IMG/VR virus record: IMGVR_UViG_3300025655_000033
Location: 3,202 to 67,201 of that record
Reading direction: 5' to 3' (one strand)
Length of the DNA: 64,000 nucleotides
Origin: a virus
Below, piece by piece: positions 1 through 64,000 of the stretch. Made by a program: the position numbers and the translations under genes. The notes under the pieces are model-generated. The model saw only the letters and a program-made list of their open reading frames with translations, was not told the DNA's origin and made no database searches. How positions within the stretch are numbered: position 1 is the first letter of the stretch; every line of letters begins with the position of its first letter.

Positions 1-585
1 CAACAACTACGCGTGCCACAAGCTGACAGTGAATATGCTGACAGACAAAAAAACATTGACAATAATATATCCATATTTAAAACCATGGGTGATTGTACGT
101 ATAATGCTGGTGGTTATTTTTTGCCGCCAAGCAATACACACAGAATTGGCACGGTTATATATAAAGATGAAAAAGAATTGCAAAGAGTTCAAAGAAATGA
201 ACTTCTTAATATAAATCTTTCTCCATTAACAAAGCCAACTACAACTTATCCTATATACGTTTATGAAGACGGAACTACTACAAATCCGCCACGTATATAT
301 GTTTATCCAAAAACTATAACTACAGCTTCTGATATAACGGTTTCTTATGTAAGAAAACCAGCTAATGTTGTTTGGAACTACCAACAATTAGGAGGGGGAA
401 CCTGGACATCAGGTCCATACATATATAATCCTGCCACATCTGTTCAATTTGAATTAGATGCTACAGAACAAACTAATGTAATAACTAATGTATTATTATA
501 CATGGGCATTGTTATTAAAGATCCTCAAATAATACAAGTAGCAGCGCAACAAGCACAAGCAGAAGAAGTAAATAAAAAAAGCTAA
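1..585 (+). CDS. Tail adaptor/ring structural protein, 5'-truncated by window edge
   Basis: Open frame from window start; 'SYVRKP..V.W' motif typical of crAss-like/podoviral tail ring proteins; first gene of a structural run. Confidence 0.55.
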   Translation, partial: QQLRVPQADSEYADRQKNIDNNISIFKTMGDCTYNAGGYFLPPSNTHRIGTVIYKDEKELQRVQRNELLNINLSPLTKPTTTYPIYVYEDGTTTNPPRIYVYPKTITTASDITVSYVRKPANVVWNYQQLGGGTWTSGPYIYNPATSVQFELDATEQTNVITNVLLYMGIVIKDPQIIQVAAQQAQAEEVNKKS

Positions 586-591
586 TATATT

Positions 592-1815
592 ATGGCAAAA
601 CCAAATAACGGTTTAATAACCGAAACTAATGGCCAATACTACGCTGGTTCTCAAAGTTTTACAACAACAAGTAGCCAAGCATCGTTTACCACTACGTTTA
701 ATACTGATTTAGTTTTTGGTGCTTATAGCCCTAATACATCAGACTACGGTTTAAATAACTTTGTGTTATATACTAGTGCGTCTGGACTACCTGGTACATT
801 TACAGAATACATATCTGCTTATACTGTTGTTGACAATGTTATAACTTTAGGAACTGCCTTACCTGCTAATAGTTATTTAGTAGTACAACTTAAAAGTAAC
901 AGTGGTGGAAACTATGGCAATGAAAATGCTTTTGGTGATGCTGTTGAAAATAACTATGGTGGATATGCTTACGTGACGTTGAATGATGTTATAAATAATT
1001 TCTTAGTAGCTTATGTTGGCGCTGGTAAATTAATATCTGATGTTAAAAGAACAGATGTTATATTTCACGCTAAAAGAGGTTTACAAGAGTTTAGTTATGA
1101 TACTTTAAAAAGTATTAAATCACAAGAATTATCTATACCTCCAAGCTTGAGTGTTATATTACCTCAAGACTATGTAAACTATGTTAAGATATCTTGGGTG
1201 GATCAATTAGGTGTTAAACATCAAATATTACCAACTCAACTTACAAGTAATCCTTATACGACACCACTTCAAGACAACGAAGGAGTTCCCATTCAAGATA
1301 ACTACGAAGAAAACTTACAAGGTTCTTCTCAAACAGAAGAAAGATGGGAAGTAGCAAATACCAGATTAATAAACAATATAGCTTCATTAGCGGATTATAA
1401 CAACGGATTAGATCCTAACAATCAATATTGGGACAATGGTAACTTTTATGGCAGAGCTTACGGCTTAGATCCACAAAATGCTAATATTAACGGTACTTTT
1501 ACTGTAAACGAAAGAGAAGGTAAAATATCTTTTTCAAGCGACTTAGTTAACAAGCTTATTATATTAGAATATATTTCTGACGGTTTAGCTTATGATATGG
1601 ACACGAAAGTTCCTAAAATGGCTGAAGAAGCTATGTACTTACATTTAGTGTATAGCATACTTGCTACAAAAGCAAATCAACCAGAATATGTAGTACAAAG
1701 ATTTAAAAGAGAAAGATCTGCAGCACTTAGAAATGCTAAAATAAGATTATCAAATATAAAGCTTAGTGAGATAGTTCAAGTAATGCGAGGTAAATCTAAG
1801 TGGATTAAACACTAA
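592..1815 (+). CDS. Tail tubular/ring structural protein
   Basis: 407 aa; 'LPQDYVNYVKISW' and 'ILEYISDG' motifs like podoviral tail tube A-type proteins; operon context. Confidence 0.55.
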   Translation: MAKPNNGLITETNGQYYAGSQSFTTTSSQASFTTTFNTDLVFGAYSPNTSDYGLNNFVLYTSASGLPGTFTEYISAYTVVDNVITLGTALPANSYLVVQLKSNSGGNYGNENAFGDAVENNYGGYAYVTLNDVINNFLVAYVGAGKLISDVKRTDVIFHAKRGLQEFSYDTLKSIKSQELSIPPSLSVILPQDYVNYVKISWVDQLGVKHQILPTQLTSNPYTTPLQDNEGVPIQDNYEENLQGSSQTEERWEVANTRLINNIASLADYNNGLDPNNQYWDNGNFYGRAYGLDPQNANINGTFTVNEREGKISFSSDLVNKLIILEYISDGLAYDMDTKVPKMAEEAMYLHLVYSILATKANQPEYVVQRFKRERSAALRNAKIRLSNIKLSEIVQVMRGKSKWIKH

Positions 1816-1819
1816 TTAA

Positions 1820-4800
1820 ATGGCTGAAATTAAAAATACTTTTATAAAAGCCAAGATGAACAAGGACCTGGATGACAGGTTAGTTCCTCCTGGAGAATAT
1901 AGAAATGCTCAAAATGTTTCAATAAGTAGATCTGAAGGTTCAGACGTAGGTGCTTTAGAAAACATATTGGGTAACTCTGTTATATCTTCAACTATATTAA
2001 ATACACCTAATATAGATGTTGTTGGTTTTTTAGCTGACAATGCTACAAATTATATATATTTATTTCTAAGTGATTACACGGATCCTTATACAGGTGGTAA
2101 ACCAACGTTTGCACCTATTGGATCTAATTGTATTATAGCTAGATATAATACTGTTTCTAACATATACACTAAATTAGTTCAAGGAAGGTTTTTAAACTTT
2201 TCTAAAAACAATCCTATAATTGGCGTAAACTTACTGGAGACGTTGTTATTTTGGACTGACAATAGAAATCAACCTAGAAAAATAAATGTAGAACTTGCTA
2301 ACCCAGGTAGAATAGCAATTCCAACTTATTACTTAACAGAAGATACTGTTTCTGTAGCAAAACCAGCGCCTTTAAAATCTATAAAACTAACCAACATAGC
2401 TCAAGGTTTACCGCTTCAGTCTACAATGACTAATCCAGCGCAAGAGTTTATGCCTGATGGCACAACTCCTAATCCAGACTATAGCGCTACATGGGCTGGT
2501 GATCCAAACTTTTTACAAGATAAATTTGTAAGATTTAGTTACAGATATAAATTTGATGATGGAGAGTATTCTATAATTGCTCCGTTTACGCAACCATGTT
2601 TTATACCTAAACAACAAGGTTATTTTTTGAACGGAGATCAAGATGAAGCCTATAGAAGTACTATAGTACAATTTGTTGAAAACAATGTAACACAAATAGG
2701 TCTAAATATACCTTTTGAAACAACATCACCAGGTAGTGATTTACATATAACTGACTTAGAAATACTATATAAAGAATCAGATGGTTTAGCTATAAAAGTA
2801 GTAGAGTCTGTTCCTATAAATAGTGTCTTAACAAAAATGCAATCAAATGTAGATAAAACTGTTTACGATTTTACTTATATATCTACAAAGCCTTATAAAA
2901 CTTTACCAGCTGATCAAACAACTAGAGTGTATGATATGGTACCAGTTAAAGCATTGGCTCAAGAGGTATCTGGTAATAGGGTTATGTATGGTAACTTCTA
3001 TGATAGAATGTCTCCTCCTAAATCAATAGACTACGGAGTTGGTTACTCAACTAAAGCTACAAGTAGTCAAGCTGAATATCCAAATCACACTGCTAAACAA
3101 AATAGAAACTACCAAGTTGGTATTGTATTATCTGATAAATTTGGTAGACAATCATCAGTTATATTATCTTCAAAAGATACTGCAAACGATGAAGAAGGTG
3201 TGCAGTACGGTGGGTCTACTATATATTTGCCTTACTACGAAGGAGCTTTAAGCGATATATTAAATTGGCCTGGTTACGCGCTTAGAGTGTTATTTAGTTC
3301 GCCAATACCATCTACTTCTAATATAGAAGGTTATCCTGGTTTATATAACGAAACAAATCCATTGGGATGGTACTCGTATAAGATAGTTGTAAGACAACAA
3401 GAACAAGATTATTACAATGTATTTTTACCAGGTATACTAAACGGTTATCCTAGTGGAACAACTAACTTTGGTACAGAAACAGGGCAGACGGCTAATGTTG
3501 TTTTGATAAATGACAATATAAATAAAATACCTAGGGACTTAACTGAAGTAGGACCAGATCAAAGACAATATAGAAGTAGTGTTCAAATATTTGGTAGAGT
3601 AACACCAGATCCTTTGAATTCTACATTAAATAAACAATATACGCCTGGTATACTTTCAGATACAGTTGTCTCTATATCTACAATAGCAGATACAAATTAC
3701 AATGAAACACAAGGTGTTAATTTGATATATCCTGAATTCTATCAAAGTGAAACAAATCCTTTAATAGGTAGAATAAGTACACAACAAAGTATTGGTACTT
3801 TAGGTAGCGCAAGTTACAGTATAACGCTTGGTGTTTATGAAACTTCACCAGTGGTTTCATTGTTAGATATATACTGGGAAACAAGTTCTACTGGATTAAT
3901 ATCTGAATTAAATACAGCTATAAACGAAGGGTTTGCTGGGCCTTATGTTATAAACTTAAATGGTGGGTATTCTCAAAACGAAGGTATGGTCACTGGAACT
4001 AAAGTGGTAACTGGTGCTTATACTGAAGATAGCGCTAATGTACCTATAACAACACTTGTTAATTTTAGTATTGCATCGGTTATAGATGGAAATGGAGTGA
4101 ATAGAACAAGTGAGTTTACATTATCTAAAACACTTAATTCAGCATATCAATTTGATATAGCTACAAATGCTTTGTTTTATTATGGAGATAACTCTTCTTT
4201 CGACGTGGCTAATAGATCTTTTACCTTTACAATAAACTGTCAAGACACTGTTGGAGGTACAACTGAGCAATTACAATTTACTGGGTCTGTTGCTAATATA
4301 GCTCCTAGTATAACTAATTGCCCTGCGTCACAAATACTATTAGAAGGATTAACTTCTCCTTGGGAAGTTTACACGATGCAAGGAAATAATGGATCAGCTT
4401 CTGGAGTTGATCAAACACAAGGATTAACTTGGAGTATACAAAGTGTTAGTTATAATGGAACGTTAATAGAAAATCAAGATCTATTTACAATAGATGAAAT
4501 ATCTGGGGTTATTAATCAGCCAAACGGCAATGCACAAAAAACAGGTAATTATCAATTAGTCATAGGGCTACAAGATGCTGGAGGATTAACTTCATCTAAT
4601 TGTGATCTTTATGTTTCTTTCGGAGTACCACAAGAAATTTCTTTAGAATTTTATTTAGAAACACCTTATGCAGACGATTGGAATGTTGAATGGATTACCA
4701 TTGATGGCACTAGACAACAATCGTTGCCTGGTCCTTGTAATTCTGGATGCGAAACAATTAACACTAGATCAGTGCCAAGTAATAACACGATGACAGCTAG

Positions 4801-4972
4801 AGTAAGTAATATTTCTAATCCACTATCAGATATAGCTCAATATTCATTTATAGTTGATAATGTAGTGGTTAATACACAAACAAAACAACCTCCATTCGAT
4901 GCATCTGTGGAATATACTTTTACAAATGTTCAAGCACAGTCTGAATATAGAGTAGAAGTGTACTATGGTTAG
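1820..4972 (+). CDS. Tail nozzle/stabilisation protein, N-terminal part, with C-terminal Ig/cadherin-like extension
   Basis: 1050 aa; 'MNKDLDDRLVPPGEYRNAQN' start and 'LFWTDNRNQPRKIN' as in crAss-like nozzle proteins. Confidence 0.6.
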   Translation: MAEIKNTFIKAKMNKDLDDRLVPPGEYRNAQNVSISRSEGSDVGALENILGNSVISSTILNTPNIDVVGFLADNATNYIYLFLSDYTDPYTGGKPTFAPIGSNCIIARYNTVSNIYTKLVQGRFLNFSKNNPIIGVNLLETLLFWTDNRNQPRKINVELANPGRIAIPTYYLTEDTVSVAKPAPLKSIKLTNIAQGLPLQSTMTNPAQEFMPDGTTPNPDYSATWAGDPNFLQDKFVRFSYRYKFDDGEYSIIAPFTQPCFIPKQQGYFLNGDQDEAYRSTIVQFVENNVTQIGLNIPFETTSPGSDLHITDLEILYKESDGLAIKVVESVPINSVLTKMQSNVDKTVYDFTYISTKPYKTLPADQTTRVYDMVPVKALAQEVSGNRVMYGNFYDRMSPPKSIDYGVGYSTKATSSQAEYPNHTAKQNRNYQVGIVLSDKFGRQSSVILSSKDTANDEEGVQYGGSTIYLPYYEGALSDILNWPGYALRVLFSSPIPSTSNIEGYPGLYNETNPLGWYSYKIVVRQQEQDYYNVFLPGILNGYPSGTTNFGTETGQTANVVLINDNINKIPRDLTEVGPDQRQYRSSVQIFGRVTPDPLNSTLNKQYTPGILSDTVVSISTIADTNYNETQGVNLIYPEFYQSETNPLIGRISTQQSIGTLGSASYSITLGVYETSPVVSLLDIYWETSSTGLISELNTAINEGFAGPYVINLNGGYSQNEGMVTGTKVVTGAYTEDSANVPITTLVNFSIASVIDGNGVNRTSEFTLSKTLNSAYQFDIATNALFYYGDNSSFDVANRSFTFTINCQDTVGGTTEQLQFTGSVANIAPSITNCPASQILLEGLTSPWEVYTMQGNNGSASGVDQTQGLTWSIQSVSYNGTLIENQDLFTIDEISGVINQPNGNAQKTGNYQLVIGLQDAGGLTSSNCDLYVSFGVPQEISLEFYLETPYADDWNVEWITIDGTRQQSLPGPCNSGCETINTRSVPSNNTMTARVSNISNPLSDIAQYSFIVDNVVVNTQTKQPPFDASVEYTFTNVQAQSEYRVEVYYG

Positions 4973-5007
4973 TACTAAATGTTTACAAAAATAAGTGATT
5001 ATAAATT

Positions 5008-6405
5008 ATGGCAGCAGCAATAGAAATATCTTACTTTAATTCGTTTTGGCTAAAACAGGTGCTTGATAGTGGAAGCAATCCTGTATGGCCAAATGGTTAT
5101 CCTTCTACAACTGGTTTTCCAGGAACTGCTGTTACTGGAGACAATAATTGGTTTATAGAAGAATCAAGAATTAGAGGAGGTTACAACAACACACAAGTGG
5201 ACTTAGGTGTTAAAGCTTACATAGTAGAAGAAGAACCTAGGCAACAACGTAGATCAAACGCTTTAATATATTCTGGTATATTTAACTCTAGAACAGGTGT
5301 TAATAATACTAATCAGTTTTCTGTAGGTGAATCTATAACTAAATCAACTGATCCAGCAAATGGATCAATTCAAAAGTTATATGCTGAAGATACAAACTTA
5401 ATAGTATTCCAAGAAAACAAAGTAAGTAGAGCTTTAATAGATAAAGACGCTATATACTCTGCTGAAGGAAACGCAGCTGTAACTTCAACTCAATTAGTTA
5501 TAGGGCAAATTGTTCCTTACGCTGGTAACTATGGTATTAGTAGAAACCCAGAAAGCTTTGCTGTCTATGGTTATCAAAAGTACTTTACAGATAAAGATAG
5601 AAACGCTGTTTTAAGACTCTCTATGGATGGTTTAACAGAAATATCATCTTATGGTATGCTTGATTATTTTAGAGACAATCTAAGCAGTATAGGAGAGTCA
5701 GGTAAAATAATAGGTGGTTATGATATTCATAATAAAAACTATACTTTATCTTTACAGAAAACACCAGCTTGGCAAGGTAATTCAGACGATGCTTCATCTT
5801 ACGCTACTTTAACTTTTGATGAATTAGTTAAAGGTTGGAGTAGTTTTTACACCTATAAACCTACTTTTGTAACAAGTCTTAAAAACAAATTTTATAGTTT
5901 TAAAAATGGATCTATATACGAACACTATAGTAATCCAGGTGGAGATAATAGAGGTACTTTTTACGGATTATACGCTCCTTCAAATATAACTTTTGTATTT
6001 AATGATAATTCAAATGTTTCAAAAAATTTCCAAACTGTAAACTACGAAGGTGATAATGGATGGCAAGTAACTAGTTTCGTGTCTGACAATCAAAGATTTG
6101 ATTACGTTAATAGTGGTTGGGTTAGTTATGATGATACAACAGCTCAAATACCAAGTTACAGTCAAACATATAATGATGGTGGAGTTATTTATAGATTAGG
6201 CTTTGATAGAAAAGAAAACAAGTACTTTGCAAACTTAATAAATAATAGTCCAGCTAGAGATGGTGAGGTTGTATGGGGTAATGAAATGTCTGGTATTAAA
6301 GGGTATTTTGCTACTGTTACTTTTTCAACTGACGCTATAACTGACGTAGGTGGTCCAAAAGAACTTTGGAGTGTTGGATCAAATTTTGTAGTATCTTCGT
6401 ATTAA
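5008..6405 (+). CDS. Tail nozzle/stabilisation protein, C-terminal part
   Basis: 465 aa; 'YGISRNPESFA..G..KYFTD..R.AVLRLS.DGLTEIS' beta-propeller motifs of P22 gp10/crAss nozzle type. Confidence 0.6.
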   Translation: MAAAIEISYFNSFWLKQVLDSGSNPVWPNGYPSTTGFPGTAVTGDNNWFIEESRIRGGYNNTQVDLGVKAYIVEEEPRQQRRSNALIYSGIFNSRTGVNNTNQFSVGESITKSTDPANGSIQKLYAEDTNLIVFQENKVSRALIDKDAIYSAEGNAAVTSTQLVIGQIVPYAGNYGISRNPESFAVYGYQKYFTDKDRNAVLRLSMDGLTEISSYGMLDYFRDNLSSIGESGKIIGGYDIHNKNYTLSLQKTPAWQGNSDDASSYATLTFDELVKGWSSFYTYKPTFVTSLKNKFYSFKNGSIYEHYSNPGGDNRGTFYGLYAPSNITFVFNDNSNVSKNFQTVNYEGDNGWQVTSFVSDNQRFDYVNSGWVSYDDTTAQIPSYSQTYNDGGVIYRLGFDRKENKYFANLINNSPARDGEVVWGNEMSGIKGYFATVTFSTDAITDVGGPKELWSVGSNFVVSSY

Positions 6406-6415
6406 ATTAAATTTT

Positions 6416-6874
6416 ATGTCAAAAGAATTAACGAAATCTGTAAAAGAAAAAAGACAAGAAATAATAGATTTAGAAAAATCACTAGTATCAATGGTTGGCA
6501 TGGCAGATGGAGTTTACTTAGGTGACAATCATAAGTATCCGCTAAAACATGTTTTTACAGAAGGATTATATTTAAGAGAGTTAAGATTAGAAGCAGGAAC
6601 AACAGCTATAGGTAAAATACATAAAGAAGATCATATAGTTTTTTTGCTTCATGGAACAGTAGCCGTAGCCACAGATAGCGGAGTTGAAGAGTACACTGCT
6701 CCTTGTTATATAAAATCTCCAGCTGGAATAAAAAGAGTTGCTCACGCTTTAACTGATATTATATGGGTTAACATTCACGCTAATCCTACTAACACTCAGG
6801 ATTTAGAAGAATTAGAAAACAATATAATAGCTAAAGATTATTTAGAATATGAAGAATTTAAAAAACTTAAATAA
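6416..6874 (+). CDS. Cupin-fold phage protein
   Basis: 'HVFTEGLYLREL..EAGT..IGKIHK.DH' cupin-like motif; position just before ejection genes. Confidence 0.6.
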   Translation: MSKELTKSVKEKRQEIIDLEKSLVSMVGMADGVYLGDNHKYPLKHVFTEGLYLRELRLEAGTTAIGKIHKEDHIVFLLHGTVAVATDSGVEEYTAPCYIKSPAGIKRVAHALTDIIWVNIHANPTNTQDLEELENNIIAKDYLEYEEFKKLK

Positions 6875-6880
6875 AACAAT

Positions 6881-7609
6881 ATGTCATTTGTAGCGGTAGC
6901 AGTAGCTGGTGCAGCGGTTATTGGTTCAACAATAGGTGCTGTTTCTTCTGGTAAACAAGCTAGAAGAGCTAGATTAAAAGCAAAATCTTTAACAGGGGAG
7001 TTAGAGTCTTTAGAGAAGAAAAGACAAACAATAATAAATCCTTTTGAAGGAGTTAGTGATTTGTCATCTATGATAACCGATGTTAGCGGTATAGCTTCAA
7101 ATCCATACGCTAATTTAGGTGTAGCTACTCAAGCTGCCGAAATACAAATTGAAGAAGCTGACGTATCTTTAGCTAATGCACTAGACACTATTAGAGCTAC
7201 TGGTTCTGGAGCTGGTGGCGCTACTGCTTTAGCGCAAGCTGCTTTACAAAGTAAAAAAGGAGTTGCAGCCAGCATAGAACAACAAGAAGCAAATAATGAA
7301 CAGTTAAGAGCTCAGGGTGAAGCAAACTTACAAAATATTAAAATGTCTGAGGCGCAAAGAGTTCAAGGAGCTCTTATTGGAGAACAAGGTAGGTTGCAAC
7401 AAGCTGATGTTTCTGGAAGACAATTTGTTTATGGTGAAAAAGAAAGAAGAGAAACAGAACAACTAAATAGAAAACAAGCTCAAATAACAGGTCAACAACA
7501 AGCTCAAGTAGCTGCTAATCAAAACCAAGCTTCTTATATAGGTTCTGGCATAAGCGCAGTTGGTAATATAGGGGCAGCTGCTGCTAGTAATCCTAACTTT
7601 GGTCAATAA
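6881..7609 (+). CDS. Internal virion (ejection) protein
   Basis: Ala/Gly/Gln-rich helical protein with hydrophobic N-terminus 'MSFVAVAVAGAAVIG'. Confidence 0.6.
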   Translation: MSFVAVAVAGAAVIGSTIGAVSSGKQARRARLKAKSLTGELESLEKKRQTIINPFEGVSDLSSMITDVSGIASNPYANLGVATQAAEIQIEEADVSLANALDTIRATGSGAGGATALAQAALQSKKGVAASIEQQEANNEQLRAQGEANLQNIKMSEAQRVQGALIGEQGRLQQADVSGRQFVYGEKERRETEQLNRKQAQITGQQQAQVAANQNQASYIGSGISAVGNIGAAAASNPNFGQ

Positions 7610-7621
7610 TAAAAAAACACA

Positions 7622-9112
7622 ATGGGAGCATACGAAAATCCAATTACAGTAATAGATACTGAATCATCTAAGATATTTGCAAATGCAATATCAAATGTTG
7701 GTAAGACAGTAGCTGGTATTATAGACCAAGATAGAGAAAGAAGATCAAAAGCTAAAGAACAAGAAAGAGAGTGGCTTGATTGGACTTTTAAATATACCAA
7801 TGAAAACTTAGATAAAGTATACGATCAACTACAAAGCGTAGGCGTTAATAATACTGAAGCTTTTAATGCTGTTAAAGGGTTAATAGACGAAAAAACTAGA
7901 TTTGGTATCGCTGCAAAAAGAGCGTCTACTATTGAAGAACAAAACGAATTGTTATCTAAGTCTGGAATGTATGAAAAAGGTATAAGATCTTTTATTAATA
8001 TTCAGAAAGGTTTTCAAGAAAACGATGGTATATTTAATACTGAATTTGTAGAGAATATAGATAAAGTAGGAAAAGAAGGTGGAGTACCATTAATGGGTGG
8101 CAGAAACAAAGAATATAATTTAGGCATGTCGATTAGAAGTGGTATCAATCCTGGCAAAGAAGAGTTTTATTTTGATTCTGAGAAAGGTAATTGGAGAGTT
8201 AAATACACTGGTCCTGAGATAACTAAAGCTGGATTAGAAGAAATAGATATGGATGCTGCGGTATTTGCTAGTTATGATCCAGGCACCATACCTGAAATAT
8301 CTAAAAATATTTATAGTTTATTTTCTGAAAAATCAGAAAGCAATCCAAAAGGATTAGGATTTTTAGGTAAAGACGGTCAGTTATCACAACAATACGTTAA
8401 CACTGAAGATATAAAATACCAATACTCTAAAGACGGTAAACTAAGAACAGAGATATTCCCAGCTAAAGTTGGTGAAATGACAGCGCAAGCTACAACGTTC
8501 TTAACTGCACAAGCAGAGGGTTTACTTAGATCTGGAAATCAAGCACAAGTTGTATGGCAAAATGTATTGTCAAGTAGTGATGATGAATTAAAACCAGGCG
8601 CAAGTGGTAGTGGTATATATGAAAAAGAATCTGAAGAAAAATTTATAAAAGCATACGTAGAAAAAGGTTTACAGTCTATACCAAAATATAAAGTTGGTAA
8701 AACATCTGATGCTCCAGTTGTAACCAAAGGCGTTACAAAAGAAGGCGCTGCTCAAGCAAAAGTTTACAATAAAGCTAAAACTTTAACAGACGACATACTT
8801 AGAGCAAACTCAGGTAAAAATTCTAGATTTTTTATAAATAAAGAATTAGATGGTATGTCAATATCTTCTGCTCAATGGAGTGGTGACACTTTAAATCTTG
8901 TTTTAGACAAACCTTCTGGTGATGGCATAACAGAAATACCTAGAAAGTTTGAAATGAATAGAAGGGAAGACGTAGAAGATCTAGTAGCTTTGTTAGCACA
9001 AGAAAGATACGGTAAAGACGCTAGCGCTGAGGAAATAAGAGATATGACCTCTATGATACTTAGAGAAAGACAAGCAGATAGACAACCTAAAATAAACACT
9101 TCATACGAATAA
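7622..9112 (+). CDS. Internal virion protein, unknown function
   Basis: 496 aa ORF between the ejection protein and the giant protein. Confidence 0.45.
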   Translation: MGAYENPITVIDTESSKIFANAISNVGKTVAGIIDQDRERRSKAKEQEREWLDWTFKYTNENLDKVYDQLQSVGVNNTEAFNAVKGLIDEKTRFGIAAKRASTIEEQNELLSKSGMYEKGIRSFINIQKGFQENDGIFNTEFVENIDKVGKEGGVPLMGGRNKEYNLGMSIRSGINPGKEEFYFDSEKGNWRVKYTGPEITKAGLEEIDMDAAVFASYDPGTIPEISKNIYSLFSEKSESNPKGLGFLGKDGQLSQQYVNTEDIKYQYSKDGKLRTEIFPAKVGEMTAQATTFLTAQAEGLLRSGNQAQVVWQNVLSSSDDELKPGASGSGIYEKESEEKFIKAYVEKGLQSIPKYKVGKTSDAPVVTKGVTKEGAAQAKVYNKAKTLTDDILRANSGKNSRFFINKELDGMSISSAQWSGDTLNLVLDKPSGDGITEIPRKFEMNRREDVEDLVALLAQERYGKDASAEEIRDMTSMILRERQADRQPKINTSYE

Positions 9113-9114
9113 AT

Positions 9115-12100
9115 ATGAATCAAATCTATATCAACCCAGAAACTGGTGAAAAATTTAGTGTTAGTTCTGAAAAATTAGATCAGTTCTTACAAGACTTTCC
9201 TAACGCTGTTTTAGAACAAGAACAAGAGCAACCAGAAGAAGTTGTTACTGAAATGTTTGTTAATCCAGACACTGAAGAGCAATTTAAGGTTAGTGTAAAT
9301 AAAAAAGATCAGTTCTTAAAAGATTTTCCTAACGCTATTCCAATTGATCAAGCGGGAAAGGAAACATCCCCAACTCTGGATGCGGTTGCGGGAAAAGACA
9401 AAGCATCCGATATGGATTTACCATTGGAGGATGGTTTATCGGAATTGAAAGAAGATGATGGCCAATGGGATTGGGGTATAGTAGATTATTTTTCTGATTT
9501 AGCTAGAGCAGCTAAAGAAGGTTGGAGACAAGGTGAACTTGCTGATGATGCTTTTGAAGTTATAAATAAAGGAGCTGATGTAGAATCTAAAGATATTTTA
9601 AAGTTTCTTAAAAGACAAAAAGAAGTTGGTGCTAAAAACATAGGATCAGATGAAATGCGGTCTTGGCAAAAAACTTATGATAAAAATGGTAAAAGTACTT
9701 GGGGTGCTATAAAAGGTATATTAGAAAATCCATCTGTATTAAGCACCTTATTAGTTAGTTCTTTGTCATCACAGTTGAGTGCTATAGTAAACTCAGGTGA
9801 AGTATTAGCTTCTGGTGTTGCAGGTGCAGCCGCTGGAGCTGGAGCTGGTGCAGCTGCTGGAGCAATTGGAGGTCCATTAGCTACTTTAACAGCCGCAGGT
9901 GGTGCATTAACAGGTGCTATGACTGGTAGTATGGCAGCTATGGAAACTGGATTAACTTTTGGTGAATTACTTCAAGAACAAGTTGGAGACGATCTTAATG
10001 ACGATGCAATAAAAGAATTTTTAAATGATCCAGAAAGATTAGCTGATCTAAAAAACAAAGCACTTAAAAGAGGTTTAACTATTGGAGCTATAGAAGGTTT
10101 AACAATGGGTGTTGCTAAAGGTGTTGGTAGCAAGTTAGCTAAAGCTGGATTTAAAAAGATGGCTATAGGTACAGCCACTGGAGTCATAGAGGCTGGTGGT
10201 GGTTCTCTTGGAGAAGTAGGTGGAAGATATGTAGCAGGTCAAGAAATGGATCCTGGTGAAATAGTATTTGAAGGTGTTGCTGGATTTGGAGGAGCTCCAC
10301 TAACATTAGCTTCTCAGGCTAGTAAGCTTAGTAAAACTATAGATAAAGCTACTATAAACAAAATAATAAAAGATACTGATTACAAAGATGTAACAGATGC
10401 TTTTAAAACAGCTGATGTTGGTGAAGCTGAAATCAATATTGCTAAAATTAAAAACTCTACTAAAATATTAGATGAACAAGTAGACTCTAAGGTTGAATCA
10501 GCTGATATAACAGAAGAAGAGGGTAATGAAATAAAACTTAATTTTAGAAAAACTCAACAAGCTGTAAACAAAATAAGTTCATTAAATTTTCCTAAAGAAG
10601 AAGAAGTTAATGCCGTTAGTCTATTAAAAGAAAAAGAAACACTAGAAAACAAAATAAAAGAAGTTGGTGATTCTAGTTTAACTACTATTGAGTCTGATAG
10701 AGTTGATGAAATAAACAAATCATTAAGTGGAATTAGATTAAAACAAAGTATTTCTTTTGCTGAAAAACAAGGTAAAAAACTTGGTTTAGATGTTGAAGTT
10801 TTATCTCAAGAAGAATATGATAAAAAATTCGGTGATAAAGCTAAAGGATCAGAAGGAGTATGGGATAAAAAAAATAATTCTATAACAATCAATAAAGATA
10901 GAGCTTTAGAGGTTGAAGCTGTATCTGTTGGTAGTCACGAACTATTACATGGTATTTTATCTAAAGGTTTAAAAGGTAAAGATGCTTCAAAAATAGTAGA
11001 GGATTTTAAAAACATATTAAGCGAAGAACAAAAAGCAGTTGTAGATAAAAGAATTAAAGAAAACTATACACAAGATTATTTAGATAAAAATCCAGATGAG
11101 TATTTAACTGTTTTTTCAGATGCAATAACTAAAAAAGAAATTAAATTTGAAGAAAACTTATTTACAAAAATAGGTGATTTTATAACTCCAATACTTAGAT
11201 CCGTAGGATTTAAAAATATAAAATTTAACACTGGTAAAGATGTTTACAATTTCATGCGTGAATATCAAAAAAGCGTTGCAACTGGAGAACTAAGTAAGGA
11301 TATAATAAAATCTGTTGAGTTAAAAGATACTGAAGCTTCAGAAGGATTAGCTACATCTATTACAGATAATCTTAATGAGAAAGTTGATAATCTTGTAGGA
11401 AAAAAAGATGAATCAGGAAATTATCAGTATAAAAGTAAAACAGAATTTCAATCATCACCTGAGTTTGTAAACGTATATGATAAAATAATTAGTGGAAAAA
11501 TGATTGATCCATTAATTAGAAGAGGCATAGAAGGTGATCAAGTTTATGGCAAACCAGTTGAAAACTTTATTGAAGAAGTTAAAGATGGTTTGACAGAGGT
11601 TTTAATGCGTTTTGATCCAACTGAAAATAATAGTTTAATTGGATTTATAAACAGTCAATTAAAATTTAGAAAAGGTGACGTGCTTAAAAAATATAAAGCG
11701 CAACAAACTAAATCAATTGATACAGCAGCTGGTGAAGTAGGATCTATAGCTGAATTAGAAGCTGAAGATACATCCGAAGCTTTACTAGAAGAGTCTATGG
11801 CTGAAGAAAGACGTCAAAGTGATCTTATAAAGGCAGAGGAAATAATCGGTTCAGATGATTTTGTTAAAGCAGCTAAAGAAGAAGTTGCTAGTAAATTAGA
11901 TCAAGTTAAACCTGGAGAATCAACTTTTAAAAATGTAAAAGGATTAGTTGCAGATACATTAGCTAAAGAAATAGGTATACCAGCTAAGAAAATAATGGAC
12001 ACTACTGCTAACATGTCTAGTCAAGAGATGGGTGTGTCTATAAATTGGATTAAACAAAACGCCAATATGATTGCTAAAATAATGCCACAAGGCGCTGTTT

Positions 12101-15100
12101 TAGATTCAGCTAGTGAAAAACTACTTGGTACCGCAACTGGTATTGCAAACTCAATACTTAAAAATCCAAAACTATACACTAAAGACTCAAGAATAAAAAA
12201 AGGAGCTGGATTATCGCCATTTGTTAAAAACAAAAACATAACCGGTGAAGACGTATTAAATGCAGTAGGAATAGTAGATGGTGAACCAAAACCAGGTATT
12301 GGACCTAGAACACCGGAAGGACAAGCTGTAAAAGGTGTACTAGCCATGTATGAGAAACTTGTTTCTAATTCCTTATTAAGACAAGAACTAATTGAACAAG
12401 GTGAATCATCTAATATTATTCAAGATATTGGAGCTGGTAAAGGAGATTTGATGTTTAGTATGTCATCAGAAGACATTAAACTATTAAATGAGTACGATAT
12501 AGATGGATACAAACTTGAATCAAAAGCAGACATTAATAAATATATATCTGATTTAAGAAAATTAATACCATTACTAAACACGGATGATTTTAAAATACTA
12601 AATGCCACAGTATTACAGTTTTCTAATTTAGACACAAAAGAGCTTGTAAAATATCTTCAAAGTGAATTAAAAAAACTAAGCAAGTCAAAAGAGTTAACTA
12701 GATTTGTTACTATAAGTAGAACTCCAGTTAGAAAACAATTTGGAAGTACTTTCGAAGAATTACAAGATAAGATACAAATACCAGGTTATGTAGAAGAATA
12801 CAATGACAAAAACTCATTAGTGTTTGAAAAAATGTGGTATACTATAAATGACATATTAAGTGATTCAAAAAATAAAGATTTAGCTGTACCTATAGTTACT
12901 TTCTTAGCTAATTCTCAAATTGAAAAAGCAAATCCGCATAGATTAGGAGCTCCATTAATAGCATATGAGTTATCTAGCGGTAGAATAGATAGTTACGAAC
13001 ACGCTATGCCTTCTGTTGAAGCTTATAGAAGATTAATAAAAGCTGCTTTAGATCCTAACATTGATTTCTTTAAAGAGTTTGACTTTGTAAAAAATAATTA
13101 CAAGCTCATGGCTATAACAAAAGAAACTGATTTAAAATTACTAGCTAATGGTAGTAATAGTTTCTTTGATCCTAAGTGGAAAAATTGGTGGCAAAGATAT
13201 TTTAACGACAAAGTAGCTAAAGATAAAGGTGGTATAGATCCTAATAATATAATTTCTATAGAAAACAAAATAAGTTTAGCTGAAGAATTTAATATTGATA
13301 AAGAAGGAAATGAAGATCTTGCTTTTAGTAAAAACTTAAACAGAGAATTTAACGATATACTTCAAACAACAACTGGTGTTGATTCTAAAAAAACATACAG
13401 TAAGATCGGTGCTGAAATGGCGGGATCTAAAAAAGGTAGGTTTGATTTCTTTATACCACCTGGAGCTGAAGACTTTATAGGTTTAATATACAAAACTTTA
13501 GGTAAAGGTGAAATAGGTGATATGCAATTAGCTTGGTACAAGAAAAACTTCTTTGATCCATACGCTAGAGCTATGGCTGCTGTTACTAAAGATAGAGTTG
13601 TAATGGCTCAGAAGTTTAAAGATCTTAGAAAAGAACTTAAGATAGTCCCTAAAAACTTAAGAAAAAAATTACCAGGAGAAGGTTTTACGCAAGAACAAGC
13701 TGTTAGAGTTTATATATGGACGAAACAGGGTGAAAAAATACCTGGTTTAAACGAAGGTGATTTAAGTACGTTAAATGACTACGTAAACAAAAATCCTGAA
13801 TTAAAAGAATTTGGTGACAGACTTATAGCTATAACTGGAAAAGATGCTTACGTTGGTCCAAGAGAAGGTTGGACTGCTGGTACTATAACTACAGATCTAC
13901 TAGATACTGTTAATGGTAGCAAGAGAGCAATGCATTTGGAGCAATGGCAAGACAATGTTGATGCTGTGTTTACCGAAGAGAACTTAAATAAACTAGAGGC
14001 ATTATACGGTAAGTCTTATAGAGTAGCATTAGAGAATATACTTAAAAGAATGAAGAGCGGTAGAAACAGATTGTTTACATCGGACTCTTTAACTGGTAGG
14101 TTTGTTGATTGGATTTCTAATTCAATTGGTAGTATCATGTTCTTTAACAGTAGATCTGCTATACTACAAACAATATCTTCTATTAACTTTATTAACTTTA
14201 CGGATAATAATATAATAGCCGCTAGTAAAGCATTAGCTAATCCAAAACAGTTTGCTTCAGACTTTATGACGCTTATGAACTCTGAGTTTCTAGTAGACAG
14301 ACGTAATGGTCTTAGAATAAATGTCAATGAAGCTGATATTGCCAACATTGCTGCTACATCTAAAAACAAAGCTAAAGCTTTTATAAGTGAAATGCTTAAA
14401 CTAGGTTTCTTACCTACCCAAATAGCGGACAGTTTTGCAATAGCTTCTGGTGGCGCAGCATTCTATAGAAACAGGATTAACACTTACTTAAAACAAGGGT
14501 TAAACGAAAAATCTGCAGAACAAAATGCTATGAGAGACTTTAGAGAAATTGCTGAAGAATCTCAACAATCCAGTAGACCAGATAAAATATCACAACAACA
14601 AGCTGGGCCATTAGGACGTATTATATTAGCTTTTGCCAACACACCAGCTCAGTATGCTAGAATTATTAAAAAAGCTGCCTTAGATCTTAAGAATGGACGA
14701 GGGGATAGAAAGACAAATATATCAAAGATAGTATACTATGGAGTAGCACAAAACTTATTGTTTAGTGCAATGCAAAATGCTTTGTTCGCTTTAATGTTTG
14801 ATGGAGATGATGACGAAGAAAAAGCAGAAGAAGAAAACAAGAAGTACGGTAGAGTTGCAAACAGTATGGCGGACAGTTTACTACGAGGTATGGGATTTGC
14901 TGGTGCTGTGACTTCTGTAGTTAAAAATGCTGCATTAAAAATAGTAGAAGAAAGCAACAAGGACATACCTAAGTATGAAAAAGCTGCTGCTGAATTAATA
15001 AAAATATCACCACCTATATCTTCTAAACTATCTAAAGTTGAATCAGCATTAAGATCAGCAAGCTGGGATAGAGATAAAATAAAAGAAGCAGGTTTAAGCA

Positions 15101-15369
15101 TAGACAATCCTGCTTATATGATTGGTGGAAAATTATCATCTGCAGCTCTTAACATACCACTAGATAGAGCGCTAACTAAAGTAGATAACATACAAAACGC
15201 TATGTCAAAAGAAACAGAAATTTGGCAAAAATTTGCGTTGTTGGCTGGTTGGCAATCTTGGGAATTAGGTATTGAAGACGAAGATGATAAAACTAAAAGA
15301 GGATCAACTAAAAGAAAAACATCAGAAAGAAAAACAGTTAAACGCAAAACAGTAAAAAGAAACAAATAA
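9115..15369 (+). CDS. Giant polyvalent internal virion protein (Gly/Ala hydrophobic region, HExxH zincin, sigma-region-2-like module, HNH-like motif, C-terminal helical domain)
   Basis: 2084 aa; HELLH at ~10936; 'LMRFDPTENNSLIGFINSQLK' at ~11600; 'YEHAMP' at ~12995; last gene of the ejection cluster. Confidence 0.7.
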   Translation: MNQIYINPETGEKFSVSSEKLDQFLQDFPNAVLEQEQEQPEEVVTEMFVNPDTEEQFKVSVNKKDQFLKDFPNAIPIDQAGKETSPTLDAVAGKDKASDMDLPLEDGLSELKEDDGQWDWGIVDYFSDLARAAKEGWRQGELADDAFEVINKGADVESKDILKFLKRQKEVGAKNIGSDEMRSWQKTYDKNGKSTWGAIKGILENPSVLSTLLVSSLSSQLSAIVNSGEVLASGVAGAAAGAGAGAAAGAIGGPLATLTAAGGALTGAMTGSMAAMETGLTFGELLQEQVGDDLNDDAIKEFLNDPERLADLKNKALKRGLTIGAIEGLTMGVAKGVGSKLAKAGFKKMAIGTATGVIEAGGGSLGEVGGRYVAGQEMDPGEIVFEGVAGFGGAPLTLASQASKLSKTIDKATINKIIKDTDYKDVTDAFKTADVGEAEINIAKIKNSTKILDEQVDSKVESADITEEEGNEIKLNFRKTQQAVNKISSLNFPKEEEVNAVSLLKEKETLENKIKEVGDSSLTTIESDRVDEINKSLSGIRLKQSISFAEKQGKKLGLDVEVLSQEEYDKKFGDKAKGSEGVWDKKNNSITINKDRALEVEAVSVGSHELLHGILSKGLKGKDASKIVEDFKNILSEEQKAVVDKRIKENYTQDYLDKNPDEYLTVFSDAITKKEIKFEENLFTKIGDFITPILRSVGFKNIKFNTGKDVYNFMREYQKSVATGELSKDIIKSVELKDTEASEGLATSITDNLNEKVDNLVGKKDESGNYQYKSKTEFQSSPEFVNVYDKIISGKMIDPLIRRGIEGDQVYGKPVENFIEEVKDGLTEVLMRFDPTENNSLIGFINSQLKFRKGDVLKKYKAQQTKSIDTAAGEVGSIAELEAEDTSEALLEESMAEERRQSDLIKAEEIIGSDDFVKAAKEEVASKLDQVKPGESTFKNVKGLVADTLAKEIGIPAKKIMDTTANMSSQEMGVSINWIKQNANMIAKIMPQGAVLDSASEKLLGTATGIANSILKNPKLYTKDSRIKKGAGLSPFVKNKNITGEDVLNAVGIVDGEPKPGIGPRTPEGQAVKGVLAMYEKLVSNSLLRQELIEQGESSNIIQDIGAGKGDLMFSMSSEDIKLLNEYDIDGYKLESKADINKYISDLRKLIPLLNTDDFKILNATVLQFSNLDTKELVKYLQSELKKLSKSKELTRFVTISRTPVRKQFGSTFEELQDKIQIPGYVEEYNDKNSLVFEKMWYTINDILSDSKNKDLAVPIVTFLANSQIEKANPHRLGAPLIAYELSSGRIDSYEHAMPSVEAYRRLIKAALDPNIDFFKEFDFVKNNYKLMAITKETDLKLLANGSNSFFDPKWKNWWQRYFNDKVAKDKGGIDPNNIISIENKISLAEEFNIDKEGNEDLAFSKNLNREFNDILQTTTGVDSKKTYSKIGAEMAGSKKGRFDFFIPPGAEDFIGLIYKTLGKGEIGDMQLAWYKKNFFDPYARAMAAVTKDRVVMAQKFKDLRKELKIVPKNLRKKLPGEGFTQEQAVRVYIWTKQGEKIPGLNEGDLSTLNDYVNKNPELKEFGDRLIAITGKDAYVGPREGWTAGTITTDLLDTVNGSKRAMHLEQWQDNVDAVFTEENLNKLEALYGKSYRVALENILKRMKSGRNRLFTSDSLTGRFVDWISNSIGSIMFFNSRSAILQTISSINFINFTDNNIIAASKALANPKQFASDFMTLMNSEFLVDRRNGLRINVNEADIANIAATSKNKAKAFISEMLKLGFLPTQIADSFAIASGGAAFYRNRINTYLKQGLNEKSAEQNAMRDFREIAEESQQSSRPDKISQQQAGPLGRIILAFANTPAQYARIIKKAALDLKNGRGDRKTNISKIVYYGVAQNLLFSAMQNALFALMFDGDDDEEKAEEENKKYGRVANSMADSLLRGMGFAGAVTSVVKNAALKIVEESNKDIPKYEKAAAELIKISPPISSKLSKVESALRSASWDRDKIKEAGLSIDNPAYMIGGKLSSAALNIPLDRALTKVDNIQNAMSKETEIWQKFALLAGWQSWELGIEDEDDKTKRGSTKRKTSERKTVKRKTVKRNK

Positions 15370-15372
15370 ACT

Positions 15373-15645
15373 ATGAAACTATTACTTATTATTTTAGGAA
15401 TGTCACTATTAGCTAACTTTATTTTAGGTCTTATGCACCTAAAGAAAATAAAAGATGAAGATAAAAACTTCATACCAGATGTTATAGAAGACAAAGCAAA
15501 GAAAATTAAAGAAGAAACTAAACATCGTGCTAAAAGAATTAAAGAAGAACTTAACGATGTAGGAGCTGCTATCAAAGAAGTTGGCAATCAAATTGGTGAT
15601 TTACCAGACGCAGCAAAAGGTAAAACTAGAAAAGGTAGAAAATAA
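15373..15645 (+). CDS. Small membrane-anchored coiled-coil protein
   Basis: N-terminal hydrophobic helix followed by a charged helical region. Confidence 0.55.
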   Translation: MKLLLIILGMSLLANFILGLMHLKKIKDEDKNFIPDVIEDKAKKIKEETKHRAKRIKEELNDVGAAIKEVGNQIGDLPDAAKGKTRKGRK

Positions 15646-15767
15646 TGGCAAGAAAAAAAGCAGTAAAAGCCTGCTGGTCAGGCTACGAAGCAATAGGTTT
15701 TAAAATGAAAGGCTCTAAAAGAGTACCTAATTGTGTACCTATTAAAAAGAAAGGAACAAAAAAATAA
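15645..15767 (+). CDS. 40-aa basic protein with CWxGY...VPNCV motif
   Basis: Hand translation MARKKAVKACWSGYEAIGFKMKGSKRVPNCVPIKKKGTKK; TAATG overlap with upstream stop. Confidence 0.6.
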   Translation: MARKKAVKACWSGYEAIGFKMKGSKRVPNCVPIKKKGTKK

Positions 15768-15797
15768 TGGGCACCATACCCAATCGTTCCTGTAACC

Positions 15798-15830
15798 AAA
15801 AAGGGGAGGCCATTACGGCTTCCCCTTTTT
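15798..15830. terminator. Bidirectional rho-independent terminator
   Basis: AAAAA-GGGGAGGCC-ATTAC-GGCTTCCCC-TTTTT between convergent modules. Confidence 0.9.
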
Positions 15831-15885
15831 CATTGATAACTAATAAAAATAAAATAACTAAACAATACCTGGCAAATGGTATATT

Positions 15886-17661
15886 TTATCCATCACAAGA
15901 AATACAGTCTGGATCCATAGCTTTTGCTGCAATATCTCCTCTTAAAACTGATTCAGTTCTTGTGTAATACAAAGTCTTTACTCCTTTCTTCCATGCTTCA
16001 AAGTGAACTTGATTAATCCATTTTGGTGTAGCAGTACTTGGAAAAGCCAAGTTAAGACTTACTGATTGATCTATATATTGTTGACGTATACCAGCTTGAC
16101 TAACTAACTCTAACTGATTTATTTCCTTGAAAGTTTTAAATACATCTTTAACCGTATCATAACCAAGTAGCATGTCTTGCTCTGATGCGTCTGGTAAATA
16201 TACTAATTTTTTATTAATATATCCCCAATCATCTAAAATATTTAAATCTTGAATACTTCCTCCATCTTCAAGTATCTTGTTCCAGGTTTCCTCTGTATCA
16301 ATCCCTACTTTCTTTAAAACTTTAATAAGTTCTTTATTCTTTCTAATAAACGTACCTTTTGCAGATTGCTCTGTAAAAACATTAGCAGCCCAAGGCTCAA
16401 TACCTGGACTAACATTACCAGATAGTTTACTATTTGATACAGTAGGTGCAATAGCCCTAAGGTGAGTATTCCTAAGTCCAGTATCACGACACCAAAGAGG
16501 TTCTCCGTATACCTCGGCAAGTTCACGTGAAGCCCTTTCGCTTTCGATTTTAATCTGGCTAAATATTCTCCTAGTCTCAAACTGAGCTTGAATCCCTTCG
16601 AAAGGTATTCCATTTTGTTGGAGGTAAGTGTGCCACCCAAGGACTCCAAGACCAAGCGCTCTTCCTTTTTCCGCAAAACGAACTGAGTTTTCAAATCCTT
16701 TAAGGCCTTTAGCCTTTTGTATAAATTCTTCAAGTACTCCATCTAAAAACCATATTGCGTGGTAGATTAAATTAGTATCTTTCCACTCGTTATACTTACT
16801 TAAATTAAGAGAAGATAAACAACAAACAAAACTATGGTTTTCATCTGTATGCAATGTAATCTCACTACATATGTTTGTCATATGCACTTTTAAGCCATTT
16901 TTCTTGTATGCTTCAGGATTAGATTTATTTGTATTTCCTTTAAATAAAATATAAGGTTCTCCAGTTGCTTTACGCTTCTGTAGTAATTTACTCCACTTTC
17001 TTCTTGCCTCAGCATCTCCTTCTTCTAGTTTCCTCATAAACTTATCACCAACAACAGCACATTGATGTAAGTTTAAAGACTGACGATTAACATCTCCCTT
17101 AGGCTCTCTTATTTCTAACCACTCTTCAAAGTCACCGTGATCTATGTTAATGTTAACACTAGCTGCTCCTCTTCTAACTGATCCTTGATTTGTTGCAAGT
17201 ATAGTAGAATCGTATACTTTACAGAAAGGTACAACACCATCTGATGTACCGTTACCTGTGATTTTAGCTCCAGCTGGACGTATCATATTAATACCAATAC
17301 CAACTCCACCACCGTGTTTAGCTAACAACATCATTTCAAGGTTCTTACCACCAATCTCTTGTATGCTATCACCAACATCAATACCAAAACAACTAATAGG
17401 TAAACCTCTATCTGTACCAGTATTAGAAAGCACTGGAGAAGCTAAGTTTAACCAACCGTTCCATATATACTCAAAAAACTTTTCAGTTAATTCTGGCTTA
17501 TATAAACGCTTAGCAACAGTTGATGCTACTCTCATATAAGCATCCTTTGGTGTTTCATTTGGTAATAAATAACCACCAATGATGGTTTTCTTATATACTT
17601 CTGTATTACCCCACGTAGGATAATCAACTCCTTTTACCCAATCATTATTCCACATCTCCAA
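15886..17661 (-). CDS. nrdA: Ribonucleotide reductase class I alpha subunit, no ATP cone
   Basis: 'LPISCF', 'TNICSEI', 'AIAPTVSNS', 'KTLYY' and C-terminal CxxC; true start may be 17655. Confidence 0.95.
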   Translation of the reverse strand: MEMWNNDWVKGVDYPTWGNTEVYKKTIIGGYLLPNETPKDAYMRVASTVAKRLYKPELTEKFFEYIWNGWLNLASPVLSNTGTDRGLPISCFGIDVGDSIQEIGGKNLEMMLLAKHGGGVGIGINMIRPAGAKITGNGTSDGVVPFCKVYDSTILATNQGSVRRGAASVNINIDHGDFEEWLEIREPKGDVNRQSLNLHQCAVVGDKFMRKLEEGDAEARRKWSKLLQKRKATGEPYILFKGNTNKSNPEAYKKNGLKVHMTNICSEITLHTDENHSFVCCLSSLNLSKYNEWKDTNLIYHAIWFLDGVLEEFIQKAKGLKGFENSVRFAEKGRALGLGVLGWHTYLQQNGIPFEGIQAQFETRRIFSQIKIESERASRELAEVYGEPLWCRDTGLRNTHLRAIAPTVSNSKLSGNVSPGIEPWAANVFTEQSAKGTFIRKNKELIKVLKKVGIDTEETWNKILEDGGSIQDLNILDDWGYINKKLVYLPDASEQDMLLGYDTVKDVFKTFKEINQLELVSQAGIRQQYIDQSVSLNLAFPSTATPKWINQVHFEAWKKGVKTLYYTRTESVLRGDIAAKAMDPDCISCDG

Positions 17662-17872
17662 GATCTAATTTAGTTTCTGATTCTTCTTTTATTTTTTCTT
17701 TCAACTGCTCTATAGCTTCTTCATAACCAGGCATTAACTTAACAGCCTCTAAAGTACCTACAGATAGATCTTTTAAATAAGTATTTTCACTTAATAATTG
17801 TTGTACAACATTAATTAATGCTTGTATCTTTTTTTCTAGTAGATCTTGTCTACTTTGTTTTTCACCTTTCAT
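17645..17872 (-). CDS. Hypothetical protein between nrdB and nrdA
   Basis: 75 aa coiled-coil ORF filling the gap. Confidence 0.6.
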   Translation of the reverse strand: MKGEKQSRQDLLEKKIQALINVVQQLLSENTYLKDLSVGTLEAVKLMPGYEEAIEQLKEKIKEESETKLDLGDVE

Positions 17873-17892
17873 ATTATTTAATTTAATTTAAT

Positions 17893-18861
17893 TTACCAAA
17901 TATCTTCAAAATCTTCACCTTCTCCAGCTTTCGAGTAATCAGTCGGACGAATAGCAAAAAAATCAGTATGAGTAATCCCCCCGGTAAGATGATAGAACCA
18001 GTCAAGATTGCTTGCTGCCTTTTTGTCAAATTCAAAGTATTCCCCGCTGTCCCTGTAACCGAGTTCAATAATTTTTTCATTGAGTCTTTTTCTAATGAAT
18101 TGTTTGAGGTCGTAAGCTTTAAGGTTTTCGATGTCTCCAAGCTCAAACATTTTATCAATATAGTTTTCTTCTGCTTTAAGCATTGATTCTGCTGCATCTA
18201 ACACTTCTTCTTTACAATCGTTTAATAATGTAGGATTTTCTTCACACATGTGTCTGAATAATTGACAACCCATTTTAGAATGCAGTGATTCATCACGTAC
18301 GCTCCATTTCATTTGTTGTCCTACACCTTTTAAAAGATTTCTAAGCTGAAAGCTATAAAGCACAGCAAAAGCAGAATAAAGAGAAACACCTTCAGCGAAA
18401 GCCGAAAATATTGCAAGAGACCTAGCAATGCCACCAACTTCACTACCATCGTAAGAAACGAGGGCTTCGAATCTCTCCATAGTGGCCTCATCTTGTAAAA
18501 AAGCTTCAAAATTTTCAAGTCCAAGTGTTTCATTTAAATAAGAATAAGCTACAGCGTGTATTGTTTCTTGTGATCCAAACATCATAGCCATTTGTTGTAT
18601 CTCATGTTTTGGAAACCAACCAACTACTTTTTGCGTCCAGTAATCAGACACAGCGCATTCTGTTTGAGCAAAACCTAAAAGTATATTACCTACTAGGTTT
18701 TTTTCTTTTTCATTTAACTTTTCATTCCAATCTTTTACATCACCTGACATAGATATTTCAGTATGTAACCAAAAAGCTTGAGCTTGTTTTAACCAACCTT
18801 CTGTGTAGTAAACTGGGTATTCAAATGGTTTATATGGTATTCTAGGAGTAAATAATGACAT
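17893..18861 (-). CDS. nrdB: Ribonucleotide reductase class I beta subunit
   Basis: Ferritin-like ligands 'QTECAV', 'QETIHAVAY', 'AEGV', 'RDESLH'; C-terminal 'DFFA..PTDY'. Confidence 0.95.
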   Translation of the reverse strand: MSLFTPRIPYKPFEYPVYYTEGWLKQAQAFWLHTEISMSGDVKDWNEKLNEKEKNLVGNILLGFAQTECAVSDYWTQKVVGWFPKHEIQQMAMMFGSQETIHAVAYSYLNETLGLENFEAFLQDEATMERFEALVSYDGSEVGGIARSLAIFSAFAEGVSLYSAFAVLYSFQLRNLLKGVGQQMKWSVRDESLHSKMGCQLFRHMCEENPTLLNDCKEEVLDAAESMLKAEENYIDKMFELGDIENLKAYDLKQFIRKRLNEKIIELGYRDSGEYFEFDKKAASNLDWFYHLTGGITHTDFFAIRPTDYSKAGEGEDFEDIW

Positions 18862-18866
18862 GTTTA

Positions 18867-19025
18867 TTAGTTATTTAAAGATTTAATAGTTTGTAGTGTA
18901 TTTATCCATGAATTACAATAAGAAATTATATCTTGTTTTCTATGTGATCCACTTGTAACTGACTTCATTTCAAATATTAAATCATCTAAAAAGAAATCAA
19001 TAGCTTCGTTTTGTTTATACATCAT
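18867..19025 (-). CDS. Hypothetical 52-aa protein
   Basis: Hand-translated ORF MMYKQNEAIDFFLDDLIFEMK... filling a gap. Confidence 0.45.
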   Translation of the reverse strand: MMYKQNEAIDFFLDDLIFEMKSVTSGSHRKQDIISYCNSWINTLQTIKSLNN

Positions 19026-19155
19026 GATATACAGTAAAGCATAGTTCTAAAATAGGTAGGTACAATACGTGATCAGTTGCTTGCTCTGATTCATATGATC
19101 TAATACCAATCAATATGCCTGGATATAATCCAATACTTAATTCCCAGTTTTTCAT
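19015..19155 (-). CDS. Hypothetical 46-aa protein
   Basis: Hand-translated ORF MKNWELSIGLYPGILIGIRSY... Confidence 0.5.
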   Translation of the reverse strand: MKNWELSIGLYPGILIGIRSYESEQATDHVLYLPILELCFTVYHDV

Positions 19156-19326
19156 TTATTCTATTTTTATGTTATATTTATCTTGCATTTCAACAAGTTC
19201 TCTATATTTAATCTTACCTCTTATTTCCCAACTCCATTTAATCCACTTATCAATTTGACGCTGGGCATATTTCTGTCTAGCTACTTTCTTCGCTTTTCCA
19301 GGATCAATTGTACTGTTCGATCGCAT
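19156..19326 (-). CDS. Hypothetical basic 56-aa protein overlapping the endonuclease 3' end
   Basis: Hand-translated ORF MRSNSTIDPGKAKKVARQKYAQRQIDKWIKWSWE...; stop abuts the next ATG. Confidence 0.5.
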   Translation of the reverse strand: MRSNSTIDPGKAKKVARQKYAQRQIDKWIKWSWEIRGKIKYRELVEMQDKYNIKIE

Positions 19327-19733
19327 TCGTTTTGATTTTGTGGTTTATATAAAGTAATATTAGGAAATTGTTCTGAAACTAATCTTTTAAATAACTTCCA
19401 TCTCATTGGAAAAGACTCATTTGCTCTACCTTTTGTTTCTATTATAAAATCATCTCCAATAAAATCAGGTGTATACTTTATTGGTAGTATTCTTTTGCTA
19501 CCTCTATTAACGTAATCACCTTTACCATTTGCTTGTCTTTCATATACTTCGTTTTCAAAATGAAAACCATTTAACAGAACAAACGTTTCTCCTTCATACT
19601 TAGATCTTATCTTAGCTTTTTTTAAAGCCATATACATATAGCGTTCTAGTCCTGAAGCAAAATTATGTCCATCATAAGATATTTTTTTAGAAACAACTGG
19701 ACCTCTTTTTTTTGATCTTTTTTTCTTAATCAT
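19281..19733 (-). CDS. T7 endonuclease I-like PD-(D/E)XK nuclease (Holliday junction resolvase)
   Basis: 'FASGLE', 'KYE', 'YTPDF...IIETKG'; start assumed at MIKKKRS. Confidence 0.85.
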   Translation of the reverse strand: MIKKKRSKKRGPVVSKKISYDGHNFASGLERYMYMALKKAKIRSKYEGETFVLLNGFHFENEVYERQANGKGDYVNRGSKRILPIKYTPDFIGDDFIIETKGRANESFPMRWKLFKRLVSEQFPNITLYKPQNQNECDRTVQLILEKRRK

Positions 19734-20019
19734 AATGTTCCCCTGTGTTGCCGTTTTGGGCAATAATATCCATTCTAGCTATTAAAGCTTCTTCTTTTAA
19801 GTCTTGAACTTCTTCTTTTGCTGCTTGCAAATAAAGTATTGCATCCATTAACTCTTCTTGTACATCGTTTAAATAACCAAAAAGATCTTTGTGACCACCT
19901 TTTCTTTCATTGTCTAATGTTCTACCGTATTTAGCAAAACCTAAATCTGATCTTGATACAAACTTGTCTACTACTCTTTCAACAACTGGATCTCTAAATG
20001 TAACCTCTTTCTTTTTCAT
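19726..20019 (-). CDS. Small all-alpha NTP pyrophosphatase-like protein
   Basis: 'G.AKYG.TL' and 'QEELMDAILY' acidic helix pattern. Confidence 0.55.
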   Translation of the reverse strand: MKKKEVTFRDPVVERVVDKFVSRSDLGFAKYGRTLDNERKGGHKDLFGYLNDVQEELMDAILYLQAAKEEVQDLKEEALIARMDIIAQNGNTGEHYD

Positions 20020-20816
20020 TACAATGTTTGTTTTACAAAAGTTCCATTAATCATTTTACCTTTTCTACTTTTAATAACATTGTAAGCAGAATCAACACAA
20101 TCTTCTATTTTAAGGTTTTCAAGCTTAGCTAGATTAGTTAATACAACCACTATATCACCAATAGCATCTATAATCTCTGGTTTATCATTGTTAAGCAAAG
20201 CTTTAGCAAGTTCACCAGTTTCTTCAAGTAGTTTTATATATTGTGTTTTGCTGTCACCTTTAGTGTATATACCTTTTTCAGCGGCCCACAATCTAATAAG
20301 ATCATATATATTTTTTTCAATACCATTCACAAGACCTTCGTGTAAGCCTGGTTCAGCTACAAAAGCTTCATGAAAAGCCTTGTTATATACAAAACACCTG
20401 TCTTTATCATACATAGATGTTACTGAGTTGTGAGCTAACCAATTTAATTCTTTTTTTGACTTTAATTCAAAATCACCAAAAGAAGTTTCCCATTTAAAAC
20501 CAATACCAAGTTCTTTTTTAAGAAATTTCTTTAAATCAATTAATGGTACTGGAAAAGTTGTTGTTTGTTCTGTTACGTTTAATTTCATTTTATTTGATTT
20601 TTTATTCATTAGATCTCTATATGTTTGTCTATCAACCTTATAGCCATAAGACTTTTGAAGTTCTATCTCCTTAGATGATATATAACTTATATCTTCACTT
20701 GAATCAAGAACTTCGTACTCACCTGGTTTATACCCTTGGGCAACCGTAACTCTTCTATCAAGATCACGTGTAACCCCTATTTTTTTACCCGGGATATGGT
20801 ATAAATAGTACATCAT
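20019..20816 (-). CDS. MazG-like NTP pyrophosphohydrolase with N-terminal GIY-YIG-like region
   Basis: C-term 'KLLEETGELAKA...EIIDAIGDIVVVL' MazG motif; N-term 'YYLYHIPGKKIGVTRDLDRR'. Confidence 0.8.
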   Translation of the reverse strand: MMYYLYHIPGKKIGVTRDLDRRVTVAQGYKPGEYEVLDSSEDISYISSKEIELQKSYGYKVDRQTYRDLMNKKSNKMKLNVTEQTTTFPVPLIDLKKFLKKELGIGFKWETSFGDFELKSKKELNWLAHNSVTSMYDKDRCFVYNKAFHEAFVAEPGLHEGLVNGIEKNIYDLIRLWAAEKGIYTKGDSKTQYIKLLEETGELAKALLNNDKPEIIDAIGDIVVVLTNLAKLENLKIEDCVDSAYNVIKSRKGKMINGTFVKQTL

Positions 20817-21484
20817 AATTTGTTGTTATATAAGTGTAAGTTGTGTGCGTGATGGTAATAAGTACCAACTGGCAAACTAAGCTCTCTAGCAACCAATTGT
20901 TGTAACATTGAAAAACAATATTGATCATTACAGAAACCATACCAGAGGTCATTAGAACGCATATAGACAGACATATTTAATCTATTGTCTAATATCGTAA
21001 ATTGAACAGCATAAGTACAAGGCGTATCGTTTTGATAAGTGTTATGTTCTTTTGCATCGTAAATAGAAATCGCAGCTTGACGCGTTGATGCGTTAGAACG
21101 CAAAGCGTGTATAGCATAATCGAGCTGGCCGTTTCTATTCCACTGCCAACCATAGTTAGATCTAACATTACCGTTATCATCTTGCATTTTCTCCCATATA
21201 GGAGGAACTTTACCGTATATCTCTTTGAGTTTATTTAAACTAGGATCTCCAGATAAATACCATTGCCACTCTGCTGCTGCGTAAGCTTCGTTAAAGTTTC
21301 TTTCTTTATTTGCTATTGAAATATTTTTAGGATATTCCATAGTAAAGCCTACATTGAATAAAGCTTTTGTACCAGCAAACTCAACACCATCTGTCCTTAT
21401 TTTTTGATTAAAGTAATCAAATGCTTCTGATGCGTTCTTAAAATTTGTTTTTATATTTTCCATAATAATAAAGATAATACTCAA
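20813..21484 (-). CDS. Thymidylate synthase-fold enzyme, probable dCMP hydroxymethylase/methylase
   Basis: 'DTPCT', 'MRSNDLWYGFCND', 'NLHLY'; Asp at the substrate-specificity position; start may be MENIKTNF. Confidence 0.8.
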   Translation of the reverse strand: MSIIFIIMENIKTNFKNASEAFDYFNQKIRTDGVEFAGTKALFNVGFTMEYPKNISIANKERNFNEAYAAAEWQWYLSGDPSLNKLKEIYGKVPPIWEKMQDDNGNVRSNYGWQWNRNGQLDYAIHALRSNASTRQAAISIYDAKEHNTYQNDTPCTYAVQFTILDNRLNMSVYMRSNDLWYGFCNDQYCFSMLQQLVARELSLPVGTYYHHAHNLHLYNNKL

Positions 21485-21689
21485 ATAATTTCTCCCATAT
21501 AACTACTTTTTTGTAAGTCTCAGGGGATCTGTTTGTTTTGTTGTTAATTGTGATTTCTATAAACCAGTTGGTTTCGTCTTTAGCTCTTGGCGATATGTGT
21601 ATATTATTTTTAATACACCAACTATAAGCTTCGTGTTCTTCATCAGTGAAAATGTATTGACCCATTGGGTCTTTCTTTATAACTCCCAA
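21438..21689 (-). CDS. Hypothetical protein
   Basis: 83 aa ORF overlapping both neighbours in the operon. Confidence 0.6.
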   Translation of the reverse strand: MGVIKKDPMGQYIFTDEEHEAYSWCIKNNIHISPRAKDETNWFIEITINNKTNRSPETYKKVVIWEKLFEYYLYYYGKYKNKF

Positions 21690-23395
21690 GGTAATGAATT
21701 TTCTTCTAACTTAACAGGATTTATTGGAATAAAACAACCTGACTTATGTTCCCACTTAAAATGAGCTTCTTCACCATTTTGACCTAGGTTTTGAAACTTA
21801 ACTTTAAGTACTTTACATTTAACTGTTTTATTAACGTAATCCCTATGAACTAATAGACCATGATAAGAAGCATCGTACCATTCACCACCACCTTTTATAT
21901 TATACATAGTTGGTTCTTCTATTTTACCATCTTTGTCCTTATACATCTTTGTAGGGTGAGCTACTATAATAACTAATACATCATACTTTTTAGCAAATAC
22001 TTCTATCTTAGTTAAATACTCCATAGTGTACCTGTTTACATCTTCTGTTTTAGAATCTGTGTCACGAACTTTATTAAATGGATCTATAATAAGGCATTTA
22101 ATGCCTTTACGTTTAACAAGCTCAGCACCCTTACGAAGTACTGACTCAAGTGTATAACGTTCCATGTCAATAAAAAAGAAGTTATCATTTACATGATTAG
22201 CTATTTGGTTCCATTTGCTAGAACCAATGTCTTCTTTAGTGGGCATGCCTTGCCATACCTTTCGCATAAGCTTATGTGCGTGAAGATAAGTTGGCGCATT
22301 CTCAGGACTAGCATATGCCGCCTTCCATCCATACTTAGCGTTATATCCGACAACCATTTGATCGACGAAATCACTTTTACCGGAAGAAGGTATACCAGTG
22401 ACAGTAATAAATTGACCAGTGTAAGTTGAAAAGATTTCATCAAAGTTAGATAAGCCAACTTGAAATCCGGGCTTAAAGCCATTTGTGACGAAATCAGTAA
22501 TCTCCCCTTCAATGTCCTTAAAAGTGGTGACGTGTTCAAGAGGTACTGGTTTTGCTGAGGTAATACGCTGCGATAGTTTTTCTTTTCCATACTTTAATAA
22601 ATATTCGTTTGCATCTTTGCAGTCTTCAAAACTAGCCATGTAACAAACCTCAGCGCCAAGACGTCTTATTAATTCTTGTTGTAAAGCTTGACCAGCTTCA
22701 TCTGAATCTGTAGCTAATATTATTTTATTTTTATCTACAAAGTAATCAATGCAATTATCTAGGTAATCTAAATTGTTAGATGTAAGTGTAGCACCATTAG
22801 GTACTGAAACAACGTTTGGTATTCCAGCTTCGTGTAGTGCAAGCACATCCATTTCACCTTCTGTTATGACGCAATATTCATAACCCACTATTGCATTTAT
22901 GTTATAGAAGACTTTCTCAGCCCCTTTAAATAATTTAAAGTTCTTTCTTCCGTCTCGATACTTGATATTAACAAGATCTTCACCAACGAAATAATTAAAC
23001 TTTATAACATTCTCGGCCTTACCGGTTTGTGGCATCCATTCAGATCCTTCAGTAACTTTTAAAGCTGATAGAGTGGAGGCAGAAATACCTCTACCTTTAA
23101 ACCACTCTTCAACTTTAGTTCCAGGTACATTTATAACAAATGGCTCTGGCTTTATGTATACCTTATCTACATCACCTTTTCTTTGGTAAGTGTGTAGTTG
23201 AAATGAATTGTTGCAGTTATGGCAAGTACCGAGACCCCGTTCCCAATCATAAGATGCACATTTAGAGTTCTTATTCTCAGGTTTCCTATCGTGAGAACAT
23301 AAAGGACAAGTCCCTTGTGTTTTACCCACTTCTAGGTCATATTGATTAAACTGGTCGATCAAAAATCCATTGATCTCCGTACTGTTAACTTGCAT
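21677..23395 (-). CDS. T7 gp4/Twinkle-type primase-helicase
   Basis: Zn finger CPLC...CHNC, TOPRIM 'ITEGEMD','ATDSDEAG', Walker A 'GIPSSGKS', 'IIDP','VAHP'. Confidence 0.95.
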   Translation of the reverse strand: MQVNSTEINGFLIDQFNQYDLEVGKTQGTCPLCSHDRKPENKNSKCASYDWERGLGTCHNCNNSFQLHTYQRKGDVDKVYIKPEPFVINVPGTKVEEWFKGRGISASTLSALKVTEGSEWMPQTGKAENVIKFNYFVGEDLVNIKYRDGRKNFKLFKGAEKVFYNINAIVGYEYCVITEGEMDVLALHEAGIPNVVSVPNGATLTSNNLDYLDNCIDYFVDKNKIILATDSDEAGQALQQELIRRLGAEVCYMASFEDCKDANEYLLKYGKEKLSQRITSAKPVPLEHVTTFKDIEGEITDFVTNGFKPGFQVGLSNFDEIFSTYTGQFITVTGIPSSGKSDFVDQMVVGYNAKYGWKAAYASPENAPTYLHAHKLMRKVWQGMPTKEDIGSSKWNQIANHVNDNFFFIDMERYTLESVLRKGAELVKRKGIKCLIIDPFNKVRDTDSKTEDVNRYTMEYLTKIEVFAKKYDVLVIIVAHPTKMYKDKDGKIEEPTMYNIKGGGEWYDASYHGLLVHRDYVNKTVKCKVLKVKFQNLGQNGEEAHFKWEHKSGCFIPINPVKLEENSLPWEL

Positions 23396-23405
23396 TTATT
23401 TTATA

Positions 23406-23765
23406 TTAAAAAGGTAAATCATCTGCTACTTGTGCTGTTGGTGGCGCCGCTTGAAAACTAGTTTGTGGTCTAGCTGATCCAGCTTCGTTTTTCCAAACTT
23501 GAGTAACTCCTTCACCTACAAATAAAGCCTCTGCTTTGTTTTGTCTTTCTTCTTGCGTTTGTTGTTTGATAGCAAAATGAGTTTTTACTAATTGAAATTT
23601 CTCGTGATCATAAACTACTTTTTGAGACTCTGGTTTCATCTCAACAAGATCAAATTTAATTTCTTTAATTGCTACTTCATTACCTGACTTATCTTTATAA
23701 GATCTGTTAGATAATAATTCTCTTGCTTTGTCTGCGTCGATTGACACTGAAATTTTTGTTGCCAT
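23406..23765 (-). CDS. Putative ssDNA-binding protein
   Basis: C-terminal 'DDLPF' tail, position next to helicase and recombinase genes. Confidence 0.65.
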   Translation of the reverse strand: MATKISVSIDADKARELLSNRSYKDKSGNEVAIKEIKFDLVEMKPESQKVVYDHEKFQLVKTHFAIKQQTQEERQNKAEALFVGEGVTQVWKNEAGSARPQTSFQAAPPTAQVADDLPF

Positions 23766-23775
23766 AATTTAATTG

Positions 23776-24507
23776 TTAAAGTGTTTGATTTAAAAAATAT
23801 TGTTCTGGATCGAAATCCTCTGATTTAAAAAAAAGCCTATAAGCATCGATTGCTTTTAAAACTTTATCTTCTCCTGATCTTAAAAACGCATCTGAGCAAT
23901 CAAATATACCTAATTGCAATGTGTTTTTATCTATCACTATGAATATCATTTCATAACCAAATAATTGGCTATATATGTAAGCTTGACTATCGTAGTTGTA
24001 TTTCTTAGCTGAGTATCTAAATTTAGATATGTCTCCACTAGTTTTAAGGTCTACAACTAGCTTTTGATTGTGGTTTATAATATCAGCTTTACCTTTCCAC
24101 ATCTCACCATGTATCTCTTTAATACCTGGTACCTCATATTCATTGCCAACACTTCTTATAAGATCTTTACAAATATCATTGTTAAGCATCTTGCCAGTCA
24201 TAAGATCTATTTGATCAACTTCTTTTTGTAATAAATAAACTTCAGGATCTTCAAGCGCTTTAAAAGCGTTTGTGTTTCTACTACCTACATCGATAATTTT
24301 ATACTTACCTAGTTTTTCAGGTTCTAGTATTGCTGTATGAAAATAACCACCAATAAGAAAAGCACTTATCATAGGTTGTCTTTCACCAAGTAACAAAGGG
24401 TTTGTAAGTAGCGTAGATATATCTGAGTTGCTTAGGTACTTTTTACCAAATTCACCGTAATAGTCTTCGTCGTTCTCTAGTTTTTTTAATACCTCTTTTT
24501 TTTTCAT
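23776..24507 (-). CDS. RecE/Exo VIII-like PD-(D/E)XK exonuclease
   Basis: 'YLSNSDI', 'G..FHTAILEP', 'KGKAD...VDLKT', 'YDSQAYIY'. Confidence 0.85.
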   Translation of the reverse strand: MKKKEVLKKLENDEDYYGEFGKKYLSNSDISTLLTNPLLLGERQPMISAFLIGGYFHTAILEPEKLGKYKIIDVGSRNTNAFKALEDPEVYLLQKEVDQIDLMTGKMLNNDICKDLIRSVGNEYEVPGIKEIHGEMWKGKADIINHNQKLVVDLKTSGDISKFRYSAKKYNYDSQAYIYSQLFGYEMIFIVIDKNTLQLGIFDCSDAFLRSGEDKVLKAIDAYRLFFKSEDFDPEQYFLNQTL

Positions 24508-25061
24508 TATAATGTACTTAGTTCTTTTACTTGTGAAGCTGTAAGCGTATACTTAGATTTAATAGCATCTATGTTTCCACCTGATTTAACGTATTCTTTA
24601 GCTTTAATCAATTGATCTTTAGTAATAGCAACCTTAGCAGCGTAAGTTCTACCACTGTGATCATTAGTTGCATCGCTATCTTGCGTGTCATCTATTAAAA
24701 GTAAATTACCAAGGGAATATTTCTTCGCATAACTGGAAGCGCTACCAAACTGCTGTGGTACTTGCATACCTTTTTGAGCTAGATCAACACCAACTATAGA
24801 CTTAGCGGCTATAGACATACCACCTTCTGAATCCATAATAGTAGCAGTTGACTCTATAATAGGCATACCATCTATATTTACAAGTTGCTCATCAACAGTA
24901 AATAATACACCATACTTTTCGTTAAATGGTTTTAATGCTTCAAGTATATCTTCAGCTGATCTAAAGTTGTACTTACCAAAAGAATTGTATCTACTTTTTT
25001 TAGCCTTAAACTCTTTTTGGATTTTGCTTAATTTTTGATAAATGGTTAACATCTCTTTCAT
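24507..25061 (-). CDS. ERF-family ssDNA annealing protein
   Basis: 'YNFRSAEDILEALKP', 'Q.FGSASSYAKKYSL..L...DD..DSD'. Confidence 0.9.
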   Translation of the reverse strand: MKEMLTIYQKLSKIQKEFKAKKSRYNSFGKYNFRSAEDILEALKPFNEKYGVLFTVDEQLVNIDGMPIIESTATIMDSEGGMSIAAKSIVGVDLAQKGMQVPQQFGSASSYAKKYSLGNLLLIDDTQDSDATNDHSGRTYAAKVAITKDQLIKAKEYVKSGGNIDAIKSKYTLTASQVKELSTL

Positions 25062-25109
25062 TTTTAAAGGAATTTAGTTATTATTATAATTACATATTTT
25101 TGCCTTAAT

Positions 25110-25874
25110 CTACAGATAGTCAATTACTTGCGATGGTTCTACGTTAGCAATTAACTTCTCTACAGCTTGCTTTTTAATCTCAGATATTCTAACGTAAGCA
25201 CTAGGTCCTTCGATGCCTAAAATATCTGCAATTTGATTTGCTGAATGCTTATCACAGTTTAATCCATAACTTAATCTAAGCACTTCAAACTCTCTTTCGT
25301 TTAAATGTTTTTTCAATAAACTAGTTAAGTATAAGTTTAATAAACCTATATTATATGGTTCAGACTGATCAGGTATTTGATGCATGGTGTTATCTTCATC
25401 ATCATCATTTATTTGCTCGTCAATACTAAGGAATATAGAATTAAAAAACATTGCAACCATTTTCTTATCTTTACCATTGTCTTTCCTAATTTCATTTAGT
25501 TTATGCTCTGGTATTCTAATATCTCCCCTGTTTATGTCTATGGCTCTTCTAATGGCTCCTTTTATTCGTTTAGACAGGAAAGACTTTAATGTTTTTTCCT
25601 CGTCTTCTGAGTTGTCTATTGTGTCCCATATTATTTTGTCAACAGCCTTAATCAATCCTAAACTTCCGTCTTGTATTAAATCTGTAATGTCCATAACACC
25701 GGAAGCTTGTTGTGATGTTGAAAACTTCCTTGCTATGTTTTCTACTAAAGGCAAGAACTTAATTACAAGTTCGTCTCTAGTATACTCGTTAAATGATTTT
25801 TCGCCGACACGTTCAATTGAAGACTTTACATCTTCTTTATATCGTACGTAATTCTGAATGTTGTACTTTTTCAT
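25110..25874 (-). CDS. Phage-encoded sigma-70 family RNA polymerase sigma factor
   Basis: Region 2 'LPLVENIARKF...DLIQDGSLGLIKAVDK...RIKGAIRRAI', 'IRIP', 'LSID', region 4 'LNEREFEVLRLSYGL...IADILG...VRISEIKKQAVEKL'. Confidence 0.9.
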   Translation of the reverse strand: MKKYNIQNYVRYKEDVKSSIERVGEKSFNEYTRDELVIKFLPLVENIARKFSTSQQASGVMDITDLIQDGSLGLIKAVDKIIWDTIDNSEDEEKTLKSFLSKRIKGAIRRAIDINRGDIRIPEHKLNEIRKDNGKDKKMVAMFFNSIFLSIDEQINDDDEDNTMHQIPDQSEPYNIGLLNLYLTSLLKKHLNEREFEVLRLSYGLNCDKHSANQIADILGIEGPSAYVRISEIKKQAVEKLIANVEPSQVIDYL

Positions 25875-26490
25875 ATCCGTTGTTTAATAGTTCCTTCTCT
25901 TTTTTGAGTTCATTGGTCATATTACGGTATATGGTTCTTGGTGTACAATTCAATTGTTTAGCTAAATTAGCTACTGTTATTTTATCACCGCAGTCGTTTA
26001 TATATAACATAACATCGTAGATGTCTGACTCGGTAATTTTTTTACTTCTTCCTACAAGTTGTCCTACAATACTTAGTTTATCTGACAAATCTAGTTTACA
26101 GTTATAATTAAATATAACTTTACGGGTCTTATTAGATGGATCTTGCTCTAAATCGCACATGCTTATTTCATACACGATTTTATTTAGTAAGTCATCATTT
26201 ACAGTAAATGTAACAAATCCATTTTTAATATTGCATATAAATTTAGATAAATTTAAAAAATTATCAGGATCAAGTTTTGGATTAAGATACCATAGAACTA
26301 ATAGATGCCACTTTAAAGACTTGTATGTATTGATCTTAGCTTTACTTCTAAATAGATCATAACACTCTCTGGTACCCTGTTCATAAAACCAACCCCACTC
26401 ATAAGTTGAAGTTGGTTTATCTTTAACTGGTAACCTTCTGTAAAGTATTCTGCTTCGATGTAAATAATCGAGACGACGTTCGTATGACAT
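25837..26490 (-). CDS. DNA-binding protein with C-terminal helix-turn-helix (candidate regulator or replication initiator)
   Basis: 'ITVANLAKQLNCTPRTIYRNM' HTH; start codon lies inside a dyad element. Confidence 0.65.
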   Translation of the reverse strand: MSYERRLDYLHRSRILYRRLPVKDKPTSTYEWGWFYEQGTRECYDLFRSKAKINTYKSLKWHLLVLWYLNPKLDPDNFLNLSKFICNIKNGFVTFTVNDDLLNKIVYEISMCDLEQDPSNKTRKVIFNYNCKLDLSDKLSIVGQLVGRSKKITESDIYDVMLYINDCGDKITVANLAKQLNCTPRTIYRNMTNELKKEKELLNNGYEKVQHSELRTI

Positions 26491-26528
26491 TAGCCTATTA
26501 CCCCTTTATATTAACTACCTATTGTCAC
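26484..26528. promoter_or_regulatory. Dyad element copy 1 (TGACAWTAG...CTAWTGTCA)
   Basis: ATGACATTAGCCTATTACCCCTTTATATTAACTACCTATTGTCAC; inverted relative to copies at 33088 and 34731. Confidence 0.75.
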
Positions 26529-26876
26529 GTTGTGACTGTTTATTAATCTAATGGAAACATTATTCCATTTTCCATATTTTACTTTTTTGTTAACCAAAAA
26601 ATCAATTTTTTTAGTCCAACGTTTATTCATGCGATCACGAATATACCAAATGCCATTCATAGGTCCAGCATTCTCTACGCAAATTGTTTTACCCATAGTA
26701 AAACCTATTTTTTCAAGATCTCTTGATACTGCCACTATTCTATGCTTTTCAGCAGCATCTAAATCAATAACAAATCCTGTCGCTGTTATATTCGGAGTTT
26801 CATCTGTTTGACCAGGTACTGCATTGTAAACAGTTGCTGTTACGCATGCTACTATACTTGCTATTAATGTTTTCAT
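26511..26876 (-). CDS. 3D-domain (MltA-like) peptidoglycan-active protein with signal-like N-terminus
   Basis: 'VTATVYN...QTD.TP.ITATG', 'VAVSRDL', 'DRMNKRW..KIDF'; start assumed at MKTLIASIVAC. Confidence 0.75.
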   Translation of the reverse strand: MKTLIASIVACVTATVYNAVPGQTDETPNITATGFVIDLDAAEKHRIVAVSRDLEKIGFTMGKTICVENAGPMNGIWYIRDRMNKRWTKKIDFLVNKKVKYGKWNNVSIRLINSHNVTIGS

Positions 26877-26912
26877 AATTTTTAATTTATATATATGTGT
26901 AAACATATTGGT

Positions 26913-27083
26913 TTACTCACTATCAAAAAATTCCTCTACTGTATCTGTACCCCAGCCTGCTGCTAATGTTATTTTTCTTAAAAGTTCTACGTACTCTGTA
27001 AAGTGTATGTCTGAATGGTCTACTTCTACCGAGTATTTATACTCGTACTGTTCTATTGTTATTCTGTAAGGTTGTTTTTTCAT
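26913..27083 (-). CDS. Hypothetical 56-aa protein
   Basis: Hand-translated ORF MKKQPYRITIEQYEYKYSVEV...; TAATG coupling. Confidence 0.55.
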   Translation of the reverse strand: MKKQPYRITIEQYEYKYSVEVDHSDIHFTEYVELLRKITLAAGWGTDTVEEFFDSE

Positions 27084-27493
27084 TATTTTTTGATTTTAAA
27101 ATTGTGTCCTAATTTTTTTATTAGTTCTTCCATTGTGTACTCTTTTATTTCGAAGCCTCTCTTAACTCCGTCTGAGTTCTCGAATGTTAACCGATTACCA
27201 CTTGTGTCGTATGTGTATTTACTCCAATCTCCGTCTGAGTTCTCGGATGTTAACTCATTTCCGTTTGAATCATAGGTTGATTTACTCCAATAGCCTTTTG
27301 AATCCTCGAATGTTAACCGATTTCCGTTTGAATTGTAGGTGCATTTACTCAAATAGCCATCTGAGTTTTCAAATGTTAACTGTTTACCATTTGAATTGTA
27401 GGTGTATTGGTGGTTTTTGTTATACTTATACCTCAATACTCCTTTATTGTCTCTTAGTTCTAACTCCTCTGTTGTTCCGAATATGTTTTTCAT
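27083..27493 (-). CDS. YD-like tandem repeat protein (about 4 x 21 aa, TYxSNGNxLTFENSDG)
   Basis: 63-bp repeat visible at DNA and protein level. Confidence 0.75.
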   Translation of the reverse strand: MKNIFGTTEELELRDNKGVLRYKYNKNHQYTYNSNGKQLTFENSDGYLSKCTYNSNGNRLTFEDSKGYWSKSTYDSNGNELTSENSDGDWSKYTYDTSGNRLTFENSDGVKRGFEIKEYTMEELIKKLGHNFKIKK

Positions 27494-27687
27494 TTGTTTT
27501 TATTTTGTTAAAAAAAGATGAAACTTTATATATTGTTGTTTTCATAAAAATTCTATTATAACATTTTTGTTATAGTCTTTTAATATTCTTTCAACTGCCG
27601 CATCTTGCACGTGATCAGCAACGACACCGTTAATTAAATAATCGTTAGTGTCGCTGCCGTCAATTATACGCATTGTGTATAGCATAA

Positions 27688-27978
27688 TTACTTTTTAAGA
27701 TCATTAAGCTTTTTAACAACTTTATTTATCTTGTTGTTTAATATAGCTGCTTTACTATAGTCTTCGTCTTGTTCATAACGTGACAATAGCTCATTAAGTC
27801 TTTTAAGTTCTATCTCTAACAACTCTTGTTCAGATATAACATACTGACCACTAATTTCAGCATCGTCACCTAATGTTTCTTGCATGTTGTCAATAAACTG
27901 TTTATCAAACTCTTCTTGACGAGCATATATTTTGTCTACTATAATGTCAGCTAATTGATTCATTTCTTGTTCAGTCAT
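27688..27978 (-). CDS. Hypothetical protein with UVR-like C-terminal coiled coil
   Basis: 'EDYSKAAILNNKI' UvrB/C-like motif. Confidence 0.6.
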   Translation of the reverse strand: MTEQEMNQLADIIVDKIYARQEEFDKQFIDNMQETLGDDAEISGQYVISEQELLEIELKRLNELLSRYEQDEDYSKAAILNNKINKVVKKLNDLKK

Positions 27979-28201
27979 TTTGTTTAAGATCTTTTTTAAT
28001 TAATGTATGTATATATTTCCAAACTTGCGCATCTGTTTCCTGATGTTTTAATACCATTTGTAACTGTTCTTTAGTTACACCAGCCCAACGCTTTTGTTTT
28101 ATATCATCAACAGTATTTCTAATATCTATATCAGACATAATAATTTTTGCGTTAGCTTTATCTAAAGCGCGTTGTTTAGTATCAAAATCAGTGTCTATCA
28201 T
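27971..28201 (-). CDS. Hypothetical protein
   Basis: 76 aa ORF coupled to neighbours. Confidence 0.6.
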   Translation of the reverse strand: MIDTDFDTKQRALDKANAKIIMSDIDIRNTVDDIKQKRWAGVTKEQLQMVLKHQETDAQVWKYIHTLIKKDLKQND

Positions 28202-28428
28202 TATTTAATTCTTTTATATGAAAAAAGATTTATTACATTTCTATTTAAATATCTACCTTTTGAAACTGCTGATCTTAAACCTTCAAATGTACCGCTGTCT
28301 ACATCTAAATAAACATATTTAGAACCTGAACTGAATTTAACTAGTAATGTTTTTTTCATTGGCGAGTAAGTAATTGATTGTACCATGCTTGAGAATACGT
28401 CGATCTTTTCTTTTAAAATTTTTTCCAT
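28201..28428 (-). CDS. KTSC-domain protein
   Basis: 'SSMVQSITY....LLVKFSSGSKYVY.DV....F..L..AVSKGRYLN'. Confidence 0.85.
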   Translation of the reverse strand: MEKILKEKIDVFSSMVQSITYSPMKKTLLVKFSSGSKYVYLDVDSGTFEGLRSAVSKGRYLNRNVINLFSYKRIK

Positions 28429-28460
28429 TGTGTTTGTTTTAATTGTTATATAATTATTAT

Positions 28461-28934
28461 CTAGCTTATTGCGTATTGATTTTGTAATTTGTATCTATTG
28501 TTTTCTACAGTATTTTTAGAAATATGCTTAGCGCTTATGTCTTCTTTCTTTTGTTCAAGTACAGCTATAGTATTTTTTAATTCTAATATTCTATCATTTA
28601 TCTCGTTGATAGTTTTAACTTCTTGAACCTCAGATACATATATGTTTTCTACTTTTCTGTATAATTCCTCTATATCTCTTTCGTATGGTAATTCATGTTC
28701 AAAGTTTTTTACACTGTGCAATACAGTTGCATGATCTTGACCCATACTTTTAGCTATTGCAGAACAACCTGCCGTAGAATAATCCATACATAATTTATAG
28801 TAAACCCAACGTAGCATTTTGTATTCACGCTTACGTGTATTTACTTTGTATGAGTACTCACCAGCTTCGTCTAGTATTTTATAGTAGAAGTAGTTTAGTA
28901 TTTTTTTATTTGATGGTGTGATTCTTGGTGTCAT
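28461..28934 (-). CDS. DnaA C-terminal (domain IV)-like DNA-binding protein
   Basis: 'R...Y.L..DY...SAIAKSMGQDHATVLHSVK' matches the DnaA domain IV signature (RDHTTVLHA). Confidence 0.75.
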   Translation of the reverse strand: MTPRITPSNKKILNYFYYKILDEAGEYSYKVNTRKREYKMLRWVYYKLCMDYSTAGCSAIAKSMGQDHATVLHSVKNFEHELPYERDIEELYRKVENIYVSEVQEVKTINEINDRILELKNTIAVLEQKKEDISAKHISKNTVENNRYKLQNQYAIS

Positions 28935-28944
28935 ATTTTTGTCT

Positions 28945-29205
28945 TTAATCTAATAATATCATGTAAGCTTCTGCGTTTGAATGCCTAAACCAGTCTAGTC
29001 CTTTTCTAAATTCAGAGTCTATTTTTTTATTAGACTTACGCATTTCAATTAACCATTGAGCACCGAGTATAAAATCATACATAGACAATTCGTTGTTGTT
29101 TAATTCCGCTTCTGCTCCTGTAAAAGGATTTTTAACAGTATCACCAGTTGTGTATACTGTGCCTTTAAACCATTTGGGTAAACCCATTTTTTCTTTTGTT
29201 TTCAT
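28945..29205 (-). CDS. Hypothetical protein
   Basis: 86 aa ORF in the early/middle operon. Confidence 0.65.
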   Translation of the reverse strand: MKTKEKMGLPKWFKGTVYTTGDTVKNPFTGAEAELNNNELSMYDFILGAQWLIEMRKSNKKIDSEFRKGLDWFRHSNAEAYMILLD

Positions 29206-29207
29206 AA

Positions 29208-29555
29208 TTAAAATTTGTGTGACATTTGATTATTTACATACCACTCATTCCATAAGTATTCCCAACTGTCGCTGTCGTCGTCTAATTCGCATGCGTCAAG
29301 TATGTATTGATCAACATATATATCAGATCCTAAATTAATAGCGGATTCAATTTCAGATTGGAGCATAGCAGCTTCCAAGTATATATCTCTATCAGGTATA
29401 ATATTACCCCAATCAGCTTGATCCATAGCTACATATATATCATGACCGTCTGCTGTCATTATTGATTCAAAAGATACATCATATCCAACTCCACCGTGCT
29501 CGGTATCAATTGTTGATCCTGATTTTTCAAGTACTAGTTTTTTGTAATGTGACAT
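29208..29555 (-). CDS. Acidic hypothetical protein
   Basis: 115 aa, Asp/Glu-rich. Confidence 0.6.
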   Translation of the reverse strand: MSHYKKLVLEKSGSTIDTEHGGVGYDVSFESIMTADGHDIYVAMDQADWGNIIPDRDIYLEAAMLQSEIESAINLGSDIYVDQYILDACELDDDSDSWEYLWNEWYVNNQMSHKF

Positions 29556-29658
29556 AATTTAAAATATTAAGTTAAACATTGATTTAAATACTACAAACAC
29601 AAGTAGTATTACATTCATAATTATCCAGGCCATTATTATTTTTTCTATTGGTCTCATA

Positions 29659-30264
29659 TTAATGGTATATTAGTCCGACTTTATTAGTCTTATTAAACCA
29701 TCTGGTTGCATATAGATCATTCTCAGATGCATTAGCATAACCAGCAGCAACTAATTCGTCTGCGGTTTTAAAGATCTCTGTATGACGATCTATGGACTTG
29801 TCTATAAGATCGACTTGCTTGCCTGAATTGCTAAATATAAAGTCATAGTTATTAGGTATATCGGCTTTTTTAACCATGTCGATCATATTGGTATAACTAT
29901 AAAAATTTACTTGTGGATTTTGCTTTGCAATTTGAAACCACTTAGCTAAATACTCACGTGAATAATAATCACCGCTGTCGTGCACTCGTACAAACTTAGG
30001 TTTTTTGCGCTGTATCTCGGCGTGTATAGCACTTATGAAGTCGTCTGTTTTACTGAGCTCATAACGTTTCTCGAACGCAGGCTTAACATTACCCCATATG
30101 TACGCGCCTTTACGCGCATAACAGAACTTAATACAACCATCTGCCATAGGACAAATAACTCTACCTGTTATACTTTTGTAAGCTGGTAGGCCAAAGTTAA
30201 CTACTTTAACACCCATAAGCTTGCTAGTCTTTTTTAATTTACCGTTTTGTGTTAATAACTGCAT
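29659..30264 (-). CDS. Gp88-like radical-SAM-related phage protein
   Basis: 'CPMADGCIKFCYA' Cys cluster, 'VRVHDSGDYY', 'FYSYT'. Confidence 0.75.
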   Translation of the reverse strand: MQLLTQNGKLKKTSKLMGVKVVNFGLPAYKSITGRVICPMADGCIKFCYARKGAYIWGNVKPAFEKRYELSKTDDFISAIHAEIQRKKPKFVRVHDSGDYYSREYLAKWFQIAKQNPQVNFYSYTNMIDMVKKADIPNNYDFIFSNSGKQVDLIDKSIDRHTEIFKTADELVAAGYANASENDLYATRWFNKTNKVGLIYH

Positions 30265-30584
30265 AATACTTCTTGTAACTTATTTGTTAATTCATCTATA
30301 AAATCAGATGGCTCTGTTTTACCGCCGATACTCCATGTTGTTAGATCTTTTTTAGTATAGCTTTCACTGTATGTTTTCCAATCGTACAATGTATACATAT
30401 TATCATTGAACTCAAATACCCATTCGTATTGAACTTTGCCATCACCTGAATCATCTGGTGAATAAGTTGGTGCGCCAAAGACAAGTATTAGATCATTGTA
30501 GTAGTAGCCGTGTAATGAACCTACTTTGTGAGTGCCATGTGTTGCTGATCTCCAGTCGGATTCGTGTTTAGTTAGTTTTTTCAT
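30252..30584 (-). CDS. Hypothetical phage protein
   Basis: 110 aa; 'FG.P....DGKV..EW...TLYDWK...WSIGG'. Confidence 0.65.
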   Translation of the reverse strand: MKKLTKHESDWRSATHGTHKVGSLHGYYYNDLILVFGAPTYSPDDSGDGKVQYEWVFEFNDNMYTLYDWKTYSESYTKKDLTTWSIGGKTEPSDFIDELTNKLQEVLCSY

Positions 30585-30585
30585 G

Positions 30586-30774
30586 TTACCAAGTTTTAGT
30601 TAAATGTGTGTTATAGTATTGCTTTAATGTTTTGTTGAATAAATCCATTGCAGCATTGTCTGTTTCTTTGATTAAATCTTTATCGTAAAGCATTTCTAAT
30701 AACTGCTCGCTAACAAAGTCACATGTTAACTCATAAAGATCACTAGATAATTCTTGATACAGTTGCTTGTTCAT
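30586..30774 (-). CDS. Hypothetical early protein
   Basis: 62 aa ORF directly downstream of a promoter motif. Confidence 0.6.
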   Translation of the reverse strand: MNKQLYQELSSDLYELTCDFVSEQLLEMLYDKDLIKETDNAAMDLFNKTLKQYYNTHLTKTW

Positions 30775-30815
30775 AGTTATAATATTTAATTGTTATACAT
30801 ATATTATCGTTAGTG

Positions 30816-31046
30816 CTACGTATTATTTTTGCAATACTTTTCTTCATAAGCTAATAAGTATTCAATTTGCTCTTTAATATCACGGAACTTTCTTTTTACC
30901 TGATAGATCAATGGACCTTGGTGGTATGGATTGTCTTGATTAGTTTTAAATCTTACGTACTTGGTTTTAGGGTAGATACCTGCCCATTTACCGTTTGATA
31001 GTGTTACGTATATATTACCTTTTTTTGTTACTTTAGTTATTTCCAT
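30816..31046 (-). CDS. Hypothetical early protein
   Basis: 76 aa ORF. Confidence 0.6.
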   Translation of the reverse strand: MEITKVTKKGNIYVTLSNGKWAGIYPKTKYVRFKTNQDNPYHQGPLIYQVKRKFRDIKEQIEYLLAYEEKYCKNNT

Positions 31047-31300
31047 AATTATTTTATCTTGTTTTTGCGTGTGTATAGCACTTGTAATAGATCTGAAGCT
31101 TTATACATATCTAACTTTTCGTTAGTGTCTCGCTTGTGATCTACTAGTAAATGCAAGCCATCTATTAATGAGTCTAGTTGTTCTGAGTTAAAAAATAAGT
31201 TCATCTTCGTCTTCGTTATAAAATTCAGCGTGTTCTTTGCAGTCGGAGCAAATATCCGTTTCAAACCATGGCGATGCGCCACAACAGTTACTTTCCATAA

Positions 31301-31600
31301 TTAATCTTTTAAATATTTACGTAATTCTCTATCTTCTACTTGTAATAAGAAATCCCACAATAAATTATAAAAATCTTCCATATTATCCCATTCACATTCG
31401 TCGTGGATAAAATTCCACTTATCAGATAATGGTACGCCAACATATCTTTCTATAGTTTCTTTATCAAAGTGAAAATCATATGTTATCTTTAGGTATATAT
31501 CTCTTAACACTTCGTCAGCGTCATTGAAGGATAACCATTTTAATAAATGTCTTTTTAATATTTTTCGTTCTTCGTTATTTAATAAAATTTCTTTAGTCAT
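31301..31600 (-). CDS. Hypothetical early protein
   Basis: 99 aa ORF downstream of promoter motif at 31629. Confidence 0.6.
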   Translation of the reverse strand: MTKEILLNNEERKILKRHLLKWLSFNDADEVLRDIYLKITYDFHFDKETIERYVGVPLSDKWNFIHDECEWDNMEDFYNLLWDFLLQVEDRELRKYLKD

Positions 31601-31925
31601 AATTATATTGTTTTAATTATTATACATATATTATCTTAGGTGCTACGTATTATTATTGTAAATTAGCAAGGATCATTTCTACTAGAAAATATGCGCCTGA
31701 TATTATAGCTGAGGTTGCAGCGACAAATAGTACGCATGACCACGTGTATAGCATAGCGTTAGTTATCTTATTCTTCATCTTGTATTTCTTTTATTATATC
31801 TGTTAATTCTTCTAAGTTATTTAAATGGTAGTGTGAATGGTATTCATCACCTAGTTTAATAGTGGTATCTATTAAGTCATTATACTCTGATCCAGTGAAC
31901 CAGATTTCTATGTTTAATTTCTTTG

Positions 31926-32195
31926 TTAACATGACGCCCAACCTATAAAGTGATATTTATCTTCTGTTTCAAAGTACACACACTCGCGTTTGCTTATTTT
32001 ATCTAAAGCATCATCGTAGTGCTCATCGCTTTCGGGTTCTTTAATTTCGCCTGATAAACTGCATGTAGCTATAGTGCCAGAGTAAGGATCGTGGCCATAC
32101 TCATATACTGCGTCTTCTACTAGTTCTCTAAACGCTTGCTTTGCGCTTTCATAATTCTTTTTTAATACTGATTGGTGAAAGGATGTTGCTCCCAT
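31926..32195 (-). CDS. Hypothetical early protein
   Basis: 89 aa; 'YEYGHDPYSGTIAT', 'FIGWASC'. Confidence 0.65.
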   Translation of the reverse strand: MGATSFHQSVLKKNYESAKQAFRELVEDAVYEYGHDPYSGTIATCSLSGEIKEPESDEHYDDALDKISKRECVYFETEDKYHFIGWASC

Positions 32196-32214
32196 AGTTA
32201 TATTATTTTAAGTG

Positions 32215-32376
32215 TTAGAAATAATCTTGTCTAATAAAGTTATTAATTATATTGTGTACTTTAATTTGATTAGTTAAAGCTAATGAGTTAAACTCTTCAT
32301 CGTGTTTCCAATTCTTTAAGTCGCTTTTATCTTGCCACTTAGTGTAAATCTTGCGTGCGATTTCTTGATTTGTCAT
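32215..32376 (-). CDS. Hypothetical early protein
   Basis: ORF from MTNQEIARK with TAACT-ATG start context. Confidence 0.5.
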   Translation of the reverse strand: MTNQEIARKIYTKWQDKSDLKNWKHDEEFNSLALTNQIKVHNIINNFIRQDYF

Positions 32377-32383
32377 AGTTATA

Positions 32384-32560
32384 TTATTTAGTATTGTTAT
32401 CAAGTGCTCCGTTATAAAATTCTTCTTCAAGTATATTAACTATTGCTTCCATAGCTAATACTGCTTCGTATGGCGTAGCATAAGGTGTATTCTCATACGC
32501 TATAGCTACTTTACCTATAGATTCTATTATTTGTTCTTCAGTCATAGGACACTGTCTCAT
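32384..32560 (-). CDS. Hypothetical 58-aa early protein
   Basis: Hand-translated MRQCPMTEEQIIESIGK... Confidence 0.5.
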   Translation of the reverse strand: MRQCPMTEEQIIESIGKVAIAYENTPYATPYEAVLAMEAIVNILEEEFYNGALDNNTK

Positions 32561-32718
32561 AGTTTATTTATTTTATTAGATAAAGCGTATGCATCTAGTG
32601 CTTGCTCTATAATATTTATAATTTCTAATTTACTTGCATTATTTTCTTGTGCTTTATATAATATATAGCGTATATCACTGATTAATTCTTCAGTTTCTGT
32701 AAGATTTTTAGTGGACAT
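32557..32718 (-). CDS. Hypothetical 53-aa early protein
   Basis: Hand-translated MSTKNLTETEELISDIRY...; ATGA coupling. Confidence 0.5.
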   Translation of the reverse strand: MSTKNLTETEELISDIRYILYKAQENNASKLEIINIIEQALDAYALSNKINKL

Positions 32719-32720
32719 AG

Positions 32721-32924
32721 TTATTTAATGTATGTTAGTGATAAAAATGCGGCGGATATAAAGGTTAAGCCATTGTAGTTAAACCACTCGCGAACTGCAG
32801 AATCTTTTGCTACTTCGGCGAAATTATTAGGTAAGTTAGATACAGTGAAACCTATGTAACGCTTGCGATTTGAGCGTATTAGAGGTAATTTAGAGATTTT
32901 AGTAGTTTTAATAGTTAAAGACAT
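32721..32924 (-). CDS. Hypothetical early protein
   Basis: 67 aa ORF downstream of promoter motif at 32962. Confidence 0.55.
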   Translation of the reverse strand: MSLTIKTTKISKLPLIRSNRKRYIGFTVSNLPNNFAEVAKDSAVREWFNYNGLTFISAAFLSLTYIK

Positions 32925-33087
32925 AGTTATATATTTTAAGTTATTAATTAATGTATATTTATATTATCAATACTATAACGTATTATTATTGTAATGAAGG
33001 TGGTTTATTATTTATTAATAGAGAAGGGTAGAGGGATATAATACTCTGTCTCTCTACGCAGAGATATAATTCTCCTTACAGAAAAGT

Positions 33088-33131
33088 GTGACATTAGCTA
33101 GTTAAATAGTAGGGTAACAGGCTATTGTCAC
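33088..33131. promoter_or_regulatory. Dyad element copy 2
   Basis: GTGACATTAGCTAGTTAAATAGTAGGGTAACAGGCTATTGTCAC. Confidence 0.75.
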
Positions 33132-33238
33132 CCCTTTAATTTGTCTAGTGATTTCTCTAATTCCATTATATATTCCACTAACTCGTTTTTATCCCACTCC
33201 ATTAGTGCTGAGTATTCGCTTAAGATCATTGCTTGCAT
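33128..33238 (-). CDS. 36-aa early peptide
   Basis: MQAMILSEYSALMEWDKNELVEYIMELEKSLDKLKG, ~20 nt downstream of promoter motif at 33259. Confidence 0.5.
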   Translation of the reverse strand: MQAMILSEYSALMEWDKNELVEYIMELEKSLDKLKG

Positions 33239-33308
33239 AATTATTTATTTTATATATATATTATCTTATGGTGTACGTATTATTTTTGTTGAGCGCAAGT
33301 GTATAGCA

Positions 33309-33539
33309 TTAAGAGATAATTTCCCTTAACGCTACTGGAACACTTGTTGAAGAAGTATAGCTTTTATATTTAATAAAGCAAGGCATCACTTCGAGTTTCG
33401 CTTGCATAATTTTATACGCTTCGTCGTGATTGTAAGTTACTTCTTTTCCACTTTTGAATTTCACTTTAATAATAGTGTTAGAGCCAATAAGTGATTTTCT
33501 AATTAAGAATCTTTTTGAGTTTAAAGTTGAATTTTGCAT
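33309..33539 (-). CDS. Early protein, paralog 1
   Basis: 76 aa, close paralog of 34040..34282. Confidence 0.75.
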   Translation of the reverse strand: MQNSTLNSKRFLIRKSLIGSNTIIKVKFKSGKEVTYNHDEAYKIMQAKLEVMPCFIKYKSYTSSTSVPVALREIIS

Positions 33540-33773
33540 AGTTATTTAATTTAAGTTATTAATTATTATTTTTTAGTTACATATATATTATCTTGTAGCG
33601 AACGTATTATTTTTGTCGAGCGTAGCGAAGTGCTATACACGCCTGGCTGCGTTAACTATATTGCATGACGGAGTCTACTCTTCCGACGCTATTTCAAAGT
33701 CAGGCCTTATATATTATCTTAGTAGCAGCGTATTACTTTTGTAATCAAACGCTCCTGTAGAGTTTGTGAGGTC

Positions 33774-33953
33774 CTATTTAAAAGACCTCAACCATTCTGA
33801 AATACCATCATAGTATTCCTTCATTACAGGTGACTCAGCACATGTATAATAAGGTTTAGAGAACATTGCTTTAGTTTCTCTACCTAGAGCATTACTATAG
33901 GTTATAGAGTAATAGTTTGATCTTGGATTGTCGGTGATTTTAAATGGTATCAT
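33774..33953 (-). CDS. 59-aa early protein
   Basis: Hand-translated MIPFKITDNPRSNYYSITY...; directly downstream of promoter motif at 33971. Confidence 0.55.
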   Translation of the reverse strand: MIPFKITDNPRSNYYSITYSNALGRETKAMFSKPYYTCAESPVMKEYYDGISEWLRSFK

Positions 33954-34039
33954 AATTATTTATTTGTATATATTATCTGAAGTTAAACGTATTCTTTTTG
34001 TAACCAATTGCGCCTGTTCGCGCTGTGAGGTGTTAAGTA

Positions 34040-34282
34040 CTAAGAGACTGATTTGTCCCTTAGCACTGTTGGTATTGAAGTACTTGATGTATATGATTTG
34101 TATTTGATGAAGCATGGCATTGTATCAAGCTTGTCCTTCATGATTTCATATGCTGCATCATGGTTGTATTCATATTGCTTACCTGATTTGAATGTGACTT
34201 TGATGATCGTGTTTGTACCGATTAGAGATTTTCTGATTAAGAATCTTTTGCTTTCCATAACTTTTTGAGTTGAATTTGACAT
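34040..34282 (-). CDS. Early protein, paralog 2 (first gene of the leftward arm)
   Basis: 80 aa; shares SKRFLIRKSLIG...MPCFIKYKSYTSSTS with 33309..33539. Confidence 0.75.
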   Translation of the reverse strand: MSNSTQKVMESKRFLIRKSLIGTNTIIKVTFKSGKQYEYNHDAAYEIMKDKLDTMPCFIKYKSYTSSTSIPTVLRDKSVS

Positions 34283-34730
34283 AATTGTTTGATTTAAATT
34301 TATATTAATTATTAATTATTTATTATATATATATTATCTATATGCAAGCGTATTTTTTTTGTTCGCAGTCAAAATGCTCAACAATACTCGTGAGGTTGCT
34401 TCGCTGCTTACATATATATTATCTACTCGCAAGCGTATTTATCTTGTAACGCACATACTGGAATCAAAACGCGCAGTAATAGTCGTGAGGTTGTTTGTCA
34501 ACTAGTATATCTCCAGGAAAAAAGCTAAAAGCTAGGGGTATTTCAACGTAAAAGGCAAAACATAAAACGCAAATCATATAAAACACGGGGATCCCGGTCA
34601 TTTTGAAACGCAAAAGGTTTTTGATTGATGTTGTAGAAAAGTAGGGGTAACACCCTACTCCTATATTTGTTACAACTTTTTTACTCTACTCCTATATTTC
34701 TAACAATTTTTTTTTAAAAAATAAAAAACT

Positions 34731-34774
34731 ATGACATTAGGCTGTTATATTAATGGGTAATAGGCTATTGTCAC
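34731..34774. promoter_or_regulatory. Dyad element copy 3
   Basis: ATGACATTAGGCTGTTATATTAATGGGTAATAGGCTATTGTCAC. Confidence 0.75.
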
Positions 34775-34808
34775 ACTGTAAAATACGATGCTTTCGTGTG
34801 AATATATA
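34773..34808 (+). promoter_or_regulatory. Rightward variant of the promoter motif
   Basis: AATACG-N10-GTGAATATATA, 25 nt upstream of the first rightward ORF. Confidence 0.55.
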
Positions 34809-34832
34809 AAGTATACAAAAAAACACTAAAAA

Positions 34833-34928
34833 ATGGCAGCAAACTTAGGAAACGAGGCAGTTACAGAGATGTATTTAGGAAGCGAGACGGTTACAGCTGT
34901 GTATTTAGGTACAGAACAAGTATTATAA
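34833..34928 (+). CDS. 31-aa peptide of (Y)LG repeats, tail-fibre accessory-like
   Basis: MAANLGNEAVTEMYLGSETVTAVYLGTEQVL; 30-bp internal repeat. Confidence 0.6.
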   Translation: MAANLGNEAVTEMYLGSETVTAVYLGTEQVL

Positions 34929-34931
34929 CAC

Positions 34932-35186
34932 ATGGCAAAGCAAAAATTATCAGCAGAAGCGCTAAAAGCTAAAAGAAGACGCGATTTAGCGGCGGCAAAT
35001 TCACCGTTTAGGCGAGAATTACGTGCAGATAGCCAAAGAAGGAGAAGAGCTGCTGAAAAAGCTGGTAAAGACATCGAAGGAAAAGACTTTGACCACAATA
35101 CGGGTAGGTTTGTTTCATCTAGTTATAATAGAGGAGGCACACAAGTAGGTGGTACCGATGGTACTAAGGCAGAAAGCAATAGATAA
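34932..35186 (+). CDS. Small basic HNH-like protein
   Basis: 'GKDFDH...VSSSYNRG' compact HNH-type signature after an Arg-rich helix. Confidence 0.55.
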   Translation: MAKQKLSAEALKAKRRRDLAAANSPFRRELRADSQRRRRAAEKAGKDIEGKDFDHNTGRFVSSSYNRGGTQVGGTDGTKAESNR

Positions 35187-35203
35187 ATTAAGAAAAATAT
35201 AAA

Positions 35204-37912
35204 ATGGCAATAGTATATAGTTATCAGGAAGAAACACAACCAGCGTTTGGTGACCTATTATTAGGTACAGATGTTAGTGCATCGGGAAAACCGACAAAAT
35301 CGTTTTCAATACAGAGCATTGTAGACTTAGTGCAAACAGGTGTGCCGGGTGGAGGTACTGTTACTAGTATTGCGACGAATGCTACTAACTATATTACTAT
35401 GTCAGGTGGACCTATTACAACAACAGGTACGCTTACTGCTTCTCTTTCTGCTACAGGTGTTCCATCAACAACTACTTTTCTTCGTGGTGATAACGTATGG
35501 GCTACACCAGTAACTAGTTTAAACACTACTTACACTGTTGATGCTGCACAAGTTGGTGTTAACAGTAACATTAGACTAAACGGTAGTGATTCCACGCAGT
35601 CTATTATATCTTTAATTGCAGGGCCTAATATTCAATTGACTAACAATGGTTCTAGTAATATTACAATTGGGGTTACCGGACTACCTGAAGGTACAGTGAC
35701 AAGTGTTACTGCTGATGGTGGATTATATATATCTGCTGGGGTTGCTACAGTGAACCCAACACTATCAGTTGACTTGACTGGATTGAATAACTATATCAAT
35801 TACGGTAAAAGTCAAACTACTGCAATAAGTGAGGACTTTATAGCTTTTAACCAATCATCTACTACTAATGTAAAGACTACAACGCTTGGCGCTATTACGC
35901 CTTCTGCGTTATCGCTGGTTAAAAATTACATTGATGCAGGAGATGTTGGAGATGTTAGAAACAACACTGACACTTACACCGATGTTGCTAATGTAGACCA
36001 AATTGTTAGTTTAAGTGACGCTGAATACGCAGCGCTTGCTAATAAGAATGCAAACACGCTTTACGTTGTAGTTACACCAGCTGTAGAATATACTACTACG
36101 TTGGCATTTACAAATAACATATCTGGTACAGAGTATACGATTACTGGTGATCAAGCTGGCGCTACCAGAACAGGTATTGCTGGGGCATCGTACGGTTACA
36201 ATTCTAATGTTGTACCAAATAGTGGATTTTACTTTTCATCAGGGCCATCGATTACAAACGCTGTTGGATTGTTTAGTGCAAATGAAACAGTTTACACTAT
36301 ATTATCAGGTACAGTATCAGCTGTAGCGCAACCTACTATTACAGCAACTCTTGCGGTATCAACTGCTGGTGTTCAAGGAACACAATTTACTTTAGGCGGT
36401 GATTTAGCTGGTTCAACACAATCAGGAACATCACCTCTTAATTACGCATTTAATACTACAATAACACCAACGTCTGGATATGTATTTACATCAGGACCTA
36501 CTATAACAAATGCAACTGGAACTATTAGCGGTTCACAAACAGTTGTTACTACAATATCAGGTGTTATAGAACAAGCTTCTCAAAATACAGTTACTGTTAC
36601 AGCACAGGTAAATGAAAGTTTTACTGGTAGTGCTGCTGCTCAGGCATATGCTACTGTATCTCCTGGATCATTCTCTGGAAACGATTCGGTTTCATATAAC
36701 TTTGATGTTAACGCATTTACAAATAGCGGTTACTACTTTGCTAGTGGACCTACAATTACAGGCGATATATCTGGAACATCGTCTTCTACAAGAAACGCTG
36801 TTATAAATGTTTCAGGTCAAGTAGAGCAATTGCAAAACGAAGCTATTGTAAATCTTCTTGTACAAAACACAATAGATGGACCAACAGCTGGTTATACGAT
36901 CACAGGTGATCAAACTGGAGCACAAAAAATTGGAACAGTGCCATTTAGTTACGCGTTTAGCACGGGTGTATCTTTAAATGAAGGTTACGAATGGGTTTCT
37001 GGTGTAGCGCCAACTATTCAAAATGCAACTGGTGTTACAAGTACAATAGGTGAGCAAACGGAAATTACAACAATATCAGGAGCTCAAGTGGTAGAATCTG
37101 TTTCTAATACAACTGCTACTCTTAGTATAACATATAATATAACAGATCCTTACGATGTTTGGTTCCCTGTTGGATACTTGGATGGAGCTAGTAAATCAGG
37201 ATTACCAGGTGCTTCTTACTCTTTTGCTGATCAAACACCTAGCATATCTATACCTAGTGGCTATGGTTACTCTGTTCCACCAAACACTGTTGGAGATTTA
37301 ACAGGTACTTTTGACGCTACAAATAAAATTATACCAGTTACTGTCACTGCTACGGTTATAGAAATAGCACAGACCGGTACGGTTAATTTAGCTTTTGATA
37401 ATAACATACAGTTTAACGGAGGCGCTGATGGTTCTGGCGTACCTTATGTAACAACAAGTTTAAATCCGCCTGTAGCTTCGTTTAGCGGCAATGTAGGTGA
37501 TCCATATTCTTGGACACATAGTGTTACTGCAAATGAAGGGTTTGCAATAGAAACAGAAACATGGATACCTAACGCTACAATATCTGGAACTATTCAAGCA
37601 GGAAACTATTATGTAAATCAAGAACTAAGAGGTAATGTTATATCATCGCTTGGTCAGTTCTTAGGTAGTACACAAACAGGCACGTTTAATCAAGCATGTA
37701 GTTTATTTGTAAATCAAAACTATTATCATAATGGATCTGGTGAACTGCCAGCTGAATTTGATAGAGTTTATTCAGATGCTGCAGGAACACAAGCTTTACC
37801 GGCTGGTTATTATGGTATGGCAACAAATAATGGAAGTTACTACGGATGGTTTAGAATAGTATCATCTTCTACTGGTGAGGTTACATTAACAGGCGAATGT
37901 GGTGGATTTTAA
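35204..37912 (+). CDS. Tail fibre/spike protein with repeated beta-sandwich domains
   Basis: 902 aa Thr/Gly/Ser-rich; 'TTFLRGDN.W'; repeated 'GY.F.SGP.I.NA.G' units. Confidence 0.7.
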   Translation: MAIVYSYQEETQPAFGDLLLGTDVSASGKPTKSFSIQSIVDLVQTGVPGGGTVTSIATNATNYITMSGGPITTTGTLTASLSATGVPSTTTFLRGDNVWATPVTSLNTTYTVDAAQVGVNSNIRLNGSDSTQSIISLIAGPNIQLTNNGSSNITIGVTGLPEGTVTSVTADGGLYISAGVATVNPTLSVDLTGLNNYINYGKSQTTAISEDFIAFNQSSTTNVKTTTLGAITPSALSLVKNYIDAGDVGDVRNNTDTYTDVANVDQIVSLSDAEYAALANKNANTLYVVVTPAVEYTTTLAFTNNISGTEYTITGDQAGATRTGIAGASYGYNSNVVPNSGFYFSSGPSITNAVGLFSANETVYTILSGTVSAVAQPTITATLAVSTAGVQGTQFTLGGDLAGSTQSGTSPLNYAFNTTITPTSGYVFTSGPTITNATGTISGSQTVVTTISGVIEQASQNTVTVTAQVNESFTGSAAAQAYATVSPGSFSGNDSVSYNFDVNAFTNSGYYFASGPTITGDISGTSSSTRNAVINVSGQVEQLQNEAIVNLLVQNTIDGPTAGYTITGDQTGAQKIGTVPFSYAFSTGVSLNEGYEWVSGVAPTIQNATGVTSTIGEQTEITTISGAQVVESVSNTTATLSITYNITDPYDVWFPVGYLDGASKSGLPGASYSFADQTPSISIPSGYGYSVPPNTVGDLTGTFDATNKIIPVTVTATVIEIAQTGTVNLAFDNNIQFNGGADGSGVPYVTTSLNPPVASFSGNVGDPYSWTHSVTANEGFAIETETWIPNATISGTIQAGNYYVNQELRGNVISSLGQFLGSTQTGTFNQACSLFVNQNYYHNGSGELPAEFDRVYSDAAGTQALPAGYYGMATNNGSYYGWFRIVSSSTGEVTLTGECGGF

Positions 37913-37943
37913 TAAAAAATAAAAAACTAACTAAAAACATAAA

Positions 37944-40526
37944 ATGGCAATAATATATAGTTATCCACAGGTAAAACCTAAAGCCTCAGACTTACTGATA
38001 GGTACAGTTACTTACGATAGTACAGGAACTAATCCTGTAGAGGGTAATCCAACTAGAACATTTAGTGTACAAGACGTAGCTAATTTAGTTGCGTCATATG
38101 AATTATCTACGACACAGAACGGTACTAACGCTACTTTAAGATTAACTAATGATATAGGGGATTTAAGTGTAGTAAATTTAGTTAAAGGTAATGGTATAAC
38201 ATTAACCAGTAATGGTTCAAACGCGATAACTATAGCAAACTCTGGTTTAGTAAGTGTCAATGCTACCGACACTAATTATATAGATACAAATGCTTCAGTA
38301 GTATCTGGTGTATTAAATATATCTTCAAGTTTATCAGCTACAGGATCCGCTACATCATCTAGTTATTTAAGGGGTGATAACAAGTGGTCTGTGCCTGTTA
38401 ATAGTATTACCGCAGCTAGTTCTACATTTATAAATGTTGGCCCTACAGTTGCTTCTAATGGCAATGTTATTATTACGGCCGCTCTTTCAGCAACTGGAGC
38501 ACCTAGTTCTTCAAGCTTTTTGAGAGGAGATAATACATGGGCTGTACCTGCTGGTGGTGGAACTATTACTTCTGTAAATGCTGGAACAGGAATTGCGGTT
38601 GATAATTCAAACCCTGCTGATCCTATAATCAGTAACACAGGAGTTATTAAAATAATAGGCGGGACAGATATATCGGTTACACCTGTTGATGGAACGGGAA
38701 CTGTTACTATAAATTCTACATCACAGGGTGGTGTTACAGATATTATAGCTGGTAATAATATTTCTATATCTCCAGTTTCAGGTTTAGGTAGTGTAACTAT
38801 TAATGCTTTAGACACTATATACACTGCTGGTAATGGTATAGGTATAAATAATGACATAATATCTAACACTCTTCCAGATCAAGTTGTTTCATTATTAGGC
38901 ACAGGTGCTGTTAACGTTACTGGATCATATCCTGACTTTACTATTGATGTTACACCAGGAGAAAACGGTGTAATGACTAAAGATTCTTTTATTAGTAATG
39001 GAATACAGGTAGATTATGTTTTATCTCAAATACCAGTCTCTTCTACTTATATAGAAGTATTTATAAGTGGTGTATATCAAGAAGATTCTACTTATACGTT
39101 AAGCGGAAATACAGTAACTTTGTCTACTGCAGCAGATGCGGGAGATACTATAGAAATAGTTACATTTAATTTAGGTGCCGCTAATGGTGGTGGCGGAGGC
39201 AGTGGTGTTGATTCACTTTCTGCTGGCACTGGTATTTCTTTAACTGGTAATACAGGAGATATAACAGTAACAAATACATTTCCAGATAAAACAGTGGTAT
39301 TAAATGCTAGTGGTGCAACTACAGTTACAGGTACATATCCTGTATTTAATATATCTTCTGTAGACACTACATATACGGCTGGTACTGATATTAGTGTAGT
39401 TGGGACTATTATATCAAACACTGCCCCTGATCAAACCGTTACATTAACTGAAGGAACGGGTATAACTACAAGTGGCACATATCCCAACTTTACAATAGCA
39501 AACTCTTTGCCGGATCAAACGGTAACATTAACTGGAAGCGGTTCTACAGTAATATCTGGCACTTATCCAAGCTTCAATGTAGATTCTACAAACACAACAT
39601 ATACTGCGGGATCTGGTCTTTCTTTAGTTGGAACAGAATTCTCAAATACAGCACCTGATCAAACGGTGGTTATAACTGGTAGTAATGCCTCCACGGTAAC
39701 TGGGACATACCCTAATTTTAATGTTAGTTCTCCTAGTATATCTGCCGGTACATCTATAAGCTTAGATGTTACAAATCCAAATGATATAGTAATAAACAAC
39801 ACCGCTCCAGATCAAGTTGTTTCATTAACAGCTTCTACTGGAATACAAATAACAGGTACATATCCTAGTTTTACTATAACAAACACATCGGATCCAGCAA
39901 TAGTTGATTCTGTAAATGGGCAGATAGGCGTTGTTGTTTTAGATTCAGATAATATTTCAGAAGGGGTTACAAATTTATATGATAAGACAGTTGCAATAAC
40001 AGGTGGCGGTGCAACCACTGTTACTGGTACATATCCTAACTTTAGTATCACATCAACTGATACCAACACGCAGTATACTGCTGGATCTGGTTTATTGTTA
40101 GTTGGACAGCAATTTTCAAATACTGCACCAGATCAATTAGTTACTATAACAGGAGGTGGTGGAACAACCGTAACAGGATCATACCCAAACTTTACAGTAT
40201 CATCATCAACTAGTGGTGCTGGTCTTGATTCTGTTGTTGCTGGTACTTCTATAAGTATTGATAATACAGACCCTGCAAATCCAATAATTACAAATACTGC
40301 TCCAGATCAAACGGTTGTTTTAACCGGCTCCGGTGCCGCAACTGTTACAGGCACTTATCCAAGTTTCAACGTAGCTACACCAGTTGTTAATACAGCTGAC
40401 TTTATAACAAACGCAAATGATGTTTACCCTAGTGTAAATAAAGTTACTGATATTATATCTTTAACACAAGCAGAATATGATGCGCTTACCCCAGACGAAA
40501 GTGCAATTTACATAATAGTAGGATAA
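37944..40526 (+). CDS. Tail fibre protein with NTxPDQTV...TGTYPxF repeats
   Basis: 860 aa; N-terminus paralogous to 35204; C-terminal LTQAEYDAL motif. Confidence 0.7.
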   Translation: MAIIYSYPQVKPKASDLLIGTVTYDSTGTNPVEGNPTRTFSVQDVANLVASYELSTTQNGTNATLRLTNDIGDLSVVNLVKGNGITLTSNGSNAITIANSGLVSVNATDTNYIDTNASVVSGVLNISSSLSATGSATSSSYLRGDNKWSVPVNSITAASSTFINVGPTVASNGNVIITAALSATGAPSSSSFLRGDNTWAVPAGGGTITSVNAGTGIAVDNSNPADPIISNTGVIKIIGGTDISVTPVDGTGTVTINSTSQGGVTDIIAGNNISISPVSGLGSVTINALDTIYTAGNGIGINNDIISNTLPDQVVSLLGTGAVNVTGSYPDFTIDVTPGENGVMTKDSFISNGIQVDYVLSQIPVSSTYIEVFISGVYQEDSTYTLSGNTVTLSTAADAGDTIEIVTFNLGAANGGGGGSGVDSLSAGTGISLTGNTGDITVTNTFPDKTVVLNASGATTVTGTYPVFNISSVDTTYTAGTDISVVGTIISNTAPDQTVTLTEGTGITTSGTYPNFTIANSLPDQTVTLTGSGSTVISGTYPSFNVDSTNTTYTAGSGLSLVGTEFSNTAPDQTVVITGSNASTVTGTYPNFNVSSPSISAGTSISLDVTNPNDIVINNTAPDQVVSLTASTGIQITGTYPSFTITNTSDPAIVDSVNGQIGVVVLDSDNISEGVTNLYDKTVAITGGGATTVTGTYPNFSITSTDTNTQYTAGSGLLLVGQQFSNTAPDQLVTITGGGGTTVTGSYPNFTVSSSTSGAGLDSVVAGTSISIDNTDPANPIITNTAPDQTVVLTGSGAATVTGTYPSFNVATPVVNTADFITNANDVYPSVNKVTDIISLTQAEYDALTPDESAIYIIVG

Positions 40527-40780
40527 TGAATTTTAAACAAGGATCAAACTCATTTGCTTTTGGAAAAATAAAATTAGGATCTACTAGTATAAATAAAATA
40601 TACTTTGGAAGCAATTTTGTTTGGCCAGAAGCTGCTCCAATACAATCGGAATGTTATGTAGAATGCGATGCCGTGGCAACGCTTCCAATTCCTGGCGAAT
40701 GTTATGTAGAATGTGATGCGGTAGCTACTCTTCCAATACCAGGAGAATGTTATGTAGAATGTGATGCTATAGTTAATTAA
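40526..40780 (+). CDS. Small protein with ECYVECDA tandem repeats
   Basis: 84 aa; 48-bp unit; TAATG-coupled to the upstream fibre gene. Confidence 0.65.
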   Translation: MNFKQGSNSFAFGKIKLGSTSINKIYFGSNFVWPEAAPIQSECYVECDAVATLPIPGECYVECDAVATLPIPGECYVECDAIVN

Positions 40781-40803
40781 TAAATAAAAAAATAAAATAA
40801 ATA

Positions 40804-41994
40804 ATGACAATAAATGTAACTTTAAAAGCTTCTGGAATAGACTCAGGCCCTTTTTCAATTTATCAAGATTCTGATAATTTTGCTACAGCTCTTGCAACTG
40901 GTGTCACTACTAATTTATTAACAATAGGATTTGAAGTGGATGCAAATATAAATACAAAATTTGTAAAAGTTTTTAGCGAATCAAGCTGCAACGCTGTAGC
41001 GATGGTAAGCGCTAAATTTGCCGATACAACTCCTTCGGTTGTTTCTTCAACTGTTGCTACTATTCCAAATGGCAACATAGCTAAATACGTTACAACAGCA
41101 ACGGATAATAAAGATGGAATTATTGTTTCAGACGGCGGAAATACATTTATTTCTGTAGATACTGGCGATACTTTTGTTAATAATGCAGAGATGACTAGCG
41201 TAGATGCTAGATGTGTTACTTATGATTCTGTTTCTAGTAAATTTTTTGTTATAGGATCTATAAATAATGAATGGTGGGAAGTAACCATATCAGGAGCGAC
41301 AGTTACTGTTACTCCGCAGACAGCATCTTTACCTGGGTCGCAAAGAGGTTCAGCATTTTTTCACAATGGAGTTCTTTATATAAAAGATTTATTGGGTGTA
41401 TATAGATCTGAAGATTTAATTACTTTTGTAAAAGTTGCAAATTTTGATTTTACACCTACAAGTTCACAATATACGCAGGCAAAATCTTTTGCTGGTTACG
41501 CAAAAACAGTTTTTTGTGCTGATAATAGAAATGGTTTATATAGATCTACAGATAATGGTTTGAATTGGAGTAAATTAACAATTCGTCCAAATCCAATTGA
41601 AGTTCAAATAGATCAAGACGGCAGGGTTTTTCTTTTAAGTAGTGATCCAGGCTTCGGTACTCAATTGCTTTATTCGGATGATCTTGGTTCAACGTGGTTG
41701 CTTTATGATGGTTCTACTAATTTACAGCAGCCATTTGAAATGAATAAATATGGAAGATTATGGTTTCTTACAAAAAACCCCGGTAACGGCTCTAGATCTT
41801 TAGCATATAAAATTGATGTAGTGAGTTCATCTACGGAAACATTGTTGCCAGACACTAATTTAGCAACGCAGCCAGCTAGCTCATATACTGATTTTTCAAA
41901 ATATTCAATATTTTCTTGTAAGGATAGAACGTTTTTAATGGGTCAAAGCGGTTCAAATACGCTTATAATAAAAAATATAATAGCATATACCTAA
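40804..41994 (+). CDS. Asp-box (BNR) beta-propeller protein, putative receptor-binding
   Basis: 'SVDTGDTF','STDNGLNW','SDDLGSTW'. Confidence 0.65.
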   Translation: MTINVTLKASGIDSGPFSIYQDSDNFATALATGVTTNLLTIGFEVDANINTKFVKVFSESSCNAVAMVSAKFADTTPSVVSSTVATIPNGNIAKYVTTATDNKDGIIVSDGGNTFISVDTGDTFVNNAEMTSVDARCVTYDSVSSKFFVIGSINNEWWEVTISGATVTVTPQTASLPGSQRGSAFFHNGVLYIKDLLGVYRSEDLITFVKVANFDFTPTSSQYTQAKSFAGYAKTVFCADNRNGLYRSTDNGLNWSKLTIRPNPIEVQIDQDGRVFLLSSDPGFGTQLLYSDDLGSTWLLYDGSTNLQQPFEMNKYGRLWFLTKNPGNGSRSLAYKIDVVSSSTETLLPDTNLATQPASSYTDFSKYSIFSCKDRTFLMGQSGSNTLIIKNIIAYT

Positions 41995-42045
41995 TTAAAA
42001 ACCCATTAAACCAAGTAATAATAATATATAACTAACAAAAAATAA

Positions 42046-45000
42046 ATGGCTACAACTAAAGTATCTAAAGGACTTATAAAAGACGGTGCCGTAACTATAG
42101 AAAAGTTAAACAGCGCACTAGTAGTTACAGAGGCTGAAGGTATAGTAAATAACGATAACGATATTACGGTTCCTACTTCGGCTGCTGTAAAAAACTATGT
42201 TGATAGTTCAGTTGTTGGTGGATTAATATATCAAGGAGCGTATGATGCTTCTACAAATACGCCAGTTCTTGACAGCAGAGGCACTCAGATAGCTGTTACT
42301 CAAGGTTGGACATATACGGTTACAGTGGACGGAACGTTTTATGGTGAAACGGTTAGAATAGGTGATGTTTTAATTGCCGAAACAGATTTAGCTGCTGGTA
42401 CAGGGGCTTTAACTGATTGGACTACGGTTCAAAGTAATATTGATTTAGCTACAGCTGGTACTGATGCCACAGCTGTAAGAGGTTTAGCTGGTTTTGACGC
42501 GGACAATTTTACTGTTGCCAATGGATTTGTAAACTTAAAAGTAGGTGATATTATACCTTCTAATATTGTGCAGTCTATAGTCGCTGGAAGTGGAATAACA
42601 GTGGACAACACTGATCCTGAAAATCCTATTGTAACAAACACTGCTCCAGACCAAACTGTTGTAATTACGGGAACAGGTGGAGCAACAGTAACAGGTACAT
42701 ATCCTAGTTTTAATATAGATACTACTGATGCTACCGGGGTGGATAGCATAATTGCTGGGACAAGTATAAGTATAGATAATACAGATCCAGCTAATCCTAT
42801 AGTAAATAATACAGACCCTGATCAAACAGTTGTTTTAAATCAAGGTAATAATATAACTATAACAGGTACGTACCCTAGCTTCACTATAGCTGCCGCAGAT
42901 GCACCAGCTCAATTAGTTACTTCCGTTAATACACAGGTTGGAGCAGTTGTATTGGATACTGATGATATAGCTGAAGGTACTACAAACCTTTATGATAAAA
43001 CTGTTGTGATTACGGGTTCTGGAGGTGCTACAATAACTGGAAATTATCCTAATTTTAATATAGACACTACAGATGCTACTGGAGTAGACAGCGTAGTTGC
43101 TGGCACAAATGTTACCGTAGATAATACAGACCCTAAAAATCCTATAGTAAGTGCATCTGGAAATCCAATACCAGTATCTGAAGAAGGTGTGCAGGTTACG
43201 CCAAGCGTTGCTTCATTTAACTTTACTGGCACAGGTGTTACCGCTACAGCTGTTGGAAACGATGTTACTGTAAATGTTGCACAAGCACAATCGGTTAGTA
43301 ACTTAGTTTATGATGTAAGAAACCAAACAGGTACTGAAATACCAGCTGGTTCTGCAGTATATATTGTTGGAGGCTCTGGTGCTAGTGATCACGTAAATGT
43401 TGTTTTAGCATTAGCTGATAACGATGAGCATTCATCTAAGACATTTGGTATAACATCAGTTGCAATACCTGATAATTCAATTGGACCAGTAACACTAGAG
43501 GGTTTAATTGAAGGTATTGATACTGATTTATGGAATAATGGTGATACATTATGGTTATCGCCAACGGTTCCAGGTGGTATTCAAAATACTATACCTCCTA
43601 CTCCAGCCCACGCTGTATTTTTAGGCTATGCTGTTAGAATACAACAAAACAACGGATCTATATTTGTTAAAATACAAAATGGTCCAGAATTAAGCGAATT
43701 ACACGATGTACTTATAACTAACGTACAAAACAACCAAACCATAACTTGGGATACTACTAATAGTTATTGGAAAAATACAAATATAGCTAATTCAGTTACA
43801 GGTGCTAATAGTACTTTTATAAATACTTCTACAGATGTAACAACTGGGGCAGTTACTATAACTTCTTCATTAAATGCCACAGGCACACCAGGATCTACTA
43901 ATTTTTTAAGAGGTGATGACACTTGGTCTACCGCTGTAACAAGCATAACTGCTGGCACAGGTTTAGATGGTGGCACTATAACTACAACTGGAACATTTGA
44001 TTTATCAAATACTGCTGTAACACCTGGCACCTATACAAATGCAAATATAACAGTTGACCAACAAGGTAGGATTACTTTGGCGTCAAATGGTGATCCAGGC
44101 GGCGTAACTTCATTCACAGCTTCTAATGGCACTTTTATAACGCTAACGCCTAATACTACACAATCCGGTGCAGCAACCATTACTGCTGATCTATCGGCTT
44201 CTGGGACTGCAGATTCAACTACGTTCTTACGCGGTGATAACCAATGGGTGACAGTTGCTGGTACAACATATGATTATTCTAGTGCACAATCTGGAAGTGA
44301 TGTAGATTTAAACTTAATACCTTCTACTGGTACAACTGATACAGTTAAGCTAGTTGCTGGTTCTGGAGTTACTATTACTGATGACGGTAGTAACAATGTA
44401 ACTATTGCTGCGTCATCTTCGAGTTCAATTGCTAAAGATGATTTTGTAGGTGATGGTACAACACAAGCTTTTGCACTTTCTGTAACACCATTCTCTACGT
44501 TATTTACAAGTGTTTATATTGCAGGTGTATACCAAGAAAAAGAAACATACTCAATAACTGATAGTACACTTACGTTTACTACGGCTCCTCCTGATACGGC
44601 TTCAATAGAGGTTATGTCGGTAGTTGTTTCAAATATAACTCCTGGTTCAAATACAATTACAAGGAATGATTTTACTGGAACTGGTAGTCAAACAGATTAC
44701 ACGTTATCAGTTGCCCCATCAAGTATTAATTTTGTTGACGTATATGTAAGTGGTGCATATCAAAATAAAGATGGTTTTAGTATTGTAGGTACAACACTAT
44801 CTTTTTCTGAAGCTCCAGCAAGTGGCGACGAAATAGAGGTGATGATTATATCTAACCTTTCTGTGTTAGATCCTGTAACTTCTGTTAATGGTCAAACAGG
44901 AGCTGTAATTATAGATATACCTGTAGATTCAGTAAATGGTCAAACAGGAGCAGTTTCTACTAATTACGATGCTCAAGTTATTTCCGCTAGTACTACTGCT

Positions 45001-45237
45001 GTAAAAAATACAGTTTATGTGCTAACGGCTGATCTAACTTTGGCACTACCTGCATTACCCACAAATGGTGATTCAATTAAAATAAGTAACTTATCGGGTG
45101 TTGCCACTTGTATATTAGGGGCTAATGGTAGTTTAATAATGGGTGTTGCGTCAGATTTAACTTTAGATACGCCTTCTGCATCTTTTGAGTTAATTTACTC
45201 TGGAGCAACAAAAGGTTGGGTAATAATAGGATTATAA
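42046..45237 (+). CDS. Tail fibre protein
   Basis: 1063 aa; shares repeats with 37944; 'VTSVNGQTGAV' and 'F.GDG....F.LS..P' modules. Confidence 0.7.
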   Translation: MATTKVSKGLIKDGAVTIEKLNSALVVTEAEGIVNNDNDITVPTSAAVKNYVDSSVVGGLIYQGAYDASTNTPVLDSRGTQIAVTQGWTYTVTVDGTFYGETVRIGDVLIAETDLAAGTGALTDWTTVQSNIDLATAGTDATAVRGLAGFDADNFTVANGFVNLKVGDIIPSNIVQSIVAGSGITVDNTDPENPIVTNTAPDQTVVITGTGGATVTGTYPSFNIDTTDATGVDSIIAGTSISIDNTDPANPIVNNTDPDQTVVLNQGNNITITGTYPSFTIAAADAPAQLVTSVNTQVGAVVLDTDDIAEGTTNLYDKTVVITGSGGATITGNYPNFNIDTTDATGVDSVVAGTNVTVDNTDPKNPIVSASGNPIPVSEEGVQVTPSVASFNFTGTGVTATAVGNDVTVNVAQAQSVSNLVYDVRNQTGTEIPAGSAVYIVGGSGASDHVNVVLALADNDEHSSKTFGITSVAIPDNSIGPVTLEGLIEGIDTDLWNNGDTLWLSPTVPGGIQNTIPPTPAHAVFLGYAVRIQQNNGSIFVKIQNGPELSELHDVLITNVQNNQTITWDTTNSYWKNTNIANSVTGANSTFINTSTDVTTGAVTITSSLNATGTPGSTNFLRGDDTWSTAVTSITAGTGLDGGTITTTGTFDLSNTAVTPGTYTNANITVDQQGRITLASNGDPGGVTSFTASNGTFITLTPNTTQSGAATITADLSASGTADSTTFLRGDNQWVTVAGTTYDYSSAQSGSDVDLNLIPSTGTTDTVKLVAGSGVTITDDGSNNVTIAASSSSSIAKDDFVGDGTTQAFALSVTPFSTLFTSVYIAGVYQEKETYSITDSTLTFTTAPPDTASIEVMSVVVSNITPGSNTITRNDFTGTGSQTDYTLSVAPSSINFVDVYVSGAYQNKDGFSIVGTTLSFSEAPASGDEIEVMIISNLSVLDPVTSVNGQTGAVIIDIPVDSVNGQTGAVSTNYDAQVISASTTAVKNTVYVLTADLTLALPALPTNGDSIKISNLSGVATCILGANGSLIMGVASDLTLDTPSASFELIYSGATKGWVIIGL

Positions 45238-45251
45238 AATAACAAAAAGAT

Positions 45252-45827
45252 ATGAGTAATTTAACAGATTTTTTTCCATCGGGAGGCGGTGGAGGTTTAA
45301 CTCCTAAGTTTCAAGAGTTTAAAGAAACGGGATTTTTTACGCCATCTCAAGCATTAATTGATGCTGGTGGATATATAGAGGTACTTTTAGTTGGCGGGGG
45401 AGGTAAAAGCTCTAGCCAATACTATGGTGGCTGTGGTGGCGAAGTGTTAATTGAACAAATGTATTTAACTATAGCCCAAAATAATGGGGTTACAGTAGTT
45501 ATTGGGAGCGGGGCAACAGCCGCAGGTAGTGGAGGTAGTAGTGAATTTGCTGCTTCTTTTGGAGCTGGGGGTATTGACTTAATTGCCTCTGGCGGAAGTT
45601 CTAATAGAACTCAAAACAACATAGCAAGCTCAAGCTGGGGGGGCTATGGTGATAACAGCTATGCGGCTGCCGCTGGAAATGGTGTTTTTGGTTACGGAGC
45701 GGGTGGCGGAACTAACGCATTTTCTTTTGCTGGCGTATATGGGGGCAAAAATAATTCTGGCCAAGGGGCAAGTAGTGGAGGCACAACTTCAGGCTCAGGT
45801 TATTGTTTAATTAAATGGTACGAATAA
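45252..45827 (+). CDS. Gly-rich tail fibre tip protein
   Basis: 'EVLLVGGGG', C-terminal 'GSGYCLIKWYE'. Confidence 0.65.
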   Translation: MSNLTDFFPSGGGGGLTPKFQEFKETGFFTPSQALIDAGGYIEVLLVGGGGKSSSQYYGGCGGEVLIEQMYLTIAQNNGVTVVIGSGATAAGSGGSSEFAASFGAGGIDLIASGGSSNRTQNNIASSSWGGYGDNSYAAAAGNGVFGYGAGGGTNAFSFAGVYGGKNNSGQGASSGGTTSGSGYCLIKWYE

Positions 45828-45829
45828 AA

Positions 45830-46177
45830 ATGGAAAACTTAATAGCTATAATAAAAGAAGGTAAAGTAGATAATGTAATAGTAGCCTCAGATGAGTTTGC
45901 TGCAACTTTACAAGAAGAAACAGTTAATGTAACAGGGCAACAAGTTGCAATAGGATTTAGCTATGCTAATGGTATGTTTGCTGCACCTGTAAAAACTTTA
46001 GAAGAAAAAACTGCTGAAGAAAAAGAGTGGAGATATATGGAGCTTAAAGCAAGTGATTTCATTGTTCCATTAACTGATCATCCAAAGCACGCTGCTTATA
46101 TGACATACAGACAAGAGTTAAGAGATTACCCTTCACAATCAGATTTTCCTAATGGTACTAGACCAGTAAAACCTTAA
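45830..46177 (+). CDS. Tail fibre assembly chaperone-like protein
   Basis: 'WR..EL.ASD......YRQELRDYP' motif; start assumed at MENLIA. Confidence 0.65.
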   Translation: MENLIAIIKEGKVDNVIVASDEFAATLQEETVNVTGQQVAIGFSYANGMFAAPVKTLEEKTAEEKEWRYMELKASDFIVPLTDHPKHAAYMTYRQELRDYPSQSDFPNGTRPVKP

Positions 46178-46180
46178 TAT

Positions 46181-46684
46181 ATGGCACTAACAAGAATATC
46201 AAACGATACTTTACAAGACACCGCAGTTAGCACTTCAAAACTACAAGATTTAGCCGTGAGCACTAGTAAATTACAAGATGCTGCGGTTAGTACTTTAAAA
46301 CTGCAAGATTTAGCTGTAAGTAGTGGTAAGTTACAAGACGCTACTATTACGCAATCAAAACTTGGAGCTGAGTTTACCGATATAGTTGTATTAAATAGTG
46401 CTAATTCATCACTAGATATAGACTTTTCTTTAGGCACTTCGTTTACTTTATTAGCAGATCAAGGTAATTTCTATACATTAACTTTTACGAATTATAATAT
46501 AGGTGATGTTAAAAGTATATCCTGCACAGTCGCCTCTACGTTTGGGTTAAGTTTTAATGCAACAGGTAAAACAATAGTTATATTAAATGGCGAAATAGAC
46601 CCTAATGTAGACTTGAATTTTATACAGGTTTTATGTGTAGATACTAATACTTTTTATTTAACAATATCTAGTTTAACCCCATAG
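46181..46684 (+). CDS. Tail fibre module with 10-aa repeats (LQDxAVSxxK x5)
   Basis: 30-bp tandem repeat at ~46211-46360. Confidence 0.6.
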   Translation: MALTRISNDTLQDTAVSTSKLQDLAVSTSKLQDAAVSTLKLQDLAVSSGKLQDATITQSKLGAEFTDIVVLNSANSSLDIDFSLGTSFTLLADQGNFYTLTFTNYNIGDVKSISCTVASTFGLSFNATGKTIVILNGEIDPNVDLNFIQVLCVDTNTFYLTISSLTP

Positions 46685-46687
46685 AAT

Positions 46688-47146
46688 ATGAAAGCAATAG
46701 AAATAAACGGAGAAATAAAGATTTTTTCTAAATATCCTAAAAACTTTAAATATGGGGATAACTTATATTTAATTTTAACTGACGAAAAAGCTAAAGAAAT
46801 AGGATTTAAAGATGTTATCACTCCTGAGTATAATTATTTAACTGAGGAGCTTTCTGAAATTAAACTTGTCGGCGATGTATATACTTACGATGTAATTGAA
46901 AAACCTATCAAGGAAACTTTAGCTGAATTAAAAGAGCAAAAAGTAAGTCAATTAAAATCTATGGTAGGTAGTGAATTATCTGCAACAGATTGGTACATTA
47001 TTCGTGAAGCAGATAGCGGAGAACCTACGCCACAATCTATTAAAGATGAAAGAGCAGCGTTAAGAACACAAAGTGATTCAATAGAAGCAGAAATAAATGC
47101 TTTAAAAAGCAAGAAAGATGTAGTATTGTTTGACATTAATCTTTAA
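46688..47146 (+). CDS. Tail fibre assembly chaperone-like protein
   Basis: 'L.ATDWYIIR.AD.G...P..I...RAALR'. Confidence 0.6.
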   Translation: MKAIEINGEIKIFSKYPKNFKYGDNLYLILTDEKAKEIGFKDVITPEYNYLTEELSEIKLVGDVYTYDVIEKPIKETLAELKEQKVSQLKSMVGSELSATDWYIIREADSGEPTPQSIKDERAALRTQSDSIEAEINALKSKKDVVLFDINL

Positions 47147-47156
47147 AATATAAATT

Positions 47157-48119
47157 ATGTCTTTTTGTGATAGGTTAATAAGTACAGGTTCAGGGGCAGC
47201 CCCATTAACAGATGGTTCTGTTATTCAAGCCGTTTCAACCACAGGCGATAGTACCCCTCAACAATCATCTTATTCACTTGATGGAGGAAATAGTTGGACT
47301 GCAGGTGATTCGGATACTTTTATATATGGACTCGCTATTAATGGTGTTGGTAATGCAGGTGTCTCAGGAGGTAGGAACAATGGATTGCAAACAGGAGATT
47401 ATGGAGCATCTTGGGGTGGTTTTCAAGGTGGTTATAATTTAACTAATTGGGGTCAATCCGCTATTAGTTATGATGGTTCCTATAAATTGTTTACCAATTT
47501 TCAGCAGTATTGGGGATCTTTGTGGCCTTCAGCTACAGGATATACAAGAATAACTAATGGTACAGGATATTTTGGGGCATGTATGAGCCATAATGGTCAA
47601 TATCAATTCGGTATTGATGCTAATGGAACTCGATATTCAAGGTCTACAGATTATGGAGCTACTTTTACAAATGGAACACTTCCTCAAAGTACATATAGAG
47701 GAACAATGATATGTAGCGGTACAGGTCAATATGTAATATTTCAATCTTATGGTTGGATATATAGATCTACAAATTATGGAGTTTCTTTTGGTAGAATCAT
47801 AAACAGCTTATTTAATGATTATTTTAGTTTTGGAGATTCAAGCTATAGTGGTCAATATATGTATATGGCGATTGGGGCTAACGTACTTAAATCTTCTAAT
47901 TATGGTGAGACTTGGAGTTCAATAACATCTACTGTTGGTGGGTTTGGATTTTATTCTTCAGTAGGTTGTAACGCTTCAGGTTCTGTAGTTGCAACAGCAG
48001 ATAGTGGAAGCAACATAAAAATTTCAACTGATTATGGTGCTACTTGGGTAAGTAAAGCTACAACTATTCCTTCTTACACGAGACAACACAAAGCTGTCGC
48101 TGTAAATAAAATAATTTAA
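47157..48119 (+). CDS. Asp-box beta-propeller protein, putative receptor-binding
   Basis: Repeated 'STDYGATF/STNYGVSF/SSNYGETW'. Confidence 0.65.
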   Translation: MSFCDRLISTGSGAAPLTDGSVIQAVSTTGDSTPQQSSYSLDGGNSWTAGDSDTFIYGLAINGVGNAGVSGGRNNGLQTGDYGASWGGFQGGYNLTNWGQSAISYDGSYKLFTNFQQYWGSLWPSATGYTRITNGTGYFGACMSHNGQYQFGIDANGTRYSRSTDYGATFTNGTLPQSTYRGTMICSGTGQYVIFQSYGWIYRSTNYGVSFGRIINSLFNDYFSFGDSSYSGQYMYMAIGANVLKSSNYGETWSSITSTVGGFGFYSSVGCNASGSVVATADSGSNIKISTDYGATWVSKATTIPSYTRQHKAVAVNKII

Positions 48120-48202
48120 AAACTATGGGACTTTACAATAAAATATCATTCATTAGCGGCTTAAAAAAATAACATGGCATTAACAAAAGTAACAAATAAC
48201 AA

Positions 48203-48358
48203 ATGGCAACAACAAAAGTATTAGGCGAATTAATAGCTGACAACACTATAGCTAGCAACAACGTAGATAATTCAGTTGTAAAAACTATTACATTAACACA
48301 AGCAGAATATGATGCACTGCCTTCGTATTCAGCATCAACAATATACATAACAACTTAA
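48203..48358 (+). CDS. 51-aa mini fibre adaptor (MATTKV...LTQAEYDAL)
   Basis: Hand translation; N-terminus like 42046, C-terminus like 37944. Confidence 0.6.
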   Translation: MATTKVLGELIADNTIASNNVDNSVVKTITLTQAEYDALPSYSASTIYITT

Positions 48359-48368
48359 TACATAAAAA

Positions 48369-50132
48369 ATGGCAATATATTTAGGAGCAAATGAATTAGC
48401 AACTGGTGGTGGAAGTTCAGTTGGATTAAATGGAATATCTCAATTTGCTAACGTACCTGCACTTTATACAGATGAAACGGATTCAACGTGGTTAAAAGCT
48501 GGTAACTTGCTTTTAGACCCTGCGTCTTATCCAAATGCTGCAACATCAAAATATAATATAGATATTTCATCATTAGCTGGCACATATGCTACAGATTTAT
48601 ATCAGAGTTCGCCTAGATGGATGCAATTTAGTAGCGATGGAACTAAATTCTTTTTAAGTGGTTTAGACCCATACCAAATTCAAACATTTAATTGTTCAAC
48701 CGCCTGGGACATATCAACCGCTGTTTATTCAAGTTTTATTAATAATGGGGCTAGTAATTCACCAAACGCGGGGCATTGGTTTAATAATGATGGTACTATA
48801 TGGTATACTCACGTTTCAAGTAGTAGATATATTGCATCATATAACGTAGGAACTCCTTATGATTTAACAACATTATCTTATATATCGCAAACAGGCAACC
48901 TTACTGGCTATGGAGATGAGGGGAGGGGGATAGCATCAAATGAGGCTGGTACTAAAATGTACTATATGTCAACCAACAGTGATCAGATTGTAGAATTTAC
49001 ACTTACCACACCATATTCTCCATCTACGTATTTAGCAGGTCCTGCTCCTGTAATCAAAAGCATAGCAGCGCAAGACAGCCTGCCAAACCAACTATTTATT
49101 AGTGATGACGGTACTAAGCTTTATACGTTAGGTGATGCTAATAATAAAGTATATCAGTATTCTATGTCTGCTTATAATATAAGCACCCTATCTTTTGTAA
49201 GAGATTTAGATATTTCAGCTTACGAAACTTCTCCAGCCGCTCTAACCTTTAAAGCGGATGGAACTAAAATGTATATATCAGGCCCTTCAAATGATACCAT
49301 ATATGAATTTGATTTAGGTACTGCTTGGAATATAAGCACCACTACATTGAATCAATCTTATAGGGTAGGGAGTCCAGATAACGCCCAATGGGGTATATAC
49401 ATTAATTCATCTGGATCTAAAATGTTTACAACTGGTGATGATACTAATTCTGTTTTAAGTTGGAATATTGGCACACCTTGGGACATTACTACATCTTCCT
49501 ATATTGAATCGTTTGACATATCGGCACAAGACACTTCTCCTAGAGGAATATTTTTTAAACCCGAAGGAGATAGAATGTTTGTAATTGGAGATGTGAATAA
49601 TAATGTTAATCAATATGATTTGTCAGTTGCATTTGATATTTCTACTTCTGTGTTTACACAATCACTTAATTTACCATATACAGCACCGATGGGATTATTT
49701 TTCAAGGAAGACGGCCTTAAAATGTACGTTGTTGATGCAACCAGTGATGTAGTAGGCCAATATAATTTATCCTCTGCTTGGGACATAAGTACCGCCTCAT
49801 TTTTACAAAGTTATAGTATTAATTCATTAGACACTACACTCCGAGGGATTTATTTTAGTTCGGATGGAAGTAGAATGTTTATAACCGGAGACGCAAATGA
49901 CTTAATTTATGATTTTGATTTAATAACACCGTGGGATATATCCACATCTATATTTAAACAATCTAAAGCAGCTGGAGCAAACGCTATGGGTATTTCTTTT
50001 AAACCAACTGGAGATTCATATTATATACTAAACTATAACGCAAAACAAGTTGATCAATATGATATTCCAATAGGAGTAGGATTATTAGATATAACAAATT
50101 TAGACGCGCAAAGCTATGTAAGAATTAATTAA
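48369..50132 (+). CDS. Beta-propeller repeat protein (AWDISTA repeats), putative receptor-binding
   Basis: ~10 repeats of 'F..DG.KMY......V.QY.L..AWDIST'. Confidence 0.7.
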   Translation: MAIYLGANELATGGGSSVGLNGISQFANVPALYTDETDSTWLKAGNLLLDPASYPNAATSKYNIDISSLAGTYATDLYQSSPRWMQFSSDGTKFFLSGLDPYQIQTFNCSTAWDISTAVYSSFINNGASNSPNAGHWFNNDGTIWYTHVSSSRYIASYNVGTPYDLTTLSYISQTGNLTGYGDEGRGIASNEAGTKMYYMSTNSDQIVEFTLTTPYSPSTYLAGPAPVIKSIAAQDSLPNQLFISDDGTKLYTLGDANNKVYQYSMSAYNISTLSFVRDLDISAYETSPAALTFKADGTKMYISGPSNDTIYEFDLGTAWNISTTTLNQSYRVGSPDNAQWGIYINSSGSKMFTTGDDTNSVLSWNIGTPWDITTSSYIESFDISAQDTSPRGIFFKPEGDRMFVIGDVNNNVNQYDLSVAFDISTSVFTQSLNLPYTAPMGLFFKEDGLKMYVVDATSDVVGQYNLSSAWDISTASFLQSYSINSLDTTLRGIYFSSDGSRMFITGDANDLIYDFDLITPWDISTSIFKQSKAAGANAMGISFKPTGDSYYILNYNAKQVDQYDIPIGVGLLDITNLDAQSYVRIN

Positions 50133-50142
50133 TATAATACAT

Positions 50143-50373
50143 ATGATACTAACATACAAACAATCTCAAGAAAATAAAAAAAATTCAATAATTAATAATA
50201 GGGCTGAAAACACTGAAAAAGAATGGAGAGATTTAGAATTACAAGCAACAGACTATATTGTTGCGGTAACCGATCATCCAAACCATTCTAAATATATAAC
50301 CTATAGGCAGGAACTAAGGGATTATCCGGCACAACTAGATTTTCCAAATGGTGAGCGCCCTATAAAACCTTAA
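50143..50373 (+). CDS. Tail fibre assembly chaperone-like protein
   Basis: Paralog of the C-terminal half of 45830..46177. Confidence 0.65.
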   Translation: MILTYKQSQENKKNSIINNRAENTEKEWRDLELQATDYIVAVTDHPNHSKYITYRQELRDYPAQLDFPNGERPIKP

Positions 50374-50456
50374 AACGCAGTATCAAGATTATTTTTATTA
50401 CTTAAAAAAACTAAAAAATACGTAATCTTATAACTATTAACAATAAACCAAAACCA

Positions 50457-50747
50457 ATGACACTTTTTTACCGCACTCATTCGTGGAGTAGTGAACCACA
50501 AATTACCGATGAAACCAAAAAGTTATGGAGGCATATAGCTGAAAAAACTAACTGGAGAATCACCCAATTACCAAACGGTTTTTTTCAAACCGAATACCAA
50601 GATCTAGAAAAAGAAGATACTTGGAACGACGTAACCAGAAGAGAAACAGTTGCTGGCGCTGAAGCTGCTATTGATTCAACAGTAGAGCATTACGCTAAAA
50701 AGCTGGAATTCTTAGATGGACCTAAAGTCGTTAAGACCTTTAAATAA
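50457..50747 (+). CDS. Hypothetical protein
   Basis: 96 aa ORF upstream of groEL. Confidence 0.65.
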   Translation: MTLFYRTHSWSSEPQITDETKKLWRHIAEKTNWRITQLPNGFFQTEYQDLEKEDTWNDVTRRETVAGAEAAIDSTVEHYAKKLEFLDGPKVVKTFK

Positions 50748-50777
50748 AATACTACTTCAATCAAATTAAATTAAATT

Positions 50778-52334
50778 ATGTCAGACGCAATTGTCAAGAA
50801 CCTAAGTTTCGGTAACGAAGCTAAGGACAAAGTATTTGAAGGTATTACAAAACTCACAAAAGCCGTTAGCTCCACGCTCGGGGCTAGCGGTAAATGTGTG
50901 ATGCTAGAAGATGGAAATGGAAGACCAATCATAACTAAAGACGGTGTAACAGTAGCAGATAGTATTATACTATTAGATCCTGTTGAAAATATGGGGGCTA
51001 CACTTTTAAAAGAAGCTGCTAGAAAAACCGTAAGTGAAGCGGGGGACGGTACAACAACCGCAACTGTATTAGCACACGCTATATTAACTGAAGCTTACAA
51101 TGTAGCTGATAAGATTAGCTCAAGAGATTTAAAAATCGGTATAGACAACGCTGTTGAGAAAGTAGTTAAATACTTAGAATCAATTTCAGTTAATATACAA
51201 GGAGATATGATAGATCAAATAGCTACTATATCTACTAACAACGATGCAGAACTTGGTAAATTAATTGGTGATGCTTTTAGATCTGTTGATGAAACAGGTG
51301 TAGTTATGATGGAAACATCGTCAGATGGTACTACAGCAGTAGAAATAGTTGACGGAGTACAATACAACAAAGGGCTAACGAACTCACATTTTGTTACAAG
51401 CAAAAGCCAAAGAGTTGCTGAATTAGAAAATCCTTATGTATTATTAGTTGAATCACCAATTGATAATATAAGACAAATTCAAAGCGTGCTAGAGTTTGTT
51501 ATAAAAGGTAATAAGTCTTTACTTGTAATCGCGGACGTAGACCAACCAGTACTTGCAACTTTAGCAATGAATAAAGTCAAAGGTAATTTAAAGATTAATG
51601 TTATCAATGCGCCAACATACGGTGTAGCTAAAAAAGAAACATTAGATGATCTTGCAATGCTAACTGGTGCTACTATTATAAACGAAGACTTAGGAGATGA
51701 TTTAGATTTAATTAATCCTCAATACCTAGGTAATTGTATAAAAAGTGTAACTACAGACGAAGAAACAATATTACAAGTTGGAGAAGTTTCAGAAGAGGTT
51801 CAAAATACTATAAAAGGTATTAAAGAAAAACTTGTTACAACTAAAGAGCCTTACGAAATAGTAAAGCTTGAAAAAAGATTAGCAAGACTAGCAGCTAAAA
51901 TAGCTATAGTAAAAGTAGGTGCTAATTCAGAAATAGAATTAAAAGAAAAGAAAGATAGAGTTGAAGATGCTATCTGCGCAACTAAAGCCGCAATCAAAGA
52001 AGGTATTGTACCTGGTGGTGGAATTGCCCTGTTAAACGCATCGGAAACAGTTAAAGCTAATACAATAGGTGAAGAAGCGCTGCTAGAGGCTATTAAGGCG
52101 CCATTTAAGACCATTTTAGAAAATGCAAGTATAGAATACCAAGAATCTAAAAGAGGCAAAGGAATGGGTTTAAATGTGATAACTGGTAAAAAGGTTAATA
52201 TGATCAAACACGGGATTATTGATCCACTACTAGTTACTAAAAGTGCACTTAGAAACGCTGCTTCAGTTGCTACAACTATTTTATCTACGGATTGTGTAAT
52301 TAATAACTTAAGGATTAATGAAGGCAATAGGTAG
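50778..52334 (+). CDS. groEL: Phage-encoded chaperonin GroEL
   Basis: 'ITKDGVTVA','AGDGTTTATVLA','EKKDRVEDA','GIVPGGG','GIIDP..VT'; no GGM tail. Confidence 0.95.
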   Translation: MSDAIVKNLSFGNEAKDKVFEGITKLTKAVSSTLGASGKCVMLEDGNGRPIITKDGVTVADSIILLDPVENMGATLLKEAARKTVSEAGDGTTTATVLAHAILTEAYNVADKISSRDLKIGIDNAVEKVVKYLESISVNIQGDMIDQIATISTNNDAELGKLIGDAFRSVDETGVVMMETSSDGTTAVEIVDGVQYNKGLTNSHFVTSKSQRVAELENPYVLLVESPIDNIRQIQSVLEFVIKGNKSLLVIADVDQPVLATLAMNKVKGNLKINVINAPTYGVAKKETLDDLAMLTGATIINEDLGDDLDLINPQYLGNCIKSVTTDEETILQVGEVSEEVQNTIKGIKEKLVTTKEPYEIVKLEKRLARLAAKIAIVKVGANSEIELKEKKDRVEDAICATKAAIKEGIVPGGGIALLNASETVKANTIGEEALLEAIKAPFKTILENASIEYQESKRGKGMGLNVITGKKVNMIKHGIIDPLLVTKSALRNAASVATTILSTDCVINNLRINEGNR

Positions 52335-52578
52335 AAACTTAATAATAGAAAAAGTAAAAGAAGGTACCACTGAAACAAAAGGTGGTTTACTTCTTGCTGA
52401 AAACCAAAGAGAAGACATTAGGTATATTATGGCTACTGTTGTTTCTGTTGGTGATGAAACAGCTGGAATAAAAGAAGGTGATCAAATTTATTATGATCGT
52501 CATGCTGGACATAAAATAGAGGTAGATAAAGATATTTACCATATTATAAAAATTCAGGATGTAGTTGTTGTTCTATGA
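52318..52578 (+). CDS. groES: Co-chaperonin GroES
   Basis: Mobile loop 'ETKGGLLL', 'VVSVG','IKEGDQI'; overlaps groEL. Confidence 0.9.
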   Translation: MKAIGRNLIIEKVKEGTTETKGGLLLAENQREDIRYIMATVVSVGDETAGIKEGDQIYYDRHAGHKIEVDKDIYHIIKIQDVVVVL

Positions 52579-53021
52579 AAAGGCTAGAAGCAAGTGATAT
52601 TAAAGAATTGAACTTGTTAAAACATTATCGGATAATAAGACAATGGGCTTGTAGAAACAACGACTTAACTGATGCGGATTTAGAGTTACTGATCTACTTT
52701 GATTGTATGGGTTTTTTTACCAAACAAGATTATAAAATCGGTACGTATGCTTATAGTTGGGATAACACGCGCTGGAACAGATTATTGAAAGAAGGGTGGA
52801 TTACGGTTTGGAGAGAAAGAAACCACACCACTCAAAAATATCATATATATAAAGTTTCATTTAAGTGCAAACAACTTATAAGTAGAATGTATCGTATTAT
52901 GCTTGGTGAAGAAGATATACCTACAAGTCATAGAAGAAACAAAATAATGCAAGGTAAAACTTACATGGATACTGTTCTAAAGACTGCAATTGATAATGTA
53001 AATAAAGATAAAAATAGATAA
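52575..53021 (+). CDS. Winged-helix-like hypothetical protein
   Basis: 'LTDADLELLIY...RLLKEGWI...YKVSFKCK' MarR-like pattern. Confidence 0.5.
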   Translation: MKRLEASDIKELNLLKHYRIIRQWACRNNDLTDADLELLIYFDCMGFFTKQDYKIGTYAYSWDNTRWNRLLKEGWITVWRERNHTTQKYHIYKVSFKCKQLISRMYRIMLGEEDIPTSHRRNKIMQGKTYMDTVLKTAIDNVNKDKNR

Positions 53022-53022
53022 T

Positions 53023-53334
53023 ATGAACAACACAAGAGGTGGTATATTTAGTACATTAAATCCTGCTCAACAACAAGAGGTATTAGATCCTATGACTGGT
53101 ATGCCAGTTCAGCAAACTGCTGTTCCACCAGCACCTAGTAACACACTTGGTATGGCTAAACCTGTTTTTAATGATATGACTCAAACTGCTGCTCAAGGTC
53201 TTTACGGTGATGTAGAGCAAAGACAAATGTCTATGGGTAATAGAACTCCTATGTTTATGAAAGATCAAACTGGTGATGGTAAAATCACTAGAGCAGATGT
53301 TATAAAGGCAAGAGTAGAAGGTTACAAAGAATAA
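53023..53334 (+). CDS. Hypothetical protein with EF-hand/dockerin-like C-terminal loop
   Basis: 'DQTGDGKITRADV'. Confidence 0.6.
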   Translation: MNNTRGGIFSTLNPAQQQEVLDPMTGMPVQQTAVPPAPSNTLGMAKPVFNDMTQTAAQGLYGDVEQRQMSMGNRTPMFMKDQTGDGKITRADVIKARVEGYKE

Positions 53335-53576
53335 TGATTAAACTAATAAAAAATATTATGAAAAAAACTACAACACCAGCTGTAAGTAAAATAGAAGCTC
53401 ACGGCACTACTGGAGCTAATGCTTTGTGGGATGGGCCGTTAGATACTACTGGTTTTCCAATGGGTAAAGGCTCTAGCAGTGGAAAAAATGGTATGAAGGT
53501 TAATATGTCAGATGTACCTTATTCAGAAGGACCTATTACGTCTAAGACTTATGCTAAGGGAAATGGCAGGGGCTGA
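53334..53576 (+). CDS. Hypothetical protein
   Basis: 80 aa ORF coupled to neighbours. Confidence 0.55.
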   Translation: MIKLIKNIMKKTTTPAVSKIEAHGTTGANALWDGPLDTTGFPMGKGSSSGKNGMKVNMSDVPYSEGPITSKTYAKGNGRG

Positions 53577-53715
53577 TATTAAGCTTTATGCAATAAACGC
53601 AATATCTTTATTAGTTTCTATGACGAGCATCGAGCCTGTATTGAAGATCATGTTATTAGTAGTTACTATAGGGTATACTGTTAATAAGTGGTATCACTTG
53701 TATAAGAAGAAATAA
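53563..53715 (+). CDS. Putative holin/small membrane protein
   Basis: 50 aa, two hydrophobic segments, KKK tail, directly before the endolysin. Confidence 0.55.
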   Translation: MAGADIKLYAINAISLLVSMTSIEPVLKIMLLVVTIGYTVNKWYHLYKKK

Positions 53716-53716
53716 A

Positions 53717-54172
53717 ATGATTAGTAAGCATGTATCTGACAAAGAAGGTGTTTATTCAAGAACTGCACTAAGACTTGATATAGACAACACGCCTGAACCA
53801 TATCACTTGGTTAACATGCAGATAATTGCTGAACTTGTTTTTGAACCGCTTAGAGAATGGGTTAATGGACCTATTAAAATTAATTCATTTTACAGATGTA
53901 AAGAATTAAATTCAGCTATAGGCGGAAGCAATAGATCTCAGCATTGCGAGGGTAGAGCGATTGATATTGACGATACCTTTGGTCACAAGACTAATGCAGA
54001 AATGTTTGAGTATATAAAAAACAACTTAGATTTCGATCAATTAATTTGGGAATTTGGAAACGATAATAATCCTGACTGGGTGCATGTTAGTTATGTTTCT
54101 TCTGATGAAAATAGAAGAAGAATTATGAAGGCTTACAAATTAAATGGCAAATCAAAATACAAACTAATATAA
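53717..54172 (+). CDS. Peptidase M15A-family endolysin
   Basis: 'INSFYRC.ELN.AIGGS..SQH..G.AIDI', 'WVHVSY'. Confidence 0.9.
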   Translation: MISKHVSDKEGVYSRTALRLDIDNTPEPYHLVNMQIIAELVFEPLREWVNGPIKINSFYRCKELNSAIGGSNRSQHCEGRAIDIDDTFGHKTNAEMFEYIKNNLDFDQLIWEFGNDNNPDWVHVSYVSSDENRRRIMKAYKLNGKSKYKLI

Positions 54173-54414
54173 TGGCATACGTACAAAGTAAATCTCCTTT
54201 TTTAAGGACCAAACCATACAAAGCAGGTATGTCTGCTGAGGAAAGAAGAAAGTACAACAGGGAAACTGGTGGAAACTTACAAGCACCTCAACCAGAAGGT
54301 GGTAGTAGAAAAAAATCATACTGTGCTAGATCAGCTGGTATTAAAAAATGTAAAAATCCAGATAAAAACGGTGACTGTCCAAACGACATTGCAAGACGTA
54401 AGTGGAAATGCTAA
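54172..54414 (+). CDS. Small basic protein
   Basis: 'RKKSYCARS...ARRKWKC' motif. Confidence 0.6.
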   Translation: MAYVQSKSPFLRTKPYKAGMSAEERRKYNRETGGNLQAPQPEGGSRKKSYCARSAGIKKCKNPDKNGDCPNDIARRKWKC

Positions 54415-54432
54415 TAATAAAAAAATAAAACT

Positions 54433-55038
54433 ATGCCATTTAAAATGAAAGGTTCTCCATTAAATGCAATTGGAGACACAAAAGACGGAATTATAAAAAG
54501 AGCTTTAACAGGACAAAAAGCTAACATAGAAACGTCTTCTCAAAGACAATCTAAGGGAATATACACTAAAGCTGAGTTAGCTAGTAAATCTTCTACTAAA
54601 AACTTATCTAATGAGTTTACAGCTAGTTTATCTAAACCAGGTAATAAAGCTAACAATCCTTTTGTGAATGGTGTAGATACTAGTGTGGCAAAACCTACAC
54701 CTGTTAAACCAATATCTACAGAAAAAACACCTACTAAAAAAACAATAGAGCAAAAAAAAGAAGTTAAACTAAAAACTTCTGAAAAAAGTGTTAAGCTAGC
54801 TGAAACTAATCCTAAGATAAAAGCTGGAATGGCTAAGCCAGTTTCTGAAACAAGAAAATCTGGAACAACAAAGCAAGAAGCTAGACTAGCTAAAACAAAA
54901 GATAAAGCTGCTAAAGTTAAATCTGATTACAATACTGGTTCTAGAGGTCAGATGGAAGGTAAAGCAGCAAGAGCTAAACATGACAGGTTAAACAAGAGAG
55001 CAGCAAGAATAGAAAAAAGAATCTCAAAAAAGAAATAA
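54433..55038 (+). CDS. Lys-rich low-complexity protein with MPFKMK N-terminus
   Basis: 201 aa, very basic. Confidence 0.6.
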   Translation: MPFKMKGSPLNAIGDTKDGIIKRALTGQKANIETSSQRQSKGIYTKAELASKSSTKNLSNEFTASLSKPGNKANNPFVNGVDTSVAKPTPVKPISTEKTPTKKTIEQKKEVKLKTSEKSVKLAETNPKIKAGMAKPVSETRKSGTTKQEARLAKTKDKAAKVKSDYNTGSRGQMEGKAARAKHDRLNKRAARIEKRISKKK

Positions 55039-55040
55039 TT

Positions 55041-55250
55041 ATGCCAAACATTAGTAAAAAAACAGCTTACAACGTTAAAGAAGCAAGCAACCAATCACTT
55101 GATGCATCAGCTAGAAAAAACTATGCAAAAAACGCTCAAGCAGGAATGAAAGACGATAGTCCAATGTCTATGTATGGATCTCCAGCTAAAATGAGTTGTT
55201 CTCCTATGAAGATGACTGGATCTTGGATGAGTAAACACTGTTCTAAGTAA
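55041..55250 (+). CDS. Small protein with SP-x-KM repeats
   Basis: 'SPMSMYGSPAKMSCSPMKM'. Confidence 0.55.
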   Translation: MPNISKKTAYNVKEASNQSLDASARKNYAKNAQAGMKDDSPMSMYGSPAKMSCSPMKMTGSWMSKHCSK

Positions 55251-55417
55251 TGGAATCCAAGGGGTTAGGTGACACTATAGAAAAGATAACTACAGCAACT
55301 GGTATTAAATCTGTTGTTGATAAAGTATCAGAGGGTCTTAATATCCCTTGTGGTTGCCAAAAAAGAAAAGAAACTTTAAATAACATGTTCCCTTATAATG
55401 GCGTTCAAACTAAATAG
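55250..55417 (+). CDS. 55-aa protein with GLGDT...CGC motif
   Basis: Hand translation MESKGLGDTIEKITTATGIK...PCGCQKRKETLN. Confidence 0.6.
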   Translation: MESKGLGDTIEKITTATGIKSVVDKVSEGLNIPCGCQKRKETLNNMFPYNGVQTK

Positions 55418-55718
55418 TCCTCCTTACTTTATGGATAACACACCTATCTACAACGTAGACTTAGGTGATGGTGTCCTAGGTAAAGCTGACAGAAATGGCA
55501 GTATATTAATAAACAAAAATATAACTGACTCTAAACAAATAGATGATGTTATAAAGCACGAGAAAGTTCATCTTGATCAAATGAAAAGAGGTGATCTTGA
55601 TTATAATGATAGTGCAGTTTTTTGGAAAGGTAAAAAATATTCAAGAGCACAAATGGAAGAAGGTGCTAAAAATCTTCCTTGGGAAAAAGAAGCTTATAAC
55701 AAATCTAAAACTAAATAA
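55398..55718 (+). CDS. Small zincin-type metallopeptidase-like protein
   Basis: 'VIKHEKVHLDQ' HExxH and 'PWEKEAY'. Confidence 0.7.
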   Translation: MAFKLNSPPYFMDNTPIYNVDLGDGVLGKADRNGSILINKNITDSKQIDDVIKHEKVHLDQMKRGDLDYNDSAVFWKGKKYSRAQMEEGAKNLPWEKEAYNKSKTK

Positions 55719-55720
55719 AT

Positions 55721-56059
55721 ATGCCATTTAAAATGAAATACTCAAGTCCTTTGAGTAAAATAAACGAAGGACCTGGTGATGACACTAAAAAAAGTAAAGG
55801 TAAATTAACTGAATCTCAAACAGAGAATCTAGTTAACGCTATCAATGAGAAGTATGGTGAAAAAATACCCACACCAACAGGCGCTAATCTTGGTAAGTTT
55901 TCTAAATTTGTTAAAAGAGGTGCTAATAGATTACAAGAAGGTGGTGCTATTCCAACATACAAACCAGCTAAAGGAGTTACTCCACAGCAGTTTGAAAACT
56001 ACTCAAAGCAAATTCAAAAAGAAAACCCTGATATTAAAGCCCAATTTAAATACAAATAA
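55721..56059 (+). CDS. Basic protein with MPFKMK N-terminus
   Basis: 112 aa. Confidence 0.6.
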   Translation: MPFKMKYSSPLSKINEGPGDDTKKSKGKLTESQTENLVNAINEKYGEKIPTPTGANLGKFSKFVKRGANRLQEGGAIPTYKPAKGVTPQQFENYSKQIQKENPDIKAQFKYK

Positions 56060-56511
56060 TGAAAGATAAAAAACCTTTTAAAGAAACAGGATTAGGTAAG
56101 TTTCTACTAGGAGCTGGTTCTACTATAATAGATGTTGTAGGTGATGTGCTTCCAGATAAAGGTCTTTTAGGAGTGGTTAAAAAATTAATAGATAAAGACC
56201 CAGACTTAAGTGCAGATCAGAAAGCTGAAGCTCATGATAGATTGGTAGAACTTTATAGATTAGAAGTAGAAGATAGAGACTCTGCTAGAAAAAGAGAGGT
56301 AAACTTAAGAAAATACGGAACAGACTGGATGTTTAATCTTACTGGCATAGTTGGATTATCAGCATTTGCTTTTTTAGTTTACACCGTAGTTACCACACAA
56401 GTACCAGAGTCAAATAAAGAAATTTTCATACATTTGATAGGAATAGTAGAAGGTGTTGCTTTGTCAATATTTGGATATTATTTTGGATCAGCAATAAAAG
56501 AAAATAAATAA
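56059..56511 (+). CDS. Holin-like membrane protein
   Basis: 'DRDSARKRE', two C-terminal TM helices, 'GYYFGS'. Confidence 0.7.
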   Translation: MKDKKPFKETGLGKFLLGAGSTIIDVVGDVLPDKGLLGVVKKLIDKDPDLSADQKAEAHDRLVELYRLEVEDRDSARKREVNLRKYGTDWMFNLTGIVGLSAFAFLVYTVVTTQVPESNKEIFIHLIGIVEGVALSIFGYYFGSAIKENK

Positions 56512-56537
56512 CAATTAATTAAATCAAATAAAATCAA

Positions 56538-56783
56538 ATGAAAAAAGTGCAAGAAATTACAAAAGAACAATTAACTAAAATTCAAGAACAGCAAAAAGAC
56601 CTGACTAATATTTTAAAAGATATTGGTTTTGTAGAAGTTCAAAAGCATGGTTTATTACATAAACAAGCTGGACTAAACGAGGAAATTGAAGCTTTTAAAG
56701 CTGAACTTGAGAAAGAGTATGGTGCTATTACTATTGATATAGAAACAGGTACTTATACTGAAATAGTTAAAGAAGAAGAGTAA
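56538..56783 (+). CDS. Coiled-coil hypothetical protein
   Basis: 'ELEKEYGAITIDIETGTY'. Confidence 0.6.
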   Translation: MKKVQEITKEQLTKIQEQQKDLTNILKDIGFVEVQKHGLLHKQAGLNEEIEAFKAELEKEYGAITIDIETGTYTEIVKEEE

Positions 56784-57010
56784 TGGCTTCTGTTATAAGA
56801 AAAATAAGTATAGGTTCTGACTACAAGAATGACGCTATGCACTATGCTGTTGGTCAATCTGTTTATGGTGGCCATGAGATAGCCTATATATTATTCGACG
56901 AAGAAGATAGCTCTTATAACATTCACATAAAGAAAAGCAACGAGGTAATGCCATGGAAGAAGTTTAATTCTAACATGGCAATATCTGTTGAGTATGATCT
57001 CGAGTACTAA
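56783..57010 (+). CDS. Hypothetical protein
   Basis: 75 aa, TAATG-coupled. Confidence 0.6.
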   Translation: MASVIRKISIGSDYKNDAMHYAVGQSVYGGHEIAYILFDEEDSSYNIHIKKSNEVMPWKKFNSNMAISVEYDLEY

Positions 57011-57615
57011 TGAGAAGTATTTACGACTTCATTGTGAAGCCAGTCGGCAAGCGCTATGACAACGAAAAAAAAGTTGGCGATAAAACACTTGTTACAAATT
57101 CGTCAATAGAGAGCTATAAATCTGTAAGTAATTACGCTGAAGTAATAGCAACTCCTTTAGCCTATAACACAGGCATTAGTGTTGGTGATATTGTGGTTAT
57201 ACATCACAATGTGTTTAGGAGGTTTTATGATATGAAAGGAAATCAAAAAGATAGTAGATCAATGTTTATTGATGGATTATATTTTGTTGCTCCTGATCAA
57301 ATATATTTATACGGAAAACCTAAAAAATGGAAAACGTTTAATGATAGATGTTTTATTATTCCAATTAAAAATAAAGATAGCTTCTCTCTTGAAAAAGAGC
57401 AAAAGCTTATTGGTATACTTAAATACGGTAATAGTTCCTTACAAGCGCTAGAAATCAATCCTGGGGACCTTGTAGGTTATACTCCTGGCGGAGAATTTGA
57501 ATTCGTTGTTGATGAGGAAAGATTATACTGTATGAAATCTAATGATATTGTAATTAAATATGAATACCAAGGAAACGAAGAAGAATATAATCCTAGCTGG
57601 GCAAAAAGCAGTTGA
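57010..57615 (+). CDS. Tandem GroES-like domain protein
   Basis: Two repeats ending 'ISVGDIV' and 'INPGDLVGY...VDEERLYCM..NDIV'. Confidence 0.55.
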   Translation: MRSIYDFIVKPVGKRYDNEKKVGDKTLVTNSSIESYKSVSNYAEVIATPLAYNTGISVGDIVVIHHNVFRRFYDMKGNQKDSRSMFIDGLYFVAPDQIYLYGKPKKWKTFNDRCFIIPIKNKDSFSLEKEQKLIGILKYGNSSLQALEINPGDLVGYTPGGEFEFVVDEERLYCMKSNDIVIKYEYQGNEEEYNPSWAKSS

Positions 57616-57832
57616 GGAATTAATAAAAGTAGCTAGAGAAAAAATAGTTGATTCAGATGATGATATATCAGCTGATAGATTAAAAAACGCTGCTGCTACA
57701 AAGAAATTAGCAATATTCGATGCTTTTGAAATACTTTCACGTATTGAACAAGAAGAACAATTGTTAAATGATGAATCTGCTGATTCACCACAAAAAAATT
57801 TCAGAGGTTTCGCTGAAGGTAGATCTAAGTAA
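57560..57832 (+). CDS. Putative terminase small subunit
   Basis: 90 aa helical protein TAATG-coupled to terL. Confidence 0.45.
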   Translation: MNTKETKKNIILAGQKAVEELIKVAREKIVDSDDDISADRLKNAAATKKLAIFDAFEILSRIEQEEQLLNDESADSPQKNFRGFAEGRSK

Positions 57833-60057
57833 TGTACGAGCAAACACTATACAAAGTACTGCCTGATCACGTTAAGTCTAAAACCATAAAAACCCAAAAT
57901 AGATATAAAAAATGGGAATATGGTTATAACAAAGAACACGATGTTGTTGTTATAAGCAAGACTGGAAAGATTGGAGAAATATATGAAATACAAGGATTAA
58001 AAATAGCTTTACCTTACATAGATAAAGCTTATTCAAGATCTGAAAATAAATTAGATCAGTATTGGGAGTCTCATAAAATTCCAACAGAGTTATCAAAGAT
58101 TAAAACAATTTTTGAATGGGACACTTATCCTGATCACTTTAAAAACAAATGGTATGAATATATTGATCAAGAGTTTGAGTACAGGGAAAAAGGTTTTTCG
58201 TTTTATAACAAAGGTGTTCCTACTTATATCACTGGCACTCATTACATGTACTTGCAGTGGACCAAGATTGATGTTGGGCAACCAGACTTTAGGGAAGCAA
58301 ATAGATTATTCTTTATCTTCTGGGAAGCTTGCATGGCAGATAGCAGATGTTTCGGAATGTGCTACCTTAAGAATAGGAGGTCCGGTTTTAGCTTCATGGC
58401 CAGCGGAGCAGCAGTTCATATGGCAACAATATCTTCTGATGCGAGATTCGGGATCTTATCGAAATCAGGAGCAGATGCTAAGAAGATGTTTACAGATAAG
58501 GTGGTACCTATATCAATCAACTATCCTTTCTTCTTCAAACCAATTCAGGACGGAATGGACAGGCCGAAGACCGAGCTCGCCTACCGTGTACCCGCGTCCA
58601 AAATCACCAGAAAGTCCGTCGATAAGGTATCCATTGCCAAAAACGAATTACAGGGACTTGATACGACCATCGACTGGAAAAACACCGGTGATAACTCGTA
58701 CGACGGTGAAAAGCTCAAGCTTTTAGTACATGATGAATCAGGTAAATGGGAGAGACCTGATAATATATTAAATAACTGGAGGGTTACAAAAACAACTCTA
58801 AGACTTGGTAGTAGAATTATTGGTAAGTGTATGATGGGATCAACATCAAACGCTTTAGATAAAGGAGGTGAAAACTTTAAAAAACTTTATTATGACTCAG
58901 ACGTTACCAAGAGAAACCGCAACGGACAGACTAGTTCAGGATTATATTCTTTGTTCATACCTATGGAATGGAACTACGAAGGATTCATTGATACTTATGG
59001 AATACCTGTCTTCGACACTCCAGAGAAACCCGTTAAAGCAGCGGATGGATCGTTAGTTGAATACGGTGTTATAGAACACTGGCAAAATGAAGTTGATGGT
59101 TTAAAGAATGACCAAGATGGTTTAAACGAAATGTATCGTCAGTTTCCAAGAACTGAACAACATGCATTTAGAGATGAGGCTAAGCAATCACTGTTTAACC
59201 TTACAAAAATATACCAACAAATAGATTACAATGAAGATCTTAGGAATACCTCTGTAGTAACAACAGGTAGTTTTGCATGGGAAAACGGTATGCCAGATAC
59301 TAGAGTAGTATTCAATCCGCATAAAGATGGAAGGTTTAAAATAACATGGGTACCACCTAAACATCTTCAAAACCAAGTGATAATAAAGAATGGTGCTAAA
59401 TGGCCAGGAAATGAACAGCTTGGTGCATTTGGATGCGATAGTTACGATATATCAGGTACTGTTGATCAAAGAGGTTCAAATGGATCTCTACACGGTTTAA
59501 CTAAATTTTCTATGGAAGATGTTCCACCGAATCATTTTTTCTTAGAATATATAGCAAGACCACAAACTGCTGAGATATTTTTTGAAGAAGTTTTAATGGC
59601 TTGTATTTTTTATGGTATGCCAATACTAGCTGAAAACAACAAGCCTAGACTTTTATATCACTTTAAAAGAAGAGGTTATAGAGGTTTTTCAATGAATAGA
59701 CCAGATAAGATTTGGAATAAATTATCTGTAACAGAAAGAGAGATAGGTGGAATACCTAACTCTAGTGAAGATATAAAACAAGCACACGCTGCTGCTATTG
59801 AAACCTATGTTGAATCTCATATTGGGTTGTCTGATACTGGTTACGGAGATATGTATTTCCAAAGAACACTAGAAGATTGGGCTAGATTTAATATAAACAA
59901 TAGAACAAGTCACGATGCGTCTATTAGTTCAGGTTTAGCTTTAATGGCTTGCAATAAACATAGGTATGTACCTATAAACAGAATAGAAAGACAACCTGTT
60001 AATCTAGGTATAAAAAGATACAATAATGATGGTAGTACCTCAAAAATTATAACGTAA
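57832..60057 (+). CDS. terL: Terminase large subunit
   Basis: 'YLKNRRSGFS' Walker A, 'LVHDESGKW' Walker B, 'FGCDSYD' and 'HDASISS' nuclease motifs; precedes portal. Confidence 0.9.
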   Translation: MYEQTLYKVLPDHVKSKTIKTQNRYKKWEYGYNKEHDVVVISKTGKIGEIYEIQGLKIALPYIDKAYSRSENKLDQYWESHKIPTELSKIKTIFEWDTYPDHFKNKWYEYIDQEFEYREKGFSFYNKGVPTYITGTHYMYLQWTKIDVGQPDFREANRLFFIFWEACMADSRCFGMCYLKNRRSGFSFMASGAAVHMATISSDARFGILSKSGADAKKMFTDKVVPISINYPFFFKPIQDGMDRPKTELAYRVPASKITRKSVDKVSIAKNELQGLDTTIDWKNTGDNSYDGEKLKLLVHDESGKWERPDNILNNWRVTKTTLRLGSRIIGKCMMGSTSNALDKGGENFKKLYYDSDVTKRNRNGQTSSGLYSLFIPMEWNYEGFIDTYGIPVFDTPEKPVKAADGSLVEYGVIEHWQNEVDGLKNDQDGLNEMYRQFPRTEQHAFRDEAKQSLFNLTKIYQQIDYNEDLRNTSVVTTGSFAWENGMPDTRVVFNPHKDGRFKITWVPPKHLQNQVIIKNGAKWPGNEQLGAFGCDSYDISGTVDQRGSNGSLHGLTKFSMEDVPPNHFFLEYIARPQTAEIFFEEVLMACIFYGMPILAENNKPRLLYHFKRRGYRGFSMNRPDKIWNKLSVTEREIGGIPNSSEDIKQAHAAAIETYVESHIGLSDTGYGDMYFQRTLEDWARFNINNRTSHDASISSGLALMACNKHRYVPINRIERQPVNLGIKRYNNDGSTSKIIT
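58154..58726 (+). CDS. Candidate overprinted lipoprotein in the +1 frame of terL
   Basis: 190 stop-free codons; basic N-region, hydrophobic core and LITC lipobox; Pro/Arg-rich C-terminus; locally raised GC. Confidence 0.45.
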   Translation: MNILIKSLSTGKKVFRFITKVFLLISLALITCTCSGPRLMLGNQTLGKQIDYSLSSGKLAWQIADVSECATLRIGGPVLASWPAEQQFIWQQYLLMRDSGSYRNQEQMLRRCLQIRWYLYQSTILSSSNQFRTEWTGRRPSSPTVYPRPKSPESPSIRYPLPKTNYRDLIRPSTGKTPVITRTTVKSSSF

Positions 60058-62466
60058 ATGAATATATACACAAATACCAATAGTTCTTTTCCAAGCCAAG
60101 TGGTTAGCGATGTGGAAAAAGCATCGTTAGAGTATGGTATTCAAGTGGCAAGAGCCATTGAACAAGAATGGTTTGATCAAGGAAGAACTAATGCTAACAG
60201 GTATCAAACAAATTATAATAACTTTCATCAGTTAAGATTATACGCTAGAGGTGAGCAGTCTATACAAAAATATAAAGATGAGTTGGCTATTAATGGTGAC
60301 TTGTCTTATCTTAATTTAGATTGGAAACCAGTACCTGTTATATCTAAGTTTGTAGATATAGTTGTTAACGGTATGACGCAGAAAGGTTATCAAGTCAAAG
60401 CAATGGCTACAGATCCTTTCGCATTAAAGCAAAGAACTAATTACGCGTTTAACGCTTTAAGAGATATTGAAAACAAAGCATACATAGATCAAATAAATGC
60501 AGAGTTTGGACAGAATTTATATGCTTCTGCTGAACCAGACAAACTACCAGATAACAAAGAAGAGTTAGATCTTTTTATGCAATTAAGCTATAAGCAGAGC
60601 ATAGAGATAGCTGAAGAAGAAGTAATAAAGACTGTTTTAAATCAAAACAAGTACGACGAAACTAGAAAAAGAGTAGCTCAAGATTTAACGATATTAGGTA
60701 TATCTTGTGTTAAAACAAGCTTTAATGTTTCAAATGGTATTGTAGTTGACTACGTAGATCCAGCTTATTTAGTTTATTCTTATACAGAAGATCCTAACTT
60801 TGAAGATATATATTATGTTGGTGAAGTTAAATCGATAACTATACCTGAATTAAAGAAACAATTCCCTTATATATCTGAAGAAGAGTTAAAAGATATTCAA
60901 AACATGCCTGGCAACAACCAATATATAACTGGTTGGGCAAATTATGATGAAAATACTGTGCAAGTTTTATACTTTGAATACAAGACCTATAACAATCAAG
61001 TATTTAAAATAAAACAAACTGAGAATGGGTTAGAAAAAGCTATTGAAAAAGATGATAGTTTTAATCCTCCTGAAAATGATAACTTTGAAAGAGTATCAAG
61101 AACAATAGAGGTTTTATACTCTGGTGCTAAAGTATTAGGTAATAATACTATGTTAGAGTGGAAATTAGCTGAGAATATGACAAGACCTTATGCTGATACC
61201 ACTAAAGTAGTTATGAATTACACTATAGCTGCTCCAAGAATGTACAAAGGAAGAATTGAGTCTGTAGTTAGCAAAATAACTGGTTTTGCTGATATGATTC
61301 AATTAACTCACTTAAAGCTACAACAAGTAATGTCAAGAATAGTACCAGATGGTGTATTCTTGGATATGGATGGTTTAGCGGAAGTTGATTTAGGTAATGG
61401 AACAAACTACAACCCAGCGGAAGCATTAAATATGTATTTCCAAACGGGTAGTGTAGTTGGTAGATCACTTACTCAAGATGGTGAATTAAATAGAGGTAAA
61501 GTACCAGTTCAAGAATTATCTTCATCATCTGGTCAAGGTAAAATAGCTTCATTGATAAACACTTACAACTATTATCTACAAATGATAAGGGATGTAACTG
61601 GATTAAACGAAGCAAGAGATGGTAGCAACCCAGACAAAGACGCTTTATTAGGATTGCAAAAGATGGCCGCTAATCAATCTAATGTTGCTACTAGACACAT
61701 ATTACAGTCTATGTTCTATTTAACCGTTAGAACATGCGAGAATGTCAGTATGAGGGTTTCAGACGTGCTTAACTTCCCTTTAACTAAAATGTCTTTGGTA
61801 AATAGTATAAATACTTTTAATACTTCTGTGTTAGAGGAAATAGAGTACTTAAATCTTCACGATTTTGGTATATTCTTAGAATTAGAACCAGAAGAAGAAG
61901 AAAAATCACAACTTGAGCAAAACATACAAATAGCTTTACAAGCTGGTATGATTGGTTTAGAAGACGCTATAGATATTAGAGATATTTCTAATTTAAAATT
62001 AGCTAATCAACTTCTTAAGTTTAGACAGAAGAAAAAACAAGAAGCTGTAGAGCAAGCGCAGTTAGCTAATATACAAGCGCAAGCGCAGGCAAACTCTGAA
62101 GCAAATGAAAGAGCTGCTATGGCTGAAGTTCAAAAACAACAAGCTCTTACTCAAGAGAAAGTTAGTATAGAACAAGCTAAATCTCAGTTTGAAATACAAA
62201 GAATGCAGACAGAAGCTCAAATAAAAAGAGAGCTAATGGCTGAGGAATTTAATTATCAAATGCAATTAGCGCAAATAAAAGCTAATGCAGAAGCTGGTAA
62301 AATTGCTGAAGTTGAAGATCGCAAAGATAAAAGAACAAAAATACAAGCTACACAACAATCTGAGTTAATAGATCAAAGACAAAATGATTTATTACCTAAA
62401 GATTTTGAATCTCAAGGGAACGACACTCTTGGTGGATTCAACCTAGAGCAGTTTGCTCCTAGGTAA
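60058..62466 (+). CDS. Portal protein
   Basis: 802 aa between terL and scaffold; 'IRDVTGLNEARDGS'; Gln-rich C-terminal helix. Confidence 0.85.
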   Translation: MNIYTNTNSSFPSQVVSDVEKASLEYGIQVARAIEQEWFDQGRTNANRYQTNYNNFHQLRLYARGEQSIQKYKDELAINGDLSYLNLDWKPVPVISKFVDIVVNGMTQKGYQVKAMATDPFALKQRTNYAFNALRDIENKAYIDQINAEFGQNLYASAEPDKLPDNKEELDLFMQLSYKQSIEIAEEEVIKTVLNQNKYDETRKRVAQDLTILGISCVKTSFNVSNGIVVDYVDPAYLVYSYTEDPNFEDIYYVGEVKSITIPELKKQFPYISEEELKDIQNMPGNNQYITGWANYDENTVQVLYFEYKTYNNQVFKIKQTENGLEKAIEKDDSFNPPENDNFERVSRTIEVLYSGAKVLGNNTMLEWKLAENMTRPYADTTKVVMNYTIAAPRMYKGRIESVVSKITGFADMIQLTHLKLQQVMSRIVPDGVFLDMDGLAEVDLGNGTNYNPAEALNMYFQTGSVVGRSLTQDGELNRGKVPVQELSSSSGQGKIASLINTYNYYLQMIRDVTGLNEARDGSNPDKDALLGLQKMAANQSNVATRHILQSMFYLTVRTCENVSMRVSDVLNFPLTKMSLVNSINTFNTSVLEEIEYLNLHDFGIFLELEPEEEEKSQLEQNIQIALQAGMIGLEDAIDIRDISNLKLANQLLKFRQKKKQEAVEQAQLANIQAQAQANSEANERAAMAEVQKQQALTQEKVSIEQAKSQFEIQRMQTEAQIKRELMAEEFNYQMQLAQIKANAEAGKIAEVEDRKDKRTKIQATQQSELIDQRQNDLLPKDFESQGNDTLGGFNLEQFAPR

Positions 62467-62497
62467 ATTCTATTAATTAATTATATATTATCATATC

Positions 62498-63670
62498 ATG
62501 TCAGAAATTGTAAAACAAGAAGGGGATTTTAAATTAAAAAAGAAAAAACCCGCTATGAAAAAACTAAATGACAATAAAGATGTCATTAAAGTTGATCTAA
62601 CACCTAAAAAAGAAGAGGATGCCGTTCAAGAGCAAGTCACAGATGAAAGCGTGTTACGCGCAGAACAACCCGAAGTGGAATTGCAAGAAGTGGTTGAGCA
62701 AAACGAACAACCCACAGTCGTTGCCACAGAGACTATTGAACAAGAACCAGTAGTTATTCAAGAAATAACAGACGAAGAAGAAGAAGTTAAAGATCTAACA
62801 GAACAAGTAGAGCAAGCTGTTCAACAAAGCCAAGAAACAGGTAAACAATTGCCTGAAAACATTGAAAAATTAGTTTCTTTTATGGAAGAAACTGGTGGAA
62901 CAGTTGAAGACTACGTTAGATTAAATGCTGATTACACAAATGTAGACAATACTGCATTACTTAAAGAATACTATAAAAAAACAAGACCACATCTAGATGC
63001 TGAAGAAATAGAATTCCTAATGGAAGATAACTTCAGCTATGATGAGGAACTTGATGAAGAGCGAGATGTAAGAAAAAGAAAACTCGCTTATAAAGAAGAA
63101 GTTGCAAAAGCTAAGAACTATCTTGAAGATCTTAAGGGTAAATATTACGAGGAAATCAAGTTGAGACCTGGTATTACTCAAGAGCAAAAGAAAGCACTTG
63201 ACTTTTTCAACCGATATAACGAAGAGCAAAGCATAGCTGCTCAACAACACGAGAGGTTTAAAGCTGAAACTAAAAAGCTTTTTTCTGATGATTTCAAAGG
63301 TTTTGACATCAATGTAGGAGAAAAGAAATTTAGGTACGGCATTCAAAATGTTGAAAAAGTAGCTGAGAACCAATCAAACATCAACAACCTAATTAAGAAG
63401 TTCTTAAACGATAAAGGTGAAGTTGTAGACGCGAAAGGGTATCATAAGGCTATGTACGCCGCTGAGAACATTGACAAAATAGCATCTCATTTTTATGAAC
63501 AAGGAAAAGCTGACGCAGTAAAAGAAGTTGTCACTAATTCTAAAAACCCTAGCACTGAAACAAGAAAAGCAGCTTCTGGTGATGTTTATGTTAATGGATT
63601 AAAAGTCAAAGCTATTAGTGGTTATGATTCTTCAAAACTTAGAATTAAAACAAAAAAATTTAACAATTAA
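62498..63670 (+). CDS. Capsid scaffolding protein
   Basis: Acidic disordered N-terminus, helical core, 'FYEQGKADA'; lies between portal and capsid genes. Confidence 0.7.
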   Translation: MSEIVKQEGDFKLKKKKPAMKKLNDNKDVIKVDLTPKKEEDAVQEQVTDESVLRAEQPEVELQEVVEQNEQPTVVATETIEQEPVVIQEITDEEEEVKDLTEQVEQAVQQSQETGKQLPENIEKLVSFMEETGGTVEDYVRLNADYTNVDNTALLKEYYKKTRPHLDAEEIEFLMEDNFSYDEELDEERDVRKRKLAYKEEVAKAKNYLEDLKGKYYEEIKLRPGITQEQKKALDFFNRYNEEQSIAAQQHERFKAETKKLFSDDFKGFDINVGEKKFRYGIQNVEKVAENQSNINNLIKKFLNDKGEVVDAKGYHKAMYAAENIDKIASHFYEQGKADAVKEVVTNSKNPSTETRKAASGDVYVNGLKVKAISGYDSSKLRIKTKKFNN

Positions 63671-63681
63671 AAAAATTAATT

Positions 63682-64000
63682 ATGGCAGTAGTCGCACCCG
63701 TATATGGGTCAATTAAACCGTCTCAGAAGCAACAACTTCTTGAGTCAAATTATTTAAACTTTACAGACGGATCTGGAAATGATTTCGCACAACAGTATTT
63801 ACCTGAAATTTATGAGGCTGAAGTAGAGCGCTATGGAAATAGAACTTTATCTGGTTTCTTAAGAATGGTTGGAGCTGAAATGCCAATGTCTTCTGATCAA
63901 ATCGTATGGTCTGAGCAAAACAGATTACATATCGCTTATAGTAGCGTTACAAAAGCAACAGATACAACTTTAACATTCGTTTTGAATGCTACAGCTGGTC
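63682..64000 (+). CDS. Major capsid protein, 3'-truncated
   Basis: Hand translation MAVVAPVYGSIKP...QQYLPEIYEAEVERYGNRTLSGFLRMVGAEMPMSSDQIVWSEQNRLH; position after scaffold. Confidence 0.75.
   Translation, partial: MAVVAPVYGSIKPSQKQQLLESNYLNFTDGSGNDFAQQYLPEIYEAEVERYGNRTLSGFLRMVGAEMPMSSDQIVWSEQNRLHIAYSSVTKATDTTLTFVLNATAG

Follow-up and report, generated by a model that had tools for sequence, protein, structure and literature searches.

Single-strand interruptions in phage DNA have been known from T5 since the 1960s and later from a few Pseudomonas podophages, and their purpose is still described as open in the report on phage tf of Pseudomonas putida (PMC3517423). According to that report, tf has 14 nicks in the consensus TACT^RTGMC, all of them in the top strand, which were proven by sequencing stops, gels, and ligase (PMC3517423). 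The early and late blocks of the tf genome converge; 11 of the 14 nicks lie in its early half, and sites are found both within and between genes (PMC3517423; HE611333). In the tf record HE611333, we counted 14 copies of the consensus in the top strand and none in the bottom strand. The T5 consensus described there, R^GCGCRGG, is less strict, and uncut occurrences are present on the opposite strand as well; the phiKMV-type sites are long and few, about four per genome (PMC3517423).

The window analyzed here, a 64-kb stretch of viral DNA, carries a 10-letter word, TGCTATACAC, which is probably recognized by a DNA nicking system that is directed by the phage and specific for site and strand. Such sites would most likely be of one kind with the localized single-strand interruptions ('sci') known from T5, from the phiKMV-like phages, and from tf, a LUZ24-like phage. 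Both tf and this phage have genomes of podovirus type in which the early and late blocks converge, and in each a short asymmetric consensus is present in many copies, with few near-miss variants. In both, the sites lie within and between genes, with early genes carrying them on the sense strand and late genes on the antisense strand, and they are densest in the early half; relatives of this phage, like tf and the LUZ24-like phages, keep similar positions with different site numbers. The cut, which is a prediction here, would follow the fourth letter in both cases (TACT^RTGMC in tf and TGCT^ATACAC in this phage), and six of nine aligned letters agree in our own comparison. In contrast, tf belongs to another lineage with a host of another phylum, has no BLAST-level protein in common with this phage, and uses a word of 9 instead of 10 letters. 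Its sites are all in the top strand, whereas about one fifth of the copies here are on the other strand, with tandem arrays upstream of early promoters; the nicks of tf are described as proven, whereas those of this phage are inferred from contig ends. T5, BF23, and the phiKMV-like phages resemble this phage in having programmed, strand-specific interruptions (predicted here) at consensus sites that are densest in one part of the genome (PMC3517423).

Occurrence of the word in the window

The initial annotation had listed eight copies of the 10-mer GTGTATAGCA, which is TGCTATACAC read on the other strand; the latter is used below as the motif-strand form. The window was found to contain exactly these eight copies (Table 1), with GTGTATAGCA on the + strand at the first seven positions and on the - strand at 33631, and there was no extra copy in the 3,201 genome bases outside the window. 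A chance expectation well under one copy, as had been estimated from composition, was also borne out by the k-mer counts: 100 dinucleotide shuffles gave a mean of 0.15 copies and a maximum of 2, and Markov models of order 1-5 gave 0.11-0.21 copies for both strands, that is, about 0.2 against the eight observed. Among all 10-mers seen at least five times in the 67.2-kb genome, GTGTATAGCA had the highest ratio of observed to expected copies. Only three one-mismatch variants were found against 5.7 expected, indicating that the word is sharply defined. The 16-mer GGCGTGTATAGCACTT common to the 30022 and 33631 copies proved to be real, as did the distribution described before, with copies both inside and between genes, a density that rises toward 33 kb, and a strand flip there. 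With respect to the leftward early/replication genes, TGCTATACAC is in the sense orientation. In the window it behaves as a short asymmetric consensus with few near misses, and it is far above chance in the window as well as in the relatives.

Table 1 Copies of TGCTATACAC in the window and the interruptions predicted at them.
Feature	Position	Strand of TGCTATACAC	Context	Predicted nick
Motif copy	1648..1657	-	Antisense in + strand late gene 592..1815 (virion structural protein, phrog_13977)	- strand, 1654/1653
Motif copy	21107..21116	-	Sense strand of ThyA-like gene 20813..21484, codons Y-A-I-H	- strand, 21113/21112
Motif copy	27675..27684	-	Intergenic, 3 nt past stop codon of 27688..27978	- strand, 27681/27680
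Motif copy	30022..30031	-	Sense strand of GP88-family gene 29659..30264, codons S-A-I-H	- strand, 30028/30027
Motif copy	31071..31080	-	Near 3' end of ORF 31049..31282, 24 nt ahead of ATG 31046	- strand, 31077/31076
Motif copy	31744..31753	-	Intergenic, about 90 nt upstream of early promoter 31625-31656	- strand, 31750/31749
Motif copy	33299..33308	-	Abuts stop codon of p76 (33309..33539), 9 nt ahead of early promoter 33255-33289	- strand, 33305/33304
Flipped copy	33631..33640	+	Non-coding, between early promoters, 14 nt upstream of promoter block 33557-33616	+ strand, 33634/33635

Conservation and selection among relatives

The word was present in 28 of 29 IMG/VR loci, and the five complete relatives contained 3, 5, 15, 13, and 7 copies, respectively, against 0-1 copies of a reversed control word. 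A further 80 metagenome loci contained 210 sense and 25 flipped copies. The word is family-wide in a large family of uncultured aquatic, Flavobacteriia-type podophages. A megablast search of the early region against phage records gave no match. In about 60 independent site groups, no flank was conserved except A or G at position -1. Codon alignments showed that the ten letters are invariant while neighboring synonymous sites vary, and that residues are altered to suit the word (for example, GQCYTL versus GQSYEL). Moreover, the word occurs in all three reading frames, and its position shifts within the GP88 gene, which in relatives has the copy at two other places or has none; in some relatives, the corresponding segment of the ThyA-like protein contains a flipped copy, displaced by a few codons. 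These alignments show that selection acts on the DNA letters of the word themselves, with a strength that determines residues of several proteins. Our literature search found no paper on nick sites under selection dictating amino acids, and the matches listed in a search with the letters of the word were unrelated primer or siRNA sequences. One complete relative (G001) has kept only three copies and no flipped copy; when its low count was compared with the presence and absence of genes, no candidate gene emerged.

Strand and placement of the sites

Inside early genes, the site groups showed a sense bias of 32:1; 32 of the 42 sense site groups were inside ORFs, and only 1 of these 32 was in the last 30% of its ORF. 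In eight related records, seven of the eight late-gene copies shared the physical strand of the early copies and were thus antisense, as is the 1648..1657 copy of the window. The sites thus followed a physical-strand rule: 51 of the 64 copies in these records and seven of the eight in the window kept to one strand, even in oppositely transcribed genes. The exceptions were mostly flipped arrays in the non-coding control region, which are tandem, partly degenerate, spaced at 12-15 bp, and situated beside early promoters; at the place equivalent to 33631, relatives have arrays of two to five such copies. The tandem flipped arrays upstream of early promoters are beyond what simple nicking explains.

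Since most copies are co-oriented with transcription and no other flank is conserved, the word could be a stand-alone promoter for the phage sigma factor (25110..25874), with sense copies driving middle genes and flipped copies firing toward the late genes. The word resembles the consensus of the extended -10 element (TGnTATAnn), and the sigma factor (Sigma70_r2/r4, phrog_351) is conserved in 22 of the 29 loci and a neighboring HTH protein in 25. However, the intragenic copies are not ahead of gene starts, as the near absence of site groups from the ends of ORFs indicates, and no copy precedes the late genes of about 45 kb, in which the copies are antisense as described above; sites serving a sigma factor would be sense and upstream of the genes served, including the late ones. 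The array spacing and the lack of a flipped copy in G001 also speak against promoters, no MotA-box or -35/-10 partner element was found near the word, and promoter function leaves unexplained the DNA ends inside the word in DNA assemblies that are described below. We therefore consider this reading unlikely.

Contig ends inside the word

We counted the hexamers in which 160 ends of related contigs (131 metagenome and 29 IMG/VR) terminate. The hexamer was GTGTAT at seven of these ends, where 0.079 would be expected by chance (P 3.6e-12, Bonferroni 1.5e-8), and no other terminal hexamer was significantly enriched in this set. Two further ends were found in L081, with a shift of one base, and in L220, which belongs to a second set of 59 ends. 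Of all GTGTAT hexamers in these loci, only 34% are part of the word. All five ends that could be checked against orthologous contigs fall at full copies of it; three of the nine (L121, the start of L123, and L131) could not be compared with an ortholog. All nine site-assigned ends retain the ATACAC side, as would be expected if the 5' end on the motif strand were fixed at TGCT^ATACAC. For sense sites, hits were found among the upstream ends (7 of 86) but not among the downstream ends (0 of 74; Fisher p 0.015), with a similar site density on both sides. Such one-sided ends would be the expected product of end-repair if only the 5' end were fixed, to judge from the action of T4 polymerase in end-repair. 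In the assemblies, the DNA ends thus lie at one fixed position in the consensus and on one strand; as ends of assembled contigs, which may break for other reasons, they are indirect evidence and are silent on how often a site is cut.

Several ends could be placed individually. Metagenome contig L081, whose GP88 is 99% identical, starts TATACACGTGG exactly at the 31744..31753 site, where L082 and the window have the full word. The IMG/VR contig behind L008 terminates inside the flipped copy of the ThyA-like gene, and the contig behind L220 terminates ...GGGTGTAT inside an array of flipped copies. Furthermore, a Logan contig piece covers 32834-33304 of the window, and its start is the predicted 5' base A33304. 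Three other ends, those of L086 (4 letters), L120 (TGCTAT), and L123 (its end, GTGTA), were set aside as chance matches, the orthologues having no word there. The retained end GTGTAT(A) has seven letters in common with the Tn5 mosaic end; a Tn5 trimming artefact is nevertheless an unlikely source of the ends, because the preceding letters differ at all eight ends and the ends track the word, not the hexamer. A scan with the tf primase, as a control on known nicked phages, gave only four loci and too few ends.

Ends at a fixed place would also be produced if the word were cut on both strands, as a packaging/terminase or homing-type double-strand cleavage site with true duplex ends, and TGCTAT ends (L120 and a piece at 31075) together with ATACAC starts would fit a filled-in 2-nt 5' overhang. 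This reading, which we hold to be about as improbable as promoter function, is opposed by the absence of hits among the downstream ends at sense sites and by the dismissal of the L120 end as a chance match. Nor do the sites look like a genome terminus: ends occur at four or more different loci per genome, and intact copies lie in the interior of hundreds of contigs.

Binding of DnaA and other functions of the word

The initial annotation had favored the view that the sites are targets of the phage DnaA-domain-IV-like protein (28461..28934) or of host DnaA; in this reading, the sites would govern replication or early transcription. The match of the protein to PF08299 (E 9.6e-6) stays below the curated cut-off, and the protein keeps DHATVLHS, which aligns to DHTTVIHA of Aquifex DnaA. 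The substring CTATACAC that had been likened to a DnaA box is present, and TATACAC of the word matches the seven-letter core of the nine-letter DnaA box, TTATNCACA. In addition, the flipped arrays in non-coding DNA adjoin promoters. However, the gene is missing in all five complete relatives that keep the word (3-15 copies), none of which has a match to PF08299 or to a profile of the window's protein. It was found only in the genome of the window, in a 93% relative (L001), and weakly in L010, L024, and L025, and is absent from most loci; conversely, Cellulophaga phage phi10:1 has a DnaA-IV-like gene and no copy of the word. Judging from these gene contents, the gene appears to be dispensable for keeping the word. 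The box itself is not conserved at full length either. Across about 60 site groups, C always occupies the first box position and the word is followed by A in only 25%, whereas the TG outside the box never varies. Binding alone would leave unexplained the sense bias inside early genes, the strand rule in late genes, and the DNA ends inside the word, as DnaA binding does not break DNA, and in metagenome-assembled genomes (MAGs) of possible host groups the word is at background level. A plausible reading of the word is hence corrected here as wrong in all probability. The other explanation that the initial annotation had offered, programmed nicks as in T5, is the one favored by the contig ends at a fixed place in the word, their one-sided pattern, and the physical-strand rule.

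An action of the word in RNA, as a processing site of early mRNA or as the target of an antisense RNA from the flipped copy (10-16 nt complement), would agree with the sense bias inside early genes, with the complementarity of the 33631 and 30022 copies over 16 nt, and with two contig pieces from RNA-labelled runs that end inside copies. This is very unlikely, given that late-region copies are mostly antisense and that contigs from DNA metagenomes and IMG/VR show this break as well; RNA-labelled runs may also contain DNA, and scans of the window for Rfam families and tRNAs gave no match. Least probable of all is a borrowed host-type polar DNA word (Chi-like signal, uptake sequence, or translocase-guiding sequence), for which the strand bias pointing away from the control region and the copies in variable protein segments in all frames, where uptake sequences sit, can be cited, but which is at odds with the confinement of the word to about 13-19 kb of the phage genome and with its control level (e.g., 3 vs 2 and 2 vs 2) outside phage or phage-like contigs in five Flavobacteriaceae/Bacteroidota MAGs (1.7-4.6 Mb; not proven hosts), a level that suggests a phage-specific word.

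Proposed nicking system

In the nicking system that we propose, the strand with TGCTATACAC would be cut between letters 4 and 5, leaving a fixed 5' end at A5. For the window, seven - strand interruptions are predicted, of which six would be on the sense (non-template) strand of the early/replication genes and one in a late gene, and one more is predicted on the + strand in the non-coding early control region. We infer that the break in the virion DNA is a nick that ligase could seal and that it is made by a phage enzyme. A search of about 60 ORFs for this nickase detected no HNH or GIY-YIG domain, and the only nucleases were a RecE-like exonuclease, a DUF1064 protein, and TerL. The p76 protein gave only weak matches to PD-(D/E)XK nucleases (Z 2-3.4); its fold was predicted with confidence (pLDDT 88.5), but a Foldseek search of the PDB was negative at E <= 0.001, the VIA-wide comparison gave Z <= 3.4, and the Atlas search gave only unnamed viral clusters. 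The predicted fold of GP88 was of low confidence (pLDDT 58.5) and had no match, and the relatives of GP88 are mostly mycobacteriophage proteins with no assigned function. The nicking enzyme of tf likewise has no name in the available part of its description (PMC3517423).

That selection on the sites dictates amino acids argues that the nicks do something useful. Our preferred guess is that nicks about 1 kb apart, in the region that enters and is transcribed first, would ease the handling of DNA in packaging or entry by acting as a swivel or flexible joint; the nicked strand would be the one in which nicks cannot stop RNA polymerase reading the early genes. More speculatively, the nicks may not be a by-product but have a role in the infection programme itself. 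Selection would keep them on the non-template strand of the genes that enter first, as swivels for host RNA polymerase that transcribes, and perhaps pulls in, DNA still anchored in the capsid at its far end. The opposite-strand copies in the control region might then be a nick-primed two-way replication start, for which the 3'-OH ends at 33305 (-) and 33634 (+) would point apart, or template-strand insulators between tandem early promoters. We regard this extended scheme as doubtful. A virion RNA polymerase was considered and rejected: a homologue of the crAss-type muzzle is present, but neither a DFDxD motif nor a match in PDB or Pfam was found for the 2084-aa protein.

The nicking system would extend programmed nicks, with a new consensus word, to an abundant group of uncultured aquatic phages of a different host phylum. 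Sites of this kind might be sought cheaply and without culture, as one over-represented word at contig or read ends; if the infection-programme reading were true, programmed nicks in uncultured phages could be mapped from the ends of metagenome contigs. The 24 sequencing runs in this study were represented by assembled contigs throughout, and the four that were placed on the window gave two suggestive piece ends, uncovered stretches being uninformative. One contig piece, from an RNA-labelled run, which may contain DNA, stops at 31075 within the 31071..31080 copy; it is a weak hint, and its end on the TGCT side (TGCTAT) speaks against the proposed cut.

Enrichment and placement of the 10-mer

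An exact count over the whole window gave eight copies of the 10-mer GTGTATAGCA, in agreement with the initial annotation in number and in every coordinate. That annotation had also estimated well under one copy by chance, and the estimate held: dinucleotide shuffles gave a mean of 0.15 copies (maximum 2), and Markov backgrounds of orders 1-5 expected 0.11-0.21 copies versus the eight observed. The observed/expected ratio of the word was the highest among all 10-mers with at least five occurrences. One-mismatch variants numbered only 3 versus 5.7 expected, indicating that the word is sharply defined. No further copy was present in the bases of the virus record (67,201 bases) outside the window (bases 3202-67201). 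Four DNA sequencing runs contained 0.90-0.95 of the words sampled from this phage. Read as TGCTATACAC, the motif strand, six copies fall on the coding strand of the genes that run leftward, the copy at 1648 is antisense inside a late gene, and the copy at 33631, which is flipped relative to the early-gene direction, is located in non-coding DNA between early promoters.

Conservation of the word in related phages

Scanning with the GP88 protein gathered 29 related IMG/VR loci, in 28 of which the word was present, at 1-12 copies per locus and predominantly in the early orientation. Five complete relatives had 3, 5, 15, 13, and 7 copies, as against 0-1 copies of the reversed control word, and 80 metagenome loci had 210 sense and 25 flipped copies. 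When 118 distinct flanks were clustered into about 60 independent site groups, the sole conserved flanking position was an A or G directly 5' of the word.

In codon alignments of orthologues, the ten letters were fixed while adjacent synonymous positions varied, and the word was found in all three reading frames. The encoded residues matched the word, being GQCYTL or GECYTL in word-bearing lineages and GQSYEL, GESFNL, or GAEAEL where the word was absent; within the GP88 gene, the word occupied three different places depending on the lineage. It follows from these alignments that the target of selection is the nucleic acid, not a peptide. Variation among relatives was tolerated at letters 9-10 (CAT, CGC, CAG), chiefly in flipped tandem arrays.

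A contig of 117,301 bases binned in a Flavobacteriaceae MAG (G006:C7, containing loci L074-L077) covers a related phage over more than a single genome length. Its motif copies recur with a period of about 62.6 kb, so that the contig resembles a concatemer or else a circular assembly traversed twice.

DNA ends inside the word

The IMG/VR contig behind the related locus L008 breaks off partway through a copy, its last bases being ...CTTGTGTAT. In a set of 160 ends, each read towards the end (131 from 80 GP88-carrying metagenome contigs and 29 from IMG/VR), the terminal hexamer GTGTAT occurred at seven versus 0.079 expected (P 3.6e-12; 1.5e-8 after correction for 4,096 hexamers), and no other terminal hexamer was enriched. 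Copies of the word account for just 34% of the GTGTAT hexamers in these loci; hence, the hexamer alone is not the cause of the ends. Locus L081, whose GP88 is 99% identical to that of the window, starts TATACAC..., one base earlier, at the window's 31744 site, and a second set of 59 ends from IMG/VR loci anchored on p76, a small early protein, added L220, which ends within a flipped array. At least four distinct positions in the genome are involved, and the ends come from nine assemblies with different names. The full word was present in the orthologue for all five ends having one (L081, L096, L112, L115, and L008); no orthologous contigs were found for the ends of L121, L123 (start), and L131. 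Shorter or opposite-side matches at L086, L120, and the end of L123 proved to be chance by orthologue comparison and were dropped.

The ATACAC part, on the 3' side of the motif strand, was retained at all nine ends. At sense sites, 7 of 86 upstream ends start at a copy and none of 74 downstream ends stop there (Fisher p 0.015), the density of complete copies being alike on both sides (0.29 upstream and 0.23 downstream per kb). End-repair fills in or trims back to each strand's 5' end; consequently, a fixed 5' end on one strand with a ragged partner would give a sharp end on one side only. From this standard library chemistry, the one-sided ends fit nicking of the motif strand at TGCT^ATACAC and speak against cleavage of both strands at the word. 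In the window, 5' ends are accordingly predicted at - strand positions 1653, 21112, 27680, 30027, 31076, 31749, and 33304 and at + strand position 33635. Programmed nick sites as in T5, which the initial annotation had listed as an alternative, thus gain support from the fixed one-sided ends and from the strand rule described below. Among Logan contig pieces, both weak evidence, a start at 33304 is the predicted 5' base and agrees with the nick, and an end at 31075, on the TGCT side, disagrees with it.

Weighing of the DnaA, promoter, and host readings

The main reading of the initial annotation, in which the word is the target of the phage DnaA-domain-IV-like protein or of host DnaA, was not supported. 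The phage protein does contain a stretch, DHATVLHS, that can be aligned with DHTTVIHA in the DnaA of Aquifex. Searches by tblastn, phmmer, and a five-homologue profile nevertheless located this protein only in the window, its 93% relative L001, and the loci L010, L024, and L025. PF08299 at E <= 1 matched the window's own genome and none of the five complete relatives, and a profile of the window's protein likewise matched none, so that the gene is missing from all five complete relatives retaining the word. In addition, a DnaA-domain gene is annotated in Cellulophaga phage phi10:1, which has zero copies of the word. Given these gene contents, the word cannot depend on the phage protein. A role for host DnaA, on which the gene contents of the phages have no bearing, is unlikely, and it would leave both the strand rules and the DNA ends unexplained.

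If the word were a promoter for downstream genes, it would be expected towards the ends of preceding ORFs; the pattern was the opposite, since sense-copy site groups in related loci numbered 32 in ORFs and 10 in intergenic DNA, and only 1 of the 32 lay in the last 30% of its ORF. The early promoters are a separate, well-defined element, TTACAA-N17-TAAGAT followed by AATATATRTAAC, and in several units a conserved A/T-rich leader (TAATAACTTAAA..ATAACT) and an ATG come next. Bacteroidota promoters are of the -33/-7 type; unlike these, the element looks sigma-70-like. Flipped copies of the word are almost all non-coding, 30-60 nt upstream of the -10-like box of the early promoters. In eight records, 7 of 8 late-gene copies were antisense to the gene yet shared the physical strand of the early copies; the placement rule of the word is thus one of physical DNA strand and not of direction of reading. 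A host word appears unlikely: in five MAGs of possible host groups (1.7-4.6 Mb, found via phage-like RNR loci) the copies were confined to phage-like contigs and were at control level elsewhere.

Comparison with phage tf and other nicked phages

The nicked Pseudomonas putida phage tf is described in PMC3517423 and in the annotated record HE611333. Its 14 proven nicks, at TACT^RTGMC, are confined to the top strand, and our own count in HE611333 gave 14 consensus copies on the top strand and none on the bottom. Of the 14 nicks, 11 are placed in the early half of a genome with convergent early and late blocks; sites are both intragenic and intergenic, matching the sense strand of early genes and the antisense strand of late ones; and near-miss variants are few. 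The paper also reports 8-9 sites each at similar positions in LUZ24, PaP3, and MR299-2, the T5 consensus R^GCGCRGG, and nicks in phiKMV-like phages, and calls their function unknown. With tf as thus described, the present phage agrees point by point, down to a predicted cut that likewise follows letter four, the nicks here being deduced from contig ends. The two differ in lineage, sharing no BLAST-level homologues, and in the word itself; moreover, the present phages have opposite-strand tandem arrays at the early control region. Among the papers listed in the literature library searched, none concerned sites of this kind in Flavobacteriia-type phages.

Candidate proteins and working model

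Pfam and PHROG scans of about 60 ORFs detected no HNH or GIY-YIG nuclease. Members of the p76 family occur in 17 of the 29 loci. A phage has 1-3 of these genes, invariably within the early control region and in many cases immediately downstream of flipped motif arrays. AlphaFold modelled p76 confidently (pLDDT 88.5), with no convincing match to a known fold in the PDB. With modest confidence, we propose that the nicks would fall on the non-template strand of the first-transcribed region, where they could facilitate packaging, entry, or transcription and yet leave RNA polymerase unobstructed.

Genome layout and neighbouring elements

The - strand block (about 15.9-34.4 kb) includes the small early genes, and a block of virion genes on the + strand makes up the remainder of the window.

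Table. Copies of the word, genes, and elements in the window.
Feature	Position	Strand	Remarks
GTGTATAGCA	1648, 21107, 27675, 30022, 31071, 31744, 33299	+
GTGTATAGCA	33631	-	flipped
crAss-type muzzle homologue	5008-6405	+	PF25729/PF25731
2084-aa protein	9115-15369	+	downstream of muzzle homologue
ThyA-like protein, 223 aa	20813-21484	-	short, divergent; adjoins MazG-like gene
Sigma factor, regions 2 and 4	25110-25874	-	nearest PDB match FliA
217-aa protein, C-terminal HTH	25837-26490	-	end overlapped by sigma factor gene
DnaA-domain-IV-like protein	28461-28934	-	PF08299, E 9.6e-6, below curated cut-off
GP88-family protein	29659-30264	-	PF17338; 28/29 loci
p76 family, two paralogues, 76-80 aa	33309-33539, 34040-34282	-	no Pfam or PHROG family
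Erf, RecE-like exonuclease	- strand block	-
Primase-helicase	- strand block	-	nearest named kin Cellulophaga and Flavobacterium phages, <=43% identity
Ribonucleotide reductase	- strand block	-
TerL, portal	virion block	+
GroEL-like chaperonin	50778-52334	+	phrog_5725, E 3e-133; within late block
Early-promoter-like unit, nine copies	30798-34447 (near 30798, 31625, 32958, 33255, 33582, 33708, 33967, 34328, 34413)	-
46-nt element, two copies	33085-33130, 34732-34777		inverted arms GTGACA(T/A)TAGC ... GCTATTGTCAC
About 19-nt element GACGGAGTCTACTCTTCCG	33660-33690		CGGA..TCCG arms
Non-coding region	34450-34830		between divergent early and late blocks
Two tandem 31-bp repeats	34652-34713		within non-coding region

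In GP88, three cysteines (Cys38, Cys44, and Cys48) and a RVHDSGDYYS stretch are invariant. Its fold was modelled with low confidence, and most of its kin from named phages are mycobacteriophage proteins whose function is unknown. The sigma factor and the 217-aa HTH protein are both conserved family-wide, and a search for their promoters found none. Relatives carry either the short ThyA-like form or a longer, canonical-looking ThyA, and a role of the ThyA-like protein in base modification is possible. The 2084-aa protein had no PDB or Pfam match and lacks DFDxD, a motif of crAss-like virion RNA polymerases.

The non-coding region between the divergent blocks also contains a GGGGATCCC palindrome and is a candidate genome end or origin. 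The second copy of the 46-nt element is directly upstream of the first + strand gene, and in relatives this element, which could be an operator or hairpin, adjoins motif copies. The CGGA..TCCG element is conserved beside motif copies in many relatives (L001, L004, L007, L009, L011, and L013), on either side of the word and at varying distance.

Follow-up and report, generated by a model that had tools for sequence, protein, structure and literature searches.

Whether the DNA of an uncultured phage carries a modified cytosine is the question raised by positions 19726-21484 of the window, a 64,000-nucleotide stretch (positions 3,202 to 67,201) of the IMG/VR virus record IMGVR_UViG_3300025655_000033. 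The first-pass annotation had described a dCMP (hydroxy)methylase followed by two MazG-fold genes, and had proposed that the genome may carry 5-hydroxymethylcytosine (5hmC) or 5-methylcytosine (5mC); its observation was confirmed in part, and its interpretation is partly supported. The locus is filled by three overlapping minus-strand ORFs in the same orientation: a ThyA-fold enzyme (20813..21463), predicted from Pfam, PHROG and PDB profile matches and from its residues to be a dCMP hydroxymethylase (5hm-dCMP synthase); a three-domain fusion protein of 265 aa (20019..20816), delineated by Pfam MazG, a structure model and conserved residues; and a protein of 97 aa, p97 (19726..20019). The stop and start of the ThyA-fold gene and the fusion gene overlap as ATGA. 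Judging from the 5hm-dCMP-type active site and the adjoining nuclease-like/MazG fusion, the DNA of this 67-kb uncultured marine phage of flavobacterial type probably carries a modified cytosine.

These ORFs belong to a longer string of minus-strand genes. At its upstream end lies a primase-helicase (Toprim and DnaB-like, 21677..23395; Toprim_2 4.8e-16, DnaB_C 1.3e-8), which alone among the replication enzymes showed a clear Walker A motif in a scan for it, and at its downstream end both subunits of a class I ribonucleotide reductase (15886..18861), which supplies deoxynucleotides. The small subunit (17893..18861) matched Pfam Ribonuc_red_sm with E 6.5e-56, and the large subunit (15886..17661) matched Ribonuc_red_lgC with E 5.9e-91. 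Two further minus-strand ORFs flank the locus. An 83-aa ORF (21438..21689), which is context only, lies immediately upstream, overlaps the ThyA-like start and recurs in 59 of 80 related viral loci; it has no match in Pfam, PHROG or NCBIfam. A DUF1064/endonuclease-I-like gene (19281..19763; Pfam DUF1064 6.6e-7, phrog_190 "Holliday junction resolvase" 2.2e-12), encoding a probable Holliday-junction resolvase, overlaps the end of p97 and is present in 68 of the 80 loci; we regard it as context for the putative pathway, of which it is at most a candidate member.

The ORF at 20813..21484 on the minus strand holds exactly YMRSNDLWYGFCNDQYCF, and the claim that a ThyA-fold enzyme here has Asp in place of the Asn of the thymidylate synthase PFN motif was borne out. 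The protein matched Pfam Thymidylat_synt (PF00303) with E 1.6e-25 and 90.3 bits (cut-off 24.3) and phrog_160 with E 7.9e-43, its PDB matches being MilA (4.1e-18), a thymidylate synthase (1.1e-17) and T4 dCH (7.8e-17), and when HMMER aligns it with a thymidylate synthase of solved structure, its Asp falls on the Asn of PFN. A second PF00303 match was not found in the genome. The open frame extends to a TTG at 21484 (223 aa), and the true start is likely the ATG at 21463, giving 216 aa; close homologs, 212-224 aa long among the 120 matches listed, favour this start, as does the DNA. IMG/VR holds 393 relatives of the gene, and the protein-database candidates number at least 8000, possibly including ordinary ThyA.

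The placement of this protein was made by pairwise BLAST and signature residues. In the 223-aa numbering, the key residues (with ThyA positions in brackets) are D153 (L143), C156 (C146), T157 (H147), S177 (S167), D179 (D169) and D187 (N177). Cys156 aligns with the catalytic Cys (E. coli C146), and D153, C156, D179 and D187 do not vary in any of the 80 aligned family members, indicating that the active-site pattern does not arise by chance. In T4 gp42 and MilA the residue aligned to D187 is likewise Asp, and in thymidylate synthase it is Asn. The MRSND block carries the Ser of the S167 position, and the Arg of ...STRQ... (R126' position) aligns to MilA K133. The MilA study associated Ser/Arg at S167/R126' with a deoxyribo substrate, as opposed to Ala/Lys in CMP hydroxymethylases (PMC5175136), and the Ser and Arg of the window enzyme would fit a deoxyribo substrate.

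By published residue rules, N177D denotes dCMP selection, L143D/E denotes hydroxymethyl rather than methyl, and D169N denotes 5-hydroxy, the L143 rule being termed a correlation by its authors (PMC13326640). We tried these rules on six control enzymes by alignment at L143/D169/N177, and the controls behaved as the rules state; T4 gp42 was D/D/D, the short ThyA homolog of RB69 (238 aa) E/N/D, RB69 td L/D/N, SPO1 gp29 D/D/N, and the PaMx74 dCMP methylase homolog N/D/D. The window enzyme is D/D/D, the pattern of T4 gp42, while every other control type (canonical thymidylate synthase, SPO1 dUMP hydroxymethylase, RB69-type 5-hydroxy-dCMP synthase and the PaMx74 homolog) differs from it at one position or more. 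It is thus supported by these residues that the enzyme selects dCMP and would feed a modified-cytosine pathway. Because Asp stands at the L143 position and Asp169 is retained, a 5-hydroxymethyl product is favoured over 5-methyl or 5-hydroxy, and we favour 5hm-dCMP as the predicted product of these three residues. The core of the earlier modified-cytosine proposal is thereby supported, and the Asp at L143 together with Asp169 would sharpen it to 5-hydroxymethyl. Residue-based product prediction for ThyA homologs is imperfect; among seven homologs predicted to make 5mdCMP, five did so (preprint 10.1101/2024.12.05.627091).

We consider it improbable that the enzyme is instead a dCMP methyltransferase, of the type of Xanthomonas phage Xp12 or Pseudomonas phage PaMx74, and that the genome carries 5mC. 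Asp at N177 suits methylation as well as hydroxymethylation, and the literature cited in PMC8670742 has dCMP methylated by canonical thymidylate synthase once it carries N177D. A methyltransferase is, however, expected to have a non-acidic residue at the L143 position, which is Asp in 80 of 80 members, as in the hydroxymethylases T4 gp42, SPO1 gp29 and MilA (for MilA, as given in PMC13326640). The PaMx74 homolog, the sole methylase control, has Asn there, is 298 aa long and has a longer C-terminus; the window enzyme lacks the lid at the C-terminus that would protect the methylene intermediate. Nor is a 5mC/dCMP deaminase gene found near it, although 70% of deaminase genes on modified contigs lie near a ThyA gene.

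A flavin-dependent 5-hydroxy-dCMP synthase (RB69 gp48 or DLP3 gp80 type) or an ordinary thymidylate synthase is very improbable. The window enzyme has the ThyA fold and resembles the RB69 enzyme (238 aa) in its small size, but the D169N change of the 5-hydroxy type is absent (Asp in 80 of 80, with the RB69 homolog showing Asn in the same alignment). Against a canonical thymidylate synthase stand the replacement of Asn177, Leu143 and His147 by D, D and T, the absence of the lid, and a score of 74 bits, far under the cut-offs of the NCBIfam thymidylate-synthase equivalogs (108-427 bits).

Among the closest known counterparts of the predicted hydroxymethylase is T4 gp42 (EC 2.1.2.8; PDB 1b49/1b5e), with only 36% identity over 132 residues (E 2.9e-18). 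The two proteins share the ThyA fold, the block PCT...MRSND...G F.ND, Asp at L143, D169 and N177, and the lack of a thymidylate-synthase C-terminal lid. The window protein stops at position 214 of 266 in the Pfam profile and ends right after HLYNNKL, which indicates that the lid is missing. T4 gp42 has 246 aa against the 216 aa of the window enzyme, which ends directly after the HLY motif; with a C-terminus ~30 residues shorter than that of T4 gp42, its cofactor handling may differ. Unlike in T4, a gp1 kinase, a gp56-type dCTPase, glucosyltransferases and a phage polymerase were not found alongside it. In cultured phage, the closest homolog is a 226-aa ThyA homolog of Bacteroides phages BF503P2/BF486P2 and their relatives (45-47% identity over ~210 residues), which is likewise a short form with the identical GFCNDQYCF block and D/D/D; its name, deoxycytidylate 5-hydroxymethyltransferase, is an automatic annotation and would be a prediction from sequence. 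These phages, unlike the window, have a second, 268-aa Asp177 paralog and a dUTPase, and none of the neighbour genes is named MazG, judging by names. The homolog of Enterococcus phage VPE25/VFW is also D/D/D (36% identity over 208 residues, E 3.4e-36), and VPE25 DNA is cytosine-modified, as it resists bisulfite conversion (PMC4999554). In contrast to the window enzyme, the VPE25/VFW homolog has 281 aa with a C-terminal extension; it adjoins a dUTPase, a T4-like beta-glucosyltransferase and a second sugar enzyme, and the phage has its own Pol III alpha subunit.

The gene directly downstream had been called a MazG-fold hydrolase. It does encode a MazG domain, but is not a plain MazG gene; it is the 265-aa fusion of three domains, which the first-pass annotation overlooked. 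In the family, MazG always stands behind the GIY-YIG-like domain and domain 2, and 77 of 80 related viral loci have the fusion gene, at full length, as the direct neighbour of the ThyA-like gene. We considered and rejected a homing-endonuclease insertion between ThyA and MazG as an explanation of the 265-aa ORF, since the full-length fusion is kept in those 77 loci. Phage records matching the MazG domain number 1009, while none of the cultured phage records covers >=80% of the fusion protein.

Domain 3 (residues 168-265; 20022..20315, minus strand) is a MazG-type all-alpha NTP pyrophosphohydrolase and a candidate dCTPase, as assigned from Pfam, PHROG and VIA. The region from residue ~168 to 265 passed the Pfam cut-offs for MazG (6.7e-7) and PRA-PH (PF01503, 1.5e-5), matched the MazG-like phrog_1992 and phrog_715, and in VIA matched PDB 1vmg at Z 9.9 (rmsd 2.3, 81 aligned) and the S-2L MazG 7ody at Z 9.6. 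Its acidic residues E198, E199, E202, D217 and D221, which we take to be metal ligands, are invariant, and E214 is nearly so. MazG and DCTPP1 (RS21-C6) share the fold and the acidic set EExxE...ExxD with domain 3, at an identity of only 16-28%. DCTPP1/RS21-C6, including structures with dCMP or 5-methyl-dCMP, is among the top Foldseek matches, none of which reaches E <= 0.001, and the structural similarity to DCTPP1 is not above that to other MazG proteins. The T4 dCTPase gp56, a functional analogue, belongs to the all-alpha NTP pyrophosphohydrolase superfamily. It is plausible that domain 3 would deplete dCTP.

Domain 1 (residues 1-72; 20601..20816, minus strand) was modelled with pLDDT 84.8 and has a putative GIY-YIG/T5orf172-like fold according to the model, VIA and BFVD, with Pfam matches below cut-offs. 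Its top four VIA matches are all GIY-YIG nucleases, namely I-TevI (Z 5.4), PD-T4-3 (Z 4.6), UvrC (Z 4.0) and T4 EndoII (Z 3.9). PD-T4-3 is a 5hmC-specific endonuclease. From rank 4 down, the BFVD matches are mostly GIY-YIG, T5orf172 or intron endonucleases (E 0.0085 and weaker); T5orf172 matched 31 and MUG113 25 of 66 members in Pfam (best E ~0.001, all below cut-offs), and the Atlas neighbours carry T5orf172. Y6, R22 and E50 are invariant, and K12 stands at the place of the second Tyr of GIY-YIG, as mapped by eye from the motif order. Searching the PDB by Foldseek with the N-terminal fusion model yielded no match at E <= 0.001, a profile search of the PDB with alignment A4 yielded one (E 0.25), and a search for a stand-alone N-terminal region returned 532 matches of 30-144 aa, mostly fragments.

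Domain 2 (residues 80-155; 20352..20579, minus strand) is a conserved alpha/beta domain, modelled confidently with three helices. It has no fold or family match, with no VIA match above Z 3.1, none by Foldseek against the PDB and no Pfam family common to the members. The middle part of the fusion was also considered as the missing ThyA C-terminus and rejected, as Thymidylat_synt matches none of the members even at E <= 5 and the three-helix model is unlike a ThyA tail.

The statement that there are two MazG-fold genes holds for the C-terminal third of the fusion (Pfam, VIA) and is not supported for p97, so that a single MazG domain is demonstrable. The ORF read earlier as a second pyrophosphatase-like gene is real and conserved, with the invariant motifs RS..G..KYG and QEE.MD..LY, but this identity was not confirmed. 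The PDB profile matches of p97 are only to DCTPP1, at E 1.2-1.3 over the QEE..D..LY helix; a further profile search gave E 0.78, and hhalign of p97 against the MazG fusion gave a probability of 2.4%. There is no Pfam or NCBIfam match for p97, and no Pfam family is common to its 61 close or 150 diverse homologs. It does match phrog_11184 (2.6e-9), whose function is not named there. A Pfam match to EncFtn-like, seen in 16 of 61 members (best 5.6e-4), did not persist in the wider set, where it appeared in 2 of 150. Among the 150 homologs, one MazG match and one DUF1064 match look like neighbour-gene fusions or read-through. p97 is present in 69 of 80 related loci and is genetically linked to the fusion protein; in P0450, a p97 domain is fused to a D1-D2-like region. 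Its homologs number at least 7999, in at least 3553 representative clusters at 50% identity, and all 120 among the matches listed are nameless or hypothetical.

Pfam, PHROGs and the Walker A scan brought up neither a dNMP kinase nor a glycosyltransferase, a deaminase or a DNA polymerase in the 67,201-bp record. The earlier statement that a glycosyltransferase and a dNMP kinase are not recognised thus holds across the whole record, as far as Pfam and PHROGs see. Pfam (55 + 8 ORFs) and PHROGs (20 ORFs) likewise gave no carbamoyltransferase, sugar-nucleotide enzyme or other 5hmC-tailoring enzyme. These searches bear on an unlikely alternative, in which 5hmC is only an intermediate that an unannotated protein turns after replication into a hypermodified base (glycosylated, carbamoylated or other). 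The hydroxyl is decorated in most known 5hmC phages, dozens of ORFs in this genome are without any family, and fusion domain 2 and p97 are conserved, linked and unexplained; against this stand the Pfam and PHROGs scans, in which no such tailoring enzyme and no kinase came up.

The cytosine-modified metavirome contigs of the MetaGPA study resemble the window in carrying ThyA and PRA-PH families with the Asp177 signature, which are adjacent in the window; they often add a dCMP deaminase or a carbamoyltransferase, neither of which was found in the window genome (PMC8670742). That study also reports that Asp177 ThyA domains are enriched on modified contigs and co-occur with PF01503 PRA-PH (PMC8670742). 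The uncultured phage MW202621.1, with an annotated trio of an NTP-PPase-like protein, a "pyrimidine hmase" and a dCMP deaminase, resembles the window module.

It is also conceivable, though we think it distinctly unlikely, that the module reshapes nucleotide pools while the genome stays unmodified, MazG acting in house-cleaning or pool recycling, as proposed for cyanophage MazG, and the ThyA-like product being a metabolic intermediate or decoy that is not meaningfully incorporated. MazG is widespread in phages, and the genome has no recognised dNMP kinase or phage DNA polymerase. In addition, none of the three sequenced relatives whose terminases are closest (MW202828.1, Flavobacterium phage elemoB and Maribacter phage Panino) matched the ThyA-like or the fusion protein, an empty answer that proves little; its absence from these relatives indicates that the module is accessory. 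Yet the one known bacterial use of free 5hm-dCMP is in making nucleoside antibiotics from CMP, and the Ser/Arg pair here favours a substrate of the deoxyribo type. The tight pairing with MazG in 77 of 80 loci points to DNA modification, as does the statistical link of Asp177 ThyA and PRA-PH with modified contigs (PMC8670742), and 5hmdC and 5hodC are incorporated by E. coli polymerases once the nucleotides exist (PMC13326640).

We hold with moderate confidence, from the sequence, that a lytic flavobacterial-type podophage would make 5hm-dCMP before replication with the help of a dCTP-depleting MazG, and the best reading of this module is a variant of known cytosine-modification systems, not a wholly new kind. 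The phage ribonucleotide reductase and host enzymes would provide dCDP and dCTP, and the MazG domain of the fusion would hydrolyse dCTP to dCMP and pyrophosphate, depleting the canonical precursor and feeding the next enzyme, as with gp56 in T4. Cys156 would then attack C6 of dCMP, with Asp187 selecting cytosine and methylene-tetrahydrofolate as the presumed methylene donor. We propose that, because of Asp153 and the missing C-terminal lid, the intermediate is resolved by water and not by hydride, the product being 5-hydroxymethyl-dCMP. Its conversion to the triphosphate would fall to kinases of the host or to a phage kinase that escaped recognition. As there is no recognisable phage DNA polymerase, the modified dNTP would need a host polymerase, which the phage primase-helicase might recruit for its incorporation. 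By such incorporation, 5hmC is proposed to replace some or all C and so to resist restriction. More speculatively, the GIY-YIG-like domain may cut unmodified DNA, as T4 EndoII does, and p97 may be a linked accessory.

The intact MazG fold and acidic motifs, and the place of the fusion next to its ThyA-like partner in 77 of the 80 loci, speak for a 5hmC genome. On the other side, MazG domains are common in phages without known base modification, the genome has no recognised dNMP kinase, DNA polymerase or glycosyltransferase, and the module is accessory. T4, RB69 and DLP3 each pair their enzyme with a dNMP kinase, and when the RB69 or DLP3 enzyme was expressed by itself, no more than traces of product appeared in E. 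coli DNA (PMC13326640). Public DNA runs holding at least half of the sampled words number 14; the sequence was there in Illumina contigs or reads only, which cannot show base modification. RNA-library contigs of 90-99% identity lie on parts of the stretch, two X16 RNA-library contigs covering 19608-20270 and 20525-21019, and such contigs do not prove transcription.

A bolder version of the 5hmC reading, which taken as a whole we regard as rather doubtful, is a minimal "cytosine exclusion and replacement" system of three small genes in very abundant uncultured marine podophages. In it, the lid-less 216-aa dCMP hydroxymethylase would make the modified nucleotide, one polypeptide would combine a GIY-YIG nuclease against unmodified (host) DNA with a dCTPase, and domain 2 and/or p97 would fill in the missing function, perhaps as a 5hm-dCMP kinase of non-P-loop type or as a regulator, with full replacement of C by 5hmC via the host polymerase and without glycosylation.

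Function assignment has concrete targets in the GIY-YIG-like/domain 2/MazG fusion and in the very large, nameless p97 family. If a 5hmC genome is true of this phage, its family would provide a compact hydroxymethylase for biotechnology and a natural case of modified dNTPs handled without a phage kinase or polymerase. 5hmC-type DNA would then be common in ocean viromes, beyond T-even-like and a few Gram-positive phages, and restriction-, bisulfite- and transposase-based virome methods would have to be read accordingly.

In Pfam, the ORF at 20813..21484 (−) aligned to positions 25-214 of the 266-position Thymidylat_synt profile (E 1.6e-25). Among solved structures, its best matches were the CMP hydroxymethylase MilA (4.1e-18), followed by a bacterial thymidylate synthase (1.1e-17) and the T4 dCMP hydroxymethylase (7.8e-17). 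The specificity motif quoted for this enzyme in the first-pass annotation is present in the ORF, and in HMMER alignments its Asp coincides with thymidylate synthase Asn177 and with the MilA specificity Asp. Translation probably begins at the ATG at 21463, which gives a protein of 216 aa; homologs were 212-224 aa long among the 120 matches listed, and a 97%-identical homolog is also 216 aa. The protein ends directly after HLYNNKL, so that the entire C-terminal segment covering the folate in thymidylate synthase is missing; T4 gp42 is ~30 residues longer. Because 80/80 aligned family members from related IMG/VR loci stop at the same point, and because the closest cultured homolog (Bacteroides phages, 45-47% identity) is only 226 aa long, the short C-terminus is characteristic of the family and does not reflect truncation. 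The cultured gut Bacteroides phage BF503P2 (OP172671.1) carries two different Asp177/Asp143 ThyA paralogs of 268 and 226 aa (locus 5166-5972 and 8046-8726); a dUTPase lies in the same 4-kb interval, and each of the two paralogs is auto-annotated as dCMP hydroxymethyltransferase. The related contig IMGVR_UViG_3300030380_004057 (76,964 bp) has the ThyA-like gene at both ends (ranges 66623-76964 and 3849-13022), which suggests a concatemer or terminally redundant assembly.

According to one study, N177D (E. coli ThyA numbering) leads to dCMP selection, hydroxymethyl and not methyl products go with an acidic residue at L143, this rule being a correlation, and D169N marks the flavin-dependent 5-hydroxy-dCMP synthases (PMC13326640). 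Positions 177 and 147 were independently named by MetaGPA as those best separating modified from unmodified contigs (PMC8670742). The window protein was aligned with comparison enzymes taken from named phage records. Residues 143/169/177 are L/D/N in RB69 td, D/D/N in the dUMP hydroxymethylase SPO1 gp29, E/N/D in the short RB69 homolog of the 5hodCMP synthase type, and N/D/D in the homolog of phage PaMx74, in which C is reported to be replaced with 5mC (preprint 10.1101/2024.12.05.627091). They are D/D/D in T4 gp42, in the window protein, and in the homolog of VPE25, whose DNA resisted bisulfite conversion (PMC4999554) and in which a beta-glucosyltransferase gene adjoins the ThyA homolog gene. 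T4 and the window protein also share Thr at position 147, and five diagnostic residues, including these four positions, are unchanged in 80/80 family members. The equivalents of Ser167 and Arg126' argue for a deoxyribo substrate. Because of the D/D/D plus Thr147 pattern, its invariance in the family, and the Ser167/Arg126' equivalents, we consider it fairly likely that the enzyme, best read as a predicted 5hm-dCMP synthase, makes the hydroxymethyl product, while residue-based predictions of this type are fallible, with five of seven confirmed (10.1101/2024.12.05.627091). The modified-cytosine pathway proposed in the first-pass annotation is supported and narrowed to predicted 5hmC.

The window covers bases 3202-67201 of its IMG/VR source record. 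This record of 67,201 bp was rated complete by CheckV, has a G+C content of 30-39%, and contains no tRNA genes; its closest terminases are those of podophages of Flavobacterium ('elemo'), Cellulophaga, Tenacibaculum, and Maribacter. The ThyA-like gene is the first of three overlapping minus-strand ORFs within a long string of replication and nucleotide-metabolism genes, in the order primase-helicase, an 83-aa ORF, the ThyA-like gene, a 265-aa MazG fusion (20019..20816), and a 97-aa protein, p97 (19726..20019), followed by a DUF1064 resolvase-like gene, three tiny ORFs, the RNR small subunit, a 75-aa ORF, and the RNR large subunit. Contigs of one marine metatranscriptome library (X16; ~93-96% identity) span the p97/MazG and MazG/ThyA-like junctions (19608-21019), as would be seen if related marine phages were expressed, but this is not proof of it, since RNA libraries can contain DNA.

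Elsewhere, this lytic-type genome of 67 kb encodes an Erf-like annealing protein and a PD-(D/E)XK exonuclease besides the primase-helicase and RNR, with no DNA polymerase detected by Pfam or PHROGs, and a sigma-70-like factor of its own (25110..25874). A GroEL-type chaperonin lies at 50778-52334 (+) (phrog_5725, E 3.2e-133), and one small ORF near it, among the 55 ORFs scanned, matched Cpn10 (E 9.5e-14), which is among the core genes of the proposed 'Pervagoviridae' (PMC8776804). Two very large ORFs, 9115-15369 (+) (2084 aa) and 1820-4972 (+) (1050 aa), had no Pfam match at E <= 0.01, and one or two of the 55 scanned ORFs matched the crAss-virus muzzle domains crAss_MUZ and crAss_MUZ_C. The strand switch at ~32900-35200, where the leftward early/replication block meets the rightward structural one, coincides with a run of nothing but tiny ORFs and with a shift in AT and GC skew; it is a possible control region or origin.

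The 265-aa protein had been described as a MazG-fold hydrolase. This holds for its C-terminal part, one of three domains in the AlphaFold model (pLDDT 83): the MazG and PRA-PH Pfam matches are confined to residues ~180-252, and domain 3 (168-265) is a clear MazG fold in the model (VIA Z 9.9 to 1vmg and 9.6 to S-2L MazG), with an acidic set invariant in the family. DCTPP1 structures were among the top Foldseek rows, none of the rows reaching E <= 0.001. When residues 1-166 were modelled separately (pLDDT 84.8), domain 1 (1-72) appears to fall with GIY-YIG nucleases at modest Z, the best four of 48,161 chains in VIA being I-TevI, the 5hmC-specific endonuclease PD-T4-3, UvrC, and T4 EndoII (Z 5.4-3.9). 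In support of this placement, BFVD matches of this region include GIY-YIG/T5orf172 proteins, Atlas neighbours carry T5orf172, and weak but recurrent Pfam matches, all below cut-offs, were obtained among 66 fusion members (T5orf172 in 31, MUG113 in 25). Domain 2 (80-155) had no match in VIA, in Foldseek against PDB, or in Pfam across members. The full-length fusion directly follows the ThyA-like gene in 77/80 related loci, and 0/1009 cultured-phage records cover >=80% of it.

The gene for p97 comes after the fusion gene in 69/80 loci, and the motifs RS..G..KYG and QEE.MD..LY are invariant in its family, which has at least 7999 homologs and 3553 representative clusters. The first-pass annotation took p97 for a second MazG-fold, pyrophosphatase-like protein. 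This one of the three proposed components is not supported: Pfam and NCBIfam searches with the protein, and Pfam searches with its homologs, assigned no family, the 120 matches listed included no name or Pfam domain, and the only MazG hint was one helix against DCTPP1 at E 1.2. In P0450, a 241-aa protein of the representative library without a MazG domain, a p97-like domain (residues 1-70) is joined to a homolog of residues 3-152 of the MazG fusion (28% identity to domains 1-2, E 1.5e-10). This natural fusion suggests that p97 is functionally linked to the GIY-YIG-like/domain 2 region.

Systems in which cytosine is modified before replication by means of an Asp177 ThyA homolog plus an NTP pyrophosphatase are already known, T4 being the textbook case. 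The MetaGPA study reports that ThyA and PRA-PH co-occur on modified contigs (PMC8670742), and a similar annotated gene trio is present in MW202621.1. Judging from sequence, the features that seem new are the lid-less minimal enzyme, the conserved GIY-YIG-like/domain 2/MazG fusion, the linked p97 family, and the lack of kinase, polymerase, or tailoring enzymes found alongside; also new is that a group with no cultured member is apparently abundant in aquatic viromes. Literature searches returned no description of this ThyA-like/fusion family, which supplementary tables may still hold.

Scans of the genome (Pfam on 55 ORFs and 8 large ORFs, PHROGs on 20 ORFs) revealed no dNMP kinase, glycosyltransferase, deaminase, DNA methyltransferase, ThyX, dUTPase, or DNA polymerase, extending genome-wide the earlier remark that no glycosyltransferase or dNMP kinase was recognised in the window, and a convincing Walker A motif was found only in the primase-helicase. 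With no phage kinase or polymerase found, the modified nucleotide would depend on host kinases and the host polymerase. PMC13326640 reports that E. coli incorporates 5hmdC and 5hodC when these nucleotides are provided, yet that no more than traces enter its DNA if a phage kinase is missing. The idea of a fully substituted genome is weakest at this point, which is also what makes domain 2 and p97 of interest. We predict a variant of the known kind of cytosine-modification system.

What the first reader, a model, noticed from the sequence alone, without database searches (positions are those of the whole stretch)
28455..34447. Ten-copy promoter motif with fixed spacing that does not match the host consensus
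Seen: minus-strand RCA-N5-AATACG-N10-GATAATA in 10 copies, all leftward, seven of them within 32.9-34.5 kb. The N10 spacer varies in sequence but never in length. Known: Bacteroidota housekeeping promoters use TTTG / TAnnTTTG. Inference: a phage-specific promoter class on the first-expressed genes that needs a phage factor at entry. The motif also delimits one-gene cassettes that could be shuffled by recombination.
Basis: partly seen in the sequence, partly recalled or inferred. Interest (0 to 1): 0.75.

Follow-up and report, generated by a model that had tools for sequence, protein, structure and literature searches.

The report
Phage-specific early promoter motif, ten copies
Ten near-identical promoter-like signals head the small leftward genes of an uncultured flavobacterial phage, are shared by hundreds of related phage genomes that carry their own sigma factor, and look nothing like the host's normal promoters, so how this phage starts transcription is an open, testable question.

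Summary
The window holds ten exact leftward copies, against 0 in 100 shuffles. The spacing is fixed.

The full motif is TTACAA-N4-AATACG-N10-GATAATAT. A purine lies 7 nt after GATAAT in 10 of 10 copies. I call this motif class L.

- **Spread.** Class L is not private to this phage. All 41 long IMG/VR relatives examined carry 1-19 copies, always on one strand.
- **Link to sigma.** Of the 27 near-complete relatives, 25 also encode a homologue of the window's sigma factor (25110-25874, minus strand). Five cultured relatives lack both.
- **Gene order.** The sigma gene is the last gene of the class-L-driven block. A second conserved motif follows it at once: class R, TAAA-N15-GTRATWAT. Class R also heads the rightward late operons.
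- **Host promoters.** Host-type TAHHTTTG boxes are almost absent upstream of genes. They precede 4 of 519 ORFs in six clade genomes, against 14 of 61 in the sigma-less relative.

Best reading: class L is a phage-specific early promoter class in a cascade from class L to sigma to class R. What reads class L at time zero is unresolved. No virion RNA polymerase was found. The cassette idea is partly supported.

The parts
34417..34447 (-). Class L copy 1; predicted start near 34411. No ORF of 30 aa or more before the next copy.
34332..34362 (-). Class L copy 2; predicted start near 34326. Heads the 80-aa ORF 34040-34282.
33971..34001 (-). Class L copy 3; predicted start near 33965. Heads the 59-aa ORF 33774-33953, which ends in a 9-bp hairpin.
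33712..33742 (-). Class L copy 4; predicted start near 33706. Followed by about 90 nt of non-coding sequence, then copy 5.
33586..33616 (-). Class L copy 5; predicted start near 33580. Heads the 76-aa ORF 33309-33539, a paralogue of the 80-aa ORF.
33259..33289 (-). Class L copy 6; predicted start near 33253. Heads the 36-aa ORF 33128-33238.
32962..32992 (-). Class L copy 7; predicted start near 32956. Heads seven small ORFs, 32924 down to 31653.
31629..31659 (-). Class L copy 8; predicted start near 31623. Heads the ORFs from 31600 down to 30816.
30802..30832 (-). Class L copy 9 (GCA in place of ACA); predicted start near 30796. Heads six ORFs, including the GP88-family 201-aa protein and a 157-aa protein with a DnaA-C-like HTH.
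28455..28485 (-). Class L copy 10; predicted start near 28449. Heads nine ORFs that end with the 217-aa HTH protein and the sigma factor.
25110..25874 (-). Phage sigma-70-family factor, 254 aa, with regions 2 and 4. It is the last gene of the class-L-driven block.
25837..26490 (-). 217-aa protein with a C-terminal helix-turn-helix. It overlaps the sigma gene. A same-strand ORF ending at the sigma start was recovered in 23 distinct forms among 44 related loci examined.
25079..25112 (-). Class R motif just after the sigma stop and before the Erf gene (GTAATTATAATAATA; weak upstream TAGA).
34779..34806 (+). Class R motif (TAAA-N15-GTGAATATA) at the head of the rightward block, 5 nt after an inverted-repeat element.
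41996..42023 (+). Class R motif upstream of the 1063-aa tail-fibre-like gene.
50403..50430 (+). Class R motif upstream of the 96-aa ORF and GroEL.
4976..5003 (+). Class R motif upstream of the 465-aa virion protein gene.
34732..34773 (.). Inverted-repeat element TGACAwTAG...CTAwTGTCA at the divergent control region.
33089..33130 (.). Second copy of the inverted-repeat element, inside the early region.
26485..26527 (.). Third copy of the inverted-repeat element. Its arm holds the start codon of the 217-aa gene.

Best explanation
The ten copies are promoters of one phage-specific class, here called class L. They start the leftward early transcripts of a flavobacterial podophage.

**Anatomy (read on the minus strand)**
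- TTACAA lies at about -38 to -33.
- AATACG(A) lies at about -28 to -22.
- GATAAT lies at -12 to -7.
- A purine start lies 7 nt further on.
- The layout resembles a promoter of a sigma-70-family holoenzyme (a -10-like hexamer 7 nt before a purine), though the upstream hexamer lies 20 nt away rather than the usual 16-18. The letters are not those of the host primary sigma.

**What the promoters drive**
- Six copies close to the divergent control region drive very short units of one ORF or none.
- Four distal copies drive operons.
- The last operon ends with a 217-aa HTH protein and the phage's own sigma factor.

**Cascade**
- A second motif, class R (TAAA-N15-GTRATWAT), begins right after the sigma gene.
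- Class R also heads the rightward late operons.
- I therefore read the programme as a cascade: class L comes first, sigma is made from it, and sigma-holoenzyme then uses class R.

**Shown**
- The motif, its strict geometry and its orientation.
- Its spread through a large uncultured clade.
- Its co-occurrence with sigma.
- The absence of host-type boxes upstream of genes.
- The order class L, then sigma, then class R.

**Inferred**
- That class L sites are start sites.
- That they act first.
- That sigma reads class R rather than class L.

**Unresolved**
- What recognises class L before sigma exists.
- My odds are about 0.4 for a phage factor brought in with the DNA and about 0.4 for weak or non-canonical recognition by a host holoenzyme.
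- The rest goes to sigma itself acting in a feedback loop.
For: **Motif and geometry**
- Ten exact copies against 0 in shuffles.
- Purine at the predicted start in 10 of 10 copies and in 99% of 323 family instances.
- N10 spacing in 256 of 260 occurrences with spacers of N9 to N11. TACAA-N4 in 157 of 161.
- 245 of 256 family copies are followed within 150 nt by an ORF of 30 aa or more.

**Orientation**
- All copies lie on one strand in each of 41 of 41 related records.
- Relative to sigma, 243 copies lie upstream on the same strand, 13 downstream and 1 antisense.

**Link to sigma**
- A sigma homologue is present in 25 of 27 near-complete motif-bearing records. The two exceptions carry their motifs at a contig end, pointing off the contig.
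- Five cultured relatives have no exact copy. They show 4 one-mismatch hits against 3 control hits, and none has a Sigma70_r2 domain.

**Not host type**
- TAHHTTTG lies within 70 nt upstream of 4 of 519 ORFs in six clade genomes, against 14 of 61 in MW202828.1.
- The window has no co-oriented intergenic TTG-N17-21-TAnnTTTG.
- There is no positional enrichment of such boxes upstream of sigma.

**Class R**
- It follows the sigma stop in all six genomes read in full and, by my reading of the printed sequences, in most of the 80 related loci.
- It gives 37 hits in 16 of 18 complete clade records, against 6 control hits.
- It gives 1 hit against 4 control hits in the five sigma-less relatives.

**Variation**
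- L357 and L359 have sigma 84-85% identical to the window's, with the same region-4 helix. Yet they use GGTTGACACGA-N9-GATAAT and have no TTACAA.
- The upstream blocks are therefore probably not read by sigma region 4.
Against: - No start site has been mapped. The only RNA data available were assembled contigs, which cannot show starts.
- Co-occurrence of sigma with class L is equally what one expects if sigma reads class L.
- GATAA is the core of the sigma-28 -10 element (recalled). Sigma-28 is the best solved match of the phage sigma (1rp3, E 1.9e-8).
- A sigma gene placed downstream of its own promoters is usual for autoregulated alternative sigmas.
- In L402 a host-type TATATTTG box stands where class R stands in other genomes. 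Class R is therefore not indispensable at that place.
- Both motif classes are restricted to the sigma clade, so comparative data cannot say which one sigma reads.
- The co-occurrence is phylogenetically confounded, because it contrasts one clade with outgroups.
Confidence: 0.5

Rival explanations
1. Class L is the cognate promoter of the phage sigma factor. A little sigma is made by leaky host transcription, or sigma arrives with the virion, and it then drives its own block in a positive loop. Class R would need sigma together with the 217-aa HTH protein, or some other reader.
For: - Sigma and class L occur together in 25 of 27 near-complete records, and neither occurs in 5 of 5 cultured relatives.
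- Copies lie upstream of sigma and in the same direction: 243 against 13 and 1.
- The -10-like GATAAT shares GATAA with sigma-28 promoters (recalled), and sigma-28 is the best PDB match of the phage sigma.
- GATAAT stays constant across lineages, as does sigma region 2.
Against: - No host-type promoter upstream could supply the first sigma.
- The upstream blocks change between lineages whose sigma region-4 helix is identical.
- Class R, placed right after sigma and at late operon heads, would be left without a reader.
Confidence: 0.25
2. Class L is read at entry by a factor carried in the virion, either an RNA polymerase or a specificity factor, as in N4 or crAss-like phages.
For: - The genome appears to lack host-type promoters altogether.
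- The structural-gene order matches crAss-like phi14:2: GroEL, terminase, portal, and then very large virion proteins at the end of the block.
- phi14:2 early genes are transcribed by a virion polymerase (passages of bioRxiv 10.1101/2020.03.07.982082).
- The sigma-less relative MW202828.1 also has a non-host motif before its early genes, 14 copies of a 16-bp palindrome.
Against: **The 2084-aa protein**
- It has no PDB sequence match.
- BLASTP against gp66 gives a best E of 0.69.
- It has no conserved DxDxD. FDGDDD is not kept in 30 homologues.
- A model of its last 885 residues is helical. Mean pLDDT is 61, and no match is better than E 0.085.

**Other points**
- No PF00940 match turned up in six frames, but that search had no positive control.
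- The motif geometry is that of a sigma-type promoter.
Confidence: 0.15
3. Class L sites are strong early promoters read by an unaided host holoenzyme. They would carry a phage-own signature, as T4 early promoters do in E. coli (recalled).
For: - GATAAT has the A at position 2 and the T at position 6 that are typical of -10 hexamers.
- Cellulophaga RNA polymerase transcribed the sigma-70-type T7 A1 promoter in vitro (figure legend and methods of bioRxiv 10.1101/2020.03.07.982082).
- The copies cluster at the head of the early region.
Against: - The -10-like block lacks T-8, T-6 and G-5 of the nearly invariant TAHHTTTG (PMC6847099).
- The upstream hexamer lies 20 nt away, not 17 nt as in the phi14:2 host-type promoters.
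- The motif is absent from cultured relatives that infect the same bacterial family.
- In bacterial chromosomes it gives only scattered single hits.
Confidence: 0.08
4. The sites are not promoters. They would be binding sites of a regulator, or recombination sites that bound mobile cassettes.
For: - Homology breakpoints cluster at the motif: 9.7% lie within 25 nt, against 3.4% expected, n=754.
- Two cassettes were duplicated as whole units.
Against: - The motif is asymmetric and strictly one-stranded.
- It keeps a fixed distance to a conserved purine, and start codons follow within about 50 nt.
- Breakpoints are expected at any conserved island that lies between variable genes.
Confidence: 0.02

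Closest known systems
Bacteroidota primary-sigma promoters (-33 TTTG / -7 TANNTTTG)
   Same: - The likely host group is the same.
- The overall frame is the same: an upstream element about 20 nt before a -12/-11 start of the downstream element.
- The leaders are A-rich and lack a Shine-Dalgarno sequence.
   Different: - The letters differ. The motif has GATAATAT in place of TAHHTTTG and TTACAA in place of TTTG.
- It carries an extra invariant block, AATACG(A), in the spacer.
- It is far more conserved than host promoters.
Promoter classes of phage-encoded sigma factors, such as SPO1 gp28 and phiEco32 gp36 (recalled, not searched here)
   Same: - The motif is highly conserved and lineage-specific.
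- It occurs together with a phage sigma gene.
- The transcription programme is a cascade.
   Different: - In those phages the earliest promoters are host-type, and the sigma gene lies behind a host promoter.
- Here no host-type promoter is seen, and the motif lies upstream of the sigma gene itself.
Sigma-28 / FliA promoters, TAAA-N15-GCCGATAA (consensus recalled)
   Same: - The GATAA core is present in the -10 block of class L.
- TAAA-N15 spacing is present in class R.
- The phage sigma's best solved relative is FliA.
   Different: - Class L has no GCC before GATAA.
- Its upstream element is TTACAA at a different distance.
- Neither class reproduces the whole consensus.
T4 MotA-dependent middle promoters (recalled)
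   Same: The layout is tripartite: a -10 hexamer, plus a conserved box at a fixed short distance in the -30 to -22 region.
   Different: - No MotA or AsiA homologue was looked for.
- An upstream -35-like hexamer is also conserved here.
- The position in the genome suggests early rather than middle genes.
crAss-like phage phi14:2 transcription (bioRxiv 10.1101/2020.03.07.982082, passages read)
   Same: - The host is a Flavobacteriaceae member.
- The order of structural genes is similar, and giant virion proteins are present.
   Different: - phi14:2 early transcripts have no common upstream motif, and a gp66 polymerase makes them.
- Its middle and late promoters are host-type.
- Here the early motif is very strong, host-type boxes are missing, a sigma is encoded, and no gp66-like protein is detected.
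T7-type single-subunit polymerase promoters (sequence recalled)
   Same: The 7-mer AATACGA of the family consensus is identical to part of the T7 promoter. The conservation is high.
   Different: - The motif is split by a variable N9-10 spacer.
- It ends in a -10-like hexamer 7 nt before the start.
- No single-subunit polymerase gene was found (a search without a positive control).

Membership tests
Bacteroidota primary-sigma (sigma-ABfr) promoter | -7 element TANNTTTG/TAHHTTTG, with T-12, A-11, T-8, T-7, T-6 and G-5 nearly invariant (PMC6847099) | tested here: not met
   None of the 10 copies holds TTTG on the transcribed strand. GATAATAT shares only A-11 and T-7, or 3 of 6 positions if shifted by two.
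Bacteroidota primary-sigma (sigma-ABfr) promoter | -33 element TTTG/TTG about 20 nt upstream of the TA | tested here: not met
   TTACAA occupies that place. The phi14:2 host-type promoters read TTGnnn-N17-TAnnTTTG.
Sigma-70-family holoenzyme promoter (general) | -10-like hexamer with A at position 2 and T at position 6, and a purine start 6-8 nt downstream | tested here: met
   GATAAT is present in 10 of 10 copies. A purine lies 7 nt after it in 10 of 10 and in 99% of 323 instances. Actual starts are not mapped.
Sigma-70-family holoenzyme promoter (general) | -35 element 16-18 nt upstream of the -10 hexamer | tested here: not met
   TTACAA lies 20 nt upstream, and AATACG lies 10 nt upstream.
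Promoter class of a phage-encoded sigma | The phage encodes a sigma, and the motif occurs only where that sigma occurs | tested here: met
   - There is one Sigma70_r2 gene in the record.
- 25 of 27 near-complete motif-bearing records have a homologue.
- 0 of 5 cultured relatives have either.
- The test is confounded by phylogeny.
Promoter class of a phage-encoded sigma | The sigma gene is expressed from a different, earlier promoter | tested here: not met
   Only class L lies upstream of sigma. There is no enrichment of host-type boxes there.
Promoter class of a phage-encoded sigma | Initiation at the motif by core plus the phage sigma | not testable with these tools
   This needs in vitro transcription or reporter assays.
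Sigma-28/FliA promoter | TAAA-N15-GCCGATAA (recalled) | tested here: inconclusive
   - The GATAA core is present.
- The three bases before it are not conserved: G 0.44, T 0.56 and mixed.
- TAAA-N15 is found in class R, not in class L.
Virion RNA polymerase early transcription (crAss-like gp66 type) | Large virion protein with a conserved DFDxD/DxDxD catalytic motif | tested here: not met
   The only DxDxD in any ORF of 250 aa or more, apart from sigma, is FDGDDD at residue 1896 of the 2084-aa protein. It is not conserved in 30 homologues.
Virion RNA polymerase early transcription (crAss-like gp66 type) | Two double-psi beta-barrel fold | tested here: inconclusive
   The model of residues 1200-2084 is helical but of low confidence (pLDDT 61), and no match is better than E 0.085. 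Residues 1-1199 were not folded.
T7-type promoter | A single-subunit RNA polymerase gene in the genome | tested here: inconclusive
   There is no PF00940 match at E of 1 or less in six frames, but nothing rang in the controls either. No polymerase family was found among the large ORFs scanned.
T4 MotA-type middle promoter | MotA-like activator and AsiA-like co-factor encoded by the phage | not tested
   No search was made for these proteins.

The most novel reading that the evidence does not exclude
This phage clade runs its whole transcription programme without host primary-sigma promoters and without a polymerase of its own. A specificity factor, possibly the sigma itself, would be delivered with the DNA and would turn host core polymerase to class L at time zero. 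Class R would take over later.
Probability: 0.15. Interest if true: 0.85.

Novelty: new variant of a known kind. Interest (0 to 1): 0.6.

Why it matters
- **Reach.** The motif marks a very large clade of aquatic flavobacterial phages with no cultured member found in the phage collection. The sigma search scored 8000 candidate proteins and all 8000 passed E 1e-8. No similar sigma was found in the cultured-phage collection; the only match was in a Synechococcus phage.
- **Use.** It gives a simple sequence handle for finding the early region and its direction in such genomes.
- **Open question.** If these genomes truly hold no host-type promoter, then how the first transcript is made in a Bacteroidota host becomes a sharp question. 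Three purified components could answer it.
- **Gene turnover.** The early region behind the motif is hypervariable. The motif therefore also frames where new host-takeover genes enter these phages.

Tried and rejected
**Expression data**
- Public RNA runs held only small shares of the stretch (0.05-0.11) and were kept as contigs. Laying four of them showed pieces of relatives over most of 28.0-34.7 kb. It gave no starts, ends or strands, so it says nothing about start sites.

**Other RNA readings**
- Rfam found nothing in the window at gathering thresholds.
- The non-coding stretches after copies 4 and 1 do not fold better than shuffles (z +1.08 and -0.64). I dropped the small-RNA idea.

**Generic scans**
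- The sigma-70 consensus scan found no excess: 48 sites against 43 expected.

**Giant protein**
- There was no tblastn match in cultured phages and no PDB sequence match.

**The 217-aa protein**
- A profile search against PDB gave nothing below E 0.029.
- Foldseek gave nothing below E 0.32, although several weak rows were sigma factors.
- VIA-align found only a generic three-helix HTH (Z 5.8 over 41 residues).
- I therefore do not call it a sigma.

**Covariation**
- No change in the recognition helix of sigma or of the HTH protein goes with the lineage variants of the motif.

**Distant sigma clades**
- Two distant representatives, 37% and 47% identical, gave no loci in the virus collection. 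The test of which motif follows sigma in a sister clade could not be done.

**Host counterpart of sigma**
- The sigma was not found with this query in five Flavobacteriaceae genomes. That search had no positive control.

**Rightward TATATTTG box at 34664**
- Relatives mostly read TATATCTAAC or similar at that place, so I do not count it as a conserved host-type promoter.

**Closed or failed**
- Supplementary file 1 of the phi14:2 preprint, which lists its promoters, could not be seen. I read the four middle promoters from the genome instead.

**Literature**
- Four searches gave no paper that describes this motif. That covers only the held library.

Full report
**1. The observation**

None of 100 shuffles gave a match. 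A one-mismatch search adds nothing. The whole 67.2-kb virus record holds no further copy.

Aligned on the minus strand, the ten copies give ttACAAaAatAATACGyt-N7-AGATAATATATAT. Position 7 after GATAAT is a purine in all ten. In eight copies an ATG that opens an ORF follows 20-45 nt later. Copies at 33712 and 34417 are followed by non-coding sequence and then the next copy.

**2. Where it sits**

The record is a podovirus-like genome.
- A rightward block runs from about 34.9 kb. It holds tail proteins, GroEL, a GroES-like protein, terminase, portal, virion proteins and a 2084-aa protein.
- A leftward block runs from about 34.3 kb down to 15.9 kb.
- The leftward block starts with small ORFs of no known family. 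It then passes through a 217-aa HTH protein and a sigma factor (25110-25874).
- That sigma shows Sigma70_r2 at E 5e-7, region 4 just under cut-off, and TIGR02937 at 60.7 bits.
- The block goes on to Erf, an exonuclease, primase-helicase, thymidylate synthase, MazG and ribonucleotide reductase.

All ten copies lie in the first 6 kb of the leftward block. The six copies nearest the divergent region head one ORF or none. The other four head 7, 3-4, 6 and 9 ORFs, and the last group ends with sigma.

**3. The motif is a family trait**

- The 323 unique instances in those loci give tTACAAa.taAATACGA-N9-GATAATA. ACAA is kept at 89-98% (95-98% for the first three letters), although most extra instances were not selected for it. 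The purine after GATAAT is kept at 99%.
- In 41 long records every one has 1-19 copies, always on a single strand. The reversed control gives 0.
- In 80 loci fetched through the sigma protein rather than the motif, the spacer is N10 in 256 cases, N9 in 3 and N11 in 1. 243 copies lie upstream of sigma on its strand, 13 downstream and 1 antisense.
- Eight of the 55 loci with at least 6 kb upstream have no exact copy. Seven of these carry lineage variants: GGTTGACACGA-N9-GATAAT, TTACAA-N4-AAAATAAT..., or GATATTA as the last block.

**4. It is not the host's promoter**

- The host group is inferred from relatives. Terminase and portal are closest to an uncultured Caudoviricetes record (MW202828.1), then to phages of Flavobacterium, Cellulophaga, Tenacibaculum and Maribacter.
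- The Bacteroidota consensus is -33 TTTG and -7 TANNTTTG, with six nearly invariant positions (PMC6847099, passages).
- I read the four mapped host-type middle promoters of phi14:2 from its genome. They are TTGnnn-N17-TAnnTTTG.
- Class L has none of these letters.
- In the six clade genomes I read in full, a TAHHTTTG box lies within 70 nt upstream of 4 of 519 ORFs. In the sigma-less relative MW202828.1 the figure is 14 of 61.
- In bacterial genomes the motif gives mainly single hits. Of the 80 rows shown, 7 hold two or more matches. Six are MAG contigs of 3.7 kb or less, and one is a 117-kb MAG contig.

**5. Link to sigma, and a second motif**

- A sigma homologue is present in 30 of the 41 records, and in 25 of the 27 that are at least 90% complete. 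The two exceptions have their motifs at a contig end.
- Five cultured relatives have no exact copy and no Sigma70_r2.
- Right after the sigma stop, all six genomes read in full and most of the 80 related loci carry a second conserved motif. Its full form is TGTAAA-N15-GTAATTATAwTAATA.
- The same motif stands at the head of the rightward block, 5 nt after a conserved inverted repeat, and before several late genes.
- As TAAA-N15-GTRATWAT it gives 37 hits in 16 of 18 complete clade records, against 6 control hits. In the five sigma-less relatives it gives 1 hit against 4 control hits.
- MW202828.1 instead has host-type boxes before late genes. It has 14 exact copies of the palindrome GTGTCGTTAACGACAC in its early block.

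**6. What reads class L**

- The order class L, then sigma, then class R, together with the lack of any other promoter before sigma, makes a cascade the simplest reading. That leaves class L without an identified reader at time zero.
- I looked for a virion polymerase in the 2084-aa protein.
  - It has no PDB sequence match.
  - It shows no similarity to gp66.
  - It has no conserved DxDxD.
  - It carries a HELLH metalloprotease-like motif and a Gly/Ala-rich hydrophobic stretch.
  - The model of its last 885 residues is helical, of low confidence, and without a match.
- No T7-like polymerase domain was found (a search without a positive control).
- The sigma's best solved relative is FliA. Class L shares GATAA with the recalled FliA consensus, and class R shares TAAA-N15, so this does not decide between them.
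- Lineages with the same sigma region-4 helix use different upstream blocks. This argues against region 4 reading those blocks.
- The 217-aa neighbour of sigma has a generic HTH. Its recognition helix does not vary with the motif. The conserved inverted repeat is a more likely target for it, but that is only inference.

**7. Cassettes**

- The early region from 27 to 34.5 kb aligns only with the nearest relative. The region from the 217-aa gene leftwards aligns with 60-108 of the 200 loci.
- The 76-aa and 80-aa units are duplicates over promoter, leader, ORF and end hairpin.
- Some ORF ends carry 9-bp hairpins (z -2.7).
- Homology breakpoints lie within 25 nt of a motif centre in 9.7% of 754 cases, against 3.4% expected. 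The cases are not independent, and any conserved island between variable genes would attract alignment ends.

**8. Verdict**

The motif is real, strongly non-random and widely conserved. It is very probably an early promoter class that is specific to a sigma-bearing clade of flavobacterial phages. I found no description of it in four literature searches.

Noticed in passing
window 25079-25112 (-), 34779-34806, 41996-42023, 50403-50430 and 4976-5003 (+): A second conserved promoter-like motif, TAAA-N15-GTRATWAT(A). It stands directly after the sigma gene and at the heads of late operons. It is specific to the sigma-bearing clade.
   Followed up: yes
window 26485-26527, 33089-33130 and 34732-34773: Three copies of a conserved inverted repeat, TGACAwTAGnnn-N~18-nnnCTAwTGTCA. 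One holds the start codon of the 217-aa HTH gene. One lies 5 nt before the rightward class R motif. The element is conserved in relatives.
   Followed up: partly
L009 (MW202828.1), record 43.7-55.2 kb: The sigma-less relative has 14 exact copies of the 16-bp palindrome GTGTCGTTAACGACAC before its leftward genes. It has host-type TAnnTTTG boxes before its late genes.
   Followed up: partly
six clade genomes (G000, G001, G007, G010, G018, G026): Host-type TAHHTTTG boxes precede only 4 of 519 ORFs. My rough estimate of chance is about 3 per genome, which suggests avoidance.
   Followed up: partly
window 9115-15369 (+): A 2084-aa virion-block protein with a HELLH motif near residue 608 and a Gly/Ala-rich hydrophobic stretch at 230-400. 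Its C-terminal 885 residues are conserved in more than 4400 proteins. Some homologues carry Zeta-toxin/AAA_33 or DUF6934 domains.
   Followed up: partly
window 34656-34716 (+) and 34640-34664: Two direct repeats, TACTCCTATATTT(G/C)T(T/A)ACAA, next to a hairpin GTAGGGGTAACACCCTAC, plus a GGGGATCCCC-like GC box further left. Similar elements occur in the divergent region of relatives.
   Followed up: no
window 34833-34928 (+): A 31-aa ORF made of two tandem units of the type ...V..(M/V)YLG(S/T)E.V..., just before the 84-aa ORF that is conserved in 31 related loci.
   Followed up: no
G000 record 1-127 and 66247-66373: The first 127 bases of the record recur exactly 955 bases before its end, inside the 390-aa gene. 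The last 330 bases open an ORF that runs off the record. The ends probably reflect assembly, not true termini.
   Followed up: no
window 50778-52334 and 57010-57615 (+): The phage encodes a GroEL and a GroES-like protein, as do phi14:2 and MW202828.1.
   Followed up: no
G010 record 807-6521 and 64571-70419: This related record repeats about 6 kb of its early region at both ends. Its 19 motif copies are therefore about ten distinct sites.
   Followed up: no
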